A DNA stretch of 64,000 bases from Sphyrna mokarran (Eukaryota): contig JAGIQG010000013.1 of the NCBI GenBank assembly GCA_024679065.1, positions 42,656,001-42,720,000 of the forward strand, given 5' to 3'. A program made the position numbers and the translations under genes. The stretch's first letter is position 1, and each line of letters opens with the position of its first letter. This document shows, piece by piece, positions 1 to 64,000 of this stretch. Under the pieces are notes generated by a model. The model searched no databases, had not been told where the DNA came from, and saw only the letters and a program-made list of their open reading frames with translations.

Positions 1-430
1 TCTTCTTAACCAGCAAATCAACTCTTTTCGTACACCAAGGCTCTCTTACTCGTCCATTTCCTCCCTGCCTGACCGGGACATACTTATCAAGGACTCGCAG
101 CAGCTGCTCCTTGAATAAGCACCACATTCCAGATGTTCCCAGTCCCTGTAGTTTCCTAGTCCAATCTATGCACCCTAATTCTCTCCTGATGGCCTCATAA
201 TTACCTTCCCCCAGCTATAACTACTGCCCCCAGCTTCATGCCTATCCCTATCCATCACTAAGGTGAACGTAACCGAATTGTGGTCACTATCACCAAAATG
301 TTCACTAACTTCCAAGCCTGACACCTGGTCTGGCTCATTGCCCAGCACCAAATCCAATGTAGCCTCACCTCTAGTTGGCCTATCTACATACTGAGTCAAA
401 AAACCTTCCTGCACACTTTGTACAAAAACT
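1..430 (-). mobile_element. CR1-type LINE ORF2 fragment (C-terminal part of the APE endonuclease), runs off the window
   Basis: ORF 175..513(-) contains FLTQYVDRPTRGEATLDLVLGNEPDQV...HFGDSDHNSVTF, the CR1 endonuclease motif including SDH. Confidence 0.92.
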
Positions 431-439
431 GACCAGAAT

Positions 440-838
440 GATCTGGCCTGCCTCCCTCCCCCCTTTCCCCACCACTGATCTGAGTCAGAGACCGTTGGAA
501 GTGCTGAACGCACCTTTTCAGCAACTGGAGCGCTTGAATCAGACTTTTATTCAGCGTGTCCATTTTGGCGCAATCCCAGATTGGTGAACATGGTGGTAAA
601 GGGGGAAATGCTGATAAAGTTGGGCAAACAGTTCATTAATTCAATTGAATTGCATGCAAATGCATTTAAATCTCTGTTGCCCGTGTTTTGGGCGAAATCG
701 GATCGCAAACATTCCTATATCTCAGTAATCTGGCCATCTGCACGGATGTGGGCATGGATCACCTTAATGGCCTCACACCCAATTTTATCATGTTTGTGCA
801 CCCAAAAACAGACATGACGCAATGGTAAAATCAGGCAC
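440..838 (+). mobile_element. Right end of a Harbinger-like DNA transposon
   Basis: 770-838 (cctcacacccaattttatc...cccaaaaacag...gcaatggtaaaatcaggc) aligns with the right end and terminal inverted repeat (TIR) at 24100-24177. Confidence 0.6.
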
Positions 839-1534
839 ATCATATTGATCTGCAACACAACTGCTACGCAATCGAAAGAAAAATTATATTGCTCCACTTT
901 ACTTCTGGGCTTCATCTACACAATTTCCCTCTTTATTTGGAAGCCAGCTTCAAAGCAATTAACATCACGACCATTGTGTTGGATTCTTGAGAATATTTGC
1001 AGATCTCCGCTAACTTTAGTCAGGAAATGATGAGGTATGAAAGGATAAGGTAGCATAATAGCTATGGCATTGGACTTGCAAAATTGAATTCAATTACTCT
1101 GGTAATTTGTGAGCAGAAACTTAACCAAGACAGCAGTTGGTTTAAATGTCCTTCAGGGCAGAGCTTTCCATCAACCCCAGCATGCGAATCTAGCCCCATA
1201 TTATGTGATCAACTTTCAGTGCTCTCAGAGAGACTTAGGATGGGCAATAAATATTGTCTTGCTTATGTTACCCATACTCTAAGAATAAATAAATGTTTAA
1301 CCTGGAGCTACTAATCTTTCTTGCTGTAAGTTGATACTAACCTCAAACCAATAGCCAGAGTATAAATCCACCTCTATTCCATCCCTATGAACTTTAACAC
1401 TATTTTATTTCTCACAACTAAATTTTATATTAAATAAAATTCACCACTTACAATGAATTCCTGAGTTCATTTCAGTCTTGAGAAAGAAAATAGTGTTCTT
1501 GCTGAGTCTGCTGTCACTGGTGCACGACATTTTA

Positions 1535-1795
1535 AAGTTAAAAAGTTAAAGTTTATTTATTAGTTAGCCTTACATTAATACTGAAATGGAGTTTCTGTGA
1601 AAATCCTCTAGTTGTCACACTCCGGCACCTGTTCAGGTACACTGAGGGAGAATTTAACATGGCCAGTTAACTTAGTCTCTGCACATCTTTGGATTGTGGA
1701 GGAAACAAGAGCACACGGAGGAAATCCATGCAGACACAACGAGAATGTGCAAATTCCATGCAGACAGTGACCCAAGTCGGGGAAACCCATGTCTT
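1535..1795 (-). mobile_element. tRNA-derived V-SINE-like SINE, 5' truncated
   Basis: Reverse complement contains gggtcactgtctgcatggaatttgcacattctc, the core shared with the other SINE copies; tail as in 37900-38170. Confidence 0.85.
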
Positions 1796-2439
1796 TATAC
1801 CATACTTGACTTGCAGTTAAGCACATCATTACAGAAATGCAGGCTATAGTGAAGCAATTGATTGAACAGCAATGTGTGGCCTATATTTAAAACAATGCTC
1901 ACAATATCATATATGAACATAGTGACACCATCCTATTGTTGGAGGAACTGACTGAATATGCATCTACAAGAGTGCGTTTGGAATTACCTTAAAATGGCAG
2001 TAAAATGTAACTAAAATAGAAGGCCATTAATAAAATAAATCTGAACAAGGTACTAACCTGTAAAATATACTGAATATTTAAAACAGTCTTATCAAATTAT
2101 TTAATGCAATGCTCTTAAGAAATCAGTAAATTCTTCATCTTAAACGTTTTGATGCCAATATTAAAACAGCGCAGATAAGATTTGACACAAATGTGATATA
2201 AGCTCCACTGATATCAAACAAAGATTTCAATGCTTGAAGGTTTGTATACAATTGTCCACATTCAATTGAATTTGATTCATCTTACTTTAAAGCTTAGATA
2301 AGTTTGCCCTTGCAGTGTTGAATAGCTTGAGCGAGGCCACAGTCTATTCGGATATTGGTGTGTCCTTGACAATGACCTCTGAACTTATTGTCAATATGTT
2401 ACAGAAGAAATTAGATCTTTCCAGCAAGAAGTAATACTA

Positions 2440-4190
2440 ATATTCCCGAATGGTAATGTGGAAAGGAGATTGCAAAGTACCGTCAGAAGCCAGCAGATAG
2501 TACAATTCTGAAAATAAACGCAGTATCCAAAGCAGAGTGCCAAGAGGGAGGCTGTTTGAAATAGGTATAATAAATACAAAGCAAGTATAATAAATACCAA
2601 GAGAATGCTGCACATGTGCCATTGCTGAAGACTTAATTATATCCAGTGGCAGGTGCAGAAGGGCTTTGTTTGCCAGTTTGTTCCTAGCTAATGCAACTCC
2701 AGATAACCTTCATGTTAAATTGCACAAGGCACTTGGGGAGCTCTGCTATATCTCCATCTTAATGTTTAAAAGAAAACATGTTTTTAAAACAATTCCTGTG
2801 GATCCAAGTGGAGCAGGAGTATTTCTCACAAATTTTAGCCAACCAGAGGGCCACTGCTGGCCTGTGGTTGACCCTCCTCCTGTTCTTATTCATCACTCCC
2901 TGGACTTGCTTGAATGTTGCTGTTGGCGACTAGGTGGCTTGAAATTTGCTTCTCCTGTTTTGAGAGCTGCAATTATTTTGGTGAGACCCCAGGACCAATC
3001 TCTTTGGCTATCTTTCTTTGGACACAGGGATTATTCCTTGTGTACATTTGATACAAGAAACTGTTCTAAGTGAAATTCCAGGCCTGGCATTCCATTATCA
3101 CAGGATTCAATTCCTGCTGCAAAATGTGCTGATAATGAGCCCAAGGGTTATTAATAATTAGATGGACAAATTACTCTTTGTCAAAATTGTGCCTCTCTTC
3201 TATAGAAGTGAACACACTAGGAAGCAACAACATTTGTATGAATGATGCTTGGGGCTGCTGGATGAACCAGGAAAGTACAGTGCTGACAGATGATGCCATA
3301 ATGGATGAAATTAAACTCTGCACTATATATCCTCTCTCCCACCCCTCTCCCATTAGCTCTGCCACCTGCCAGATGTCCTGGGAGATCATGAACAGTGTCT
3401 CTAATGTAGGAATGAAGTTTTTCTCCATGCTTCTTTATATAGAATAGCCTGGTTGAGGTCCTTGGCTCTTCAGCCAAGGGATAATCTTTCCTTTGTCTCC
3501 TAGTGGTTTCAGTCAGTCTACTTCCATTCCTGACTCACGGAATTTTCTCATTATGTTTTCAAGACTCAATGCTAAGTCTTTATTTTTACAATCGTTATTG
3601 GGAGTGAGAGAGCAGATGACAGCATGGGTGAAGATGTGATGCGTTTTCATGAAGATCTTTACTTTGTCTTGTTGTATTTCACTTGAAGTATTTTAGTATG
3701 GTAGAGAGGTGTTCTGAAATTCCTGTTAATTCTCTACTATGACTGCAAGACTGACATTGCATAACTGTCCCTATATGGCTCGACAGTAACTCCATTGCTT
3801 TTTTCCCATCAGGAATAGCAGTTTGAAGGTCAAGGGGATGCCCCTTCTTACTTGATTAATTCCAGACTTAATGGGCCTACTCCTCTTATAGTAATGACAT
3901 CTGTGTTACCACAAAAGGCCCCATAAGGAATGCAACTACATTAGGAAATGCTAGACCAGGTTTAGGAGGGTCAACCTGCATATGAGTGTGTGGAAAAAGC
4001 TGCTGAAAGCTGCCATCTAAGATAATTGTGTAGCTAGCCAGGACTCTTCTGACTCCAGGCCCCCGTGCCAACTTCTTTAACATTGTCAAGTGCAAGAATA
4101 AGGAACTTCTTGTCAGGTTGACAAAAATAACATGAAAAAGGCTTTCCACCTTGACTGGCTGCATCAAGTTATTCAACATTCTCCTGGGTT
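2440..4190 (-). mobile_element. Very decayed non-LTR retrotransposon RT, possibly R2 superfamily (restriction-like endonuclease, RLE)
   Basis: Frameshifted minus-strand pieces in RT order: IILD/MAAFSSFFH (cf. LDxxKAFDSVxH), QVRRGIPLTFKLLF (cf. GVRQGxPLSPxLF), LENIMRKFRESGMEVD*LK (cf. FxxxGLxxNxxK), QQPQASFIQMLLLPS, then a Cys/His remnant near 2600-2700. Confidence 0.4.
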
Positions 4191-5019
4191 AGGGTCTTCT
4201 TCCTGCACAGTGGCATATCATCCCCTCCCCCAATTCCATCTCCACTCTACCCCCGGTGGATGCAGCGAGCCATTTAAATCTCAATCCACCTGTGGGCAGA
4301 CTGTAAAATCCCGGCCCTGCAGTGCATAAATAGTTTTGGAGCTTGAAAATGAAATGGACACAAAATCTCCTCTATGGCAGATTGTGTGTGCATGCACATT
4401 CTGAGCCAGAAGGACATCATTTGCCATATTGGTCTACGTATCAAAAGGGACCAGTGCCAGGAACAGGCATTCTGCCCTTTTCTAATGCAAATAAGGGGAC
4501 CAGCTGCTGCTTGGGGCTTCTTTTACCAAACTAATTTCTCCTAAGTGTGGCCAGAATATTTGTTGTGTGTAGTGTGTCCCAGTGAGAACCAATCTCTAGG
4601 CCAATTGGCCAAATCTTCCGATCAAAGTCTGATCCTGCAGCATACGATGATCAAACAGAAAACTACCCACCTACAATATGCAGTCAAACGACAGAATGCT
4701 CCTATGCTGCTCAATATAGGATAGGGCAGAACAGGGCTATGCAAGTCTGTTGACTTCTGGTGGGATTTTCCAATCTTGGGGAGAATGCAAGAACTCCCTC
4801 AGTGCAGGAACTCTTGCAAAGAACTGCGAAGAGAATCTGTGCTGAAGCAAAGACCGACTTTTCACTCTGCTAGCTGCCGGATTCTGGTGTTTAAAGCTTT
4901 TAGTGTGTTATTGAATGAGTATGAATGAACAGATGTGTTAATGGGTGAATGAGTAAATGGATAGGTGGGTGAGGTAAATGGGTAGGCAGGTAGGAGGATA
5001 GGGATTTTTAAAATCTTTC

Positions 5020-5820
5020 ATGGGATATGGGCATCTCTGGCTGGGCCAGTATTTATTGCCCAGTCCTCATTCCAATCAGAAGGTGGTGGTAAGCTGCCTT
5101 CACAAACCACGGCAGTCTACGTGGAGTAGACACATTCACAGTAATTTTAGGAAGTGAGTTCCTAAATTTAGTGAAGGAATAGCAATATAGCTCCAGGTCA
5201 GAATGGTGTGTGGCTTGCAGGGAAACTTGCAGATGGTGGTGTTCGCATGCAATTGTTGCCCTTGTCCTTCTTGGTAGTAGAGGTCACAGCTTTGGGAGGT
5301 ACTATTGAAGAGATCTTGGTTAGATGTTTCAGTTTATCTTGTAGATTGTAAACTGTTGCCACAGTGTGTGTTGGTTTGGAGAGAGTGAATATTTAATGTG
5401 TAGGATGGGATGCCAGACAAATGTGCTACTTTGCTCTGAATGGTCTCAAATTGCTTGAGAGCTGCACTCATCCAGACAAATGGAACATACTCCATCACAC
5501 TCCTGACTTACAATTTGTGCCTTTTAGTTGTTGGATAGGCTTTGGGGATTCAGAAAGTGAGTTATTCCCTATAGGACTCTCACCCTTTGATCGTGTCTTG
5601 TAGCCACAGTATTTATATGGCTACTCTAGTTCAGTTTCTGGTCAATGGTAGTCCCTCCAGGATGTTGATAGTGGGGGATTCAGTGATGGTAATAACATTT
5701 AATATGGGGAAGTGATTGGATGGTTTCTTACTGGAGATGGTCACTGACTGACACCTGCGTGGTGTGGATGTAACTTACCATTTACCAGCCTGAGCTGGAA
5801 TGTTGTCCAGGTCTTCCTGG
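5020..5820 (-). mobile_element. CR1/L2-group LINE 3' fragment
   Basis: Starts with the reversed 3' tail (tgggatatgggcatctctggctgggccagtatttattgccc); homologous to 10320-11810. Confidence 0.75.
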
Positions 5821-6949
5821 CAGATGGAAAGAGTGGTGAATGGGGAGAGTGGGTGAGTGGGTAGATGGGTATGGTAGTTAAGTTAGGTCAGGGGTGATTG
5901 TCAGGTCAGGGGGCTAGTCAGATCTGGTTGATAGGGAGTCAGGAGGTCAAAGAGAGGGATTTAAAGATGACCAGGTAAGGGAAGGATGAGGCCATATCAG
6001 GTCAGACAGTATTGGGGAGGGGGACAAGCTGGAGACTTATCAGTTTGGACGTGAGTATCAGTGGGTCATGAGGGGAGTCAGGGAGGAGCCAGAGTTCAGG
6101 GATATAGTCACTCTTCAAGGGACATGGTGTCAGGGCTGTCAATTATACAGTTACCCAGAAATTAGATTGATAATTTTTCTAACATTTCCTGGATAACTAT
6201 TCAGGTTAGCAAGCCAGTACTACCCAAAGGCTTTGACTCTAACTTAGATTTGGAAACATTTTCAGAGGATCCCGGTATTCAGGAGAATTGCTCATTGGAA
6301 TTTCAAACTTCCCAGGCAATTCTCACGGAGTCAATATGTTGGGACTTGTGTGGAATCCTGAAGTACAGTTTGACGGTTACTGAAGAATGAAAGATCTGGA
6401 CCAATATCTTTCTATTAGTTATACATATGTATGTCATACTTAAACCATAACTAAAACTGCACTGTGAACATTTATTAACGTTGCCTTTCAATAAATATGA
6501 AGAGTCAATATTTTCCAATTTAGAAAGAGCAAAAAAAATTCAAAAGAGCATTTGTGGAACGATGCAGTGTAACATTTTATTGAATTATACCATTTTAGGA
6601 AGCGTAATATTTTCCATCACAAGATAACTTTAAACACATGGGAAATAAATCGATGAACACAAAGCTATTCAAATGAAAAGTCGTTCTGGTGCTGTTTGGG
6701 TCATATTTTCTTAGTGGATACTGAAAATACTCCCTTAGGAAACAATGCCTTCTGAAGTTCTTTTCATGAAGGTCAGTGCACAGGTTGAACATATTCTGCA
6801 TTCAAGCTGCTCCCTGGGGAATATTTTATTCATGTGATGAATATCTTTTGTGCTTTAGATATTTATTTTTAAATATAACAAGAATGTGATTCAATTATTA
6901 TGTGTAGAAGTCAACCAAAGATTGATGGTACAAATTTATCCATTGTGAG

Positions 6950-8170
6950 ACTTACTTTGGCCAATGCTTCAAGACACCACCTTTAATGTTCACTCTGATC
7001 TCCATGTTTGTGGACCAGTCCCCCTCCACCCCCAAAATGGAAATGGTGACAAACAAACCCTTCCCCTGCTGTTGACCAGGGGAGCACGGTGAACCTCTCA
7101 GCAAAGCTGTGCATCCTCTTCCCCCACCACTCAAATAACAGGTCACCCCCTCACAGCCATGAGGGTGACCTGCTATCCCCCTCAGGACCCAACCCTCAAT
7201 CCACTCCATCCAGACGCCCATTTAAGCCCTTCCTCAAACCCCTCCTCTTCAGACCCCTCTCAGTTCCTTCCACATCACTCTTCCCTTGGAACCCCTTAAC
7301 ACACTTGATCCTTATTCAGCTGTCTCTCTCCACACTCAATCTCCTATCTCGCTTGACCCCATTCAGTTCCATCTTCAGGCCAGATATCTCAGTGGTATCA
7401 ATGGTGCACCATCCCCATCACCCCGGCACTGACACCCCGGTCTAGGGACTTGGACCCTGAAGGAGATCAGTCAGGTGGGTCCAGTGACCATGTGCCCTCT
7501 GCTAAATTGATGCAGGGGTCTGGGGGTTGGCTAGCTTCAGGCTGCAGGCAAGTGGTTGACCTCACTACTCCGCCCCAGAATGGGTGTTTTGTGGCTACAC
7601 CATCTCTCCTAGCTTTAGCAGACCTGAAGATCACCCTTGGCATGGCAGCTCTGTGATCAATATTTGCATTCGTGCCTGTCAGCTGCGAAAATTTGAAGTG
7701 GTCAGTAACTTTAATATTCATGACCCTGGAGGATTTTAAATCAACAGCAGCACTCCATTCTGCAGCAGTGATTTCTTTTTCTCTCTGTCAGAAGCTGCAG
7801 GTGTAGCAGATCCCTTTGAAATTCTCTGACAGAGTGGAGATATTAATTTCATTGAGGGGTTCTCCTCCCTCAACCCCACCTCTGCAGCAGCTCATTCAAC
7901 CCTAAAATATTCACACAGTTTTTATTTGAAATCTCTGAGCCTTCCTGGAAAGCTGAACCCATTGACATCTTTTCGACACCACTGGAAACATTTGATCTCT
8001 TTCAATTTCAATGCTTTGAAATAGCTTTTGATTGACAGCTCAGTGGATTTCTACTAAACCTCCTGTCGGTTATGTTTATTTGCATTTTCTTCATACTTGA
8101 GTGCCTCTCAAGTACTTCCAATATTCCTAACCTCAATGTTTACAAAGACTCTAAACTTTTTTGACAGATG
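6950..8170 (+). repeat. Unclassified ~1.2 kb interspersed repeat, copy 1
   Basis: Colinear with 59870-60336 plus 61753-62300, e.g. ccattctgcagcag.gatttc...ctctgtcagaagctgca in both. Confidence 0.7.
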
Positions 8171-8279
8171 TGGTTTCTTCAAAGGAAGTAAGTGGTCTTC
8201 AAAAGAAGAAGTGAAACTATCACAACCACTGGGTTAAAATCCTGGAACACGCTCCTAATATCTCTGTGAATGTATCTAC

Positions 8280-9643
8280 GGTAAGAAGTCTCACAACACT
8301 AGGTTAAAGTCCAACCAGTTTATTTGATAGTAAACCCACAAGCTTTCGGGATTTGCCCCTTCGTCAGGTGAGTGGAGAGTTCTGGTGTCAGATAGAGCAT
8401 ATAACAGCACACACAGTTTACAGAATACTGATTACAATGCGAGACTTTACAGCTAAAGTGCTATTCAAGTCTTAAAGATGCAGACAATGTGAATGGAGAG
8501 AGCATTAGGTATAGGTGTATTATCTCCAGATAGTACAATAAGTGACGTTTTACAAATCCAGGCAAGTCATAGGAGTTACAGATAGTGTGACATGAACCCA
8601 AGATCCTGGTTGAGGTCATCCTCATGTGTGCAGAACTTGGCTGTCAGTCTCTGCTCAGTGACTGCGCCTTTGTGTGTTGTGAAGGCTGCCTTGGAGAACA
8701 CTTACCCGAAGATCAGAGGCTGAATGCCCGTAACCGCTGAAGTGTTTGTCAACAGAAAGGGAACAGCCTTGCCTGGTGATTGTCGAGCAATGCTCATTCA
8801 TCAGTTGTCGTAACATCTGCATGGTCTCCCCAATGTACCATGCTTCAGGACATCATTTCCTACCATGCATTAGGTGGATAACGTTGGCAGAGTTGCAAGA
8901 ATTTGTTCCTTGTATCTGTTGAATGGTGTTCTCACATGAGACGATGTGTCATCCATGTCGATAATACGCATGTCTTGCAGAGATTGCAGTGGCAGGGTTG
9001 TGTGGTGTTGTGGTCACTACTCTCCTGAAGGCTGGGTAGTTTGCTGTGAACAATAGTCTGTTTGAGGTTGTGCAGTTGTTTGAAGGCAAGAAGTTCAAGT
9101 GTGGAGATGGCCCTAGCAAAATGTTCATCTTCATCAATGATATGTTGAAGACTCCAGAGAAGATGTCGTAGCTTTTGTCCTTTGTTCTTTGTTCTCTGCT
9201 CTGGGGAAATACTGGATGATGAAGGGTACTCTGTCCACCGTGTCCTGTGTTTGTCTTCTGAGGAGGTCAATGCAGTTTTTCGCTGTGGCGCATCTAAACT
9301 GTCAATTGATGAGTCAAGAGCCATATCCTGTTCTTATGAGGGCCGCTTTCAGCATCTGGGGGTGTCTGTCATGATCCTCTTCGTCTGAGCAGATCCTATG
9401 TATACGGAGGGCTTGTCCCTAGGAAATGGCTTCTTTAACATGTTTAGGGTAGAAGCTGGAGAAGTAGAGCATCGTGAGGTTATCTGTGAGCTTGCGGTAC
9501 AGTAAGGTGCTGAAGTGACCGTCCTTGATGGAGATGCGTGTGCCCAAGAATGCAACTGATTCCAGAGACTGGTGTTGTGAAACTTCTTACTGTGTTTACC
9601 CACTCCAACGCTGACATCTCCACATCCTGACTACCATTGACAG
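8280..9643 (-). mobile_element. Penelope-like element (PLE, Neptune type), 5' truncated, with a short inverted terminal piece at 9569-9643
   Basis: Minus-strand LLAFKQLHNLKQTIVHSKLP...PCHCNLCKTC linker and GIY-YIG remnant; flanks tgtatctac (8271-8279) and tatatctac (9644-9652) are a probable TSD; inserted in a LINE 3' end. Confidence 0.9.
8335..8372 (-). ncRNA. Minimal type-I hammerhead ribozyme motif
   Basis: Reverse complement: ctcac CTGACGA a gggg caaa tccc GAAA GC TT gtggg. Confidence 0.8.
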
Positions 9644-10319
9644 TATATCTACAGCTCAGGGACTGCAGCAGTTCAAAACGGCAGCTCATCACCACCTTCT
9701 GAAAGGCAACTAGGGATGGGCAATAAATGTTGCCTGGCCAGCGAAATCCACATCCCATAAATTAAATCAAATAAGTTCCTTCTTTGAAAAGCACCAACAT
9801 GTTTGCTGATAGTAACTTTATTTTTCACTGTAGGTTTATTGAATTAACTAAACTTAAATCACCTAGCGAGCATATAGGATTTGATCTGACTTCTCCAGAT
9901 TATTAACCCAGGCCTCTGGATGAATAGCACAGTAACATAACTACTACATTGCTGCAAAACATGTGATTGAAACTACTGAAACTTGAGAACTGTGGCATTC
10001 ATGTAATGCAGAGTTCAGTCCATTTATTCCTTCTGGCAGCATGTTTATTTTCAAAATTGTCAACTTTATTTAGTGCAGAGACAAGTTCCACTGGATCAAA
10101 TTGATGTGTGCATCTATTTCCTTTTGTTAAAAAATTCTGCAGGTGATCAGCACTGACTTTCTGCTTTGTTTTCAGGTAGGTGATGATGATGATGGGAGGA
10201 ATGTTATATTTGTTTGTCTCCAGGGTATTCCTCCAACTTTGATGATCTTGCACTTTTCCTCATCTGCCAATACTAGCTACTTTCTCAAACCACTCTCTGT
10301 CTCTACTTGATGGCACACT

Positions 10320-11810
10320 TTCTGCAATGTGAGCAAGGCTAGCAGGGTCAGCATTTGTTGCCAATCTCTAATGCCCTTGAGAAGGCAGCTGCGATCTGTC
10401 TCATTGAATCGATGCAGTCCATATGGTGTAGAACCCACAGTGCTGTTGAGAGGGAATTTGTGGTTCTTGACCCAGCAACAGTAAAGGAGCAGTATATTAT
10501 TCCAGGTCATAATAGTGCATGGCTTGCAAGAGGATTTGCAGGTGGTGGTGTTCCCATTTGTTTGTTGTCCTTCTAGGTAATAGAAGTTGATGATGGGAGT
10601 TCCAATAATAATATATCAATGAACTATCAAAGAGAGATAGTTAGATCCTCTCTTGTTGGAGATGATCATTGGCTGACTCTTGTGTGACACCTGTCACTTA
10701 TCAGCCCAAACCTGAATGTTGTCCTGTAGTTTCTGCCTGCAGACACAGACTGCTTCAGTGGGTGAGGAGTTGTGAATGGTGCTGAACATTGTGCAAACAT
10801 CATAAGCCTCTCCACTTCTGAACTTGTGGTGGAGTTAAGATTATTGATGAAACAGCAAAAAATGTTTCATCCTCGGACACTATCCTAAGGAACTTCTGCA
10901 GTGATATTCTGGGTAGCAATTACATGCCTTCAAAAACCACCACCATCTTTCTTTCTGATAGGCATGATGCTAACCAATGGGGAGTTTTTCCTAATTCTCA
11001 TTGAGTTTAACTTTGCTACAGGTCCTTGTTGCTACACTCTGTCAAATGCTGCCTCAATGTCAAGGGCCACCATTCTCCCCCTTGCTTTATGTCTGGAATC
11101 AGGTGGCCTGGCAAAACCCAAAATAAATATCAATGAACAAATTATGTTGTGTAAATGCTATTTAATAGGACTGTTGTCAACACATTCCCTCTCTTTGCTG
11201 CTGATTGACAGTAAATCGATGGAGTAATAATTGGCTGGCTTGGATTTGTCTTGTCTGAAGACAGGACCCTTACCTGGGCAATGGTCAACATTGTCAAGTA
11301 GCTGCACTGGGCAACCTGACTAGTTGGGGGTCCACAGGTTGGGAAGCTGGGTTGTCTGAAAAGAGTCCAAGTTCTGCAGCACAGGTTTTGTTGTCAGGAT
11401 CTATAACATTTGGCATATGCAATGCTTTCAGCCTTTTCTTGATATCATGTTAGAGGGAATGAATTGGCTGAAGGCTGGCATTTGTGATGCTGGAGACCTC
11501 AGGAGAAGGCTGAGATAAATTGTCCACTCAGTAATTCTGGCTGAAGATTGATTCAAATTCTTCAGTTTTGTCTTTTACACTGCTTTTCTGTAGCCTCCTC
11601 CTCCTGCTTGTTGTTTAATTGTGCACCATGACTTATGACTGGATGTGGCACGGCTGCAGAATTTAGATTCGATTTGTTTGCAGTTGGATGGTTTAATTCT
11701 CTCTATAACATACTGCTTCTGTTGTTTGGCACACAAATAGTTCTATGGCTTCACTAGGTTTACACCTGATTTTTAGGTACGTCTGGCGCTACATTTTCTC
11801 CTGCTCTCCT
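10320..11810 (-). mobile_element. CR1/L2-group LINE fragment, internally deleted
   Basis: Same reversed 3' tail and body as 5020-5820; ctgtcaaatgctgcctcaatgtcaagggc translates on the minus strand as ALDIEAAFDR (RT motif). Confidence 0.8.
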
Positions 11811-12729
11811 CATTGATCTCTTTCCTTCATGGTAATGACAATTGTCCACTCTATTCTTTTTCTGAAACTCTATCACAGCCATTTTGCAAGAAGTAGGAAG
11901 TGCTTTTTGAAAAGAGAGGCAATCTGACAATAATTAATCATTCGCACCTATATATAAATCACCACAACGAATACATGAATCTTAAATGTGTGCTCGTCAT
12001 TGTGTTTTTTGTGGATTTTAGTTCAAAATTAAAATCTGTCTTTAGATCATTTATTATTCATCCTTGGATTGTATTACTTTTTTTACGTGTTCACAGTTGT
12101 ATATAATTATAGGGACACAGTTGAGTTGGTGACCATGGATGAGTGCCCACAGGACTGCAGCTGATGGTGACAGTGTTGAATTGAGCATATAAGTCAATTT
12201 ACTTCTGCTCTAGCTGCTTCTCACCTTCGAGCTTGACCTATGAGATATCTAGTATTTATTTATAGTGTCTCGGCTGGGCATATTATTGATCTTATCAAAC
12301 CTATTGTAAGACAGGGTGAGAGTAGGAGGAAGGTTAAAATGAAATTTTAGTGTACACACTTTCATGTAACACCTTTTTTAGTTGAACTATAGTTATGAGT
12401 AAAGTTGAGAGTGTATTTAGTAAAATAATTTTTCTCTTAGAGGTTTTTATTGAAGATAAAGAGGATACTGTTGGGTGTTTTTGTTTAGGTTACCTTGGTA
12501 CGTACACTGATCTTTACAATGTTGTTGATTGAGTAGAAGTATTGGGTGCAATTTCATCTTGTTCATCTGATTTATGCCAAGGAATGTAACAGGACTAAAA
12601 TTGCACATTTAGCAGAATTGTTGTCTTTTTCCAGGGATTTTGATTTAAGTGCTCAGAGTGCCTGTCAAAAAGGGCCTACTGAATGGTTTAAGTCTGAGTT
12701 TAAAATAAAAAAAAACTTACACCAATGAA

Positions 12730-13140
12730 GCACCTTTCGCAAGTACAGATTATCTCAAAACAACCAATGAAATGCTTTTCAAACTGAAGTCACTGTTGCA
12801 ATGAAGAAATGCATTTGCACTCAGCAAATTCCCACAAACAGCTTTGTGACAATGACCGAATAACCTGCTTCGCTGAGTTGCTGATTGTGAGATAAGTATT
12901 GACCAGGAAAATGGGGTCATTCTCCAGTTCTTTATCAGAATAGTGCCACAGGATCTTTTACAGCAATCCAAACAGGCAGACTCGGCCATTTAGGAACATA
13001 GATGAATATCTCATCGGAATGATGGATGCTTCAACTGGAATGGTCCCTGGGTATTGAACTGGACTTGATCTTTGTGCTCAAAATCTGGAGTGGAAATTGA
13101 GTTAGAACCTTCAGACGTAACTGTTAACAAGTGAGCCATG
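12730..13140 (-). mobile_element. Old Deu-domain SINE (SacSINE1/AmnSINE1-like)
   Basis: gaatagtgccacaggatcttttac and cagcaaattcccacaaacagc resemble the Deu domain from memory; a reverse-oriented homologue lies at 31790-32540. Confidence 0.55.
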
Positions 13141-15639
13141 GCTGATGTTATTGTATTGGCTCCAAGTGCTGCTACCACTAATTCCTCATCCTGCCTCCAA
13201 CATGGGTGTACTAGTCATGAGGGACATTCCATTGAGTTTTTAAGTGGATGCAACAGCTGATCTTAGATCGAACACTGCAAAGTATTTGGAGACATTTAGT
13301 TTGTTCACATTTTGTGTTTCAACCAATCAAAATTTTCACTGTGAGTGCAGAATATTCTGATTGCTTCCGGGGATTCTGTCAAATGAGTTTTTCTTCAGGG
13401 AGATTCTTCTGTCATTTCCAATCAGAGAAAAAGGAGAAGCAGCAAAAGGAAAATTTTAAAACTGCAGAGAGGAATCCTTGTGATACTTTCTAAACAATGT
13501 GAATACACTTCGGACAACATGGGAGAGATTGGGCTTCCAAGATCTTGTATGATGGACAGGAGGGTTTGATGGAAGAGTTAGAAAGTAAGAGAGAGCTCCG
13601 ATATTCACAGGGAACTAGGAGTCTATACTCAATCGGCAATATGAATAGATAGCTGGGAGGCGGGGGTGGGGGTGGGGGGGTGGTCAATGCCAGGTGTCAA
13701 GTCTCTAACCCTGGATACAGTGTCATTAGATGTTTAATAATATTGCATCAATGGTTAACATCAGAGAATACTGTACCCTTTCCAAATACTGGCCTGCTCA
13801 CCTCAGACATAAATAACCACCTAATAACAATCAACACTCATATCTAACAGTGAAATATTTCATTTTTCACTTCTATGCTTACCATTGCAGCAAATCTCAT
13901 GCCACAGCTCAGAGTGTGCATGCATTTTCAAACTTGATAACCATATTAGTCAAAGAGGTTGGCTATCAATCATTTATATATTTCCCACCCTCCTGCAGGA
14001 TAGGGAAGTGCATACTTGAAGGCAACAGGAACCAAACAGAAAAAGGGACAAGAATTTCCTAACTTCCATGGAGAGATAATACTGGGATGGCTATTGTTAA
14101 GGTTGTGTTCAGTGATGGAACTGACACAATAGAAGGTGATAGTATCCTCAGATTTAATTCTCTTTCTCACACCTTTCTCCCTGTCCAGCCCACACTCCCT
14201 TCTGACTTAAAATCTACAGACGGTGTAGGCATGTAGTTCTTGTTTTCACCCAGTCCCCACCACTCATCCCTGTACTATCATTTTACATTTATGCTATTTT
14301 TCATCTTAGATGTCCTAGAGGTTTAAGCATTCCAGGAGCGGATGAACACCAAGATAGAATAATGGTGAGGATACAACATTCTCTCTGGATTTTACACTCA
14401 CAGCCACCAGCTCAGAAGACAGATTAGGGGCAGGACCTGCACTCAGTGTGAGACACTGGGCATGAGTAGGGTGCAGAAAAGACAGGGAAAGGTTAGGAGA
14501 GGTGCCAGATTGCCATAAAATATAGTTCCAAAAGACTCAGATAAGCATTTCAATGGGGCAATCTACAGAAGAGTGATAATGGGTATTCAAATTAAAATGC
14601 TGAGTGTAGAAGACTTGTCAGAAAGCCAATCTTCACTATCAAGGAGAACCAACTTGGCACAGTGATTCGCACAGAGTTTGGAAACCCTTCTTTCATCATC
14701 AAAGTGGTGGCAAACTCCATTGCAGTGTGTGATTGGTGAGGTCTCAGCTTCCGGTACAGCACAAATAACAGCCACCCAATGTTTAAGTGATGCAGATTGC
14801 TGTCATACAATCTCAGCTTGCTCCACTCTCAAATGTCCGTTATTGTGTCTGTGGATTACCATACACAGAGGGGCTATCAGGGAGTGCAATAATCCATTCT
14901 CCAACAGATAACTAGAATTGCTGAGGCTAAGTCCCATGGTAATGACAAGGAATGCAAATATGATGTCTGCCCTCTGGAAAACAGCATTCATGCTTTTACC
15001 ACTGCCAGTCTGTGATCTGTCATCCAGCCAGCCACTGTAGACAGCTGCTGCCATGCCAAGATGGTGCAGTCAAAAACCGGGCCTTCTAGCTGATTGAAGT
15101 AAAGACTATCTGTAATCTTCAGATTGAAGATCAGCAGTCTTCCATCAACTATGTTCCTGTCCTGAGATAGCAATGCCACGGAGCACTCGACCCAGGAAAG
15201 GCAAATGGAAGACAGGCATAAGGATGATTAATCGACTTTTGTATATAACATGGAATAATTTCGCACCAGTACTCCATTACATGTCACGTGCCAGTATTGC
15301 AAACCTATGCTCTTGAGCACAGATAGCACACTGGATCCAACAGCCACGTCATTAGCAGAGAGTTGTTATTATCTCTAGGCATCCTTTGGCATTGTGGCTG
15401 AAATGCTGCCAGCACAGTTGGCTGTCATACAATTAAGGCATCATGACTGCCAGAGCGTTATCAAGTATTAACCTGTATGATTCTCAGCTATGTAAACTTG
15501 GATATATACAGAGTGGAATCCATTTTATTTCTGATATAGAATGGAGGTGATGTCTAACCCCACACAAAGATGCGCATCCTGAACAAAGGAGATTCTAGAG
15601 ATACCACTTGCTTGTTTCTGGTAAGAGAGAATGAAACAT

Positions 15640-15700
15640 GAAAACAAAATACTGCAGATGCTGGAAATCTGAAATAAAAACAGAGTGCTTAAAATACTTT
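15640..15700 (-). mobile_element. Terminal fragment of the second Penelope-like family
   Basis: aaaatactgcagatgctggaaatctgaaataaaaacagagtgct matches 43935-43995. Confidence 0.55.
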
Positions 15701-15702
15701 GC

Positions 15703-15945
15703 AATTAAGTTATTGTGAAAATCCTCTAGTCACCACACTATGGCATCTGTTTGACTACCATAAGGAGGCATTTAGCATGCCCAGTCAAACGAACCAGCAT
15801 ATCTTTTGGACTGAGGGAAGAAATTGGACCACCCGGAGGAAACCTAGGCAGGCTTAAGGAGAACGTGCACACTCCATGCAGACAGTAACCCAAGCCAGGA
15901 ATCAAACCCAAAATCCTGGCGCTGTGAGGCCACCATGCCGCCAGC
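15703..15945 (-). mobile_element. tRNA-derived V-SINE-like SINE
   Basis: Core gtgcacactccatgcagacagtaacccaagccaggaatcaaacc (reversed B-box and V-like domain). Confidence 0.85.
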
Positions 15946-16579
15946 AACAACTAGAGAATAAAAAACAAAACAGCAAGTAATCAATAAGTGGTTGGTGATT
16001 GCTTTAAAAAGAACTGGTGGAAATGGGGAAGTGGAGGAGTGGTGTTTCCTGCTTCTACTTCATGTTCAGCTGTGCAAAGTTGAGAGAGAGCATGATTGGA
16101 ACATTGAACTCCTAAGTGGCACTGGTGGCATCAAATTAGCATTATTCCAGCTGATGTTGTGTTCACTGAAGTAATTTCTTGCATGATATAGAGTTCCACA
16201 TAATCCACCTCAGAAGTGCATGCATGTATTAGCAGCACCAATTTGAAGCTGAATGTAATTGTAACACCCACAGTTAGGCACTGTGGCCCAATATTGTCAC
16301 CTGGAATCTCTTCACTATTGATAAAGCACCAAAGGATCTACTGATCAACTGATTAATGATGTTGGTTGTAGAAACAATGTGATACTAACATTTTCGGACA
16401 AATTGAGCTTGATATTCCAATGTGTGAAGAAATTTTGCCAATGCTTTGTTCTATACTTTCAAGGAAAGCAACTGGCTTCATTCAAAATGCTTTTCTTTAT
16501 GGAGCATTATTTCTAATTACATTTATACAAATTCTGAAAAAAATAAAAGACTGCCGGGGAAATATTTTCAGCCTTTTTT

Positions 16580-16915
16580 GGTGGCACAGTAGTACAGTTG
16601 TTAGCATTGCTGCTTCACAGCTCCACTGACCTGGGTTCGATTCCCGGCTTGGGCCATTGTCTATGTGGAGGTTGCACATTCTCCTTGTGTTTGCGTAGGT
16701 TTCCTTGGGGTGCTCCGGTTTCTCCCACAGTCCAAAGATATGCAGGTTAGATTGATTGCCTATGCTAAAATTGCCCCTTAATGTCCTGAGATGGTAGATA
16801 GAGGGTTTAGTGGGTAAATATGTAGGGATATGGGGTAGGGCCTGGGTGGGTTTATGGTCGGTGCAGACTCGATGGGCAAAATGGCCTCTTTCTGCTCTAT
16901 AGGGTTTCTATGGTT
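16580..16915 (+). mobile_element. Full-length HE1-like V-SINE with CR1-type tail
   Basis: A-box-like start, B-box gggttcgattccc, core gtctatgtggaggttgcacattctcc, tail ggcctctttctgctctatagggtttctatg. Confidence 0.9.
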
Positions 16916-18553
16916 CTTTCAGAACACATGGACCTAAATTCAACATATCTGTGCCAATTTTATAAGCTCAAAATGAGAACAACAATGGAACTTGGACAAT
17001 CAGTGCATGCGCCTGTTCACTGCTAAATTTGGCAGGGAAAGTTTGAGGTGAATCAGTTGCCTGAAATAAGCACAGGTCTTACTTCAATACATAAATGAAA
17101 CTCCTGCATTCATTCATGACATTGTTATTAAAAAATGCTGAAAGTAGCTGGGAATAAGTATTGCACATGCTTTGATTACATTTTCAGGCTCAATGGTGGT
17201 TAAACGGGCTTTTTTTAAAAGGACTGGTGAAGGCCATATATGAAACTGGCATGGATATCTTTTTAATGCAACTTAATTGGGAGTGAAAAGAAACAAGAGT
17301 GCTCCTCCTATCCTAATATTAAGACTGCTGCCCACCTCTGTCTTCCTTCACCAACATTTCCATCCCCTTCACTCAAATGTCTTTCCCAATGGACAAGTTG
17401 CAGTGGGGCATCTAACTGGTGTCCCTAAATGTCATTTGAGTGCACCTTGACAGTGCAACACTCAGATTGGGGTTAACTTCATAGGCCAGAACTTTTCATT
17501 GCTCTCCTGTGATGATTCCAACCAGGAAAATTACAGTCTTGGGCATTGATGGATTTAACTTCCACATTGTTTAACATTTTGCATCTAGAATTTCAAACTT
17601 TATGACACAAAATTAAAATTCTTCACTTTAAGTAATTGTTATATTTAAAATGTGTAGCAGATATGGGATAGTGATTCATTTTATCACTTCTGTGGCACAA
17701 ACAATTTGGATTTATAGAAAATGTTCTAGTTGCTTCATTGAGAGTGGAGAGAAAATAAATAATATAAAAGCAGGTCTTGAACAATGGAGGGAGAGTTTTA
17801 TCTCTGTCAACATGTGTTCTGGAAGTTCATTGAGAACTTCACTGAACAAGTTTGTGTGATGCTACTCTAAGTTATTGAACATTTTGTTAAGAGTCACCAG
17901 AAGGAAAGGAATACTTTGTCATAGACAACCTGATAGCACTTCTTGATCTGGAGAGGGAACTTGAAGAGGAAAGAAGGCCAGGCAGAGCTCCATGTTTAGC
18001 TATTGGAATTACAAGACATCCCCTTCTCCTTGGATCTACTCCCTCAGGGCCTCCAATGTTGAGTGCACATTGTCTCCATTGGTCTCTGAGGCATTCTGAA
18101 ACTTACTACCACGTGTCAGCCACTCCATTCCATAGCTTTATTGCAAATGGGGTTGTAGAACCCACATTTCCTGTTCCATGAAAATGTGTCTCATTGGCAT
18201 TTGAAGCCCTAAATTGCAACTGTCTCTGATTTAGCCTTGCCTTTGGGTAAGTTTAAATTATGGTAATCAGTGATTAAGACCACAATTGCCTGCGACAAAC
18301 AGATTTTCAAACAGAGATGTCTTATTAATGTTGCAACCATATAGGGCTTGTGTTTACTGTTTTGCAAAAGTTAACTCTGCTGTGTCCCATATATTTTGCA
18401 CATTACACAAATTTCTGTTCCTAGTTCCCAGACATTGCTTACTATTATATAAGATTTACAAGTGTTTCATTTACACATTTAATTCCATTGAAATTAAGGT
18501 ACTAAAATTCAGGCCTCAATGACCCAGGTTTTTTTTCTGAAATAGCAGCAAGG

Positions 18554-18640
18554 TAAGCAACTAATTGAAAGGAAACACTTCAAGCAAAGCTCTTAACCTA
18601 AGCAACTAATTGAAAGGAAACACTTCAAGCAAAGCTCTTA
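18554..18640. repeat. Direct tandem duplication, period 45 bp
   Basis: taagcaactaattgaaaggaaacacttcaagcaaagctctta occurs twice (42 bp identical), separated by acc. Confidence 0.95.
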
Positions 18641-18881
18641 TTCCAATATAAGGAATGGAGTTACTATTAAATTAAACATTGCACCAGATCTAATTTCAAA
18701 AGAGATAACAAAATTAAGAAATGCATATGAAAGTAAACAGTTTGCACCTGAAGTAATTTGTTTATGCCTGCGATTATTGGTAGCATGATGTAAAGATGCC
18801 AGCGTTGGATTGGGGTGGTAAGAACTCAGTAAGAATTTAGCAACACCAATTTTTAATCCAACCGATTTATTTGATAGTAAA

Positions 18882-18920
18882 TCCGTGAGCTTTCAACACT
18901 CTGTGTCTTCCTCAGGCAAA
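18882..18920 (-). ncRNA. Minimal hammerhead motif, one stem I pair lost
   Basis: Reverse complement: tttgc CTGAGGA a gacac aga gtgtt GAAA GC TC acgga. Confidence 0.7.
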
Positions 18921-19729
18921 TGCAGTGTTCTGGTCTACAATAGCACACATCAGCACAGACAGTCAGAGATTGCTGATTAGAATGCGAATCCTTACATTTA
19001 ACCTGCTAATCAAGTGTTAAAGTGGCTAACAATGTGTGTGAAGGGAATCCTGAGCATTGTTAGAGAATTGTGTATTTTCTCCAGACAGCACAGTAAGTGA
19101 GGTTTTTTGCTAACCCAGGCAAGTTACGGGGTTACAGATAGTGTGTCATGAAGCCAAGATCCCTGTTAAGACCGTCCTCATGTGTGCGGAGCTTGGCTAT
19201 CAGTCTCTGTTCAGCGATTCTGCGCTGTCGTGTATCACAAAAGCCCCCTTGAAGAACATTTACCCGCAGGTTGGAGGCCGAATGCCCATGACTGCTGAAG
19301 TGTTCGCCCACAGGAAGGGAACTGTTTTGCCTGGGGATTGTTGAGCGATGCTCATTCATCCGCTGTCGTAGTGTCTGCATGGTCTCCCCAATATACCATG
19401 CTTTGGGACATCCTTTCTTGCAACGTATTAGGTAGACAACGTTGGCCGAGTTGCAAGAGTATGTACCGTATGGACGGTCTTAACAGGGATCTTGGCTTCA
19501 TGACACATTATCTGTAACCCCCGTAACTTGCCTGGGTTAGCAAAAAACCTCACTTACTGTGCTGTCTGGAGAAAACACACAATTCTCCAACAATGCTCAG
19601 GATTCCCTTCATACACATTGTTCGCCACTTTAACACTTCAATAGCAGGTTAAATGTAAGGATTCGCATTCTAATCAGCAATCTCTGACTGTCTGTGCTGA
19701 TGTGTGCTATTGCAGACCAGAACACTGCA

Positions 19730-19768
19730 TTTGCCTGAGGAAGACACAGAGTGTTGAAAGCTCGCGGA
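19730..19768 (+). ncRNA. Minimal type-I hammerhead ribozyme motif
   Basis: tttgc CTGAGGA a gacac aga gtgtt GAAA GC TC gcgga; predicted cleavage after CUC at 19763. Confidence 0.82.
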
Positions 19769-20509
19769 TTTACTATCAAATAAATCAGTTGGATTAAAAA
19801 TTGGTGTTGCTAAATTCTTACTGAATTATTGGTAGCAACCAGTTTTACAGACTCAGATACCCTATCAAGAAGGGATCAAAAGATACAGGCTCTGGGGTAA
19901 CTGCTGCACAGACTCCATTGTAGCCCAGACATTTTGGTGAAATAAGTCACCCATTGTAAGGAAACATTGGGGGGCAATTTTACCATTTTGATACTAAGTG
20001 CGGAATCTGCATGCAATTCAGATCCGACTTGGAAACCTGTTCTCAGGAGCCCCCATACACATTTAGCCTGAAAAGAAATCACATGCTGAATTGTGCTGTG
20101 GGCAGGGCTTCTTATACTGTGATCATCAGAGCCTACAATTGCACATACACATTAAAAAAAAATTGAAAAGCGCTCTCCTGCAACATTCTACCTGGGCCAG
20201 TTTATACCTCTCCCTGGCCCACACAGACATTGCCCCATCCCTACAACATTACAGACCCATTTATCTATCCTACACAAGGTCTCTATCTCCTCTAGACTCT
20301 GATAGCTGAGTAACATCTCCCTCTCTCTCCTCTGTCCCCACCCTCTCCAGCAACACACCTGCTGGTGCTCACTTGCCTTCCCCTCCATGCTAACAAGCAA
20401 ACTGCAGGGAACTTGCTGGAATGCTCTGCCAAATTGCCTGCAGCTGGTCTGCCCTAACGAGAGGCAGCTTCATCAAGAATAGCTAGGCAGGCAGGCATTC
20501 CTGTGCAAA

Positions 20510-21080
20510 ATGAGCTCATGACTAGCTTCCTCATTTTCTGAGGGTGTAGCTGAGGTGAAGTAGTTTACACTCTTCCCCTCAGGAGAACCAGACCCAGGGG
20601 GGCTGATGGAAATTTGGCCTGGGAAGTAGTTGCCACATTGATCAGTATCAGGGTAATGCCCCTCCCCTCCCCACCCCTGAACAGTGATGTAGTACCCAAA
20701 AAAGAGTCAATGACATCATTGTGCAGCAAGGGTGAGTGCTGAACCCCATTTAGCACGTTCCCCCATATCTTCCCCAGATCCTCCCATCCCCAGCATGCTG
20801 CATGCTTCTATCTCCTGACCCTCAGCACCTCCTTCCTTTCTCCCCAGTGAGCCCTGTCATGTTTGTCCTCTAAGGACTACCACCTGATATTCTGCAGGAG
20901 TCACGCCACCATTTCTTTAATGGCTCCATTTGGCTCCACAGAAGAAGACTGAGCACAATACCATGAAAGGGTGAAGACAGGGGGTGATGAGCCACGCCTT
21001 TGGGTCCTCACCCCCTTTGAAGAGTAGCCACTGGAGTTCTTCAGAGGAGAGGAAATGCAGGCTGTCAATGACAACATGGT
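20510..21080 (+). pseudogene. Harbinger Myb/SANT-like DNA-binding gene remnant with an intron
   Basis: AWEVVATLI segment, gtgagt donor near 20732, then (with frameshift) KTEHNTHERVKTGGDEPRLWVLTPFEE. Confidence 0.6.
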
Positions 21081-21109
21081 GGGGCTGCTATCTAGACGTA
21101 AGTACCTGT

Positions 21110-21400
21110 CATTCCTATACTCACTTTGAAACAACTTCTCAACCTCATGAGTTTTGGGTACGAGGGGCAAGGTTTAAAGGAGATGTAGGAGGCATGTTTA
21201 TTTGCAAAGAGAGAGAGTAATTGTGCCTGGAACTCGCTACCAGGACAGGTCACAGAGGCAGATACGATAGTGACCTTTAACAGGCATCTCGCAGCTATTG
21301 AATGGGATGAGAATAGAGGCATATGAACCCCCGGAAGGGTAAGGGCAGACAGATGGGCAGTCTGATTGCCAGAGACTTGGAGGGCTGAAGGGCCTGGTCA
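21110..21400 (+). mobile_element. CR1 LINE 3' end
   Basis: gcaaggtttaaaggagatgta...tgcctggaactcgctacca...gggctgaagggcctg, a typical CR1 3' region. Confidence 0.8.
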
Positions 21401-21799
21401 TGTAATATAATTTTGTTGGTGCTTTGTTCTACGTTCAATGTAGAAATGTGATTTATATGTTTGTCATCCCGGATTCCTCTCCTTCCTTGCAATTAATCTG
21501 GGGCCTGATTTCACCATTTTCATTCTAAGTGCTGAATCTGGGCACAATTCAGATCTGACTTGGAAATCTGTTCCCAGGCACCCCTATATGCACTTAACCT
21601 GAAAAAAAATTGCAAGTCTGAATCATGTTGGGAGGGACTTCGCACACTCGAAACGATTGGAGCTCTGAACTGCGCGTGCGCAGTGAGGAAAACAAAATTG
21701 TCTGTGTCACATTGCTCTTGAGCCACAGAAAGTAAAGAAAGCAGCCCAGGAGCAAAAAGCAGGAGGGATGGTCCCCATGAACCCCTTTATCCACCCACT

Positions 21800-22225
21800 T
21801 GGTGAATGTTCTCCAAGGCGGCCTTCATGACATACGAGAGCGCAAAGTTGCTGAGGCTGATAGCCAAGTTTTGCACACATGATGAAAGTCTCAACCGGGA
21901 TCTTGGGTTCATGTTACACTATCTGTAACCTCCATGACTTGCCTGAACTTGCACCTTCTCACTTCCTGTCCTGACTGAAGACAATCACATCTCTTTAACC
22001 TATGTTTAATGCTGTGTCCACTCACATTGTCTGCACCTTTAAGACTTGATTAGCTGTAAAGACTCACATTCTAATCAGTATTCTGTAAACTGTGTGTGCC
22101 TTTAAATGCTCTGTTTCTGATCAGAACTTTCCATTCACCTGACGAAGGAACAGCGTTCCGAAAGCTTGTGGGTTTACTACCAAATAAACTTGGACTTTAA
22201 CCTGGCGTTGTGAGACTTCTTACTG
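21800..22225 (+). mobile_element. Penelope-like 3' fragment (pseudo-LTR)
   Basis: Encodes ...SLNRDLGFMLHYL* and ends gtgagacttcttact like the other copies. Confidence 0.9.
22134..22172 (+). ncRNA. Minimal type-I hammerhead ribozyme motif (best-formed copy)
   Basis: ttcac CTGACGA a ggaac agc gttcc GAAA GC TT gtggg; perfect 5 bp stem II. Confidence 0.85.
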
Positions 22226-23519
22226 CAGGGGAACCTCGCCATGAGCGACAGGCTCCAAGCAATAGCCGAGTCACAGCAGGCCACTGCAGAGTCCCCACAG
22301 AGCTGTGGCTGAGTCACAGCAGACTACAACTGAAGACCTGAACAGGCTTCCTGAGATTCTGCGACCCATGGCTGAGAGATTCGGGAGTTTGCAGGAGACT
22401 CAGTAGGACAGCACTGAGACACAGAAGGTTATGGCAGCAGCCCTTGAGAACGTGGTCCAGTCTCAGAGGGTACTTGCTACAGCCATTGAGACATGGCCCC
22501 AATTAGAGAGGCCATTGCAGAGGGCTCAACCTCTGCCATGCATAGGACACAGGTGGTCCTCCGGGACTGGCAGTACCAGGTGATTCAGGAACTTCTTGAG
22601 CTCACTGCAGAAGCACCACTCTCCTTTGGAGTGACCCACAGGCCAACAAAGCCTCAAGGGAGAAAGGAGGGCCTGAGACCAGGCCGGCACCTTCCAATCA
22701 GGAGACTCTTCCCTTCCTGACACCGGGACACCTCGGGGGCAGTGGGATGAAGAGGATATCATGGAAACATCCCAGACACCTGGAAGCAGGCCAGAGCCCT
22801 CAAGGTTCAGAGCCTCCAGAAGATGCCTGCCATGTGCATCACAGGCAATGGGGCAAGGTCAGCAGTTGGCCTCCTCTACATCCAATGTATATTCTGGGGA
22901 GTCACTGACGCTTAATGGAGTCACTGAGGTGTAGAGATAGGCCATATAAGGTTAGGAAGTTGTAGTTTTAGTTGTAAGATGACATGGATAAAGGACTGCG
23001 CTAGTTAGAAAGAAATGTAAGCATGTTAATGTTTTCTGTTCACAAGTTTTAATGTCACAACAGCTTATCTAAACACCTTTATTGTAAATAAATGTTTTTT
23101 CAACACCCACCTGCAAATAAGTTGTCTTGATTATGATTCCTACTCCGTTGACAATCACCTGATGGATGTCTCATGGTGATATCAATTGGGATGGCCCCTC
23201 AGTGCAGTGTTAGTGAGAAAAGGAAACCATTGGTTTCATGATTCCTTCTTGCCCTCCACTCCACCCATCCCAGAGCCCTGTATAAGGGTATCAGATCACA
23301 TACCCACTACACAGACAGGAACCCAGGTGCCACCGTGCATGTGGAGCTTAGTTTGCACCAGGGCATCATCATAATAGTATTTAGCCAGTCACTGTCACCC
23401 TCCTGCCTGCCAAAAAACATACTAACACAGAGTACCCAAGCCCATCACTCTAGTGTGTCAATGTTGCTGGATATAAGAAAACATTGGGAGGAGGAGAGGG
23501 GCAATGAAACCCACATTCA

Positions 23520-24020
23520 TTATCCCTTAGCGGCTGAACTGCCTGTATATCGGGACCTCCCTTACAGCCCTCATGTGCCTCAGTTGAGATGTCAGCCCTC
23601 CATTTTCTGGCTGGTGTTCTAAAGCATTTTCTCCCTCCTCTTCCTTCTTCTCCATGTGTTCTTCCTCCTCCAAGAAGTCACGGTGCTGCAGAGTCAGGTT
23701 GTGCAAGGCACAGCACACCACCATACAGAAGGAGATCAGGAGGTTACACTGGAGGGCCCCTCCAGAGCAGTCCAGGCATCGGAATTGCATCTTAACAAGT
23801 CCAATGCACCCCTCCATTATTGCATGGTGACTACATGGGTCTCATTATAGCGGGTCTCCATCTCAGAAATAGGCCTCCACACAGACATCATCAGCCTTTT
23901 CCAAAACGGGTAACTTATATCACCCAGGAGCCACTCCTGCTCCTTGAATGCCTCCAGGATGTCTGAGCTCCTGGCAATGAAGCTGTTACACATGCTGACT
24001 GTCTAGTGCAGATGGTCATG
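23520..24020 (-). pseudogene. Harbinger DDE transposase (HARBI1 family) C-terminal remnant
   Basis: WLLGDISYP...RYNETH...EGCIGLVKMQFRCLDCSGGALQ...CCALHNL followed by an acidic tail. Confidence 0.88.
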
Positions 24021-24399
24021 TTATGGTACCACTCAGTTCTGATTGCAGTCATTTTTGGGCCTCAATAAACTGGGAATTTGCACGAATGCAGGCATGGACC
24101 ACATTATTTCCTCACACCCAACTTTACCACATTTTCATACCCAAAAACAGGCGTGATGCAATGGTAAAACTGAGCCCGTGTAGTCAATCTCTAGCAAAAA
24201 CTTCACACTGCCAGTTCCTCCTCACCTTCGTCATCTACAACTTCAAAGATAAGTAAAGTTTTGCTGGTATTTACAATTATGGTGAGAGTGACTTTAGTTG
24301 CTTTGAGCTTTGTCTTACTCAAGACAAATTACTCCACCACTGGTGGCCATGCCTTCAGAAGCCAAGATCCTAAGCTCTAGAATTGCTTGTTAAGGCCAT

Positions 24400-24745
24400 A
24401 ATACCATAAGATGTAGGAGCAGAAGTCGGCCATTTGGCCATTAGGTTGGCTCCACTGTTCATTGAGTCCATAACTGATCTGATAAAATTCTCAACTCCAC
24501 TTTCCCATCTTATCCTTGCAATCTGTGATTTCCTTACAGTCTATCTCAGCTTTGAACATAGTTGATGAGTGAACTTGTAAAACTCTCTGTGGTAAAGAAT
24601 TCAACTTATTCATTACCCTCTGAGAGAAGAAATTCCTCCTCATCTCTGTCTTAAATAAGTGATCTATTGCTTTGAGATTATGCCCTCTGGTCCCAGACTC
24701 TCCACAAAGAGAAACAATCTCTCAGCATCTACTCTGGAAATCCTG
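24400..24745 (-). mobile_element. CR1 LINE 3' end
   Basis: cataagatgtaggagcagaagtcggccattt...gaagaaattcctcctcatctc, a reversed CR1 3' region. Confidence 0.85.
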
Positions 24746-27009
24746 TGTTGCAATAAGGTTCATGCCATCCTCCTTTTAAGATGTTCCTCAATGGCTGATG
24801 ACTTGACCACATTTTTGGTCTCCTGTTCAAATATCACTTCCTGGGATTCAGGATCAAATACCATTTGGTTACACTTTTGTGAAGTGCTTTGGGACAGTAT
24901 ACTACATGAAAGTTGCCAAACAAATGTAAGTATTCACTGCAGGTAATGGTGATGCTGGCAGCAATGCCACAGGAGGAAAATATTGTTTGAATTATTGTTC
25001 CAGAGACACCTTTAAACAGAGATACTGAGTAAATTGTTTTTGTATTGTGAGGTACTGAGCAATATGTTTCTACAGCTGCGTGAATGAGGAATACTATTGA
25101 CAAGATAAAATTACTTTGGAATTAGATTACACTGCACCCATTCTAAAAAGTGTAAAAGGATCCGATATGGCAAGTAACACATATTTGTTTATTCCGTGCC
25201 GGAAGTACACTGCCTGCCATATTACTTAGGCTTCCTTCATAAAACTGCACACGGATTGAGCATTGGATCATCAGATATGCAAATCAGGGGGTTAATGTTT
25301 GCTGTCAATGACTGTGTCACTTAACGATATCAGCAGAAGCTGAGTGCTAAAATTAGTAGAAAAGCAAGAGATAAGTTGAAACAATCAATTTATTTCCTGC
25401 TCACTGATATGCCTGTTTTCAACAGAGAACAAAGCAAGTAAAAATAATTTTTAATATTTCAGATCAGATTTCAGGAAAAGTTGTTGCTCTTTTACACTAA
25501 GCTGAGGTTAATTCAAATCTAGAGCCCTTCAGCTCCTGGCTTGTGCTACAATTCTTACGTTAATTGATTTAAAGCTGTTGTTGATAAAGCAAGATCATTC
25601 AGAAGGAGTAGATATTTCCACCAGCATTGGGGCTTTAGACCTACCAACTATCACTGGGAATTTTAAACAAGTGTGCTGTGCCCTTTGCTACTATAAACAG
25701 ATGTGCAGGAAGCTTTTGAGAAGTCTCAGTATGCTAGTCAACTGAATGTCTCATCTTCCTGGATGACAACTCAAAATAACAAGTTGCACCTTCTGAAATA
25801 AGTATAACATCCAAATGGAAACATAAAGAAGGCCAGAGCTAACCAGGAAAATAACTTACATTTTTGCAACTTGAATTGTAGTTTTGTTTTTGTTTCTAAT
25901 TCTGAAACTCAAGCTATTTTTAGATGCTTAAAAGGAAACCTTTTGGTTGAATGCCAATGATTAATAAAGAAATCTTTCAAGATCTGGAAATGCCCATATC
26001 ACTGAAACCAGATGCAAGGGTTTACTGCCCTGCTTTATTGCTTAGGTTTTCCTGCTTATTGGAGCTCGATTAATGTCCACGGTGATTGCTTGCTTCATAA
26101 AGGCTGTCAATGAATTTCAGAAGCACAAAATGAACATTCTTTAATATCAATCCTTACTGGCCAGATTTCCATTTGTGCAGTGAACAAATTCACTCTGTTT
26201 AAAACCAAGGTAATTAGCCTTTCTATTCATTGTTGCTAAAAAACCCCCCCCCAGAAAATAGCAAGATTAACAACATTGTTTATAAAAAAAAAAAAACATC
26301 TTATACCTCCATACCTCTAGTCCTGATCTTTGGACAAGACATTGCACTAAAAGTACCTGGATGAGCTTTCATTTAGATTACTTGCCATTTATAGATTTGT
26401 TTTCTTTGATTCTGGTCATTTTGTTCTTAAGTGCACAGTTCATGTGGAAAAAAAAATCAATTTCCATTAAGCTCTTTGTGTGTTCAAATCCTGGTATTTA
26501 TATGGTACCGAATTTCATATTGTATAATGTAACTCTTACTGTAACCTGAAATGAAGCAAAATGCCAGTTTTCCACATTTAAAGATGAAACAATTATGTGC
26601 AAAGCAGCTCTGACCAATGAAGCATTTCATTTAATTTTCAAAGACAATCTGTAACTAGCAATAATAGTAGAGCATGCCACAGTGGATGCATATACTGACA
26701 TCAGCATTTCACACCATATTGCCATGCAGCAGTGAGATGAGTGGCACTTTCCGCTAACAGATTGTTGCCAATCTACTTAGCATGCAATTGAGCAATGCCA
26801 TGTATGAATTTCAGTGCTGGTGTCATGTCAGTTACTTAGGTTGCACATCCTAACAATTAACTTTATTGAATCAAGCAACACGTTCCTCCGAATGTTCATA
26901 ATAAGCAGAGTGCAGAGCTTGATGTAACCGATCCACCACACTTGCAAAACCCAAAATAACACACCTTGTTTTACATGTGATTTAACAATTGGGCATCACT
27001 TGTCAAACA

Positions 27010-27700
27010 ATCCTGAGTGGGATTTTAGCTGGTCTAACATGATGGGTGATATTAAGACTTTGGAAAGTGTGTGGAGGAAGGGCACTAGACTAATCCTAAT
27101 ACAAAGAATCATGGCTACCATGATAGGCTAAAATAATTGAAATTCTACGTGTTAGAGAGGCACAGATATGGGAGGGATCTGATGAAGGTGATGATGGAAA
27201 TAGATTGTGTTCCAGATGATAGTTTGCTCCAATGTGATAAGTTGGAGAAGACCACAGGTCATAATTTTATGTTACATAAGGCTACAATTAGGTTAGACCT
27301 CAGGAGATGGTTCTTTTCCCAGTAATTAAAGCAACATTGGGACAGATGACCATCTCCTCAAGTGGACACTGATTTGCAGAATTCCTTCAAGCAAGAGCTT
27401 GGCCTGTTTCTAACTTGTAGTCAGTCTGAACTTGGGTGAACATCATTTCTTGTACAAGATAGATTCTGTGGGGGATTCATTATCTAATGATCTCCTAACC
27501 CAGTTTAATTGTCGATATGGATCAGAGAGGAATTACACTGACCTCTTCCTTCAAAATTGGCCTAAGTTTTTCATCAGCTTTTCTGTCTCCAAGATCACAT
27601 GGTTTGTGGTCGGCATGGAGAACTATCAATGACATGCAAGTTATCACAATGGTATTGGGACAGGCTGGATGGACCAGAGGATTTTTATCTGTCCTTTATT
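27010..27700 (+). mobile_element. Old CR1-group LINE 3' fragment
   Basis: Decayed LESVWRK...KFYVLERHRYGRDLMK...TGHNF...RLDLRRWFFSQ, matching the CR1 ORF2 C-terminus. Confidence 0.7.
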
Positions 27701-28418
27701 GTTCTTATTTTCATAAGATCCTGTTTACTGATCACTAGTTTTTCCCAACTAGGGGATTTCCCAGCCACATCCAAGAATTCCATAGTTGCAAGCAAGATCT
27801 GCAATCTATTCATCAGTTGGAAGATATGTGATATTATTTTCCAATTGACTTCATTTGCACCAGCCACCAATATTCATATAGGAAGACAGCTGAATTCATT
27901 CCATCATTCACCTGTCTGACAGCACCTTATCATTAAAAAATATCTCTGGATAAAGTAGATTTTCACCAATTGAAGATTGTCTGCTTAACTTTGTGTAAGT
28001 ACAAAAGGAACGAAGGCTGCAGATGAGAACTGAGATAGGCTGTCCAAGATCTTTTCTACTCAATAATGAAAGTGGAGAACTGTTTCTATGGGATTAGGTT
28101 AATTCATTACAAAAGAATTTTATTGGGAAACGAAACAGGAAAACAAAGTGATCAATATGAATTCCCAGCAAGCAGTGAATGGAGTGTCAGATAAGAGAAT
28201 ACCATTCACAATGGTGAATGCTAGTTTGAAGGTAGCAACTTGAGTAGTTGCACTAAACTCTCGACTTGATAGGTGCCCAAATCATTAAAGTCAACATTCA
28301 TTCCTCCCACCACCAATATGCTGTGTTTGCAGTGTGAACTATCTGTGGGATGCAGTGCAATCACAATAAGAAATCTGACAACACCAGGTTAAGTCCAGCC
28401 GATTTATTTGATAGTAAA

Positions 28419-28456
28419 CTCACAAGCTTTCGGGGTTTGTCCCTTCGTCAGGTGAA
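28419..28456 (-). ncRNA. Minimal hammerhead ribozyme motif
   Basis: Reverse complement: ttcac CTGACGA a ggg acaaac ccc GAAA GC TT gtgag. Confidence 0.78.
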
Positions 28457-30827
28457 TGGAAAGTTCTATCCTCAGACAGAGCGTATAACAGCACAGATAG
28501 TTTACAGATTACTGATTAGAATGTTACTCTTTACCAAAATGGATCCCATCAGTCCCACAGCAGACACAGAGGAATTCATCAGGCGAATAAGGCTGTGTGA
28601 GTTCTTCCACAAACCCCAAGAGGCCAAAAGCAAGCACAATGAGACAGCCAATGAACCAGAACAGCCAACAGAGAGATCCACAGTGAGCAACTGAAGAGGA
28701 AGGAATCCAATTTGACTCCTCTGGAAGGCCACTGCCCTTGACTGGACATGTATGCCCAAACCATCAGGAGGTGCGTTAACACCAGATTCGTCAGCTGCAC
28801 TCACAAGACAGCCCCGAACATCACCCAAGCACAATGCAACGCCATTCACGCTCTCAAGACCAATCACAACTTTGTCATCAAACCAGCAGACAAAGGAGGG
28901 GCCATCGTTATACTGAATAGAATGGATTACTGCAAAGAAGTGTATTGACAACTAAACAATGAAGAACTCTACAGACAGTTACCCCAGATCCAACCAAAGA
29001 TCACACTCGTCAACTCAGCACTCTGATCAAGACCTCTGATCTGGACCTTCAGAGCACCTCTCTGCTCTCGTTCCACGTACTCCCAACGTTGGAGATCTCT
29101 ACTGCTTCCCAAAGATACAATGGGACAGCTGGATGTGTTTCCCTTGTGTATCGGACAACGTGACCCTATATGACAACCTCTCCGGCTATGTCGACAGCAT
29201 CCTGAAATCCATTGCACAAGGAACTCCCCAGCTTTTGTTGACACCAAGGACTTCCTATGGAAACTCAGCACACATGGAGCAATTGAACCAGGGACACTTC
29301 TCATCACAATGAATGTCTTGGTGCTCTACACCAACATCCCCATGACAATAGCATTGCTGCAACTGTTTCAGTACTCAACGCCGACAGCTGCTAATTTCCA
29401 AATGCAACTTTACAACTCATCTGCTTTATCCTGGACCACAATGTTTTCACCTTCAACAACCAGTTTTTCATCCAAACACACAGAACAGCTATGGGGACCA
29501 AATTCGCACATCAATATGCCAACACCTTCTTGCACAATTTCAAACAAGACATCTTCACCGCACAGGACCTTCAACTGATGCTATATACTAGATACATCGA
29601 TGACATTTTCTTCCTTTGGATTCATGAATCCAATCACTGAAACAACTATATGACAATATCAACAAGTTCCTTCCCACCATCAGAGTCACCATGGACTATT
29701 CTCCAGAATCAGTTGCATTCTTGGACGCATGCATCTCCGTCAAGGACGGTCACATCATCAGCACCTCACTGTACCACAAGCCCACAGACAACCTCACAAT
29801 GCTCCACTTCTCCAGCTTCCATCCTAAACACGTTAAAGAAGCCATCCCTTAGGGACAAACACTCCGTATACACAGCATCTGCTCAGATGAGGAGGATTGT
29901 GACACCTCCAGACGCTGAAAGATGCCCTCATAGATCAACAGTTCTGATGTGCCACAGCGAGAAACCGCACCAACCTCCTCAGAAGACAAACGTGGGACAT
30001 AGACAGAGTACCCTTCATCATCCAGTACTTCCTTGGAGCAGAGAAGCCAAGACTCCATCTTCTCTGGAGTCTTCAATGTATCATTGATGAAAACGAACAT
30101 CTCGCCAGGGCCATCCCCACGTACCTACTTGCTTTCAGACAACCGCACAACCTCAAACAGACTATTGTTCGCAGCAAACTACCCAGCTTTCAGGAGAACA
30201 GTGACCACAACATCACACAACCCTGCCACAGCAACCTCTGCAAGACATGCTGGATCATTGACATAGATGACATCATCACATGTGAGAATAGCATCCACCA
30301 GGTACACAGTACATACCCTTGCAACTTGATCAACATTATCTACCTAATGTGCTGCAGGAAAGGATGTCCCGAAGCATGGTACACTGGGAGGACCATGCCG
30401 ACACTATGACAATGGATGAATGAACATTGCTTGACAATCACCAGGCAAGACTGCTCCCTTCCTGTTGGCGAACACTTCAGCGGGCACAGGCATTCGGCCC
30501 CTGACCTTTGGGTAAGCATTCTCCAAGGGTGCCTTCACGACACACGACAGTGCAGAGACTGATAGCAAAGTTCCGCACACATGAGGACAGTCTCAACAGG
30601 GATTTTGGGTTCATGTCGCACTATCTGTAACCCGCATGACTTGCCTTGGTTTGCTAAACCGCACTTACTGTACTGTCTGAAGACAATACACATCTCTTTA
30701 ACCTGTGCTTAATGCTCTTTCCACTCACATTGTCGGCCTCTTTAAGTTTTGAATAACAGGTTAGTTGTAAAGACTCCCGTTTTAATCAGTAATCTGTAAA
30801 CTGTCTGTCCGAGGCCAGAACTCTTCA

Positions 30828-30864
30828 CTCACCTGATGAAGGGAGAAACCCCAAAAACTTGAGT
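30828..30864 (+). ncRNA. Degenerate hammerhead motif (GAAA changed to AAAA, probably inactive)
   Basis: ctcac CTGATGA a ggg agaaac ccc AAAA ACTT gag, at the position homologous to the other copies. Confidence 0.55.
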
Positions 30865-30985
30865 TTACTATCAAATAAATTGGTTGGACTTAACCTGGTG
30901 TTGTCAGATTTCTTACTGTGTTTATCCCAGGCAAACGCTGGTATCTCCACATCATGCAGTGCATCAGCATGGCTACTTAGACAGT

Positions 30986-31112
30986 GGATGGGATTTTTTG
31001 GCCGCGTTTGCCCAAGGCTGGAAATTCCCACCGAGAATCAACAAACGTTTTTGCATTTTGCTGCTCCACCTGCTACAATTCCTGTGGTAGGTGGAATGGT
31101 AAAATTCCAGTC
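30986..31112. mobile_element. Harbinger-type MITE
   Basis: Imperfect TIRs ggatgggatttt and aaaattccagtc; internal similarity to 42443-42591 and 56403-56530. Confidence 0.55.
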
Positions 31113-31882
31113 ATTATGTCTGAGGCCCATAACTTCTGTTACCAATGAGGAAAGCTTCAAGATGAAATGAACACCAAGTTCTGCTTGAATCATACATCAT
31201 CCTGATTTGCTTCCACAGTTCTTTTCCTATACTGTCACTGGATTACATTTCCAACATTCCTTCCTAACACTGCGGCAGCATCATCCCCATGAGGATTGAA
31301 GCAGATCAAGAAATCATGTCGTGAGACAACTAGACTTTGGCAATAACAAAGAGATGTTAAGAACATCAATGAGAGAGGACAGGATGAGTGTGGAGAGCAT
31401 GACTTGGAGGTACTTCTCCTGATCTCAACAAAGTGGGTACAGTCTGGGAGGTTCCACATTAACGTAAAACATACAAGGAGACATACCATTCCATTCATCT
31501 CTAAAAGTGTCTGCCAGAAGATGACAACGTGTGTGCCATTATGCTTAAAAAAAAGGAAGGGCTAATTGGCCTCATTAAAAAGAAGATCCATTTCATGGAA
31601 ATACTAGAATATTCTTTGTTGGCCCAAGCTTATAGCCACCAAAATTCAGTAAATTACACTAAATTTGGTGTTATAGGTTTTCAGTTTAAACTGGTAATCC
31701 TTTGATATTAGGAGCCAGCTTAATCACAAATAAATGCTCTGACCTGAGCAAGGAGGCCTGTTAAGACATAGGTAACCACCCACATCCCAGAAATTGGATG
31801 TGGGGACTTTCAATATAACCAAACATTAAACTGAGATCTCATCCACATGTTCACATGGACATAAAGGACTCAGTGGCACCCT

Positions 31883-32018
31883 GGCTGGAATTCTCTGATC
31901 CTGCCAGTAGCTGAGATTCTCCAGTCCTGCTGCAGTGAATGGAGTATTGGCTGAGCACCAAATTCTCGATTCTCGCTAGCACTGGTGCTGGGGCAAATGA
32001 GATCTGAGAATCCCAGCC
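31883..32018. mobile_element. Harbinger-type MITE
   Basis: TIRs ggctggaattctc and gagaatcccagcc (12/13 match). Confidence 0.7.
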
Positions 32019-32109
32019 TATATTTGAAGAAACATAGGACAGTTATCACTGGTGTCTGGGTCCATATTTATCCTGCAATTAAAGTCACAAAAATGGAATA
32101 TCAGATCAG

Positions 32110-32390
32110 ATTAGTCACAAATAGGCTTACATTAATCATGCAATGAAGGTATTGGAAAATCCCCCAGTTGTCACATTCCAGCACATGCTCAGGTACACTG
32201 AAGGAGAATTTACCATGCCCAGTGCACATAACCAACACATCCTTCAGACTGTGGAAGGAAACTGGAGCTTCCGCAGGAAACCCATGCAAACAAAGGGAAA
32301 ATGTGCAAACTCCACACACACTGATTCAAGCTAGGAATTGAACTCGGGGCCCTGACACTGTGAGGTAGCATTACTAATCATTGTGCCAAG
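32110..32390 (-). mobile_element. tRNA-derived V-SINE-like SINE
   Basis: aatgtgcaaactccacacaca core; same tail as the 1535-1795 and 37900-38170 copies. Confidence 0.85.
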
Positions 32391-34371
32391 ATCATATGCT
32401 GTTTATGGGATTTTGCTATACGTGAATTAGTTGCTATTTCCTATGTTAAAACAGTGGCTATCTCAAAAGTACTTAAGTGGCTATAAAGTGCTTTGCAACG
32501 TGCTTATGGTCATGAAAGGCACTATATAATAATATATGAATGAAATTTATTTCTTTCTTAAGCCAGTGCACAAGTTAGGTGCCAATATTTGGAAAGACAC
32601 CTTAAGTTAAAAGAAAATATATTGAGGATCCAATGCTTTCCATCCCTGCTATTTCTCATGACTTCAGGTCTCTCCTCCCCCACATTCACATAACACCAGG
32701 AAGTTGCTTGGTGCACAATAGGGAAACAGCAGCCTACCGCTGCCAAGTAACCTTATGGTATGGGAAGGTCAACTCTTTCATGTGTAGACATGCAGAGCGC
32801 TTAAGCAGTGCAGGTACTGGTAATGCTGTATGGGGCCAAGCCTATTGGTCGTGTGTTGTATTAGTCGATGAAACTGACTAAAGGTCAATGCTATTCTCTG
32901 TCCGGGAAGAAATAACAATTTGTAATCAAGGGAGAAAATGCTAGTTTGACCTTTAAGTGTAAAGGGCATTGGTGGAGAAGCTCATACAATAATATAAACC
33001 TTGTTGTTGTTCAGAGGTCTCTTGTTTGTCTGGTTTGACATGGTACACATAATTATGACTAAGATAGTGCAGGTCAGTTGTGAATACACAAACCATTCTC
33101 TCTCAAAATGACCCTTGCCCTGCAAACTTTAAAATGTTCATATGAGGTATTGCTAGGAGGAACTTAATGCACAAGTTCTTTTTTCCCCTATCTCTGTATA
33201 TACTGAAGGTATTATTTTGGGATTGTAATGGGTCACTAAAGCTTTAAAAAATGAACTTTAATTTCAAACTCAGAAAAAAATGAGTCAAGCAACTGATTGC
33301 TCTGATACACATATTGGTCATTTTTCTGATCAAGCCATTCAAATATTATTATGCTACAAAATCAGAAATTGTAATTCAATCTGCTTTCTATTAATGCATT
33401 TTCTAAGGAAGTCGTCTGAAGGCTTTTTAGACAATGTTGAAATAAGATCTGGATTTTGGATTTAGTGTCAAATATTTCCTGGCTCTGTTGATAAACAGAG
33501 GACAATGGATTTAATCCATTTTATCAGATGATAGTGCAACCCTGAAGTGGGATGGGTAAGGCTTCAGCTTTCACTGATTCATGAAGGTCAAGCATTTATA
33601 GACTGGGTCACTGAATTTCAGCAGTTGGTGCAAGAAAATATATTTTCTATCAGATGAGTTGTAATCTGAGCAAAGCTGGCTCAATGAAAACTTTACCTTC
33701 AGAGCATTTTCAAAGGGTTTAATTTTGTTTAACTCTTTAACGAAAATAGATTTCCTACAAAATGCACTTTCTCATCTGTGGATAGTAAAGCTGTCTGTTG
33801 TGCTTCAATTCCTACAAATCTTATATCAGGAATGGTACGGTTTCCATGTGGACTCAAGAATGCAGTTCAAACTGCATTTTATTCCTCTATCACTGTAATT
33901 CGATTAGCATTACTGTCGTTCCATAGGTTTGAATCATGGAAGTCACATCACTTTCTATTTGGTGTAAACCTCTAATGAAGCTAGACCACATTAATTTCCT
34001 GTAGACATGGGCTTATAGCAGCAATAGTAATCTGTATTTATACTATGTGCTTAACATTGCAAAGCAACTCTAGACATTCCAGAGTATATAATCAGACAAA
34101 AATTAACACTGAAATTGTGAAAAAATCTTTGATGGGGAAATTAAAAACTTGGAGAAACAGTTGGGGCTGTAAGGAGGTTCTTAAAGTATAAGAGGAAGGT
34201 GGAAAGACAGACAAGTTTGAGGAGGATATTCAACAACATAGATTCTAGACGAAAGAAAGTTTTGATGAGACAAAAGGATTGGGCGATACAGGAAAGACTA
34301 GAGATTTAAAAAATATAGTTCTAGGAGTGTTGTAAAGCTGGAAATGGTTACTAATATAGGGAAAGGCATGA

Positions 34372-35343
34372 TGTCATGATCTGGTTAGGGGTTAAATCTT
34401 TTGTTTTAAAGTAAGTTAAACTAGAATTTCACAGGCATTTACTTAGAGAATGAGTCATAGGATACCATGGTTTTAAATAAACAGGATTTGTTACTATATA
34501 AGAGTCAACAAAGCTAACAGTTGAAACTAACTATTCTATAATCTAACATTCAGAATTAAATGAGGCAAATATGAATTAATGGCAAACTATAGTATAATAC
34601 AAACCAAACATTTCATACCAAATGGCAAACACAACCAAGATAAATCCCATGAATTTTTTTATAAATCTACCCAGATATCAGTGTTCAATGTGGGTCACAA
34701 AGGCCATCTATTCTGACTTTGTCACAAGAGATTTCAACTCTTCTCCTTCAAGGATCTAGCCTTTGATTTCATTTCAACAATAGTTCAGACTCAGCTTGGA
34801 GGTCCCCTTGCTAATGAGACAACAGGATTCTGACTCACGTTGACCCAGCAACTGTTTGCTGCCCAGCCACTCAATCTTTTCACCTTGAGACTGTGTCACA
34901 CTGGCTTTACAAGCTTGCACCCAGCATCTAATCAGCAGCACAATCCCAGATCTCTAGCTGTGTTGAGCAGCCAACCACTTCTCACAGGCTTTCCTTTACC
35001 CAATTTCATTGATTAGACAATCACTACTCCCATGCTCCTCTGAGTCCCAGTTCTGAGCTGTATGAAGCAATTGACTTTTGCAGTGCGATCTTGAGTTGGT
35101 TTATGTGCCAAAATTCCAGTCACCTGAGCAATATTTTATGCTACATATCCCACATGGGTATACAGTTGCCTATGGCTAAGTGCTTAAAGCAGAAGTAAAA
35201 TAAACCTGGAAATGGGGTTTATGATGCTTGTTACCCTACTGTGCACTGTGTTTGCAGTGGAGCTCCATCATTCTTCAACCAGGACCTGACTTCCACCCAA
35301 AAAAAAAGGCAGAAACAATTTAAAATAGATATATTCCTTCACA
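34372..35343 (-). mobile_element. Solo LTR
   Basis: TGTCATGA...TCACA termini with a 4 bp TSD atga at 34368-34371 and 35344-35347; orientation inferred from the terminus shared with 36789-37823. Confidence 0.7.
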
Positions 35344-36788
35344 ATGATCATAAAAGGATTTAAAACCAGGTTGTGAATTTTACATCTGAAGTCTTGAAAT
35401 ACCAGGGACAATGAGTATAGAGGTGATGGATGAGAAATCCAGGGTTAGATTGGGTAAATGCCTAAATATCTTAAATAAGCTGAAGAGACAGGGAATAGAA
35501 GTGCCACCAGGAGAGTACCAGAATTGTGTCTGGAGATGATAGTGATATGGTTTAGGGTTTTACCCTCAGATGAGATGAGGCAGGCCAAAAGTTGAGGTAA
35601 ATGTTTGCTTAGGAGAAGATTTAGAATTGGAAGCTGAGCTTGGAACACAAAAGAAAACTGGTCTTATTCAACATAGATGTGTATTAACTTGCCAGGCTTG
35701 CTGGCTGAAGCCTTAGGACAAGTAACCTGACAAACATTAAAAGGAAATTAGAGATAAAATGCTGGGTAAAACATTAATATTCCTGTTGCAAAACCCAAAG
35801 TATAAAAAAAATCTAATTCAAAATTATTTAGCCTGAAAATGCTCCTTGCCCTCTATGTCTTCCCAGAGACCGACATGCATGAAACACTTAACTGTATATT
35901 TTTATTCATAATTCCAGTAGACTTGAATCTTGTCCACACAGTTTTGTCACTTCCATAGGAGTTTATGATTGATGCCTGCTAGATAATGTAACTATGAGTA
36001 AACTACATGTGCTACTTTAGTGTAGAATACATTAGTGTAGAATAAAAAAAAATGCAGCAGAAGATGGATGAATGAAGTCATACAAAATTGATCCTAATTA
36101 TCAGTAACAAGAATATAATATCTGATAATATCCACCATTGACGAAGGCAAGGAATAGATCAAAGCCCAATATGTCTCCTGAAGGGATCCCTATGGCTGTA
36201 TTATGAAATACTCACTGTGAACCAATATTTGCATTCACTGGGGAATTCATGATTCCAATTCAATAGCACATCAGTGACAAAATTACCCACTTCTGCATGA
36301 AGCCAAGTCAAGACTGGGAAATATTGAGAGCTTTAAGCTCTCACATTGCATGACTAATGCCAATCAATGCACAAAATGTGAGGTGATACAATTTGGTGGG
36401 AAGAATGAGAAACAACACTACAAGCTCTGTGGTACAAATTTTAAACACATGCAAGAACAGAGAGGTCTGTGGGTGTTTGTGCATAAATCTTTGAAGGTGG
36501 CAACCAGATTAACACAGCAGGAAATAAAGCTGGATTTTATAAACAGAAGTATAAGATACAAAAACAAAGTTACACAAAGCAATATAAAATACCAGTTTGG
36601 CACCTACTGGACAATCATGTTCAGTTTTAGCCATCTTACCTGAGGAAGGGCACAAAGATTTACCAGAATGGTTCCAGGGATGAGAGGGTACAATTATATG
36701 AATAGATTGCAAAAGTTGTGTTTTTTCTCCTTTTTAAAGGAGAGGGGCATAAAGGAAATTTGATAGATGTGTCTAAAATAATGAATGG

Positions 36789-37823
36789 TGCCATAATGAT
36801 GGAGCTATATACGGACATACAAACCAAAGTAGGCTGCGATATAAATTCTGAGAATGTAATCTTAATCACTGTCTGAATTGGTGCAATATAGTTGATACTG
36901 AGAGAGAGAGAAACAATGGAGTATCAGACTTGTTTCAGACAAATATTTAAAAGGAGGAAGTCATGCAATTGTGAACTGCCACCTCCTGTGGAGATAATGG
37001 AAGCTGATTATTATCTCAGCAGGAATTATATCTTGTAGATTATGTCCTAGACTGGTTTTGTGTATTCTTGTCTTCCAGGAATATACTAGTGACAGTAGTA
37101 AAACTTGTTCACTGTAGACTAGTGCTGGATTTGTCAGAATGTATGATTCAGAAACAAAATGATAGCACAGTCTCTTGCTCTGGCAGGTAAAAATACAAGT
37201 CTCATTTTTTCCCTGATTGCTGAAGCAGGCCAAGTCAGCAAAGCTACAGCTGAAAATGAAGCAGGACAAACTTCTCAGAGAAACTGCAAGGCTCGGGAAT
37301 CTGGAAATTAATTACTCAACTGTTGAAGTCAACACTACTAGAATCACAAATTTCAAATGGCCATAACATTTTAACATCTACTCCTCACAAACAAGTCAAA
37401 GGCTGATTTGTATATTTTTAAAAAATTTATTTTTGAACTCACTTCTCATTGCTAATCTGTGTAAATGTATGTGTGTGTGTTTTATTATATTCCTCCTGTC
37501 TAGTATCTAATACACTCACTCTTTTTTAACCCCAGAAAGTCTGGCTGAATTTGCTCCTTCTAAAACATTAACATATTGGGATTGGATAAAGGTGTCTTCA
37601 AACCTCATAAAAGGAATCCTTTCTTTTTTGAAGCTATCTTGTTGTGACCAAATGAGGGAGCTGAATAAGAAAGGGAGCAAGTTCATCCCTCCTCACCCAG
37701 GGGCTTAACAATTTGGGGTATTCCATCCAGAACTTAACTAATTGGGGTTTGTGCTCAGGTAGATCCCACAGAAGGGATGAAGAGTAATAAATTTGGGGAC
37801 CTCACCTGGAGATTGATCATAAC
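36789..37823 (+). mobile_element. Solo-LTR-like insertion
   Basis: Interrupts the CR1 cleanly; begins tgccataat and ends gatcataac, similar to the gatcatgaca end of 34372-35343; TSD unclear. Confidence 0.6.
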
Positions 37824-37899
37824 GGTTCATATAGACAAAATAAAGAGAAACAATTTCCAATGGCTGAAGATTGATGATCAGAGGGTACAGGTTGAAAGA

Positions 37900-38170
37900 G
37901 GACAGAGTAGCACAGTGGTTAGCACTGCTATCTCACGGCACCAGGGACCTGGGTTCAATTCCTGGCTCAGGTCACTGTCTGTGCGGAGTCTGCACATTCT
38001 CCCATGTCTGTCTGGGTTTCTCCCTCTCAGTCTGAAAGATATGCTGGTTAGGCACATTAGCCATTCAAAATCCTCCCTCAGTGAACCTGAACAGGTACCA
38101 TGAGTGTTGTGACTTGGGGATTTCCACAGCAACTTCATGTAAGCCTACTTGTGACACTAATAAACTTTTA
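37900..38170 (+). mobile_element. Full-length V-SINE-like SINE
   Basis: tagcacagtggttagcactgct (A-box), gggttcaattcc (B-box), core, tail gtaagcctacttgtgacactaataaa. Confidence 0.9.
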
Positions 38171-38901
38171 AAACTTTTTTAAAAAAAAATCAGAAGCAAC
38201 ATGAGGAAATATATTTTTAATAATGAGTGGATAAGATTTTGAATATACTGCCTGATAGAGTAATAACAACAGATTCAATATTATCCTTCAAAAGGAAAGA
38301 AAAGAAAATTGCAGGGATGGGAGGAAAGAGCTGGGGAGTAGGACGAAATGGCTCTTTGTAAGATTTTTTGAAGAATGTTGGCTGAACGTCCTTGTACAGA
38401 GCTGTACTATTCTGTGATTCTCAACAATTTTCTTACAAGGAAATGTACTTTTTTAGTAATGGCAACTGCCTGTGAAAAATAACTAGATGCAATTTCACAA
38501 GAAATTAAATATTGGAAGAGTCCCGCAGTCTTCAATGAAAGTTTCAATGGTTAAACACTAAGAGATTAGGTTGGATTGACTCTGATTGCCTCACCATATC
38601 ACATTATCACAAGCACAACTATTTCTCCCCTGGTCACTCCCAACCTGAAACATGCAACAGGCTATGTGATTTTGATCAACCTATCGTACGCTCAAATGTT
38701 GGTCCAATCGTTGTAAAATTTTGAAACCAAGGTTACCATGGATTTTCATTCCTACACAAAAACTATAGTTTTTAATGTTCTTATTGCTTTTGGGATCATT
38801 TGAAATTACACATTAACCTCTGCGTCAGAATGTTGATCTCCAACCTCTCAAATGTTCTTGGGGATACATTTTTTTTTAATATAATGTAAACTAGACTTAT
38901 T

Positions 38902-39027
38902 GAGCAGGATCTTATAGGCTTGCTTGGGCGAGACCAAAAAATCCCTGCCTGAAGTCAATGGAGATTTCCATTGTCAGACCCTCACCCGCTCTGATTCTGT
39001 GACAGGCAAGATGGTGAAGTTCTGGCC
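38902..39027. mobile_element. Harbinger-type MITE, decayed
   Basis: gagcaggatctta...tgaagttctggcc ends; internal gaagtcaatgga motif shared with other copies. Confidence 0.5.
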
Positions 39028-41805
39028 ATAGGGAATAGGCAATCCATTTTACACCATGCTCAATGTTCTTTACTGACAAAAATGGTACTTATCATATTTA
39101 AACTCTGTTGTATCTAGTTAGCAACCAATTCATTATTAGAAAAGTGATGTTGTTTGATCCAAATTACATTTTTATTTAATTAAGCCTGAGTCATATGCTG
39201 ATAATATGGATGTTAGAAGAACAATAAGACAAACTGACCTTCTCCCTCCCCATAGACAGTGAGATTTACTGCTTTTACCTTCTACTAGCCTTGTCATCCA
39301 TATTTTCAATGAATCCATTTCATTCTGCATGTGCTGTGCATTATTTTACTTCTCATTAATGAATGCATCATAATTGGGCAGGATGTCATTGATAAAATAC
39401 ACTATGTCACAGCAAAGTATGTTTGTGCATTGCAGGCAATGGAAAAAAAAATAGTCCAAATCTCAGAGGATTAATTTGTTTGCTGTTGTTTGTATTGAGC
39501 GCCACTGATGTGCACATCTGAAATATATTTGGCTAATTCAGTAGGCTCTGCTGTCTTTTAAGTGTCAATCAAAGGGAGAGTCAACAGGAGATCAAATAAT
39601 TTTCATAGCTTTTGCCATTTGAACACAGAAAAATGGTTGCTCCATATGAAATTCTTCATGCTCATATCTCCAATGACAACATCCTTTGCCTTCAAGGTAA
39701 GTATTTCACATTATATTTTATGAGGTTACTAATGTAGTGAAAACAATTTCTTAACCCTGCCTCACATTGCTATAACTGGGCCTCGGTTGGTCTTAATAAA
39801 CAAGAATAGGTTAACTTACTTGTTATCCCAAGGCTGGAGATTCATGATGCAACTACGTTTTGTTTCTGTTTTGTTTTAAAAGACATGTTTTGAATATAGA
39901 ACAGCCAATTGTACTATTACAATCCAAGGTCAGCGTCTATATTAACCATAGGAGCCAAATTTATTGTATGTAGGAATGCTGAGACAGTAGTTTTTTGACT
40001 GTTTGTAGAAGTAAAGAGGATATGGGTACAAAAAAGGAACATTTGTCAAATTTATGTTGTTAACTCAGGCATTTTTTTGTAATGAGCTGTAAATGAACTC
40101 GACTAAATTACAATGCCATTTGCAATAATTTATTATACCCTTCAGTTTGGACACCAGCAAGCACAAACTGAATAGAGTATGTGTGCTATCAATGAGTAAC
40201 AGGGAAGAATCAATGAAAAACTTAAATAAGACCACTTGACCAACTCCATCATATATGTATTATAAAACATAATGGTCATGCAGGAGTGACTTTGAACCAG
40301 AAATCTCATCTCAGGAAATAGTAATTACCTTGACTGCTAATAGATTCAGTGCAGATGCTATTCTCTTCGTACATTTTAAACAAGATACTACATAGGCATT
40401 GGAAGTGGAATGTTCTTTCTGAAGGTGGATTTGTCATTATTGAGCACTGCATTTGCATGAGATTTTCCTTCCCCTCTGTGGCATGTTTCGGGGTGGCGGG
40501 AGGCAGCGTGCTGCTCATTGGCTGTGGGACCTACTGGTGCCCTGTTGTCAACGATGTTTCTCATTGAATGCAGTCCTCAGCATTGGGAAAACCATAGCTG
40601 GGATGCGCCATTGGTGGGACTATAAATCCTGCTGTATTTATTGAAGAAGTGCACAAATTTTTAAAAAACAACTTTGACAATATCATTCATTCTCAGAAGA
40701 AGGAAGGATATCATAGAGCTTTTAAGCATTTCAATTTATTACTCATCTACTTTTACAAGTATTTTGGCTCCAGAATTTGACTCTGTTATTCACGGTTTCA
40801 GCACTACACATGCCACTTTGGTATCAAAATTACATCAGCACTGTGTATGCACGCATTCAGCCTGATGCATGCTGGAGACCATTTTGATGCAGGTGTAGGT
40901 ATCTCTGGAGGAATGCAGGATAGGCAGATTGTGAAGTCAATGTATAACGCTTAGGTGACACCAGTGCTGCCATTTCCAATCCCACTGCTCCAGTCACAAG
41001 CAAAGCTGAACATTCATCCAACAGCAGAAAGGATTGTCCACCATCAGCTTAATTTGAAGGGATCAACTCCTTTCAGCTTGGTTGCTGATTGATTTCTAGT
41101 GGTTCTAGTGAAGGCTGAATTCTTCTGTTTTGAGGCTAAGTACCCAAGCCAGCAGGGAAAAGGCAAACGTTTTCCACTGATGCTGGCAGCATTTGTCAGG
41201 TGGAATGCACGTACATGAAAAATGCTAACAAGCTCATTTTGAGCATTCTCCTACCACCTGTTCATTTCCCTTCACGCTTGAATGAATCTCAAATCTCCCA
41301 TTGATCCTGACTGAAATGTTAAGAGTCTAAGCCTAATTGAAAGCCTATGATTTCCTCAAAATGATTGTGATTTGCAAAAGAAGAAGGGAAACCACCTAGG
41401 ATTTTCAGGGAGTATTTTTCTTATCCCAGTGGCACTTTGCACACTTCATCTCCCACCTACTGCAGAAGACTGCAGCCTCAAAGCAGGACAACAACAGCAT
41501 GACATTGACAATGAAGGTGAATCTTCCATGAATTGCTTTGAGGTCCTCGCAGGTTGGCGCAGGCAACGTATGTAGTATCTCTTGGTTTGTCATTCACTGT
41601 TGTGTATGGAAGGTAACTGATGCACTTTATGCTGGGAGAAAGGAATTCAGTGTGGTGTCTCCAAAAGCAGGCAGATCATACACATGGTGTTGCTAGGATA
41701 GTGGACTTTTCCATGATGCAGAGTACCATTTAATACATCCACGTTGCTTTGCGATCTCTCCACTTAGATGTAGAAATGTACTGCAATGACAAAGGATTTC
41801 ACTCA

Positions 41806-42020
41806 TAGAATCATTGAATCTTTACAGTGCAGAACAAGGCATTCAGCCCCTCAGGTTAGTACCAATGAAAGAATAGTCCCAATTCCTGTATCTGCATGTA
41901 TTTACTCCACTAATCTCCCTAATCTACACATCTTCAGATACTAAGGGGCAATTTAGCATGGCCAATCCACTAACCTGCCAAACTTTGTATTGGGGGAGGA
42001 AACTGGAGCACCCAAAGGAA
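41806..42020 (-). mobile_element. HE1-like SINE, 3' part
   Basis: ctaaggggcaatttagcatggccaatccactaacctg and reversed tail, as in 54075-54400. Confidence 0.8.
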
Positions 42021-42024
42021 ATGT

Positions 42025-42345
42025 AGAAACATTGAAACCAGAAGCAGGAGTAGGTCATTTGGCCCTTTGAGCCTGCTCTGCTTTTCATTCTGCTCATGGC
42101 TGATCATTGAATCCAATATCGTGATTGCTCCCTTTTCCCAATATCCCTTGATCTCTTTAACCCGAAGAGTTATGTCTAATTTCTTCCTGAAATCAGACAA
42201 CGTTTTGGCCTCAACTACATTCTGTGGTAGTAAATTCCACACATGCACCACTCTGTGGGTAAAGAAATTTCTTCTCACCTCAGTTCTAAAAAGTTTATCC
42301 CTTATCTTCAAACTATGACCTCTAGACCTGGAAATCCACACAAGA
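42025..42345 (-). mobile_element. CR1 LINE 3' end
   Basis: ORF 41970..42371(-): SRGHSLKIRDKLFRTEVRRNFFTHRVVHVWNLLP. Confidence 0.92.
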
Positions 42346-42442
42346 GACGGGGAGAATGTGTTCTCCCTCAACGTGCTATCAGCATACCATCATACTCAGC
42401 ATTTCATGCACAGCACACCAGAATTCATTTGTTCAAAGACAA

Positions 42443-42591
42443 GAGATGGGATTTTCCGGCTGTTATTGCTCTGAAACTAGAACATCCCGCCCAAAATCAA
42501 TGGACCTTTCCGTGGTACGCACCCCACCGCCCTGCAACAGCCACCCCCTGTCTACAATTCCCATGGAGGGCGGAATGGGAAAATTTGCTCC
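42443..42591. mobile_element. Harbinger-type MITE
   Basis: gagatgggattttcc and ggaaaatttgctcc ends; same family as 30986-31112. Confidence 0.55.
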
Positions 42592-43619
42592 AAAGGCTAT
42601 TTATTGACCATCTTGTCTAGGACTCCAGCGTGCAAACCCAACCACATGTGGTAAATATTCACATGCTGTTGTCACGTGAAACATCATCAAGCAGACTATT
42701 TGGATGTTCAAGCAATGTTTCTGCTGTCTGGTCCATTCTGGAGGAGACTAGTAACACACCACGGAACATGTAACAATTTATCATGGCCTGCTATAATCTG
42801 CATTAAGTCAAGATCATGGGTGCTTAACTCTTAACACCAGTGAACAGCAGAGAAACAGAGAGGTGGAGGAGGAAGAAGAGAACCAACAAATCTCCTTTTT
42901 GGTTGAAGTGTCCTCGATTGGATTATCCAACTACAGGTCCTAGGAACAAAATCTCAAATCTCATTCTACAAGTGTTCTATATTTAACCTTACCTCTATCA
43001 TTATCCTTGCCAGTGGTCACAGTGCTGAAGTAAATAACATCACAAAACAATCATTCCAAACCAACAAATAAAAGCCAGAGAAAATAATTTCTGTGCATCC
43101 CTCGTGTGCAATTGGCTGGCCTCATGCTTTCCCCTGATGCGAGCCAGTGGTTGCAACATAGCTGCAGGGAGGATGCAGACGGGCTTGCAGGACGACTTCG
43201 AGCAGTTCTATGTGACCCAGCTTTGGAATACACAACCTCAGTATGGGTGACAGGAATGTGAGTTGACTGGCTGGCTGACCTGTACCAATGAGGGCAATAG
43301 CAAAGTAGCATTGATGGGAGGATGAACGCTGTCAATCTCAGGTAGGATAACAGGTTCATATTCCACAGTCGCTGCCAGTCCTCCAGGATGATGTCTCAGC
43401 AATCTGACTTGCCGGGCTGCTAAGAAATCCTTAAAGACCCATTGAGCACTGCTACCCCCGAGTCATCATAACAGTAAGCTGGGACTTTGGGACCTCAGTC
43501 GGGGATTCCACTCTAATACTCAGACTAGACTTCTGTTTGTGCAACAATGGAAGCTGAAACACCAGCCATCCGATACTGCAGCATCTTTAGATCAGTATTG
43601 GTGTCGTGAAGGTGGCTAC

Positions 43620-43823
43620 TGTAGTGTTCAATTGTTTGATTGTGTATCTGATCTCTGTTCTGTGTATGTGATTAATTAAGCCTAGGTATGGTAATGTAAG
43701 AGGGAAAGAGAGAGAGAGAGGCTGTACTGAGGCTAGCTCTTGTAAACATAGAAATAAATATTTTAAAACATTGTGAAAAAGAGTGTCTCATTTCTGCATA
43801 ACGCTGAGACATAAAACACAACA
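43620..43823 (+). mobile_element. Short solo LTR (Gypsy-like)
   Basis: Terminal inverted repeat tgtagtgtt and aacacaaca (8/9); aataaa in the 3' half; TSD poorly preserved (gctac/gccat). Confidence 0.55.
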
Positions 43824-43934
43824 GCCATCAGTTTCACATTGGAAGTGATGAACTTCACAATCTGTGTGAAACTTTGTGTCAATTTGGTGCTGGGCTCCCC
43901 CATCCTCCTTCACAGTGAAAGGGAATCTCTGGAT

Positions 43935-44160
43935 AAAAGCAAACTACCGTGAATGCTGGAATCTGAAATTAAAAGAGAAAATGCTGGAAAATGTCAGCAG
44001 GTCTGGCAGCATCTGCAAAGGGAGAAAAGAACTGAAGTTTCGAGTCCAGACGACTCTTCGTCAAAGCTAAAAGTCATAGAAAGTGGAAGATATTTATACT
44101 GCAGGGGAAAGGAAATGAATGATGAGTCATAGCCACTGAAACCAGGGGAGCCATAGGTGT
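43935..44160 (-). mobile_element. Terminal fragment of a second Penelope-like family
   Basis: Sequence unrelated to the Neptune-type pseudo-LTR but carries a minimal hammerhead; matches 15640-15700; PLE assignment is inferred. Confidence 0.6.
44030..44068 (-). ncRNA. Variant minimal hammerhead motif (C3U core)
   Basis: Reverse complement: agct TTGACGA a gagtc gtctg gactc GAAA C TTC agtt. Confidence 0.65.
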
Positions 44161-44959
44161 GGGTGGAGGGGCACAAGTTGGCATAGAGGTTATGAAGAGC
44201 CATGGGCAGGGTTTCAGGCATGAAGTTTCTTAGCTTGGCCTGGAGGTGTTATGGGGATAGGTGAAAATGCAGGGCTATTTTTCATTTCCGTCTTTTTTGA
44301 TTCAATTTAACAAAGCACAGAATGGGCATTCCGGCCAGCCCATCTCCACACCTGGAAGCCTCTACACTCATTCTGGGGACAGCGGCCCAAATTCTAATCT
44401 ACCTTCCATCCCCTTGCCTGTCGCCCTTGGACTTTACACTCCTGCATCACAGTCTGGATAGGCTAGCAGTTTTTGGATATCTGAAGAAAACAAGCGAATG
44501 TGTAGTTATAGTGAACAAAAATAGAGAAAAAAGAGGTACATTCTTACACGTTGAGTGGTATTTTACAGCTCCTTATCAGCGTGTTCGAGGTGGAAGAGCA
44601 GCTTGTAAAATAAAGCTATATCACCCTAGAACAATCAAATCAGAGAGTGGCAAAGAGGCGTCACTGAGGGATTCTGGGAGAGGATGGAGCAATCACCACG
44701 AATGGAGAGCTGATCTTAGCCGGACACCTGACCACTCCCCCTACTCCCCCAAACTCGTGATCAACATGAAGGAGAGCATCAAATCAGAGGGCAGCAGGGA
44801 GATGAGCCAAACGTAGGCAATTGGGACAGGCTGGGAGGGCACCATGGTTGGCATGGACCAGTTGAGTTAAAGGGCCTGTTTCCATTGCTGTATTATTCTA
44901 TTACTCTAAGACTCTAATTGAAATTGCACCCAGTGTAAAATAGCTGCGGGGCAGCCAGT

Positions 44960-45770
44960 CTTTAGGTAATTGGTCTGATAGCTGACTTTTCAATCGGTAG
45001 AACGGGGAATTCAGCTCCACATAAAATCCAGCCCAATGTATAACTCGTATATCCAGAAAGAATGTGGGAAGAAGGGATATGGGATAGGGAATTAAATTTG
45101 ATCATGTCATCATCCTCTATGGTTGCAGCCATGCCACTGGCCATGACTTTATTTGTGGCTTTCAATGATGGTGAGCATCATTTCCTCTGTGGGATGGAGA
45201 ATATGTAGTCCAAATTATTCCCCACCAGTTAAGTGTTGTTGTTGGTGGCTGTTTTCCATTTACTCCTGCAAAAGAGAGGGGAATATATCATTCAGCATTG
45301 GGCCATGTGTTGTTTCCACCATGGCTGAATAGCTGGCAGCATGTGTAAACTGTGAGAAATGGGTGTGAAGCTTGCAGGTGTGCTAAGTTTATAAGAGTGA
45401 GGTGAAGCTAAACATGTGAGGTATGAGCATGGCTTGATGGAAAATTTAGTAGATGAGTTAAGACCGGCAATGAATGAACTAATATGTGAGCCTCATTGTT
45501 CATTTGAAAGAACATAACCAAGAAGCATTCACTGACCTTGATCATGGGAAGCCATTAAACCTCCCATTGCACCGCATCCAAATCCTTGGGTTAGACTGAT
45601 CTGGACAGTCATACCAATCTTCTTCCACTGGCTTTGCAATGTCTGAATGGAAGGCTCATGTGGATCTTTTAACTGCCTACTCCAGTCCACCCCATGCATA
45701 AAGGCTTCCTGGGCTGCATCAGAGAACATTGGAGAAGCACCTGGCCCCAGTGCACCATATTGATTCTTGC
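44960..45770 (-). pseudogene. Harbinger Myb/SANT-like gene remnant, probable partner of 41500-42830
   Basis: ASPMFSDAAQEAFMHGV...QWKKIG resembles the N-terminus of this family; convergent with the transposase remnant. Confidence 0.45.
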
Positions 45771-47714
45771 TTCTGCTCAGAATATTTTCTGCAACTAGTT
45801 CATGTACCTACTGGAGCCAGAATGATCTTCTTCTTTAAAAGATGCATGCTGACTTTAAATATTGCAGGCTGCTCTGAGTGCCCTAGCCTCACATGAGCTT
45901 GGGACCCCTGCTGATGCTTACAGATGCTCATCAGGACAGCTAGCATTAGCTGCGTGCTGTTATTATTGAATTGAACTTCACATTGGAACCAAGAGGGTGA
46001 TCTTGCATTGTGATCACCACATCTGTTTTCAACCTTATCTCTCTTCTCCATGTTAAAACAGCGGGAAAATGAAAATATTTCAGAAGCTTTCACCTTCTTT
46101 CCCAGGGGAGAAAGTTGGAATATTCTTTGAACCTTCCAAGGAAAGGAGTGCCACATTGCAAAAACCTTCTACTTATCTGTTAGATCAAGCTGCATCTCAT
46201 AAACAGATGCTGTGTTCTTCTCTCTAAACCAGTTACATTGGTGTTAAATTATTTGCCTGTTAAGTTGTACATTTTCCAAAAAGTTTTCCAAAAAAAAAGC
46301 AAATATTTAAAAATAAATCTGTGCATTGAACATAGGCTGATTATGTTCAAATTTGGGGAGAGCACTCTGAAGAATACAGAAGGTTTTAACTGTATTGTAT
46401 TTGTAGATTCAAAAACAATGTTTTCAAAAAGATGACTAGGATGCCCACAAATACCAACTAGGTTGCAGTGTCATTTCTGGCAACTGGGAAGACAACAGTT
46501 GTAATTTGTTTAATTTCACATAAAAGAAAGCAAAATCATCTCTTCGTACTTCTATTTATCATTGTTATATGTATTCGCATTCTGCATCCTCCATTTTCCT
46601 AGGAGTAGAGAATCACTCTTTATCGATTCATCCATCAGGCATTCCCAGAAATCCCTCATGCTTTTGACATCTCTGTAGTCAATCTGTTATATCACCTAGC
46701 AGAGAACACCATTAGTTCAATACTGGGGAGACATTGGATTGTGTCGGTCAGGCAATATTGCATTAGGTCAAATTCAGATCATTTTCCAATTAAATCAAAG
46801 AGGTCACTATGTGCTCATTTTTCTAGTGAGCACAATTACTTCATGTAGCACCATAAGCTACTGGGCATGGAGCCAAATGAGGCATTTGCAGTGCAATAAA
46901 AACACATTGTGTAGAGATGAGACAAAGTGATTATCCTAATTATTCAAACATTAAAATCCTTGAAATACACAAAAAGGTCCCGTTATGTCTTGGCAGCTAG
47001 ACACAAATGATTACTTTTGGGAACACGATAATTAAAGAAAAATTGTGTGTTGGCTGGTTAAAAATGTTTCCATAATTGTGATTTCACACAGCCCGAAATG
47101 CAGATGGAAAATGAATACTGATACAAATAGGGAAAGAGGGGTTGAAGACTGAGAAAGATTGATTAACGCCACTGTGACTCATTTTCTGATCACAGGCAGA
47201 GTCGGGGGTGAAAATATTCCGCCCTTGTGAAATGCTGAGCAGGTAAAGGGCAGGGTGTGAATTAGTCCTTTTCTACATGAAGTGGGCCAAACCTGTCAAA
47301 CTCTTGCTGTCAGCTGAACAAGTCCTTGGCATTAAAGGCAGCAGTGACAGAGTTCCCTTTGGATGGCAAGAAATAGTGAGCAGCTGCAGAATTTAAAACT
47401 TGTCACCTCCACTGTACTTGTTACTTTTACTTAATATTTTTGGACGAGAAAAGTACTATTGGGTGTGCTACAGGAACGACCTTGGCTTAACAGAATGCGT
47501 TTTGAAAGTCTAGTTGTAGGTGGTCGAGGCAGAGGAATGAGGACCTGATTGGAATGGAGAGATTCAGTAGCCCAAGTTTGGTTGAAGGAAGTGCTCAGGG
47601 CAGTCATTTCCAACATTGACATTTGTTGCATGCCAGCTACAGTAAAACAAACTTAAGGTGAGAAGTACTACGTTAAAATGCACTGAAATGAAAATTATCT
47701 CTTGAGAAAGAGTT

Positions 47715-47878
47715 AGTAGTAGTGATTTAAGCTGAGGGTCACAACACCTCGGGTGAGGGGCAAGGCTGAGAAGGCCAGGTCTTCATTGTTAACCTCAGTC
47801 AGTATAGGAGTTAAGCCACGCTGTTGGCATCGTTCTGTTTTGTGAACTATCTATCCATATAACTGAGCTAACTGACCT
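47715..47878 (-). mobile_element. Short tRNA-derived SINE, distinct family
   Basis: Reverse complement begins ggtcagttagctcagtt (A-box-like) with a decayed B-box downstream. Confidence 0.55.
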
Positions 47879-48427
47879 CCTTCAAATGCATTATACTAAG
47901 TATGTCTGCCATATATATTGAACAATGTGAAAATGCTTGAATCACTTACGATCAGTGATCAGGAAATACTGCCTTATGCCTCCATGCTACAGCTTACAAT
48001 GTTTTGTTTTACAGCCTTAAAGCCTCATAGCCAATAAAAGTGTCACATGAAATCTAATTGCTTGGAGCATGCACCTGTTTTCACATCCAATATGTACCGC
48101 TTGCTGACACCTCTATTTTACTCTGTCTTGGCAGTCAAAGATAATTCATACTTTTTTGCACTCTTTTCAAACCCATCACAGTGGAGAGGGAATGAAGCAG
48201 CATGTGTAAGTGCAAATCTCTGAGCATGCATACCCTATAAGGAAGAACCTCTACACTTGTGAAGGGTGGAGGCAATATATTTTATAAGGACAAAAAGCTA
48301 GAAGAACTGCAGGTTTGTCATCAAATTCAATCCTTTTCATCCTGTTTTACTAATTTAGAGAATGACTATAAAGCAGAGCACTGCACAGGTCAGCAGGAGC
48401 AATTGCTGATGGCATATGAGAAGGAAG

Positions 48428-48800
48428 ATTTGATTTGATTTTCAATTTGATTTTTTATTGACACATACATTGGTGAAAAGTATTGTTTCTTGCACGCTAT
48501 ACTGTTCATGGAGTACAGAGGGGAGAAGGAAAGGAGAAGGTGCAGAATATAGTTTTACTGTCACAGAAAGATTGACTTAATATAAGCTAGGTGAATTCAA
48601 AAGTTTGACAGCAGTAGGGAAGAAGCTGTTCTTGAGTTGGTCGGCACTTGATCTCATATTTTTCCATCTTTTTCCTGATGGAAAAGAGAATGCCTGGGGT
48701 GTGTGGAATTCTTGATTATGCTGGCTGCTTTTCTGAGGCAGTGGGAAATAAAAGCAGAATCAATGGTTTAGAGGCTGTTCTGTGTGATGGTCTCGGCTAC
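48428..48800 (-). mobile_element. Rex1/L2-group LINE 3' end
   Basis: Reversed (atcaa)n tail; homologous to 52745-53297. Confidence 0.8.
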
Positions 48801-50156
48801 ATTGGTCAACAATCACAAAGAGTTGTTAATGATTTTGAAGGTTTCACTTCTTGATTAAAGAGTCTGAGGCATAGGATGTTATGCATTTTGTTTTTAAAAG
48901 AGGAAAACTTGTGACGTGCATGTACAGGCACTGGGAAACGTGTCAGACCCTGGCAGCAGATGACAGGTCAGATGGAGGAATCTATTCTTGAAATGCACAG
49001 CATGATAATGGCTTTGAAGCAACACATTCCACAAAGGAGCATGTGATAGATCTGTCTATAGTAGAGACACCCTGAATTTGCTCGCTTAGAGGTCTGAAAT
49101 ATTAGGTTTGGGAGAGAGCTAGGCAGTAGCACATAAAGGGGTAGAACTTCTGCTCAGTTGTGTTGGTTTTTATGGTGTAACTTGCTGAAAATTGATGGAC
49201 ACCATAGAAAAAAAAATCTGAATTTTCAGTTCATGTGAATTAAATTTCTAAAAGCATGTAGACTAGTTTAAAAATCATCTTGCTAGAACAAACAACTCAA
49301 CAAATTCTCAGGGTAAATTCATCACTACTGAACATTCTACTAATGGCACTTACTTCTTATTGACACAAAGATACATCAGCTTCAGAATGTAATTTTCAAA
49401 TAAAAAAATCCCTAAAAGTTAATGACGGTGACCCAATATAAGTAGCATATGATTCCGGTTGTGGTTTTAAAAATAAACTTTCAGTAATTTAAAATTGGGT
49501 TTCTCACAGGTGGTGGGTTAACACTATTATTAAGAATGCTTAATTTTTTGTGATTAAATCCATTTTCAGTTGTATTAATCAACCTCAGCAAGTTACCAGT
49601 ATTTATTGCATTGCAAATTATATCATACATTCCTCTTCAATTGAATTTTGAAACATTGCAGGATTGTGCATGTTCATGGCTGATTTTGCATTCAGCAAAA
49701 TGCAAATATGTTTCAGTGAAAGCTTGAGAGAAAGAGAACATTTTTCAAAATGGGCACAGATCTGAATGAAATTTGTGTCCAGATGGTTGATTGGCAATAA
49801 AATGGAAAACTTCCTCTCAATATACGGTAGAGCTTTGTTGATTTTTTTTTTCTGGGTCCAATTAGGCCTGTATTATTGCTGTAAATCATGATACAGATCA
49901 TGAACAGATATAAGTTGTACTAATTGAACTAGCTGTTGTACAGAAATGGCTACCGATACAAGTTCTGTCATTCTCTTGGCATAACAATATATATGGGTCA
50001 CCCAAAGTTTTACCTGTGTCTGCATGATCATGGACCCAGGATACCCATGCAATCACACACAAGAATTGTGGTAGGTCCATAGAAAACCACCTCAGTTACA
50101 GAAGGTGCCTATTGGGAAATAGCGGTCAGCCTCCTTGAATATTGTTGCCAATATTA

Positions 50157-51699
50157 TTTCAAGATACAAAATCCTACTAATTCAAATCTCTGAATTCTTG
50201 ATTTTTAACACAAAGTTCCTTAGTGTTAAAATTAAAACTTGCCTAATGGACTATGCATAACTAGTTTTCTAAATCAAGAAGAATTTATTAAACAAGTTTT
50301 TACAGTGAAGTAAATATGTAACCTTATTCCTCAGGTTCCTAGATTTCTTGAACATCGCCAGCACAAGTAATGTATTTCTCTTCTTCTGTCTTTGCAGAAA
50401 TATTGAACTGTCTCTTAAAAGAGTCATAGCAGGGAAGCCATGGTGACACTGTGCCAACAAATATTCCAGTTTTCTGATATCTCACTATTCAGAATTCCTT
50501 ATTTGCAAACAGTCTGAATTCCAGTCTTCCACTGGCTTAGGGTGAAGATCATCTGATGTAGCCACACCTCTGTAAATAATTACGTAGGCTAAAAACAAAT
50601 GTCTATCTCTTTTCCCTGGTCCAGAATTCACACTTCATTGTGAGCAACTGGTATATTTCCTTTAGATACAAAGCAGTTGCAAACAAAGTCAAATTTTAAC
50701 CCAGGTCCCTTAGAAACTAAAACTATTAAGTATATATGTTAAAATACCTCCCAGCAAGTCAAAACAAAATGAAAAATTTACCTCTAATACAGATATTCTT
50801 CCCTCCAAATATAGTAAATCAATGCAACAATTCTGTTTCAGATAGTGTCAGCGTCATCTTAAGTTCATGCTACTTTTTAGCCTTTTTTTTCATAGCTTTA
50901 AAAAGACTCTTGCCCACTGTACAATTAAGACAAGATACAACTGCTGTCAAGCAGCTTAAAATGAGAAAACTATTAAGCATAGTTTCTCACAAATAACAGC
51001 TGTTGTCCTGCAAAATATCTCCAACTACCTTGACTGCCCATTGTCTCACCAAAGAAATTCAGATGAAACTTTTGAAAGTGGTTACAAATAAAATGCATGG
51101 ATGTTACATCAGACCAACAATGAACCCCAAAAAATTGTAGTATTATCAGAATCTTGCATGGCTGTGTCAACTAGAAAGCCTACTATTTCCTGCTCTATAT
51201 CTGAAGGAAATACACCAGTTGCTCACGATAAAGTGTGAACTCTAGACTAGGGAAAAGGGATGGGCATTTGTCTTTAGCCTACATAATTATTTACAGAGGT
51301 GTGGTGACATCAGATGACCTGCACCCTAAGCCAGGGGAAGAGTGGAATTTAGACTATTTGCAAATAAGGAATTCTGAATAGTGAGAAATCAGAAAACTGA
51401 AATATTTGTTGGCACAGTGTTACCATGGCTTCCCTGCTATGATTCTTTTAAGAGACAGTTCAATACTTCTGCAAAAACAGAAGAGAAATACATTACTTAT
51501 GCTGGCAATGTTCAAGAAATCCTAGGAACCTAAGCAATAAGGTTTCATGTTTTCTTCACTGTAAAATCTTGCTTAGTAAATTCTTCTTGATTTAGAAAAC
51601 TAGTTATACATAGCCTATTAGATCAGGCACCACTAAGAGCCCTTGTGTTAGAAATCAAGAATTCAGAGATTTAAATTAGAAGGATTTTATATCTTGAAA
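50157..51699. repeat. Long inverted duplication: arms 50157-50676 and 51190-51699, spacer 513 bp
   Basis: Arms align end to end as reverse complements, roughly 85-90% identical by eye. Confidence 0.95.
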
Positions 51700-52744
51700 C
51701 CCTCAACCCTTGCAGATATATGCATTGATCAAAGGGACTCCTATGTCCAGTTGAACAATTAGTAATTTCTCAGACCTTGGGGAATGTTAGTACCCTATTA
51801 ATTTGTAGTGCTGTGTTCTGTCACAGTTGATAATTTATGCGGAGGTAGATGAGCTTGTTAGCTCCTGAGAACAAGATTAAAATGCATAGTACTGTCAATA
51901 TACTGTACAAAGGAGAATGTTGCATGTACTCTGTTGAAATGGTGTGGGTTAGGTTTTGTCAGAGCATTCAGGAACTGAAGGCTTAAAGATGAGCCATTTG
52001 GATTTATCCCATGATCATTTCCTGAAGTGACTTTTAACAATAGACTTCCTAGAATGCTTCTTTTAATCCATTTTTTAAACGTATATTTTATAACAATGCT
52101 TCTGAATGCTGCAATTGATATTGGAATATAGCAATTTCTTCGTGGATTCCTCTGTTTCTGTTATTTCAAGGAAGAAGAAAGCAGGAAATTGAGGTATTTG
52201 ACAGCACCAGAGATGTGGACCAGAATCTTTTGCCCCCACTGATGATGAGAAAGCAAGCAGAAGGCATTGAAATTTGCTTTGGTGATGGGACTGATAGCCA
52301 ATATCTTTCTGCCTCCATTGGTCCCGCATTCACTTGAGATAATTCATGACCACTTACCAGCCTTTTCTCACCTCTTCTGCAAAGTCTGCAGCTCCAGTCA
52401 GGTCTGCCAACATGTGACTTACATAACTGGTAAAGTCATGGGGCTGGATGTCAGTAATCTGTGCATGGTCAACAATATGGGCATAGGGAAGGGGTGTGGT
52501 GCTGATAGATACCCCTTCCCCTGTCCTTGCTGCCAACTCCCATGAAGATATCAAAACGTTGTTTGCGCATTATCCACCAGGACAAATAACAAAGGAATGG
52601 TGTTATTTCCTTCCCCTTGAAAACCAGCCACAGATTTAGAGAATCTTGCAGCTTGTCCATGTGACAAGATAGTATTAATAGCACCTACACGGCCACAGTA
52701 ATCCCACAAATGATGCCAGGGCATTTAAGAACTGGACAAAGATG

Positions 52745-53297
52745 CAGAAAGGTGCTTTCTCAGAAGACAAAGGAAATTTGGCATGTCAGCTACGACTCTC
52801 ACCAACTTTTACAACGCACTGTAGAAAACATCCTTTCTGTTCATATCCAACTTGGTATGACTCCTGCTCTGCCCAAGGCTACAAGAAACTACAAAAGGGT
52901 CTTGAACCCAATCCATCATGCGAACCAGCCTCTCACCCATTCACTCTGTCTACACTTCCTGCTTCCTTGGTAAAGCAGCCAGATAATTAAGGATCCCATG
53001 CACCTGGATATTCTCTTTTCAACCTTCTTCCATCAGGAGAAAGAAACAACAGTCTGAGGTCACATACCAACCAATTCAAGAACAGCTTCTTTCCTGCTGC
53101 TGTCAGGCTTTTGAATGGACCTACCTTGCATTAAATTGATCTTTCTCTGCACACTCACTATGACTGTAACATATATTCTGCACTCTCTCATTTCCTTCTT
53201 TATGAACGGTATGCTTTGTCAGTATAGTGCACAAGAAATGCTACTTTTCACTGTATATTACTACATGCGAGAATAATTAATCAAATCAAATCAAAAT
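52745..53297 (+). mobile_element. Rex1/L2-group LINE 3' end (partial second copy at 53650-53780)
   Basis: Decayed VENIL...TWYDSCSAQGYKKLQ; ends taatcaaatcaaatcaaa. Confidence 0.8.
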
Positions 53298-54074
53298 TGA
53301 TATCCAAGTCATTAATGACAAGTTTAAGGTCATGCAAGTCAATGCCTATTTCCCAGGCTACAGTTATGATGCCCCCTTTTTAAAGCAATCCTGACATTGC
53401 TCATTTGAAGAACAATGAACTTGGAAACTAAAGCTACTTTTTTAAATCCCAGCACATGATATTATTAAGACAGTTGTGAACAATAACTAAAAAGATATCA
53501 TGACCCATTCAGCCACCAAGATTATTTATGATATACATGGGTCTCTTGAAGCAAGGCTTCAGATATTTGTACAGATTAGGGACATTTTACAATAAATATC
53601 TGCTGAGTGCTCCATAACCTTGCTAATGTCTACAGTCTATTTGCAATTCCTGTTGCCTCACCAAAGCAGCCAGCATAATTAAGGACCCCATGCACTCGAA
53701 CATCCTCTTTTCTACCTTCTTCCATCGGGAAAAAGAAACAAAAGTCTGAGGTCATGTACCAGCAGACTCAAGAATAGCTTGATATAAGACATCTTCTGCA
53801 ACATAGTCCAGAGTGCTAAATCCTCTGCAATAGTAGAAGGTTCACTTTCACCATCTCAAGAGCAACTGGACTTGGACAAAAAGTGCTGGCATTTCCAGCA
53901 TGGAAACTGCATAGATATTTTGGAAAGGTAAAGAAAGTTCAGGGTGATGTACAACTATTTAACTGGTTTTCTGGTTGTTGTTATTTGAGTGAAAGGACAT
54001 GCATCACGCAAGTAGATCCTGATAAAGAAAATGAATACAACTGTAATTACGAGAAATGTAAAATAAAGTTCTAG

Positions 54075-54400
54075 GTTTTCATAGCATAGAAAGAGGCCCT
54101 TCAGCCCATTGAGTCTGCACCGAACACAATCCCATCCAGGCCCCACCCCCATATCCCTATATTTTTTTACCCACTAATCCTTCTAACCTACACATCCCTG
54201 GACACTAAGGGACAATTTCTTAGCATGGCCAATCAACCTAACCCTGGACATCTTGGACTGTGGGAGGAAACCAGAGTACCTGGAGGAAACCCACGCAGAC
54301 ACGAGGAGAATGTGTAAACTCCACACAGATAGTGACCTGAGCCAGGAAACGAACCCAGGACCCTGGAGCTGTGAAGCAGCAATGCGAACCATGCCACCTA
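54075..54400 (-). mobile_element. Full-length HE1-like V-SINE
   Basis: Reverse complement of the 16580-16915 type over its whole length. Confidence 0.9.
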
Positions 54401-55099
54401 AATGGGCCCAGGTTTTCCTGCTTTGTCTTCTAAGTTTTCAATGGACATAGGGCAGATGAGTGTGGAAATGGGCTTTGATCCGTCCTCACCTTTGCCATTT
54501 TCTACAAAGAAAGATCAAGAATTTGGCAAACAAATCATAGCTTAGGAACTATGACCTTCACAGTGGTTCCCATCATTCGCTGTGTTTGAAAGCTGGATAC
54601 ATTGGCTGCCATCTCAAGCTCAAATCTTATTGGAAGGTCCTCAAGATTCATTGGAGAGAAATAAATACCACCATTCTCAGGTCTTACCTAAGCATAGATC
54701 CTGAAGGTAGTAAGTAATTTTAATGATTTTGATTTTCTCGAAGAGCTTCCTTTCTTTCTTTCTTACTTGCTATGACATCCCCTACAACTGGGGATTAATA
54801 TTTCTGCCCTGTTTCAGCACAACTGCCTGGAGGAGACTAGTAAAACTGCCTTTAGTATGGTTGGAGTTACAGGATTGGGAACCATTGCCATGATAACAAG
54901 GAGGCTTGCCTCTTTCAACATGTTCCCAGTCACAAGACAAAACAATGCCTACATGGGAATTTTTTTTTTCCCTATTGCAGGTGTTGACGTAAATGTAGAA
55001 TGAGTTCTGCTCGTGCTGGTAACTGATGATACTGAACCCAAGAGGATGCTGAGAGTACATCCATGAAATACCTGGACTCCAAAAGGTAAATTACAAGAG

Positions 55100-55495
55100 A
55101 AATAACAGAAACTATAGGTAAATTCCTGGTATTTCCAAGATTGTGTATGATCTAGCTGAAGACTTCAAGATATTAGGGGGGAATAGATGAGTAGATATGG
55201 AGAAATTTTCCACTGGTTAGAGAGTCTAAGACTATGAGACATGCTCTACAATTCAAAGCCAGGCCTTTCAGCTATGAATTTAGGAAGTGTTTCTACACGT
55301 CAAAGAAATGGGAGAAGTTTGGAACTCTCTGCCAGAAATTGCAACCGATGCTAGGTCAATTGTCACTTAAAGATCTAAAATTGGTACATCTTTGTTAACC
55401 AAAGGCATTAAGGAATATGAAATTAGGTCACTGGTCAACCTTGAATGGCAGCAGACCAAGCTTGAGGGAACAAGTGGCATCCTCCTGTTCTTATA
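55100..55495 (+). mobile_element. CR1 LINE 3' end, decayed
   Basis: taggaagtgtttctacacg...gtttggaactctctgcc...cctcctgttcttat. Confidence 0.7.
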
Positions 55496-55723
55496 TGCCA
55501 GCTTAAGATTAAATGAACTATATCACCTTTTAATACTCTGATTTGTAAAGCTATACTTGAGCACAAGAACTTAAAAATATTTTTACCATTTGGTGTGAAT
55601 TGTAATTTTCATATTTGAAGCATTTTAAAGGACTATATTTGTATTTCACTCATTCACAAAGTGTGGGCATCACTGGCTATGCCAATATTTATTGTCCATC
55701 TCAAGGGAAGTTTGGAATGAACC

Positions 55724-56065
55724 AGGCAGCATGGCAGAACAATGGTTAGCACTGCTGCCTCAGCGCCAAGGATCCAGATTCGATTCTCAGCTTGGGTCAC
55801 TATCTGTATGGAGTTTGCACATTCTCCTTGTGTCTGTGTGGGTTTCTTCCAGGTGTGCTGGTTTCCGCCCACAGTCCAAAAATATATGGATTAGGTTAGA
55901 TGTAGGTTAAATGTACAGGCTTGGCCATGCTAAATGGCCCTTCAGTGTCAGGAGGACTAGTTAGGGTAAATGCATGGGATTGTGGGATTGAACCTGGGTG
56001 GGATTGTGATTGGTGCAAACACGTTGGGCCGAATGGCCTCCTTCTGCTCTGTAGGATTCTATGAT
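55724..56065 (+). mobile_element. Full-length HE1-like V-SINE
   Basis: ggcagcatggcagaacaatggttagcactgc, core, tail ggcctccttctgctctgtaggattctatg. Confidence 0.9.
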
Positions 56066-57929
56066 TAGTACTGGTCTTGTCAGCGATGCCCACATTCCAT
56101 GCACAAATGAGAAGAAAACACCAGCAAGCTGCTTCTCAGACAGGTTGTACCAATTAAATAACGGTGGATTTATGGACAAACGTTTTTGTTATCAATCAAC
56201 CTCTGTCACAATATTGAATGCATGAAAATCTTTGATCTGTAATTCTTCTAATTTATTTTTTCTTATTTCCCAATTGAGTCCCCATCTAAACAATCTCATC
56301 CTTAAGACCTATTCTCTATCTTCGTGATCCTTATGGGCAGAAATTTGGTGATATCATTTTACCAATCACCTTTCTGAAGCTGCCCAACTCTTACCAGATA
56401 TGGGGTTGGGACTTCCCTGCTAGTTTTGCCCCGAAACAGGAAAATTCGGCCTGAGGTCAGCAGTCCTTCCCATAGTCCACCCTTTGCCTGCTGCAGTTCC
56501 TATGACAGTTGGAATGGGAAGATTTGTTCCACCGTGTGCAAAATCTCATCAAAAAATTGTGGAGTCTTGTTTCCAATGAGAAAACCAGAGTGTTTCTCTC
56601 CAGTGAATCAGGTCAGTTATTTCTCCAAGTTTACAACACTCTGCCAAAAACATCAAGGCGGTGTGTTTCCACGCCAAGGTTTGGGCATGGGGGTGAGGGA
56701 TGCAATGCCTCAACACTCTGGCAGAAACCAGCTGCATTGAGATTGGGGTGCCATGCTTAAAGGGCACCCTGATCGAAGCAGCAATAAACTCGCTCACCAT
56801 GGAGTTGTTGGGGGCTCTCTTTCTAACCCCCAAACACCCCACCTATTTTAGCCAGCATGCACTCCAACCACTGCCCCCAACCCATGATCATCAGCCCCTT
56901 CCCCCTTCCCGCACAGTTAGAGCTGGCATCTACCACTCCCCTGCCAAGCAGCTTTCACTGCCATCTCCTGCTCCCCTGTTTGCTCCAACCCACCACAACA
57001 TACAAATGAATTCCTCCCCTTCTCCATGAGTCTCCCACCAGGGTGCGTTCCACTATAATCCCTGGTACACATCACTGCCAAGGTGACATGGACATGGTAT
57101 CAACCTGGCAATGCCAACTTGTGTGAAGTGGAGGTGGTAGGGAGCATTGTCAGGCCACAGTCTAACCATGTCCCTTTATCCTGGACTATACTCATCTTTA
57201 ATGAGTGTTCCCTATGACAGGTTCACATCTGGGTGAACCCCGTATAAACCCTTTGAAAACACAGAGGAGGGTTACTATCTGGCAAGAGGGCATATTAATA
57301 ACATATTTAACTGAATGTAAATCAGGTTCATGTTATGGGCATGAACCTGATGATGTCCTCGGCAATGGGGAAGGGAAGATCTGAAATCGCGATTGTCCTG
57401 GCAAGATCTACAACTTCTGCTTTTGAGCCCCTGCCAGCTTTCTCATGGAGGGTGAGAATGGGCTCAAGGTCATCTCCCTTGTATCAAGAATCATCTTGGA
57501 TTTATTGTAGGCTCACCAGTGTCCAACTACAAAATTGAAGCAAGGTCAAAATCTAAGCAAGGTCACTGCTGTAACAGCTAAGAGAAGGCTGGGCAGTTAA
57601 AACCGGAAGTGTAGTCATCACGCTGTGCTCAATGCCTTTCTTACCTGCTTGGGCAGAATCTGATGCTTGGAAAACAACTGAAGTAAAGGCTCGACTGGCG
57701 GTTGCAATAGTTCCCTATTCTTTTCAGAAGAGCTTCAGTACAGCTGTCATCATTTCCTCAGCTTCGACTGAGTGACCGTGGAAAGCATAGTAACCTATGC
57801 TAAGGAGAGTTTCACAATTTTCGGTTACTCTTCGGCCCGGAATTTTTGCCATGAAGGAGAGTCATAGAAGAGAATGGGTTGGGGAGGGGGGGAGGTGCAG
57901 GGAAGTGTTGTGCAGGAAGAGACAATAAT

Positions 57930-58689
57930 CTGCAAGAGACAGGAAGGACAATAATCTTCCCCATTACTGTCAAAGCAATGTCATGACAATGGAGCAAATC
58001 ACCAAGAAGTACTATGTGAAAATTTACTAATAAACTTTTTATATTTTAGTCATTAACTTGCCTCAATCGTGTTTCATTGTTATCTTACTGTTTAAGATGA
58101 TCATGATCAAGAGCAGCAAGGAACACGGAGAATGAACATATAGAAGATACTCATCAGTTTAGGTTCAAAGGTGTAATTCAAAACTGAATTCTAAAGGGAA
58201 AGGATTCAAATTCCTGAAGGAAAGAGTTATCCATGCTATTGTGTCAGATCATCATGCATGCTCTGCCTGCAGTTATTCTGTTGAGGATTTTGTTACCAAG
58301 CAACAAAGTCCTGCGAAAGCAAATTTTGCAAAGCAATTTGACCATGGAATTGTTAATTATTAGGTAGCCTGTGAAGAATGTCAAGCAAATAATAAAAAGC
58401 ATTTACTTGAAGATGGGGTGGGGTAAGAACATTTCTTCTTAAATCTATTGTTCTACTGCAAAGCAATGTTCCTGACAATTTAACCCTTTTTGTGATAGAA
58501 TCTGCCAGACACTTCAACAACTTTCCTTAAGATCAATGGAAACATTTCCTACATTTCTAGTTTGATCTTTTTTCTTAACAGTCTTTAAGCAAACTAATTT
58601 AATGTAGCATTTCTTGGCGATTTACTGCATTGTCATAATACTGCATTGACAGTAATGGGGAAGATTATTGTCCTTCCTCCCTCTTGCAG
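57930..58689. repeat. Short inverted duplication: arms 57930-58014 and 58605-58689
   Basis: 33 bp perfect core, 57941-57973 versus 58646-58678, within ~85 bp arms. Confidence 0.9.
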
Positions 58690-58864
58690 TCTAAGGATTC
58701 ACCTTCCCTTAATTTCAATGAATCTGTCATCCTCCTCTTCATTTTTTTTAAAATTCCATCTAGTTAAGGTTTAACATTTGGATTTTAAAGATGCAAAAGA
58801 AGTATACAAAACACAAAGTTTTGTACAGCATTTAACTCATCATCAGTTTGTGGTTCTTCAGAGA

Positions 58865-58956
58865 ATAAGAAGTGTCACAACATCAGGTTAAAATCCAACA
58901 GGTTCATTCGATAGCAAAAGCCACTAGCTTTCGGAGTGCTGCTCCTTCGTCAGGTA
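58865..58956 (-). mobile_element. Isolated ~90 bp Penelope pseudo-LTR end
   Basis: taagaagtgtcacaacatcaggttaaaatccaacagg matches the termini at 8281, 28366 and 60338. Confidence 0.85.
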
Positions 58957-58957
58957 A
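58921..58957 (-). ncRNA. Minimal hammerhead ribozyme motif
   Basis: Reverse complement: ttac CTGACGA a ggag cagca ctcc GAAA GC TA gtgg; CUA cleavage triplet. Confidence 0.78.
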
Positions 58958-60385
58958 ACTGCTGTTCCTCAGAGATCCATAGAACATTATAAAATATCCC
59001 TTGAATAATTTTTCAAAAAACAACACAGTATAGAAATTAGCTTCAAGTAAAGCACAAGCCATCGAAATGTACCCTGCATTTGAAAATAAGGTAGGTGACT
59101 TTTCTTTGCAAGTTCAGAGTTTGTATCCCTTCATCAGAATGCAGGAGAAATGTTTGCTGTCCTCAAGTCATCACAGAGTAAATTCAGGATCTCAGCTGGG
59201 CTGTCATGGTGTGTCGTGAAGTGAAGACAAAATATTTTCCCACACCTAGGAGATAGTAAAGAACAGATGGTAAGGTGAATTGGATTGGTGTTACAACATT
59301 GACCTATATTCTCCTTGGAGTGGATCCTAGGAAGTTGGAAGTGCAGAAGTAACCATATAGCACAAATCAAAATAGTAGATGACATTGACTTCAAATCTAA
59401 TGATAGGTTTGTGTTAATGAAGTATTTAGTGAGATTAGTCCTTTAGGTAATGTGTGCTGTGTAGTATTGCTTCATTCTGTCAGAGAAAAATTGATGGATT
59501 TTCTGCTGGAACTTGGCTGATTATTTCCTTCAGGTGCAGAATGTTCCAGATGATTATAGCCTTGTGTATTGATAGTCCAGATAAACAATTACTGGCTTTC
59601 TGAGCGTAATTGTTTGTGACAGAGGGTGACCAAATGAAATCTCCTCATGTTGCTTTGTGATGCTCAGTGTTTGTACATGTAACTAAATCCTTGAAAAGCC
59701 CCTTGATAGATCATATTAAAATTATAAAGCTGGCAGAGGGTAGTCAGAGCCTAGTGCCCACACCAAACTGACCCCTTTCAGTTAAATGTTTCACCAGAAT
59801 TATCTTACTTGTTGGAATCAGAACCATTTATATTAACCAAATGGATCAGTTAGAAGACAGGGCTAGAAACTTTCAAAACTGGTATGGTTGGAAAATGACA
59901 CTGCAGCACATTGTAACCAACAATCTCTCAGACACTTTCCTCTCTCAGACTCCCCTCAAGCACATCTTTCCACTCAGACCCTCCTCAGCAAACTCCCACC
60001 TCAGACTCCCTTCTGCCTGTGCCCTCCCCACCCCACTCATCTCCCTAGTGAAGCCATGTGCTTTGGCAGTGCCAACAAGTCACTACCCGCCCCCCCAGCA
60101 CACTGGCACTGACACATAGGCACAGAATATTGGGCTCTGAAGGGGATCAAGGAGATGGAGACAGTAGCCATTTGCCCTTATGCCACTGCAAGGATGCAGA
60201 AGAAGGGTTTTGCAAAGCCCCTGAGTGTTGGGTGGGTTTGGGTTGGGGGAACAGGGTTGATCTTGCCACTCTCCCCTAGGATGTGGGTGTTATATCTGGC
60301 CTGGATCTGAAGATCATCTCTGGCATGGTGCTCTCACTAAGAATTTTCATAACAGAAGGTTGAAGTCCAACAGGTTTATTTGGGG

Positions 60386-60422
60386 GCACAAGCTTTCAGA
60401 GCACTGCCCGTCACCAGGTGAG
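60386..60422 (-). ncRNA. Hammerhead motif with mutated core (CTGGTGA)
   Basis: Reverse complement: ctcac CTGGTGA c gggc agt gctct GAAA GC TT gtgc. Confidence 0.55.
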
Positions 60423-61627
60423 TGGGAGTTCTGTTCACAAACAGGGCATATGTAGATACAAACTCAATTCATGGACATAACACACGCCCATCAAGGACGG
60501 TGACCTCAGCACTTCACTGTACTGCAAGCCCACAGATAACTTTACAATGCCCCACTTCTCCAGCTTCTACCCTAAACATGTTAAAGAAGCCATCCCCTAG
60601 GGATAAGCTTTCCATATACATATGATCCTCCTCATTGGAGCAGATCCTAACAGACACATCCAGATGTTGAAAGATGCCCTCATAAGAACAAGATATGATG
60701 CTCGACTCATCGATCTGCATTTCTGACGTGCCACAGTGAAAAACCACAACAACTTCATCAGAAGACAAATACGAGACACAATGGACAGAGTGCCCTTCGT
60801 TGTCCAGTACTTCCTTGGAACAGCGAAGCTATGACATCTTCTACAGAACCTTCAACATGTCATTGATGAAGCCGAGCACCTCATCGAGGCAATCCCCACA
60901 CCTTTGCTTCTTTTCTTCAAACAAATGCATAACCTCAAACAGACCGTTGTCTGCAGCAAACAACTCAGCCTTCAGGAGGATAGTGACCATGACACCACAC
61001 AATCTTGCCACAGCAAACTCTGCAAGACATATCAGATCATTGACACAGATGCCATCATTTCACCTGAGAACACCATCCAGCAGGTAAACAGTACATATTC
61101 TTGCAACTTGGCTAATGTTGTCTACCTGATACGTTCCAGAAAAGGATGTCCAGAGGCATGATACATTGGGGAGACCATGCAGACGCTATGACAACAGATA
61201 AATGAACGCCACTCGACAATCATTAGGCAAGAGTGTTCTCTTCCTGTTTGGGAATACTTCAGCAGTCATGGGCATTCTCCTCTGATCTTCAGGTAAGAGT
61301 TCTCCAAGGCGACCTTCACAACACATGCCAATGCAGAATTGCTGAGCAAAAACTGATAGCCAAGTTCCACATACATGAGGATGGCCTCAACCAGGATCTT
61401 GGGTTCATGATACACTATCTGTAACCCCCACGACTTGCCTGGGCTTGCAAAATCTCACTAGCTATCCTGGCTGCAGACAATACACATCTCTTTAACATGT
61501 GCTTAACGCTCTTGCCATTCATATTGTCTGTACCTTTAAGACTTAATTATCTGTAAAGACTCACATTCCAACCATTATCTTGTAAATTGAGTTTGTATAT
61601 ATGCCCTGTTTATGAACAGAACTCCCA

Positions 61628-61665
61628 TTCACCTGATGACAAGGCACTGCTCCGAAAGCTTGTGC
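61628..61665 (+). ncRNA. Minimal hammerhead motif, weak stem II
   Basis: ttcac CTGATGA caaggcactgctcc GAAA GC TT gtgc. Confidence 0.62.
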
Positions 61666-62499
61666 TATCAAATAAATCTGTTGGGCTTTAACCTAGTGTT
61701 GTGAGACTTCTTATTGTGCTTACCCCAGTCCAACGCTAGCATCTCCACATTGTGGTGATCTCAGGCAACTCTGTGATCGATACCTGCATTCCTGCTTGTC
61801 AGCTGTAAAATTCTGCAGTGGCCAGGTCAAATACCATTTGTATTTAATACCAATGCATTAATATATTTAATTCCATACCCCTTGGTCACCTGACAGGCTT
61901 TTAAATCATAACAGCATTCCATTCTGCAGCAGAGATTTCCCCTTCTCTGTCAGAAGCTGCAAGTGTGAGCAAAACCTTTTGAGGTTCTCTAACAGAAAGG
62001 AAGTGTCAATTTCACTGATGGGAAGTAGCTCCATGGTGCACTCAACTCCAGTGTATTTACATAGTTTGGATTGACATTTTTGAGGATTCCCAGTGAGCTG
62101 AAAGCTTTGAAACTCTCTCTATTTACTGGAAAGCTGTGATCTGCCAATTTCAAAGTTCAGCACTATGAGCAAGGCATCCATTGACAGCTGTATTTATTGA
62201 CCTTACCCTTCATGCTTGAGTACATCTCAAGTGCCTCCATTGTTCCTAACTGCAGTGTTTACAAAGAAATGCGGCTAAGTTTTCTGAACACATCTTTTGA
62301 CAGCATCAAAAATAAAACGGGATTTTGATTTGCTGTCATTCTGGAAGGTCAGGATCTGATCAAGCCAGTGAGGCTGGCTCCATAGGGATTGGGGTACCAT
62401 ATTTGAAGATTTCCTCAATATAAGAAAAAATAAGCTCCTTCCCTCATTCCCTCAAAAGCTTTGGGGTGACTTCCCCACTACTGAAGTATCAGGGGCATA

Positions 62500-63480
62500 C
62501 ATAAGAACTTGGAGCAGGAATAGGTCATTTGACCCCTCAGGTCTGTTCCACCATTCAATAAGATCATGGCTGATCTTTTTGTGAAGTCATCTCCACTCAC
62601 TTGCCTGCTGACCATAAGCCGTAATTCCTTTACTGTTCAAAAATGTATTTACCTTGCCCTTAGAGTGGCATAGTGGTTAGCACTGCCAGGGATCCATGTT
62701 CAAATCCCACTTGGGTCATTGTCTATGTGAAGTCTGCATATTCTCTTTGTGTCTGAGTGGGTTGTGGTTGGTGCAGACTCTATAGGCTGAATGGCCTCCT
62801 TCTATGATCCTATAATTCTAAAAATGTTCAATGAGGTAGCCTCAACTCTCAAATCTGCTCAGGCTTAATTTGAGGCTATGTCCCTTAGTCCTTGTTTAAC
62901 CCACCAGTGGAAACAACCTCCCTACTTCTATCTTACCTATTCCCTTCATAATCTTATATGTTTCTATAAGAACCCCCCCTTATTCATTTGAATTCCAATG
63001 AGTATAATCCCAGTCTACTCAATCCCTCCTCACAAGCCAACCCTCTCAATTCCAGAATCAACCTAGTGAATCTCCTCTGCACCCCCCCCCCACCCCCCCA
63101 CCCCCCTCCCCTGCAACCCCACGTGCTGGTATATCTTTCTCGAGTAAGGAAAATTGTACATAATACTCCAAGTGTAGCCTCACCGGCATCTTATACAGCT
63201 GTAATATAACCTTCCTGTTTTTAAATTCCACGCCCTAGCAATAAAGGGTACAATTCAATTTGCCTTCTTAATCAACTTCTGCACCTGCAAGCCAACATTT
63301 TGTGATTCATGTACAAAGTCACTCAGGTCCCTCTGCACAGCAGCATGCTACAATTATTTACCATTTAAGTTATTGTCCATTTTGCTGTTATTCCTACCAA
63401 AATGAATGACCTCAGATTTACCAACATCGTATTCCATCTGCCAGACCCTCGCCCATTCACTTAGACTACCTTTGCAGACT
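62500..63480 (-). mobile_element. CR1 LINE RT C-terminus and 3' end, with an internally deleted SINE at 62664-62818
   Basis: Reversed LSEWARVWQMEYDVGKSEVIHFGRNN; 3' end cataagaacttggagcaggaataggtc. Confidence 0.88.
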
Positions 63481-63829
63481 TTCAATAGATCATGAAGATG
63501 GCTCATAATCACCTTCTAAAGGGCAATTAGGGATGGCCAATATATGCTAGTCTATCCCTGCAACGTCCTGAGAGAAAATAATAAAACAAAATTCCAATAA
63601 AGACCAGTTAAAATAATTGATTGAACAAATCTGTTTTAAGTAATATTTGTTGCATTTTTACAACAGGATCTGATGAGCAGAAATTTTGAGTATCAATGTT
63701 CCATTTGAGCAACGTTAATAATGGTTTTCCTAAACCATTAAATCCAATGTATGATATTTTTTCTGCCCCTAGCGCCAACAATATGTAAGGCAAGATTAAT
63801 AACTCTTTCTTCATTAATGTATCTTAGCA

Positions 63830-64000
63830 AAACTCAAATCAACGAATATCAGGAGCAAACTCTCCGTTGCTCACCAGTCATACCTGGCACATTGTAAGAT
63901 GGTTGCGATTGTGGAGGGTCAATCATCTCAGCTCTAGGACATTTCTGCAGTAGTTCCTCAGAGTAGTATTCTGGGCCAAACAATCTGCTTCATCAATGAT
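63830..64000 (+). mobile_element. CR1/L2-group LINE RT fragment, runs off the window
   Basis: SYLAHCKMVAIVEGQSSQL*DISAVVPQSSILG, matching GVPQGSVLGP. Confidence 0.8.

Follow-up and report, generated by a model that had tools for sequence, protein, structure and literature searches.

The nine hammerhead motifs in the window (the whole 64,000-nucleotide stretch of Sphyrna mokarran DNA analyzed here) are probably minimal hammerhead ribozymes of the pseudo-LTRs (pLTRs) of a Penelope-like element (PLE) that act in the RNA of the element, with uncut RNAs, two per insertion, serving as templates and the genomic copies arising as by-products. The class is known and common, and the value of the present case lies in its population data: in this PLE family, selection on the ribozyme is seen only in transposing lineages, the copied templates are mostly not cut, and one insertion likely draws on two templates, which argues against single-circle copying and self-priming.

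All nine motifs of the first-pass annotation are present at their places and on their strands, except that one start (58921) is one base off and should read 58920. Six are intact and three are broken; the annotation had recognized 30828 and 60386 as broken, but missed 61628, whose stem II has lost the 10.1-11.1 pair. The window has 7 matches to the pattern CTGANGAN{8,24}GAAAGCTH, where 0.01 would be expected and none of 100 shuffles gave as many, and the catalytic core CUGANGA ... GAAA ... UH is present in 7 of the 9 copies. The motifs are homologous, as had been claimed, but they are not independent: because three motif pairs (18882/19730, 28419/30828, and 60386/61628) are head-to-head arms, the nine motifs represent only six insertions. 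The features are as follows:

8281..9568, minus strand: PLE arm of an old subfamily, 5'-truncated, with RT end, linker, GIY-YIG, and 3' pLTR; stops and frameshifts
8335..8372, minus strand: minimal hammerhead, intact, triplet CUU; predicted cut between 8340 and 8339
9567..9629, plus strand: short inverted arm of the insertion at 8281..9568, post-ribozyme end and tail only
18773..18785, no strand: 13-nt target-site duplication (TSD), left copy; right copy 19825-19837
18784..19469, minus strand: young-subfamily PLE arm, tail ending at the ATG
18882..18920, minus strand: minimal hammerhead, CUC, with the first pair of stem I mismatched (C-A)
19472..19830, plus strand: inverted tail-less arm, twin of 18784..19469, 96.6% identical
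19730..19768, plus strand: minimal hammerhead, intact, CUC; predicted cut after 19763
21801..22225, plus strand: 5'-truncated PLE 3' end, endonuclease (EN) C-terminus and pLTR
22134..22172, plus strand: minimal hammerhead, intact, CUU; predicted cut after 22167
28359..28534, minus strand: short inverted tail-less pLTR arm
28419..28456, minus strand: minimal hammerhead, intact, CUU
28533..30956, plus strand: 2.4-kb decayed 5'-truncated PLE arm, with RT, linker, EN, pLTR, and tail to the ATG
30828..30863, plus strand: hammerhead broken by changes at G12 and 15.2 and by the loss of 2 nt following the triplet
58866..58958, minus strand: solo short pLTR fragment of the same repeat; its hammerhead (58920-58958, CUA) is intact
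60331..60470, minus strand: short inverted arm carrying the broken hammerhead 60386-60424
60386..60424, minus strand: broken hammerhead, A6 changed
60480..61750, plus strand: 1.3-kb decayed PLE arm with tail, carrying the hammerhead 61628-61666
61628..61666, plus strand: hammerhead, core intact, stem II disrupted

The pair 28359..28534/28533..30956 has a 10-nt direct repeat at its outer ends, and the young arm at 18784..19469 is accompanied by a stop-free GIY-YIG frame (19135-19479; PF01541 E 1.4e-5, above the cut-off).

Judged from its sequence, the carrier of the motifs is a Neptune-type PLE with RT, a CX4CXXC linker, and GIY-YIG. One 817-aa frame includes RVT_1 (E 1.3e-9), the linker, and GIY-YIG, and in the endonuclease YIG is preceded by two Cys and followed by two His, which fits the CCHH of Neptune; the definition of Neptune in passages of PMC8557442 is a CX2-5CxxC linker together with CCHH in the endonuclease. 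Neptune and Poseidon are the only PLEs reported from vertebrates. The unit of the element is approximately 3.03 kb with the layout pLTR-tail-ATG, and many copies keep open frames of about 906 aa. The hammerhead is located in the pLTR, in the sense of the ORF and approximately 190 nt after its stop; in tandem copies, the predicted cut lies 100 nt before the next ATG, just upstream of AATAAA. The copies display hallmarks of EN+ PLEs, namely pLTRs from partial tandems, an inverted arm, a 30-40-nt tail, and a TSD, and their 3' ends fall into two zones (+57 to +73 and +97 to +112). A branch-point/acceptor-like stretch precedes the tail in the pLTR, with the AG absent in several young copies; no GT-AG joint for a pLTR intron was found among RNA contigs from runs that contained at most 0.42 of the words.

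The exact pattern occurs 49,789 times in the genome (control, 4). Comparison of the copies bore out the earlier description of the fold: (i) genome-wide, the cleavage triplet follows the NUH rule, with 712 G17 matches against 49,789 H17 matches, and this 1.4% is roughly comparable with the frequency of an A13-to-G decay variant (367 matches); (ii) stem III is reduced to the palindrome AGCT, with AGCU in 8 of the 9 window copies and GC in 58 of 69 sampled copies; (iii) the extra base between A9 and 10.1 is A in 65 of the 69 sampled copies and in 159 of 161 copies of the young family; and (iv) the stems as described for the nine motifs keep their pairing amid sequence change, with 87% of cells paired and 5 of 9 pairs changed on both sides, while every slid register was lower (at most 61% paired); the shuffles used here take no account of how the copies are related. 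A G17 sub-lineage, hinted at by one 5-copy cluster, was rejected on the genome-wide count, which is at decay level. In stem II, pairs 10.2-10.4 covary above all 2,000 shuffles, a control that ignores the relatedness of the copies, and pair 10.3/11.3 is AU in 30, CG in 13, GC in 11, and GU in 10 of the 69. G10.1 is fixed and pairs with either C or U (GC in 36 and GU in 25 of 69, partly through CpG decay). In stem I, a two-sided change occurs at one pair, 2.2/1.2; pair 2.3-1.3 is unpaired in 66 of the 161 young copies, and divergence is lowest for the TTT and TAT alleles. The youngest alleles look like weaker ribozymes, with G-U at 10.1-11.1 (88 of 161, against 70 with G-C) and a stem I of only 2 bp. 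N7 varies freely in the same 161 copies (G74, C38, T38, and A11) between nearly fixed neighbors.

Over 4-5 subfamily clusters (50 copies), the core and AGCU columns are invariant (13/13), whereas invariance is seen in 84-85 of the 126 columns of the flanks (Fisher P 0.007-0.008) and in 1-2 of the 11 columns of stem and loop II. The test was weaker with two clusters only (P 0.046), and in the young family alone, where 22 of 257 upstream columns are polymorphic, invariance of the core was not clearly above that of the flanks. The proposal that selection kept the fold across subfamilies holds for the transposing lineages, in which the core is invariant and stem II covaries, but not for inserted copies.

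Among 163 3' ends of inserted copies, 159 lie downstream of the predicted cut and none lies at it; of the 71 ORF-start copies, 37 continue across the cut and 1 starts there. Since inserted copies read through the cut site, the copied template was mostly uncut. No cleavage footprint was found at 5' ends, random copies giving 9 of 55 at -3 to +8 against 5.6 expected (P 0.11), though some templates may have been cut.

In 39 of 45 head-to-head pairs, the arms differ at common segregating alleles, whatever the age of the pair. The discordant arms usually share one TSD (direct repeat of at least 8 nt in 38 of 44 pairs); the tail is on one arm only in 42 of 44 twin insertions, and the tail arm is the longer one in 27 of 43. 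The 5' and 3' pLTRs are likewise discordant in 7 of the 10 comparable elements among 20 tandem elements, and they differ at 25 of the 192 sites that segregate, compared with 22 of the 2,632 that are monomorphic. Because arms and tandem pLTRs differ at common alleles, each insertion probably used two RNA templates. Hypermutation or gene conversion after insertion is disfavored as a source of arm discordance, which does not scale with age; assembly polishing errors, though conceivable, are disfavored because older pairs keep private changes. In a literature search of limited coverage, no publication was found that describes two-template insertions of PLEs or the hammerheads of shark PLEs.

If two RNAs meet in each insertion, the AGCU palindrome and the dimer fold could chiefly serve to pair them for a dimeric RT-endonuclease, with cleavage secondary. 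We consider this improbable as the main function, although it would fit the discordance of the arms, the invariance of AGCU across subfamilies, and the weak stems of the youngest lineages, and in the anole system (PMC11167929) the protein, a predicted dimer, extends both strands, while insertion of ribozyme-dead RNA still takes place in vitro. By contrast, the conserved catalytic bases and the NUH rule point to chemistry, the protein dimer alone could unite two RNAs, and Naiad PLEs insert inverted without canonical hammerheads according to passages of PMC8557442. Cofolding did not favor the 4-bp palindrome, an AGCU-swapped active dimer being predicted for 0 of 4 motifs. The fuller version, in which an insertion joins two RNAs of a recombining pool through the loopless hammerhead, as in a retroviral dimer-initiation signal, is equally doubtful; free ribozyme positions would then outpace synonymous sites.

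More doubtful still is the model of PMC4209133, in which double cleavage and ligation yield a monomeric circle and reverse transcription continues beyond one full turn of it. A re-ligated circle would also read through the cut, and it would explain the tandem copies and the tails on long arms. However, one circle would give identical pLTRs, contrary to the discordance described above, and linkage does not drop at the cut site, with no recombination hotspot there in the linkage table. The template may still jump between different circles.

According to the reading we prefer, the motifs likely work only in the RNA of the element. Self-cleavage would be slow, with a predicted need for a partner RNA or for the protein of the element, and would trim multi-unit read-through RNA to unit length; a role of this trimming in translation or turnover is pure inference. 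The uncut RNAs would serve as reverse-transcription templates, and extension would take place on both nicked target strands, with initiation in the two 3'-end zones and each strand being copied from a different RNA molecule or unit. The nine genomic copies would be by-products with no host role. The weak pairing of the youngest alleles and the cofolding result speak against this reading, as does the limited contrast between core and flanks within the young family.

Once inserted, the copies decay neutrally, the core changing at the flank rate. Twin arms (63 pairs kept from 73 candidates) had 11 core differences against 12.1 expected in 52 young pairs, and 16 against 18.7 in 11 older pairs, and about a third of randomly sampled copies have an intact core (19/59 and 21/56). 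The suggestion that intronic copies could cleave host transcripts is therefore unsupported in both parts: the neutral decay of the core lends no support to such cleavage, and no host exon was found in the window, 0 of 145 non-repeat ORFs tested (from 455 candidates) matching Pfam. Retention of dispersed copies for cleavage or regulation of host transcripts is thus very unlikely, in spite of some 50,000 core-intact copies in the genome and several same-strand copies kilobases apart in the window, with the proviso that the decay test is a bulk test and blind to a handful of domesticated copies. Published monomers were inactive or dependent on the protein of the element (PMC4209133 and PMC11167929), and one transcript across a head-to-head pair would hold only one sense motif, since the two motifs lie on opposite strands.

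A chance match or an unselected passenger has a negligible probability: the Rfam scan gave no hammerhead match even at E 10 (6 weak matches in all) and no monomer folded better than its own shuffles (z between -1.75 and +0.9), but the compensated stem II, the free N7 among fixed neighbors, and the exclusion of G17 already contradict it.

The class had been correctly recognized as known: minimal type-I hammerheads were described in 2014 in the pLTRs of metazoan PLEs, including fish Xena, Poseidon, and Neptune (Cervera and De la Pena 2014, PMC4209133), and the function of PLE hammerheads is called unclear in PMC8557442. The motifs of PMC4209133 have the same type I fold without helix III or its loop, a palindromic 15.2-16.2, one base between 9 and 10.1, location in pLTRs, mostly in truncated copies with opposite-strand pairs near each other, and high variability within one genome; the supplementary alignments of that study may already include similar motifs. 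The present motifs differ in that (i) 49,789 copies compare with approximately 4,000 in coelacanth and 9,000 in Xenopus, obtained with a different descriptor; (ii) stem II has 3-5 bp, compared with 7-8 in Schistosoma; (iii) most copies of the young family have G10.1-U11.1, the pair of the known class being a conserved G10.1-C11.1; and (iv) the tandem pLTRs argue against the single-circle model of PMC4209133.

As in the anole Poseidon PAc (Frangieh et al. 2024, PMC11167929), two 3'-end zones bound a 30-40-nt tail and inserted copies read through the ribozyme. By contrast, the cut lies 100 nt upstream of the ATG here and 26 nt downstream in PAc, the linker here is Neptune-type, and 42 of the 44 twins have a tail on one arm only. 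Animal non-LTR retrozymes, reported in one chondrichthyan among 35 genomes (bioRxiv 10.64898/2026.07.22.740005), also carry type I hammerheads linked to PLEs. They are non-coding tandem repeats, whereas the present motifs lie in dispersed or inverted fragments of a coding element; non-coding tandem units bounded by hammerheads, by which such retrozymes are defined, and tandem arrays were not found.

The inverted 5'-truncated arm, the single TSD, and the tail at one end are shared with the head-to-head PLEs of Arkhipova et al. (2013, PMC3846280) and Craig et al. (2021, PMC8557442), and two templates are not mentioned in the passages considered. In PMC3846280, such insertions are preferentially explained by self-priming on an antisense template; this would be expected to give identical arms, whereas the arms here differ at common alleles.

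The nine hammerhead motifs of the window, named by their start coordinates, were all confirmed at the positions reported by the first-pass annotation, and the core pattern matched 7 times against 0.01 expected. The annotation was also right that 30828 and 60386 are broken; 61628, which it listed without defect, has a disrupted stem II. Its claim of stem pairing was borne out in the nine-copy alignment, where 87% of cells are paired and two-sided changes occur in 5/9 stem pairs, both above every slid control. An Rfam search of the window did not detect the hammerhead motif, and monomer folding energies of the window motifs were unremarkable. The nine motifs represent six insertions, because three pairs are head-to-head arms, that is, inverted arms of one Penelope-like element (PLE) insertion, usually within one target-site duplication (TSD).

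Predicted hammerheads that are intact and other features of the window
8335: intact predicted hammerhead
18882: intact predicted hammerhead
19730: intact predicted hammerhead
22134: intact predicted hammerhead
28419: intact predicted hammerhead
58920: intact predicted hammerhead
50157-51699: inverted repeat, 520 nt, 87% identity, no match to PLE
175-546, minus strand: putative LINE-type endonuclease fragment (Exo_endo_phos_2, E 0.008, under the cut-off)

RT and endonuclease frames, both decayed, sit upstream of the window motifs, and a stop-free 115-aa frame (19135-19479) has a GIY-YIG match above the Pfam cut-off. A genomic relative contains a single 817-aa frame with RVT_1 and GIY-YIG domains, a CX4CXXC linker and a CCHH motif. 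According to the consulted part of PMC8557442, a linker of this type marks Neptune and Nematis and is lacking in Penelope and Poseidon; the vertebrate PLE reports found by literature lookup concern Neptune and Poseidon only. Judged by sequence, the carrier is an endonuclease-bearing (EN+) PLE, likely of the Neptune type. Open frames of ~906 aa occur in many genomic copies, and the product from Met onward would have about 893 aa. Tandem copies (unit ~3.03 kb) have the order pseudo-LTR (pLTR) with hammerhead, AATAAA, tail (30-40 nt) and ATG, with the predicted cut 100 nt 5′ of the ATG. A branch-point/acceptor-like stretch precedes the tail at the pLTR end (e.g., locus L133; window 61700-61750), with a donor-like GTAAGG upstream; a pLTR intron is not supported, as the AG is absent from several young copies.

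Across 4-5 clusters drawn on flank sequence among 50 copies, the core and AGCU are invariant in 13/13 columns compared with 84-85/126 in the flank (P 0.007-0.008; 0.046 with two clusters), and stem/loop II in 1-2/11. In 69 located copies (3 more were unlocated and 3 rows misparsed), pair 10.3/11.3 occurs as AU (30), CG (13), GC (11) and GU (10), and pairs 10.2-10.4 and 2.2 exceeded all 2,000 shuffles by a statistic that ignores kinship. Selection on the ribozyme thus acted in transposing lineages, and the proposal that the fold was kept across subfamilies stands. The NUH rule also holds genome-wide: G at position 17 has 712 matches (1.4%), near the level of the A13-to-G decay variant (367), so that position 17 admits U, C and A but excludes G. 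Based on 161 of the 163 young copies (largely the highest-ranking search matches, with twin arms among them), N7 takes all four bases (diversity 0.68), 41 variants of stem/loop II occur, and diversity at 1.3 and 1.4 is 0.67 and 0.62; ORF four-fold sites have a mean diversity of 0.027, with 4/87 polymorphic. High hammerhead variability was already remarked in the accessible part of PMC4209133 and is here put in numbers. A G-U at 10.1-11.1 in 88/161 young copies and a stem I reduced to 2 bp in the least diverged alleles count against a strong ribozyme. Young copies such as L140 (1167-1172) and its relatives share a common TTT allele whose post-cut bases are complementary to the GAAAGC before the cut; this allele, with a stem I of only 2 bp, could adopt a self-paired inactive form.

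The copied template is mostly uncut RNA. None of 163 3′ ends coincides with the predicted cut; 159 are downstream of it, mainly at +57 to +73 (71 ends) and +97 to +112 (75 ends). Among 71 copies reaching the ORF N-terminus, 37 read across the cut and 1 begins exactly there; in random copies, 9/55 5′ ends lie near the cut compared with 5.6 expected (P 0.11). This pattern fits the in vitro result, in the portion of PMC11167929 consulted, that templates are mainly unprocessed RNA and that cleavage requires protein. Circular RNA as the template is improbable. Separately, 13/55 5′ ends map to -40 to -31 relative to the cut, a count partly inflated by local alignment, and several loci (L081, L101, L236, L239 and others) carry mini head-to-head insertions with arms starting at the ribozyme front edge.

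The arms of one insertion frequently carry different alleles. At least one common non-CpG segregating allele differs between arms in 39/45 head-to-head pairs (loci L001-L201); the window pair 18784-19830 differs at two such sites. In total, arms differ at 98/1,301 such sites (87 of 98 to a common allele; random pairing would yield ~398) and at 255/25,559 monomorphic sites. Discordance at segregating sites is nearly flat across three age bins (6.5, 6.6 and 8.8%) while monomorphic and CpG differences climb (0.13 to 1.9% and 1.9 to 9.1%); the arm differences therefore date from insertion. Assembly errors and gene conversion are less likely causes. Tandem elements agree: 5′ and 3′ pLTRs differ at 25/192 segregating versus 22/2,632 monomorphic sites, with discordance in 7/10 comparable elements (20 fetched). 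The four-gamete test was failed by 95/210 site pairs. A flanking direct repeat of at least 8 nt was read in 38/44 twin pairs (at least 11 nt in 36 of 38), the TSDs are mostly 12-13 nt, and the tail, which ends at the ATG, is restricted to one arm in 42/44. We infer a separate template for each arm or unit, either another RNA molecule or another unit within a multimeric RNA; no published account of two-template PLE insertion was found in the literature searched. Insertions L006 and L147, on different contigs, share an identical 12-nt TSD, and at L031:5115-5260 an inverted pLTR arm abuts an internal position of the ORF with nothing between, probably through a template jump.

Cleavage activity is taken from the literature: in the parts consulted of PMC4209133 and PMC11167929, PLE minimal hammerheads have low activity, as dimers or with protein. 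Slow cleavage would trim read-through multimers to a unit RNA that starts 100 nt before the ATG, lacks a downstream AATAAA and may be destined for translation or turnover, and uncut RNAs would serve as templates at both nicked strands. Self-cleavage is capable of driving translation independently of a cap in fungal and plant systems (PMC13725137, as far as consulted). A role of the hammerhead in RNA pairing is unlikely, and chance origin of the motif can be dismissed almost entirely.

Inserted copies decay neutrally, with no selection on the core. With expectations taken from flank rates and CpG sites handled apart, 11 core positions show 11 differences in 52 young twin pairs (12.1 expected), and 11 older pairs show 16 core differences (18.7 expected). 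Since the core decays at the flank rate and no host exon was found in the 145 ORFs tested (of 455 candidates), the suggested cleavage of host transcripts is unsupported. A few domesticated copies could be hidden in this bulk test; hammerhead copies with a host role are very improbable.

The 2.77-Gb genome, probably that of a cartilaginous fish, has 49,789 exact pattern matches; the reversed control has 4. Over 100 arbitrary stretches of 10 kb, 59 copies span the motif (core intact in 19/59), which extrapolates roughly to ~160,000 genome-wide; the window, with 9 motifs in 64 kb, has ~2.4 times the average density. Compared with the minimal hammerhead ribozymes of type I described in the consulted part of PMC4209133, all testable features are present except the strict G10.1-C11.1 pair, and by its sequence the predicted motif is a further member of this class already known from PLEs.
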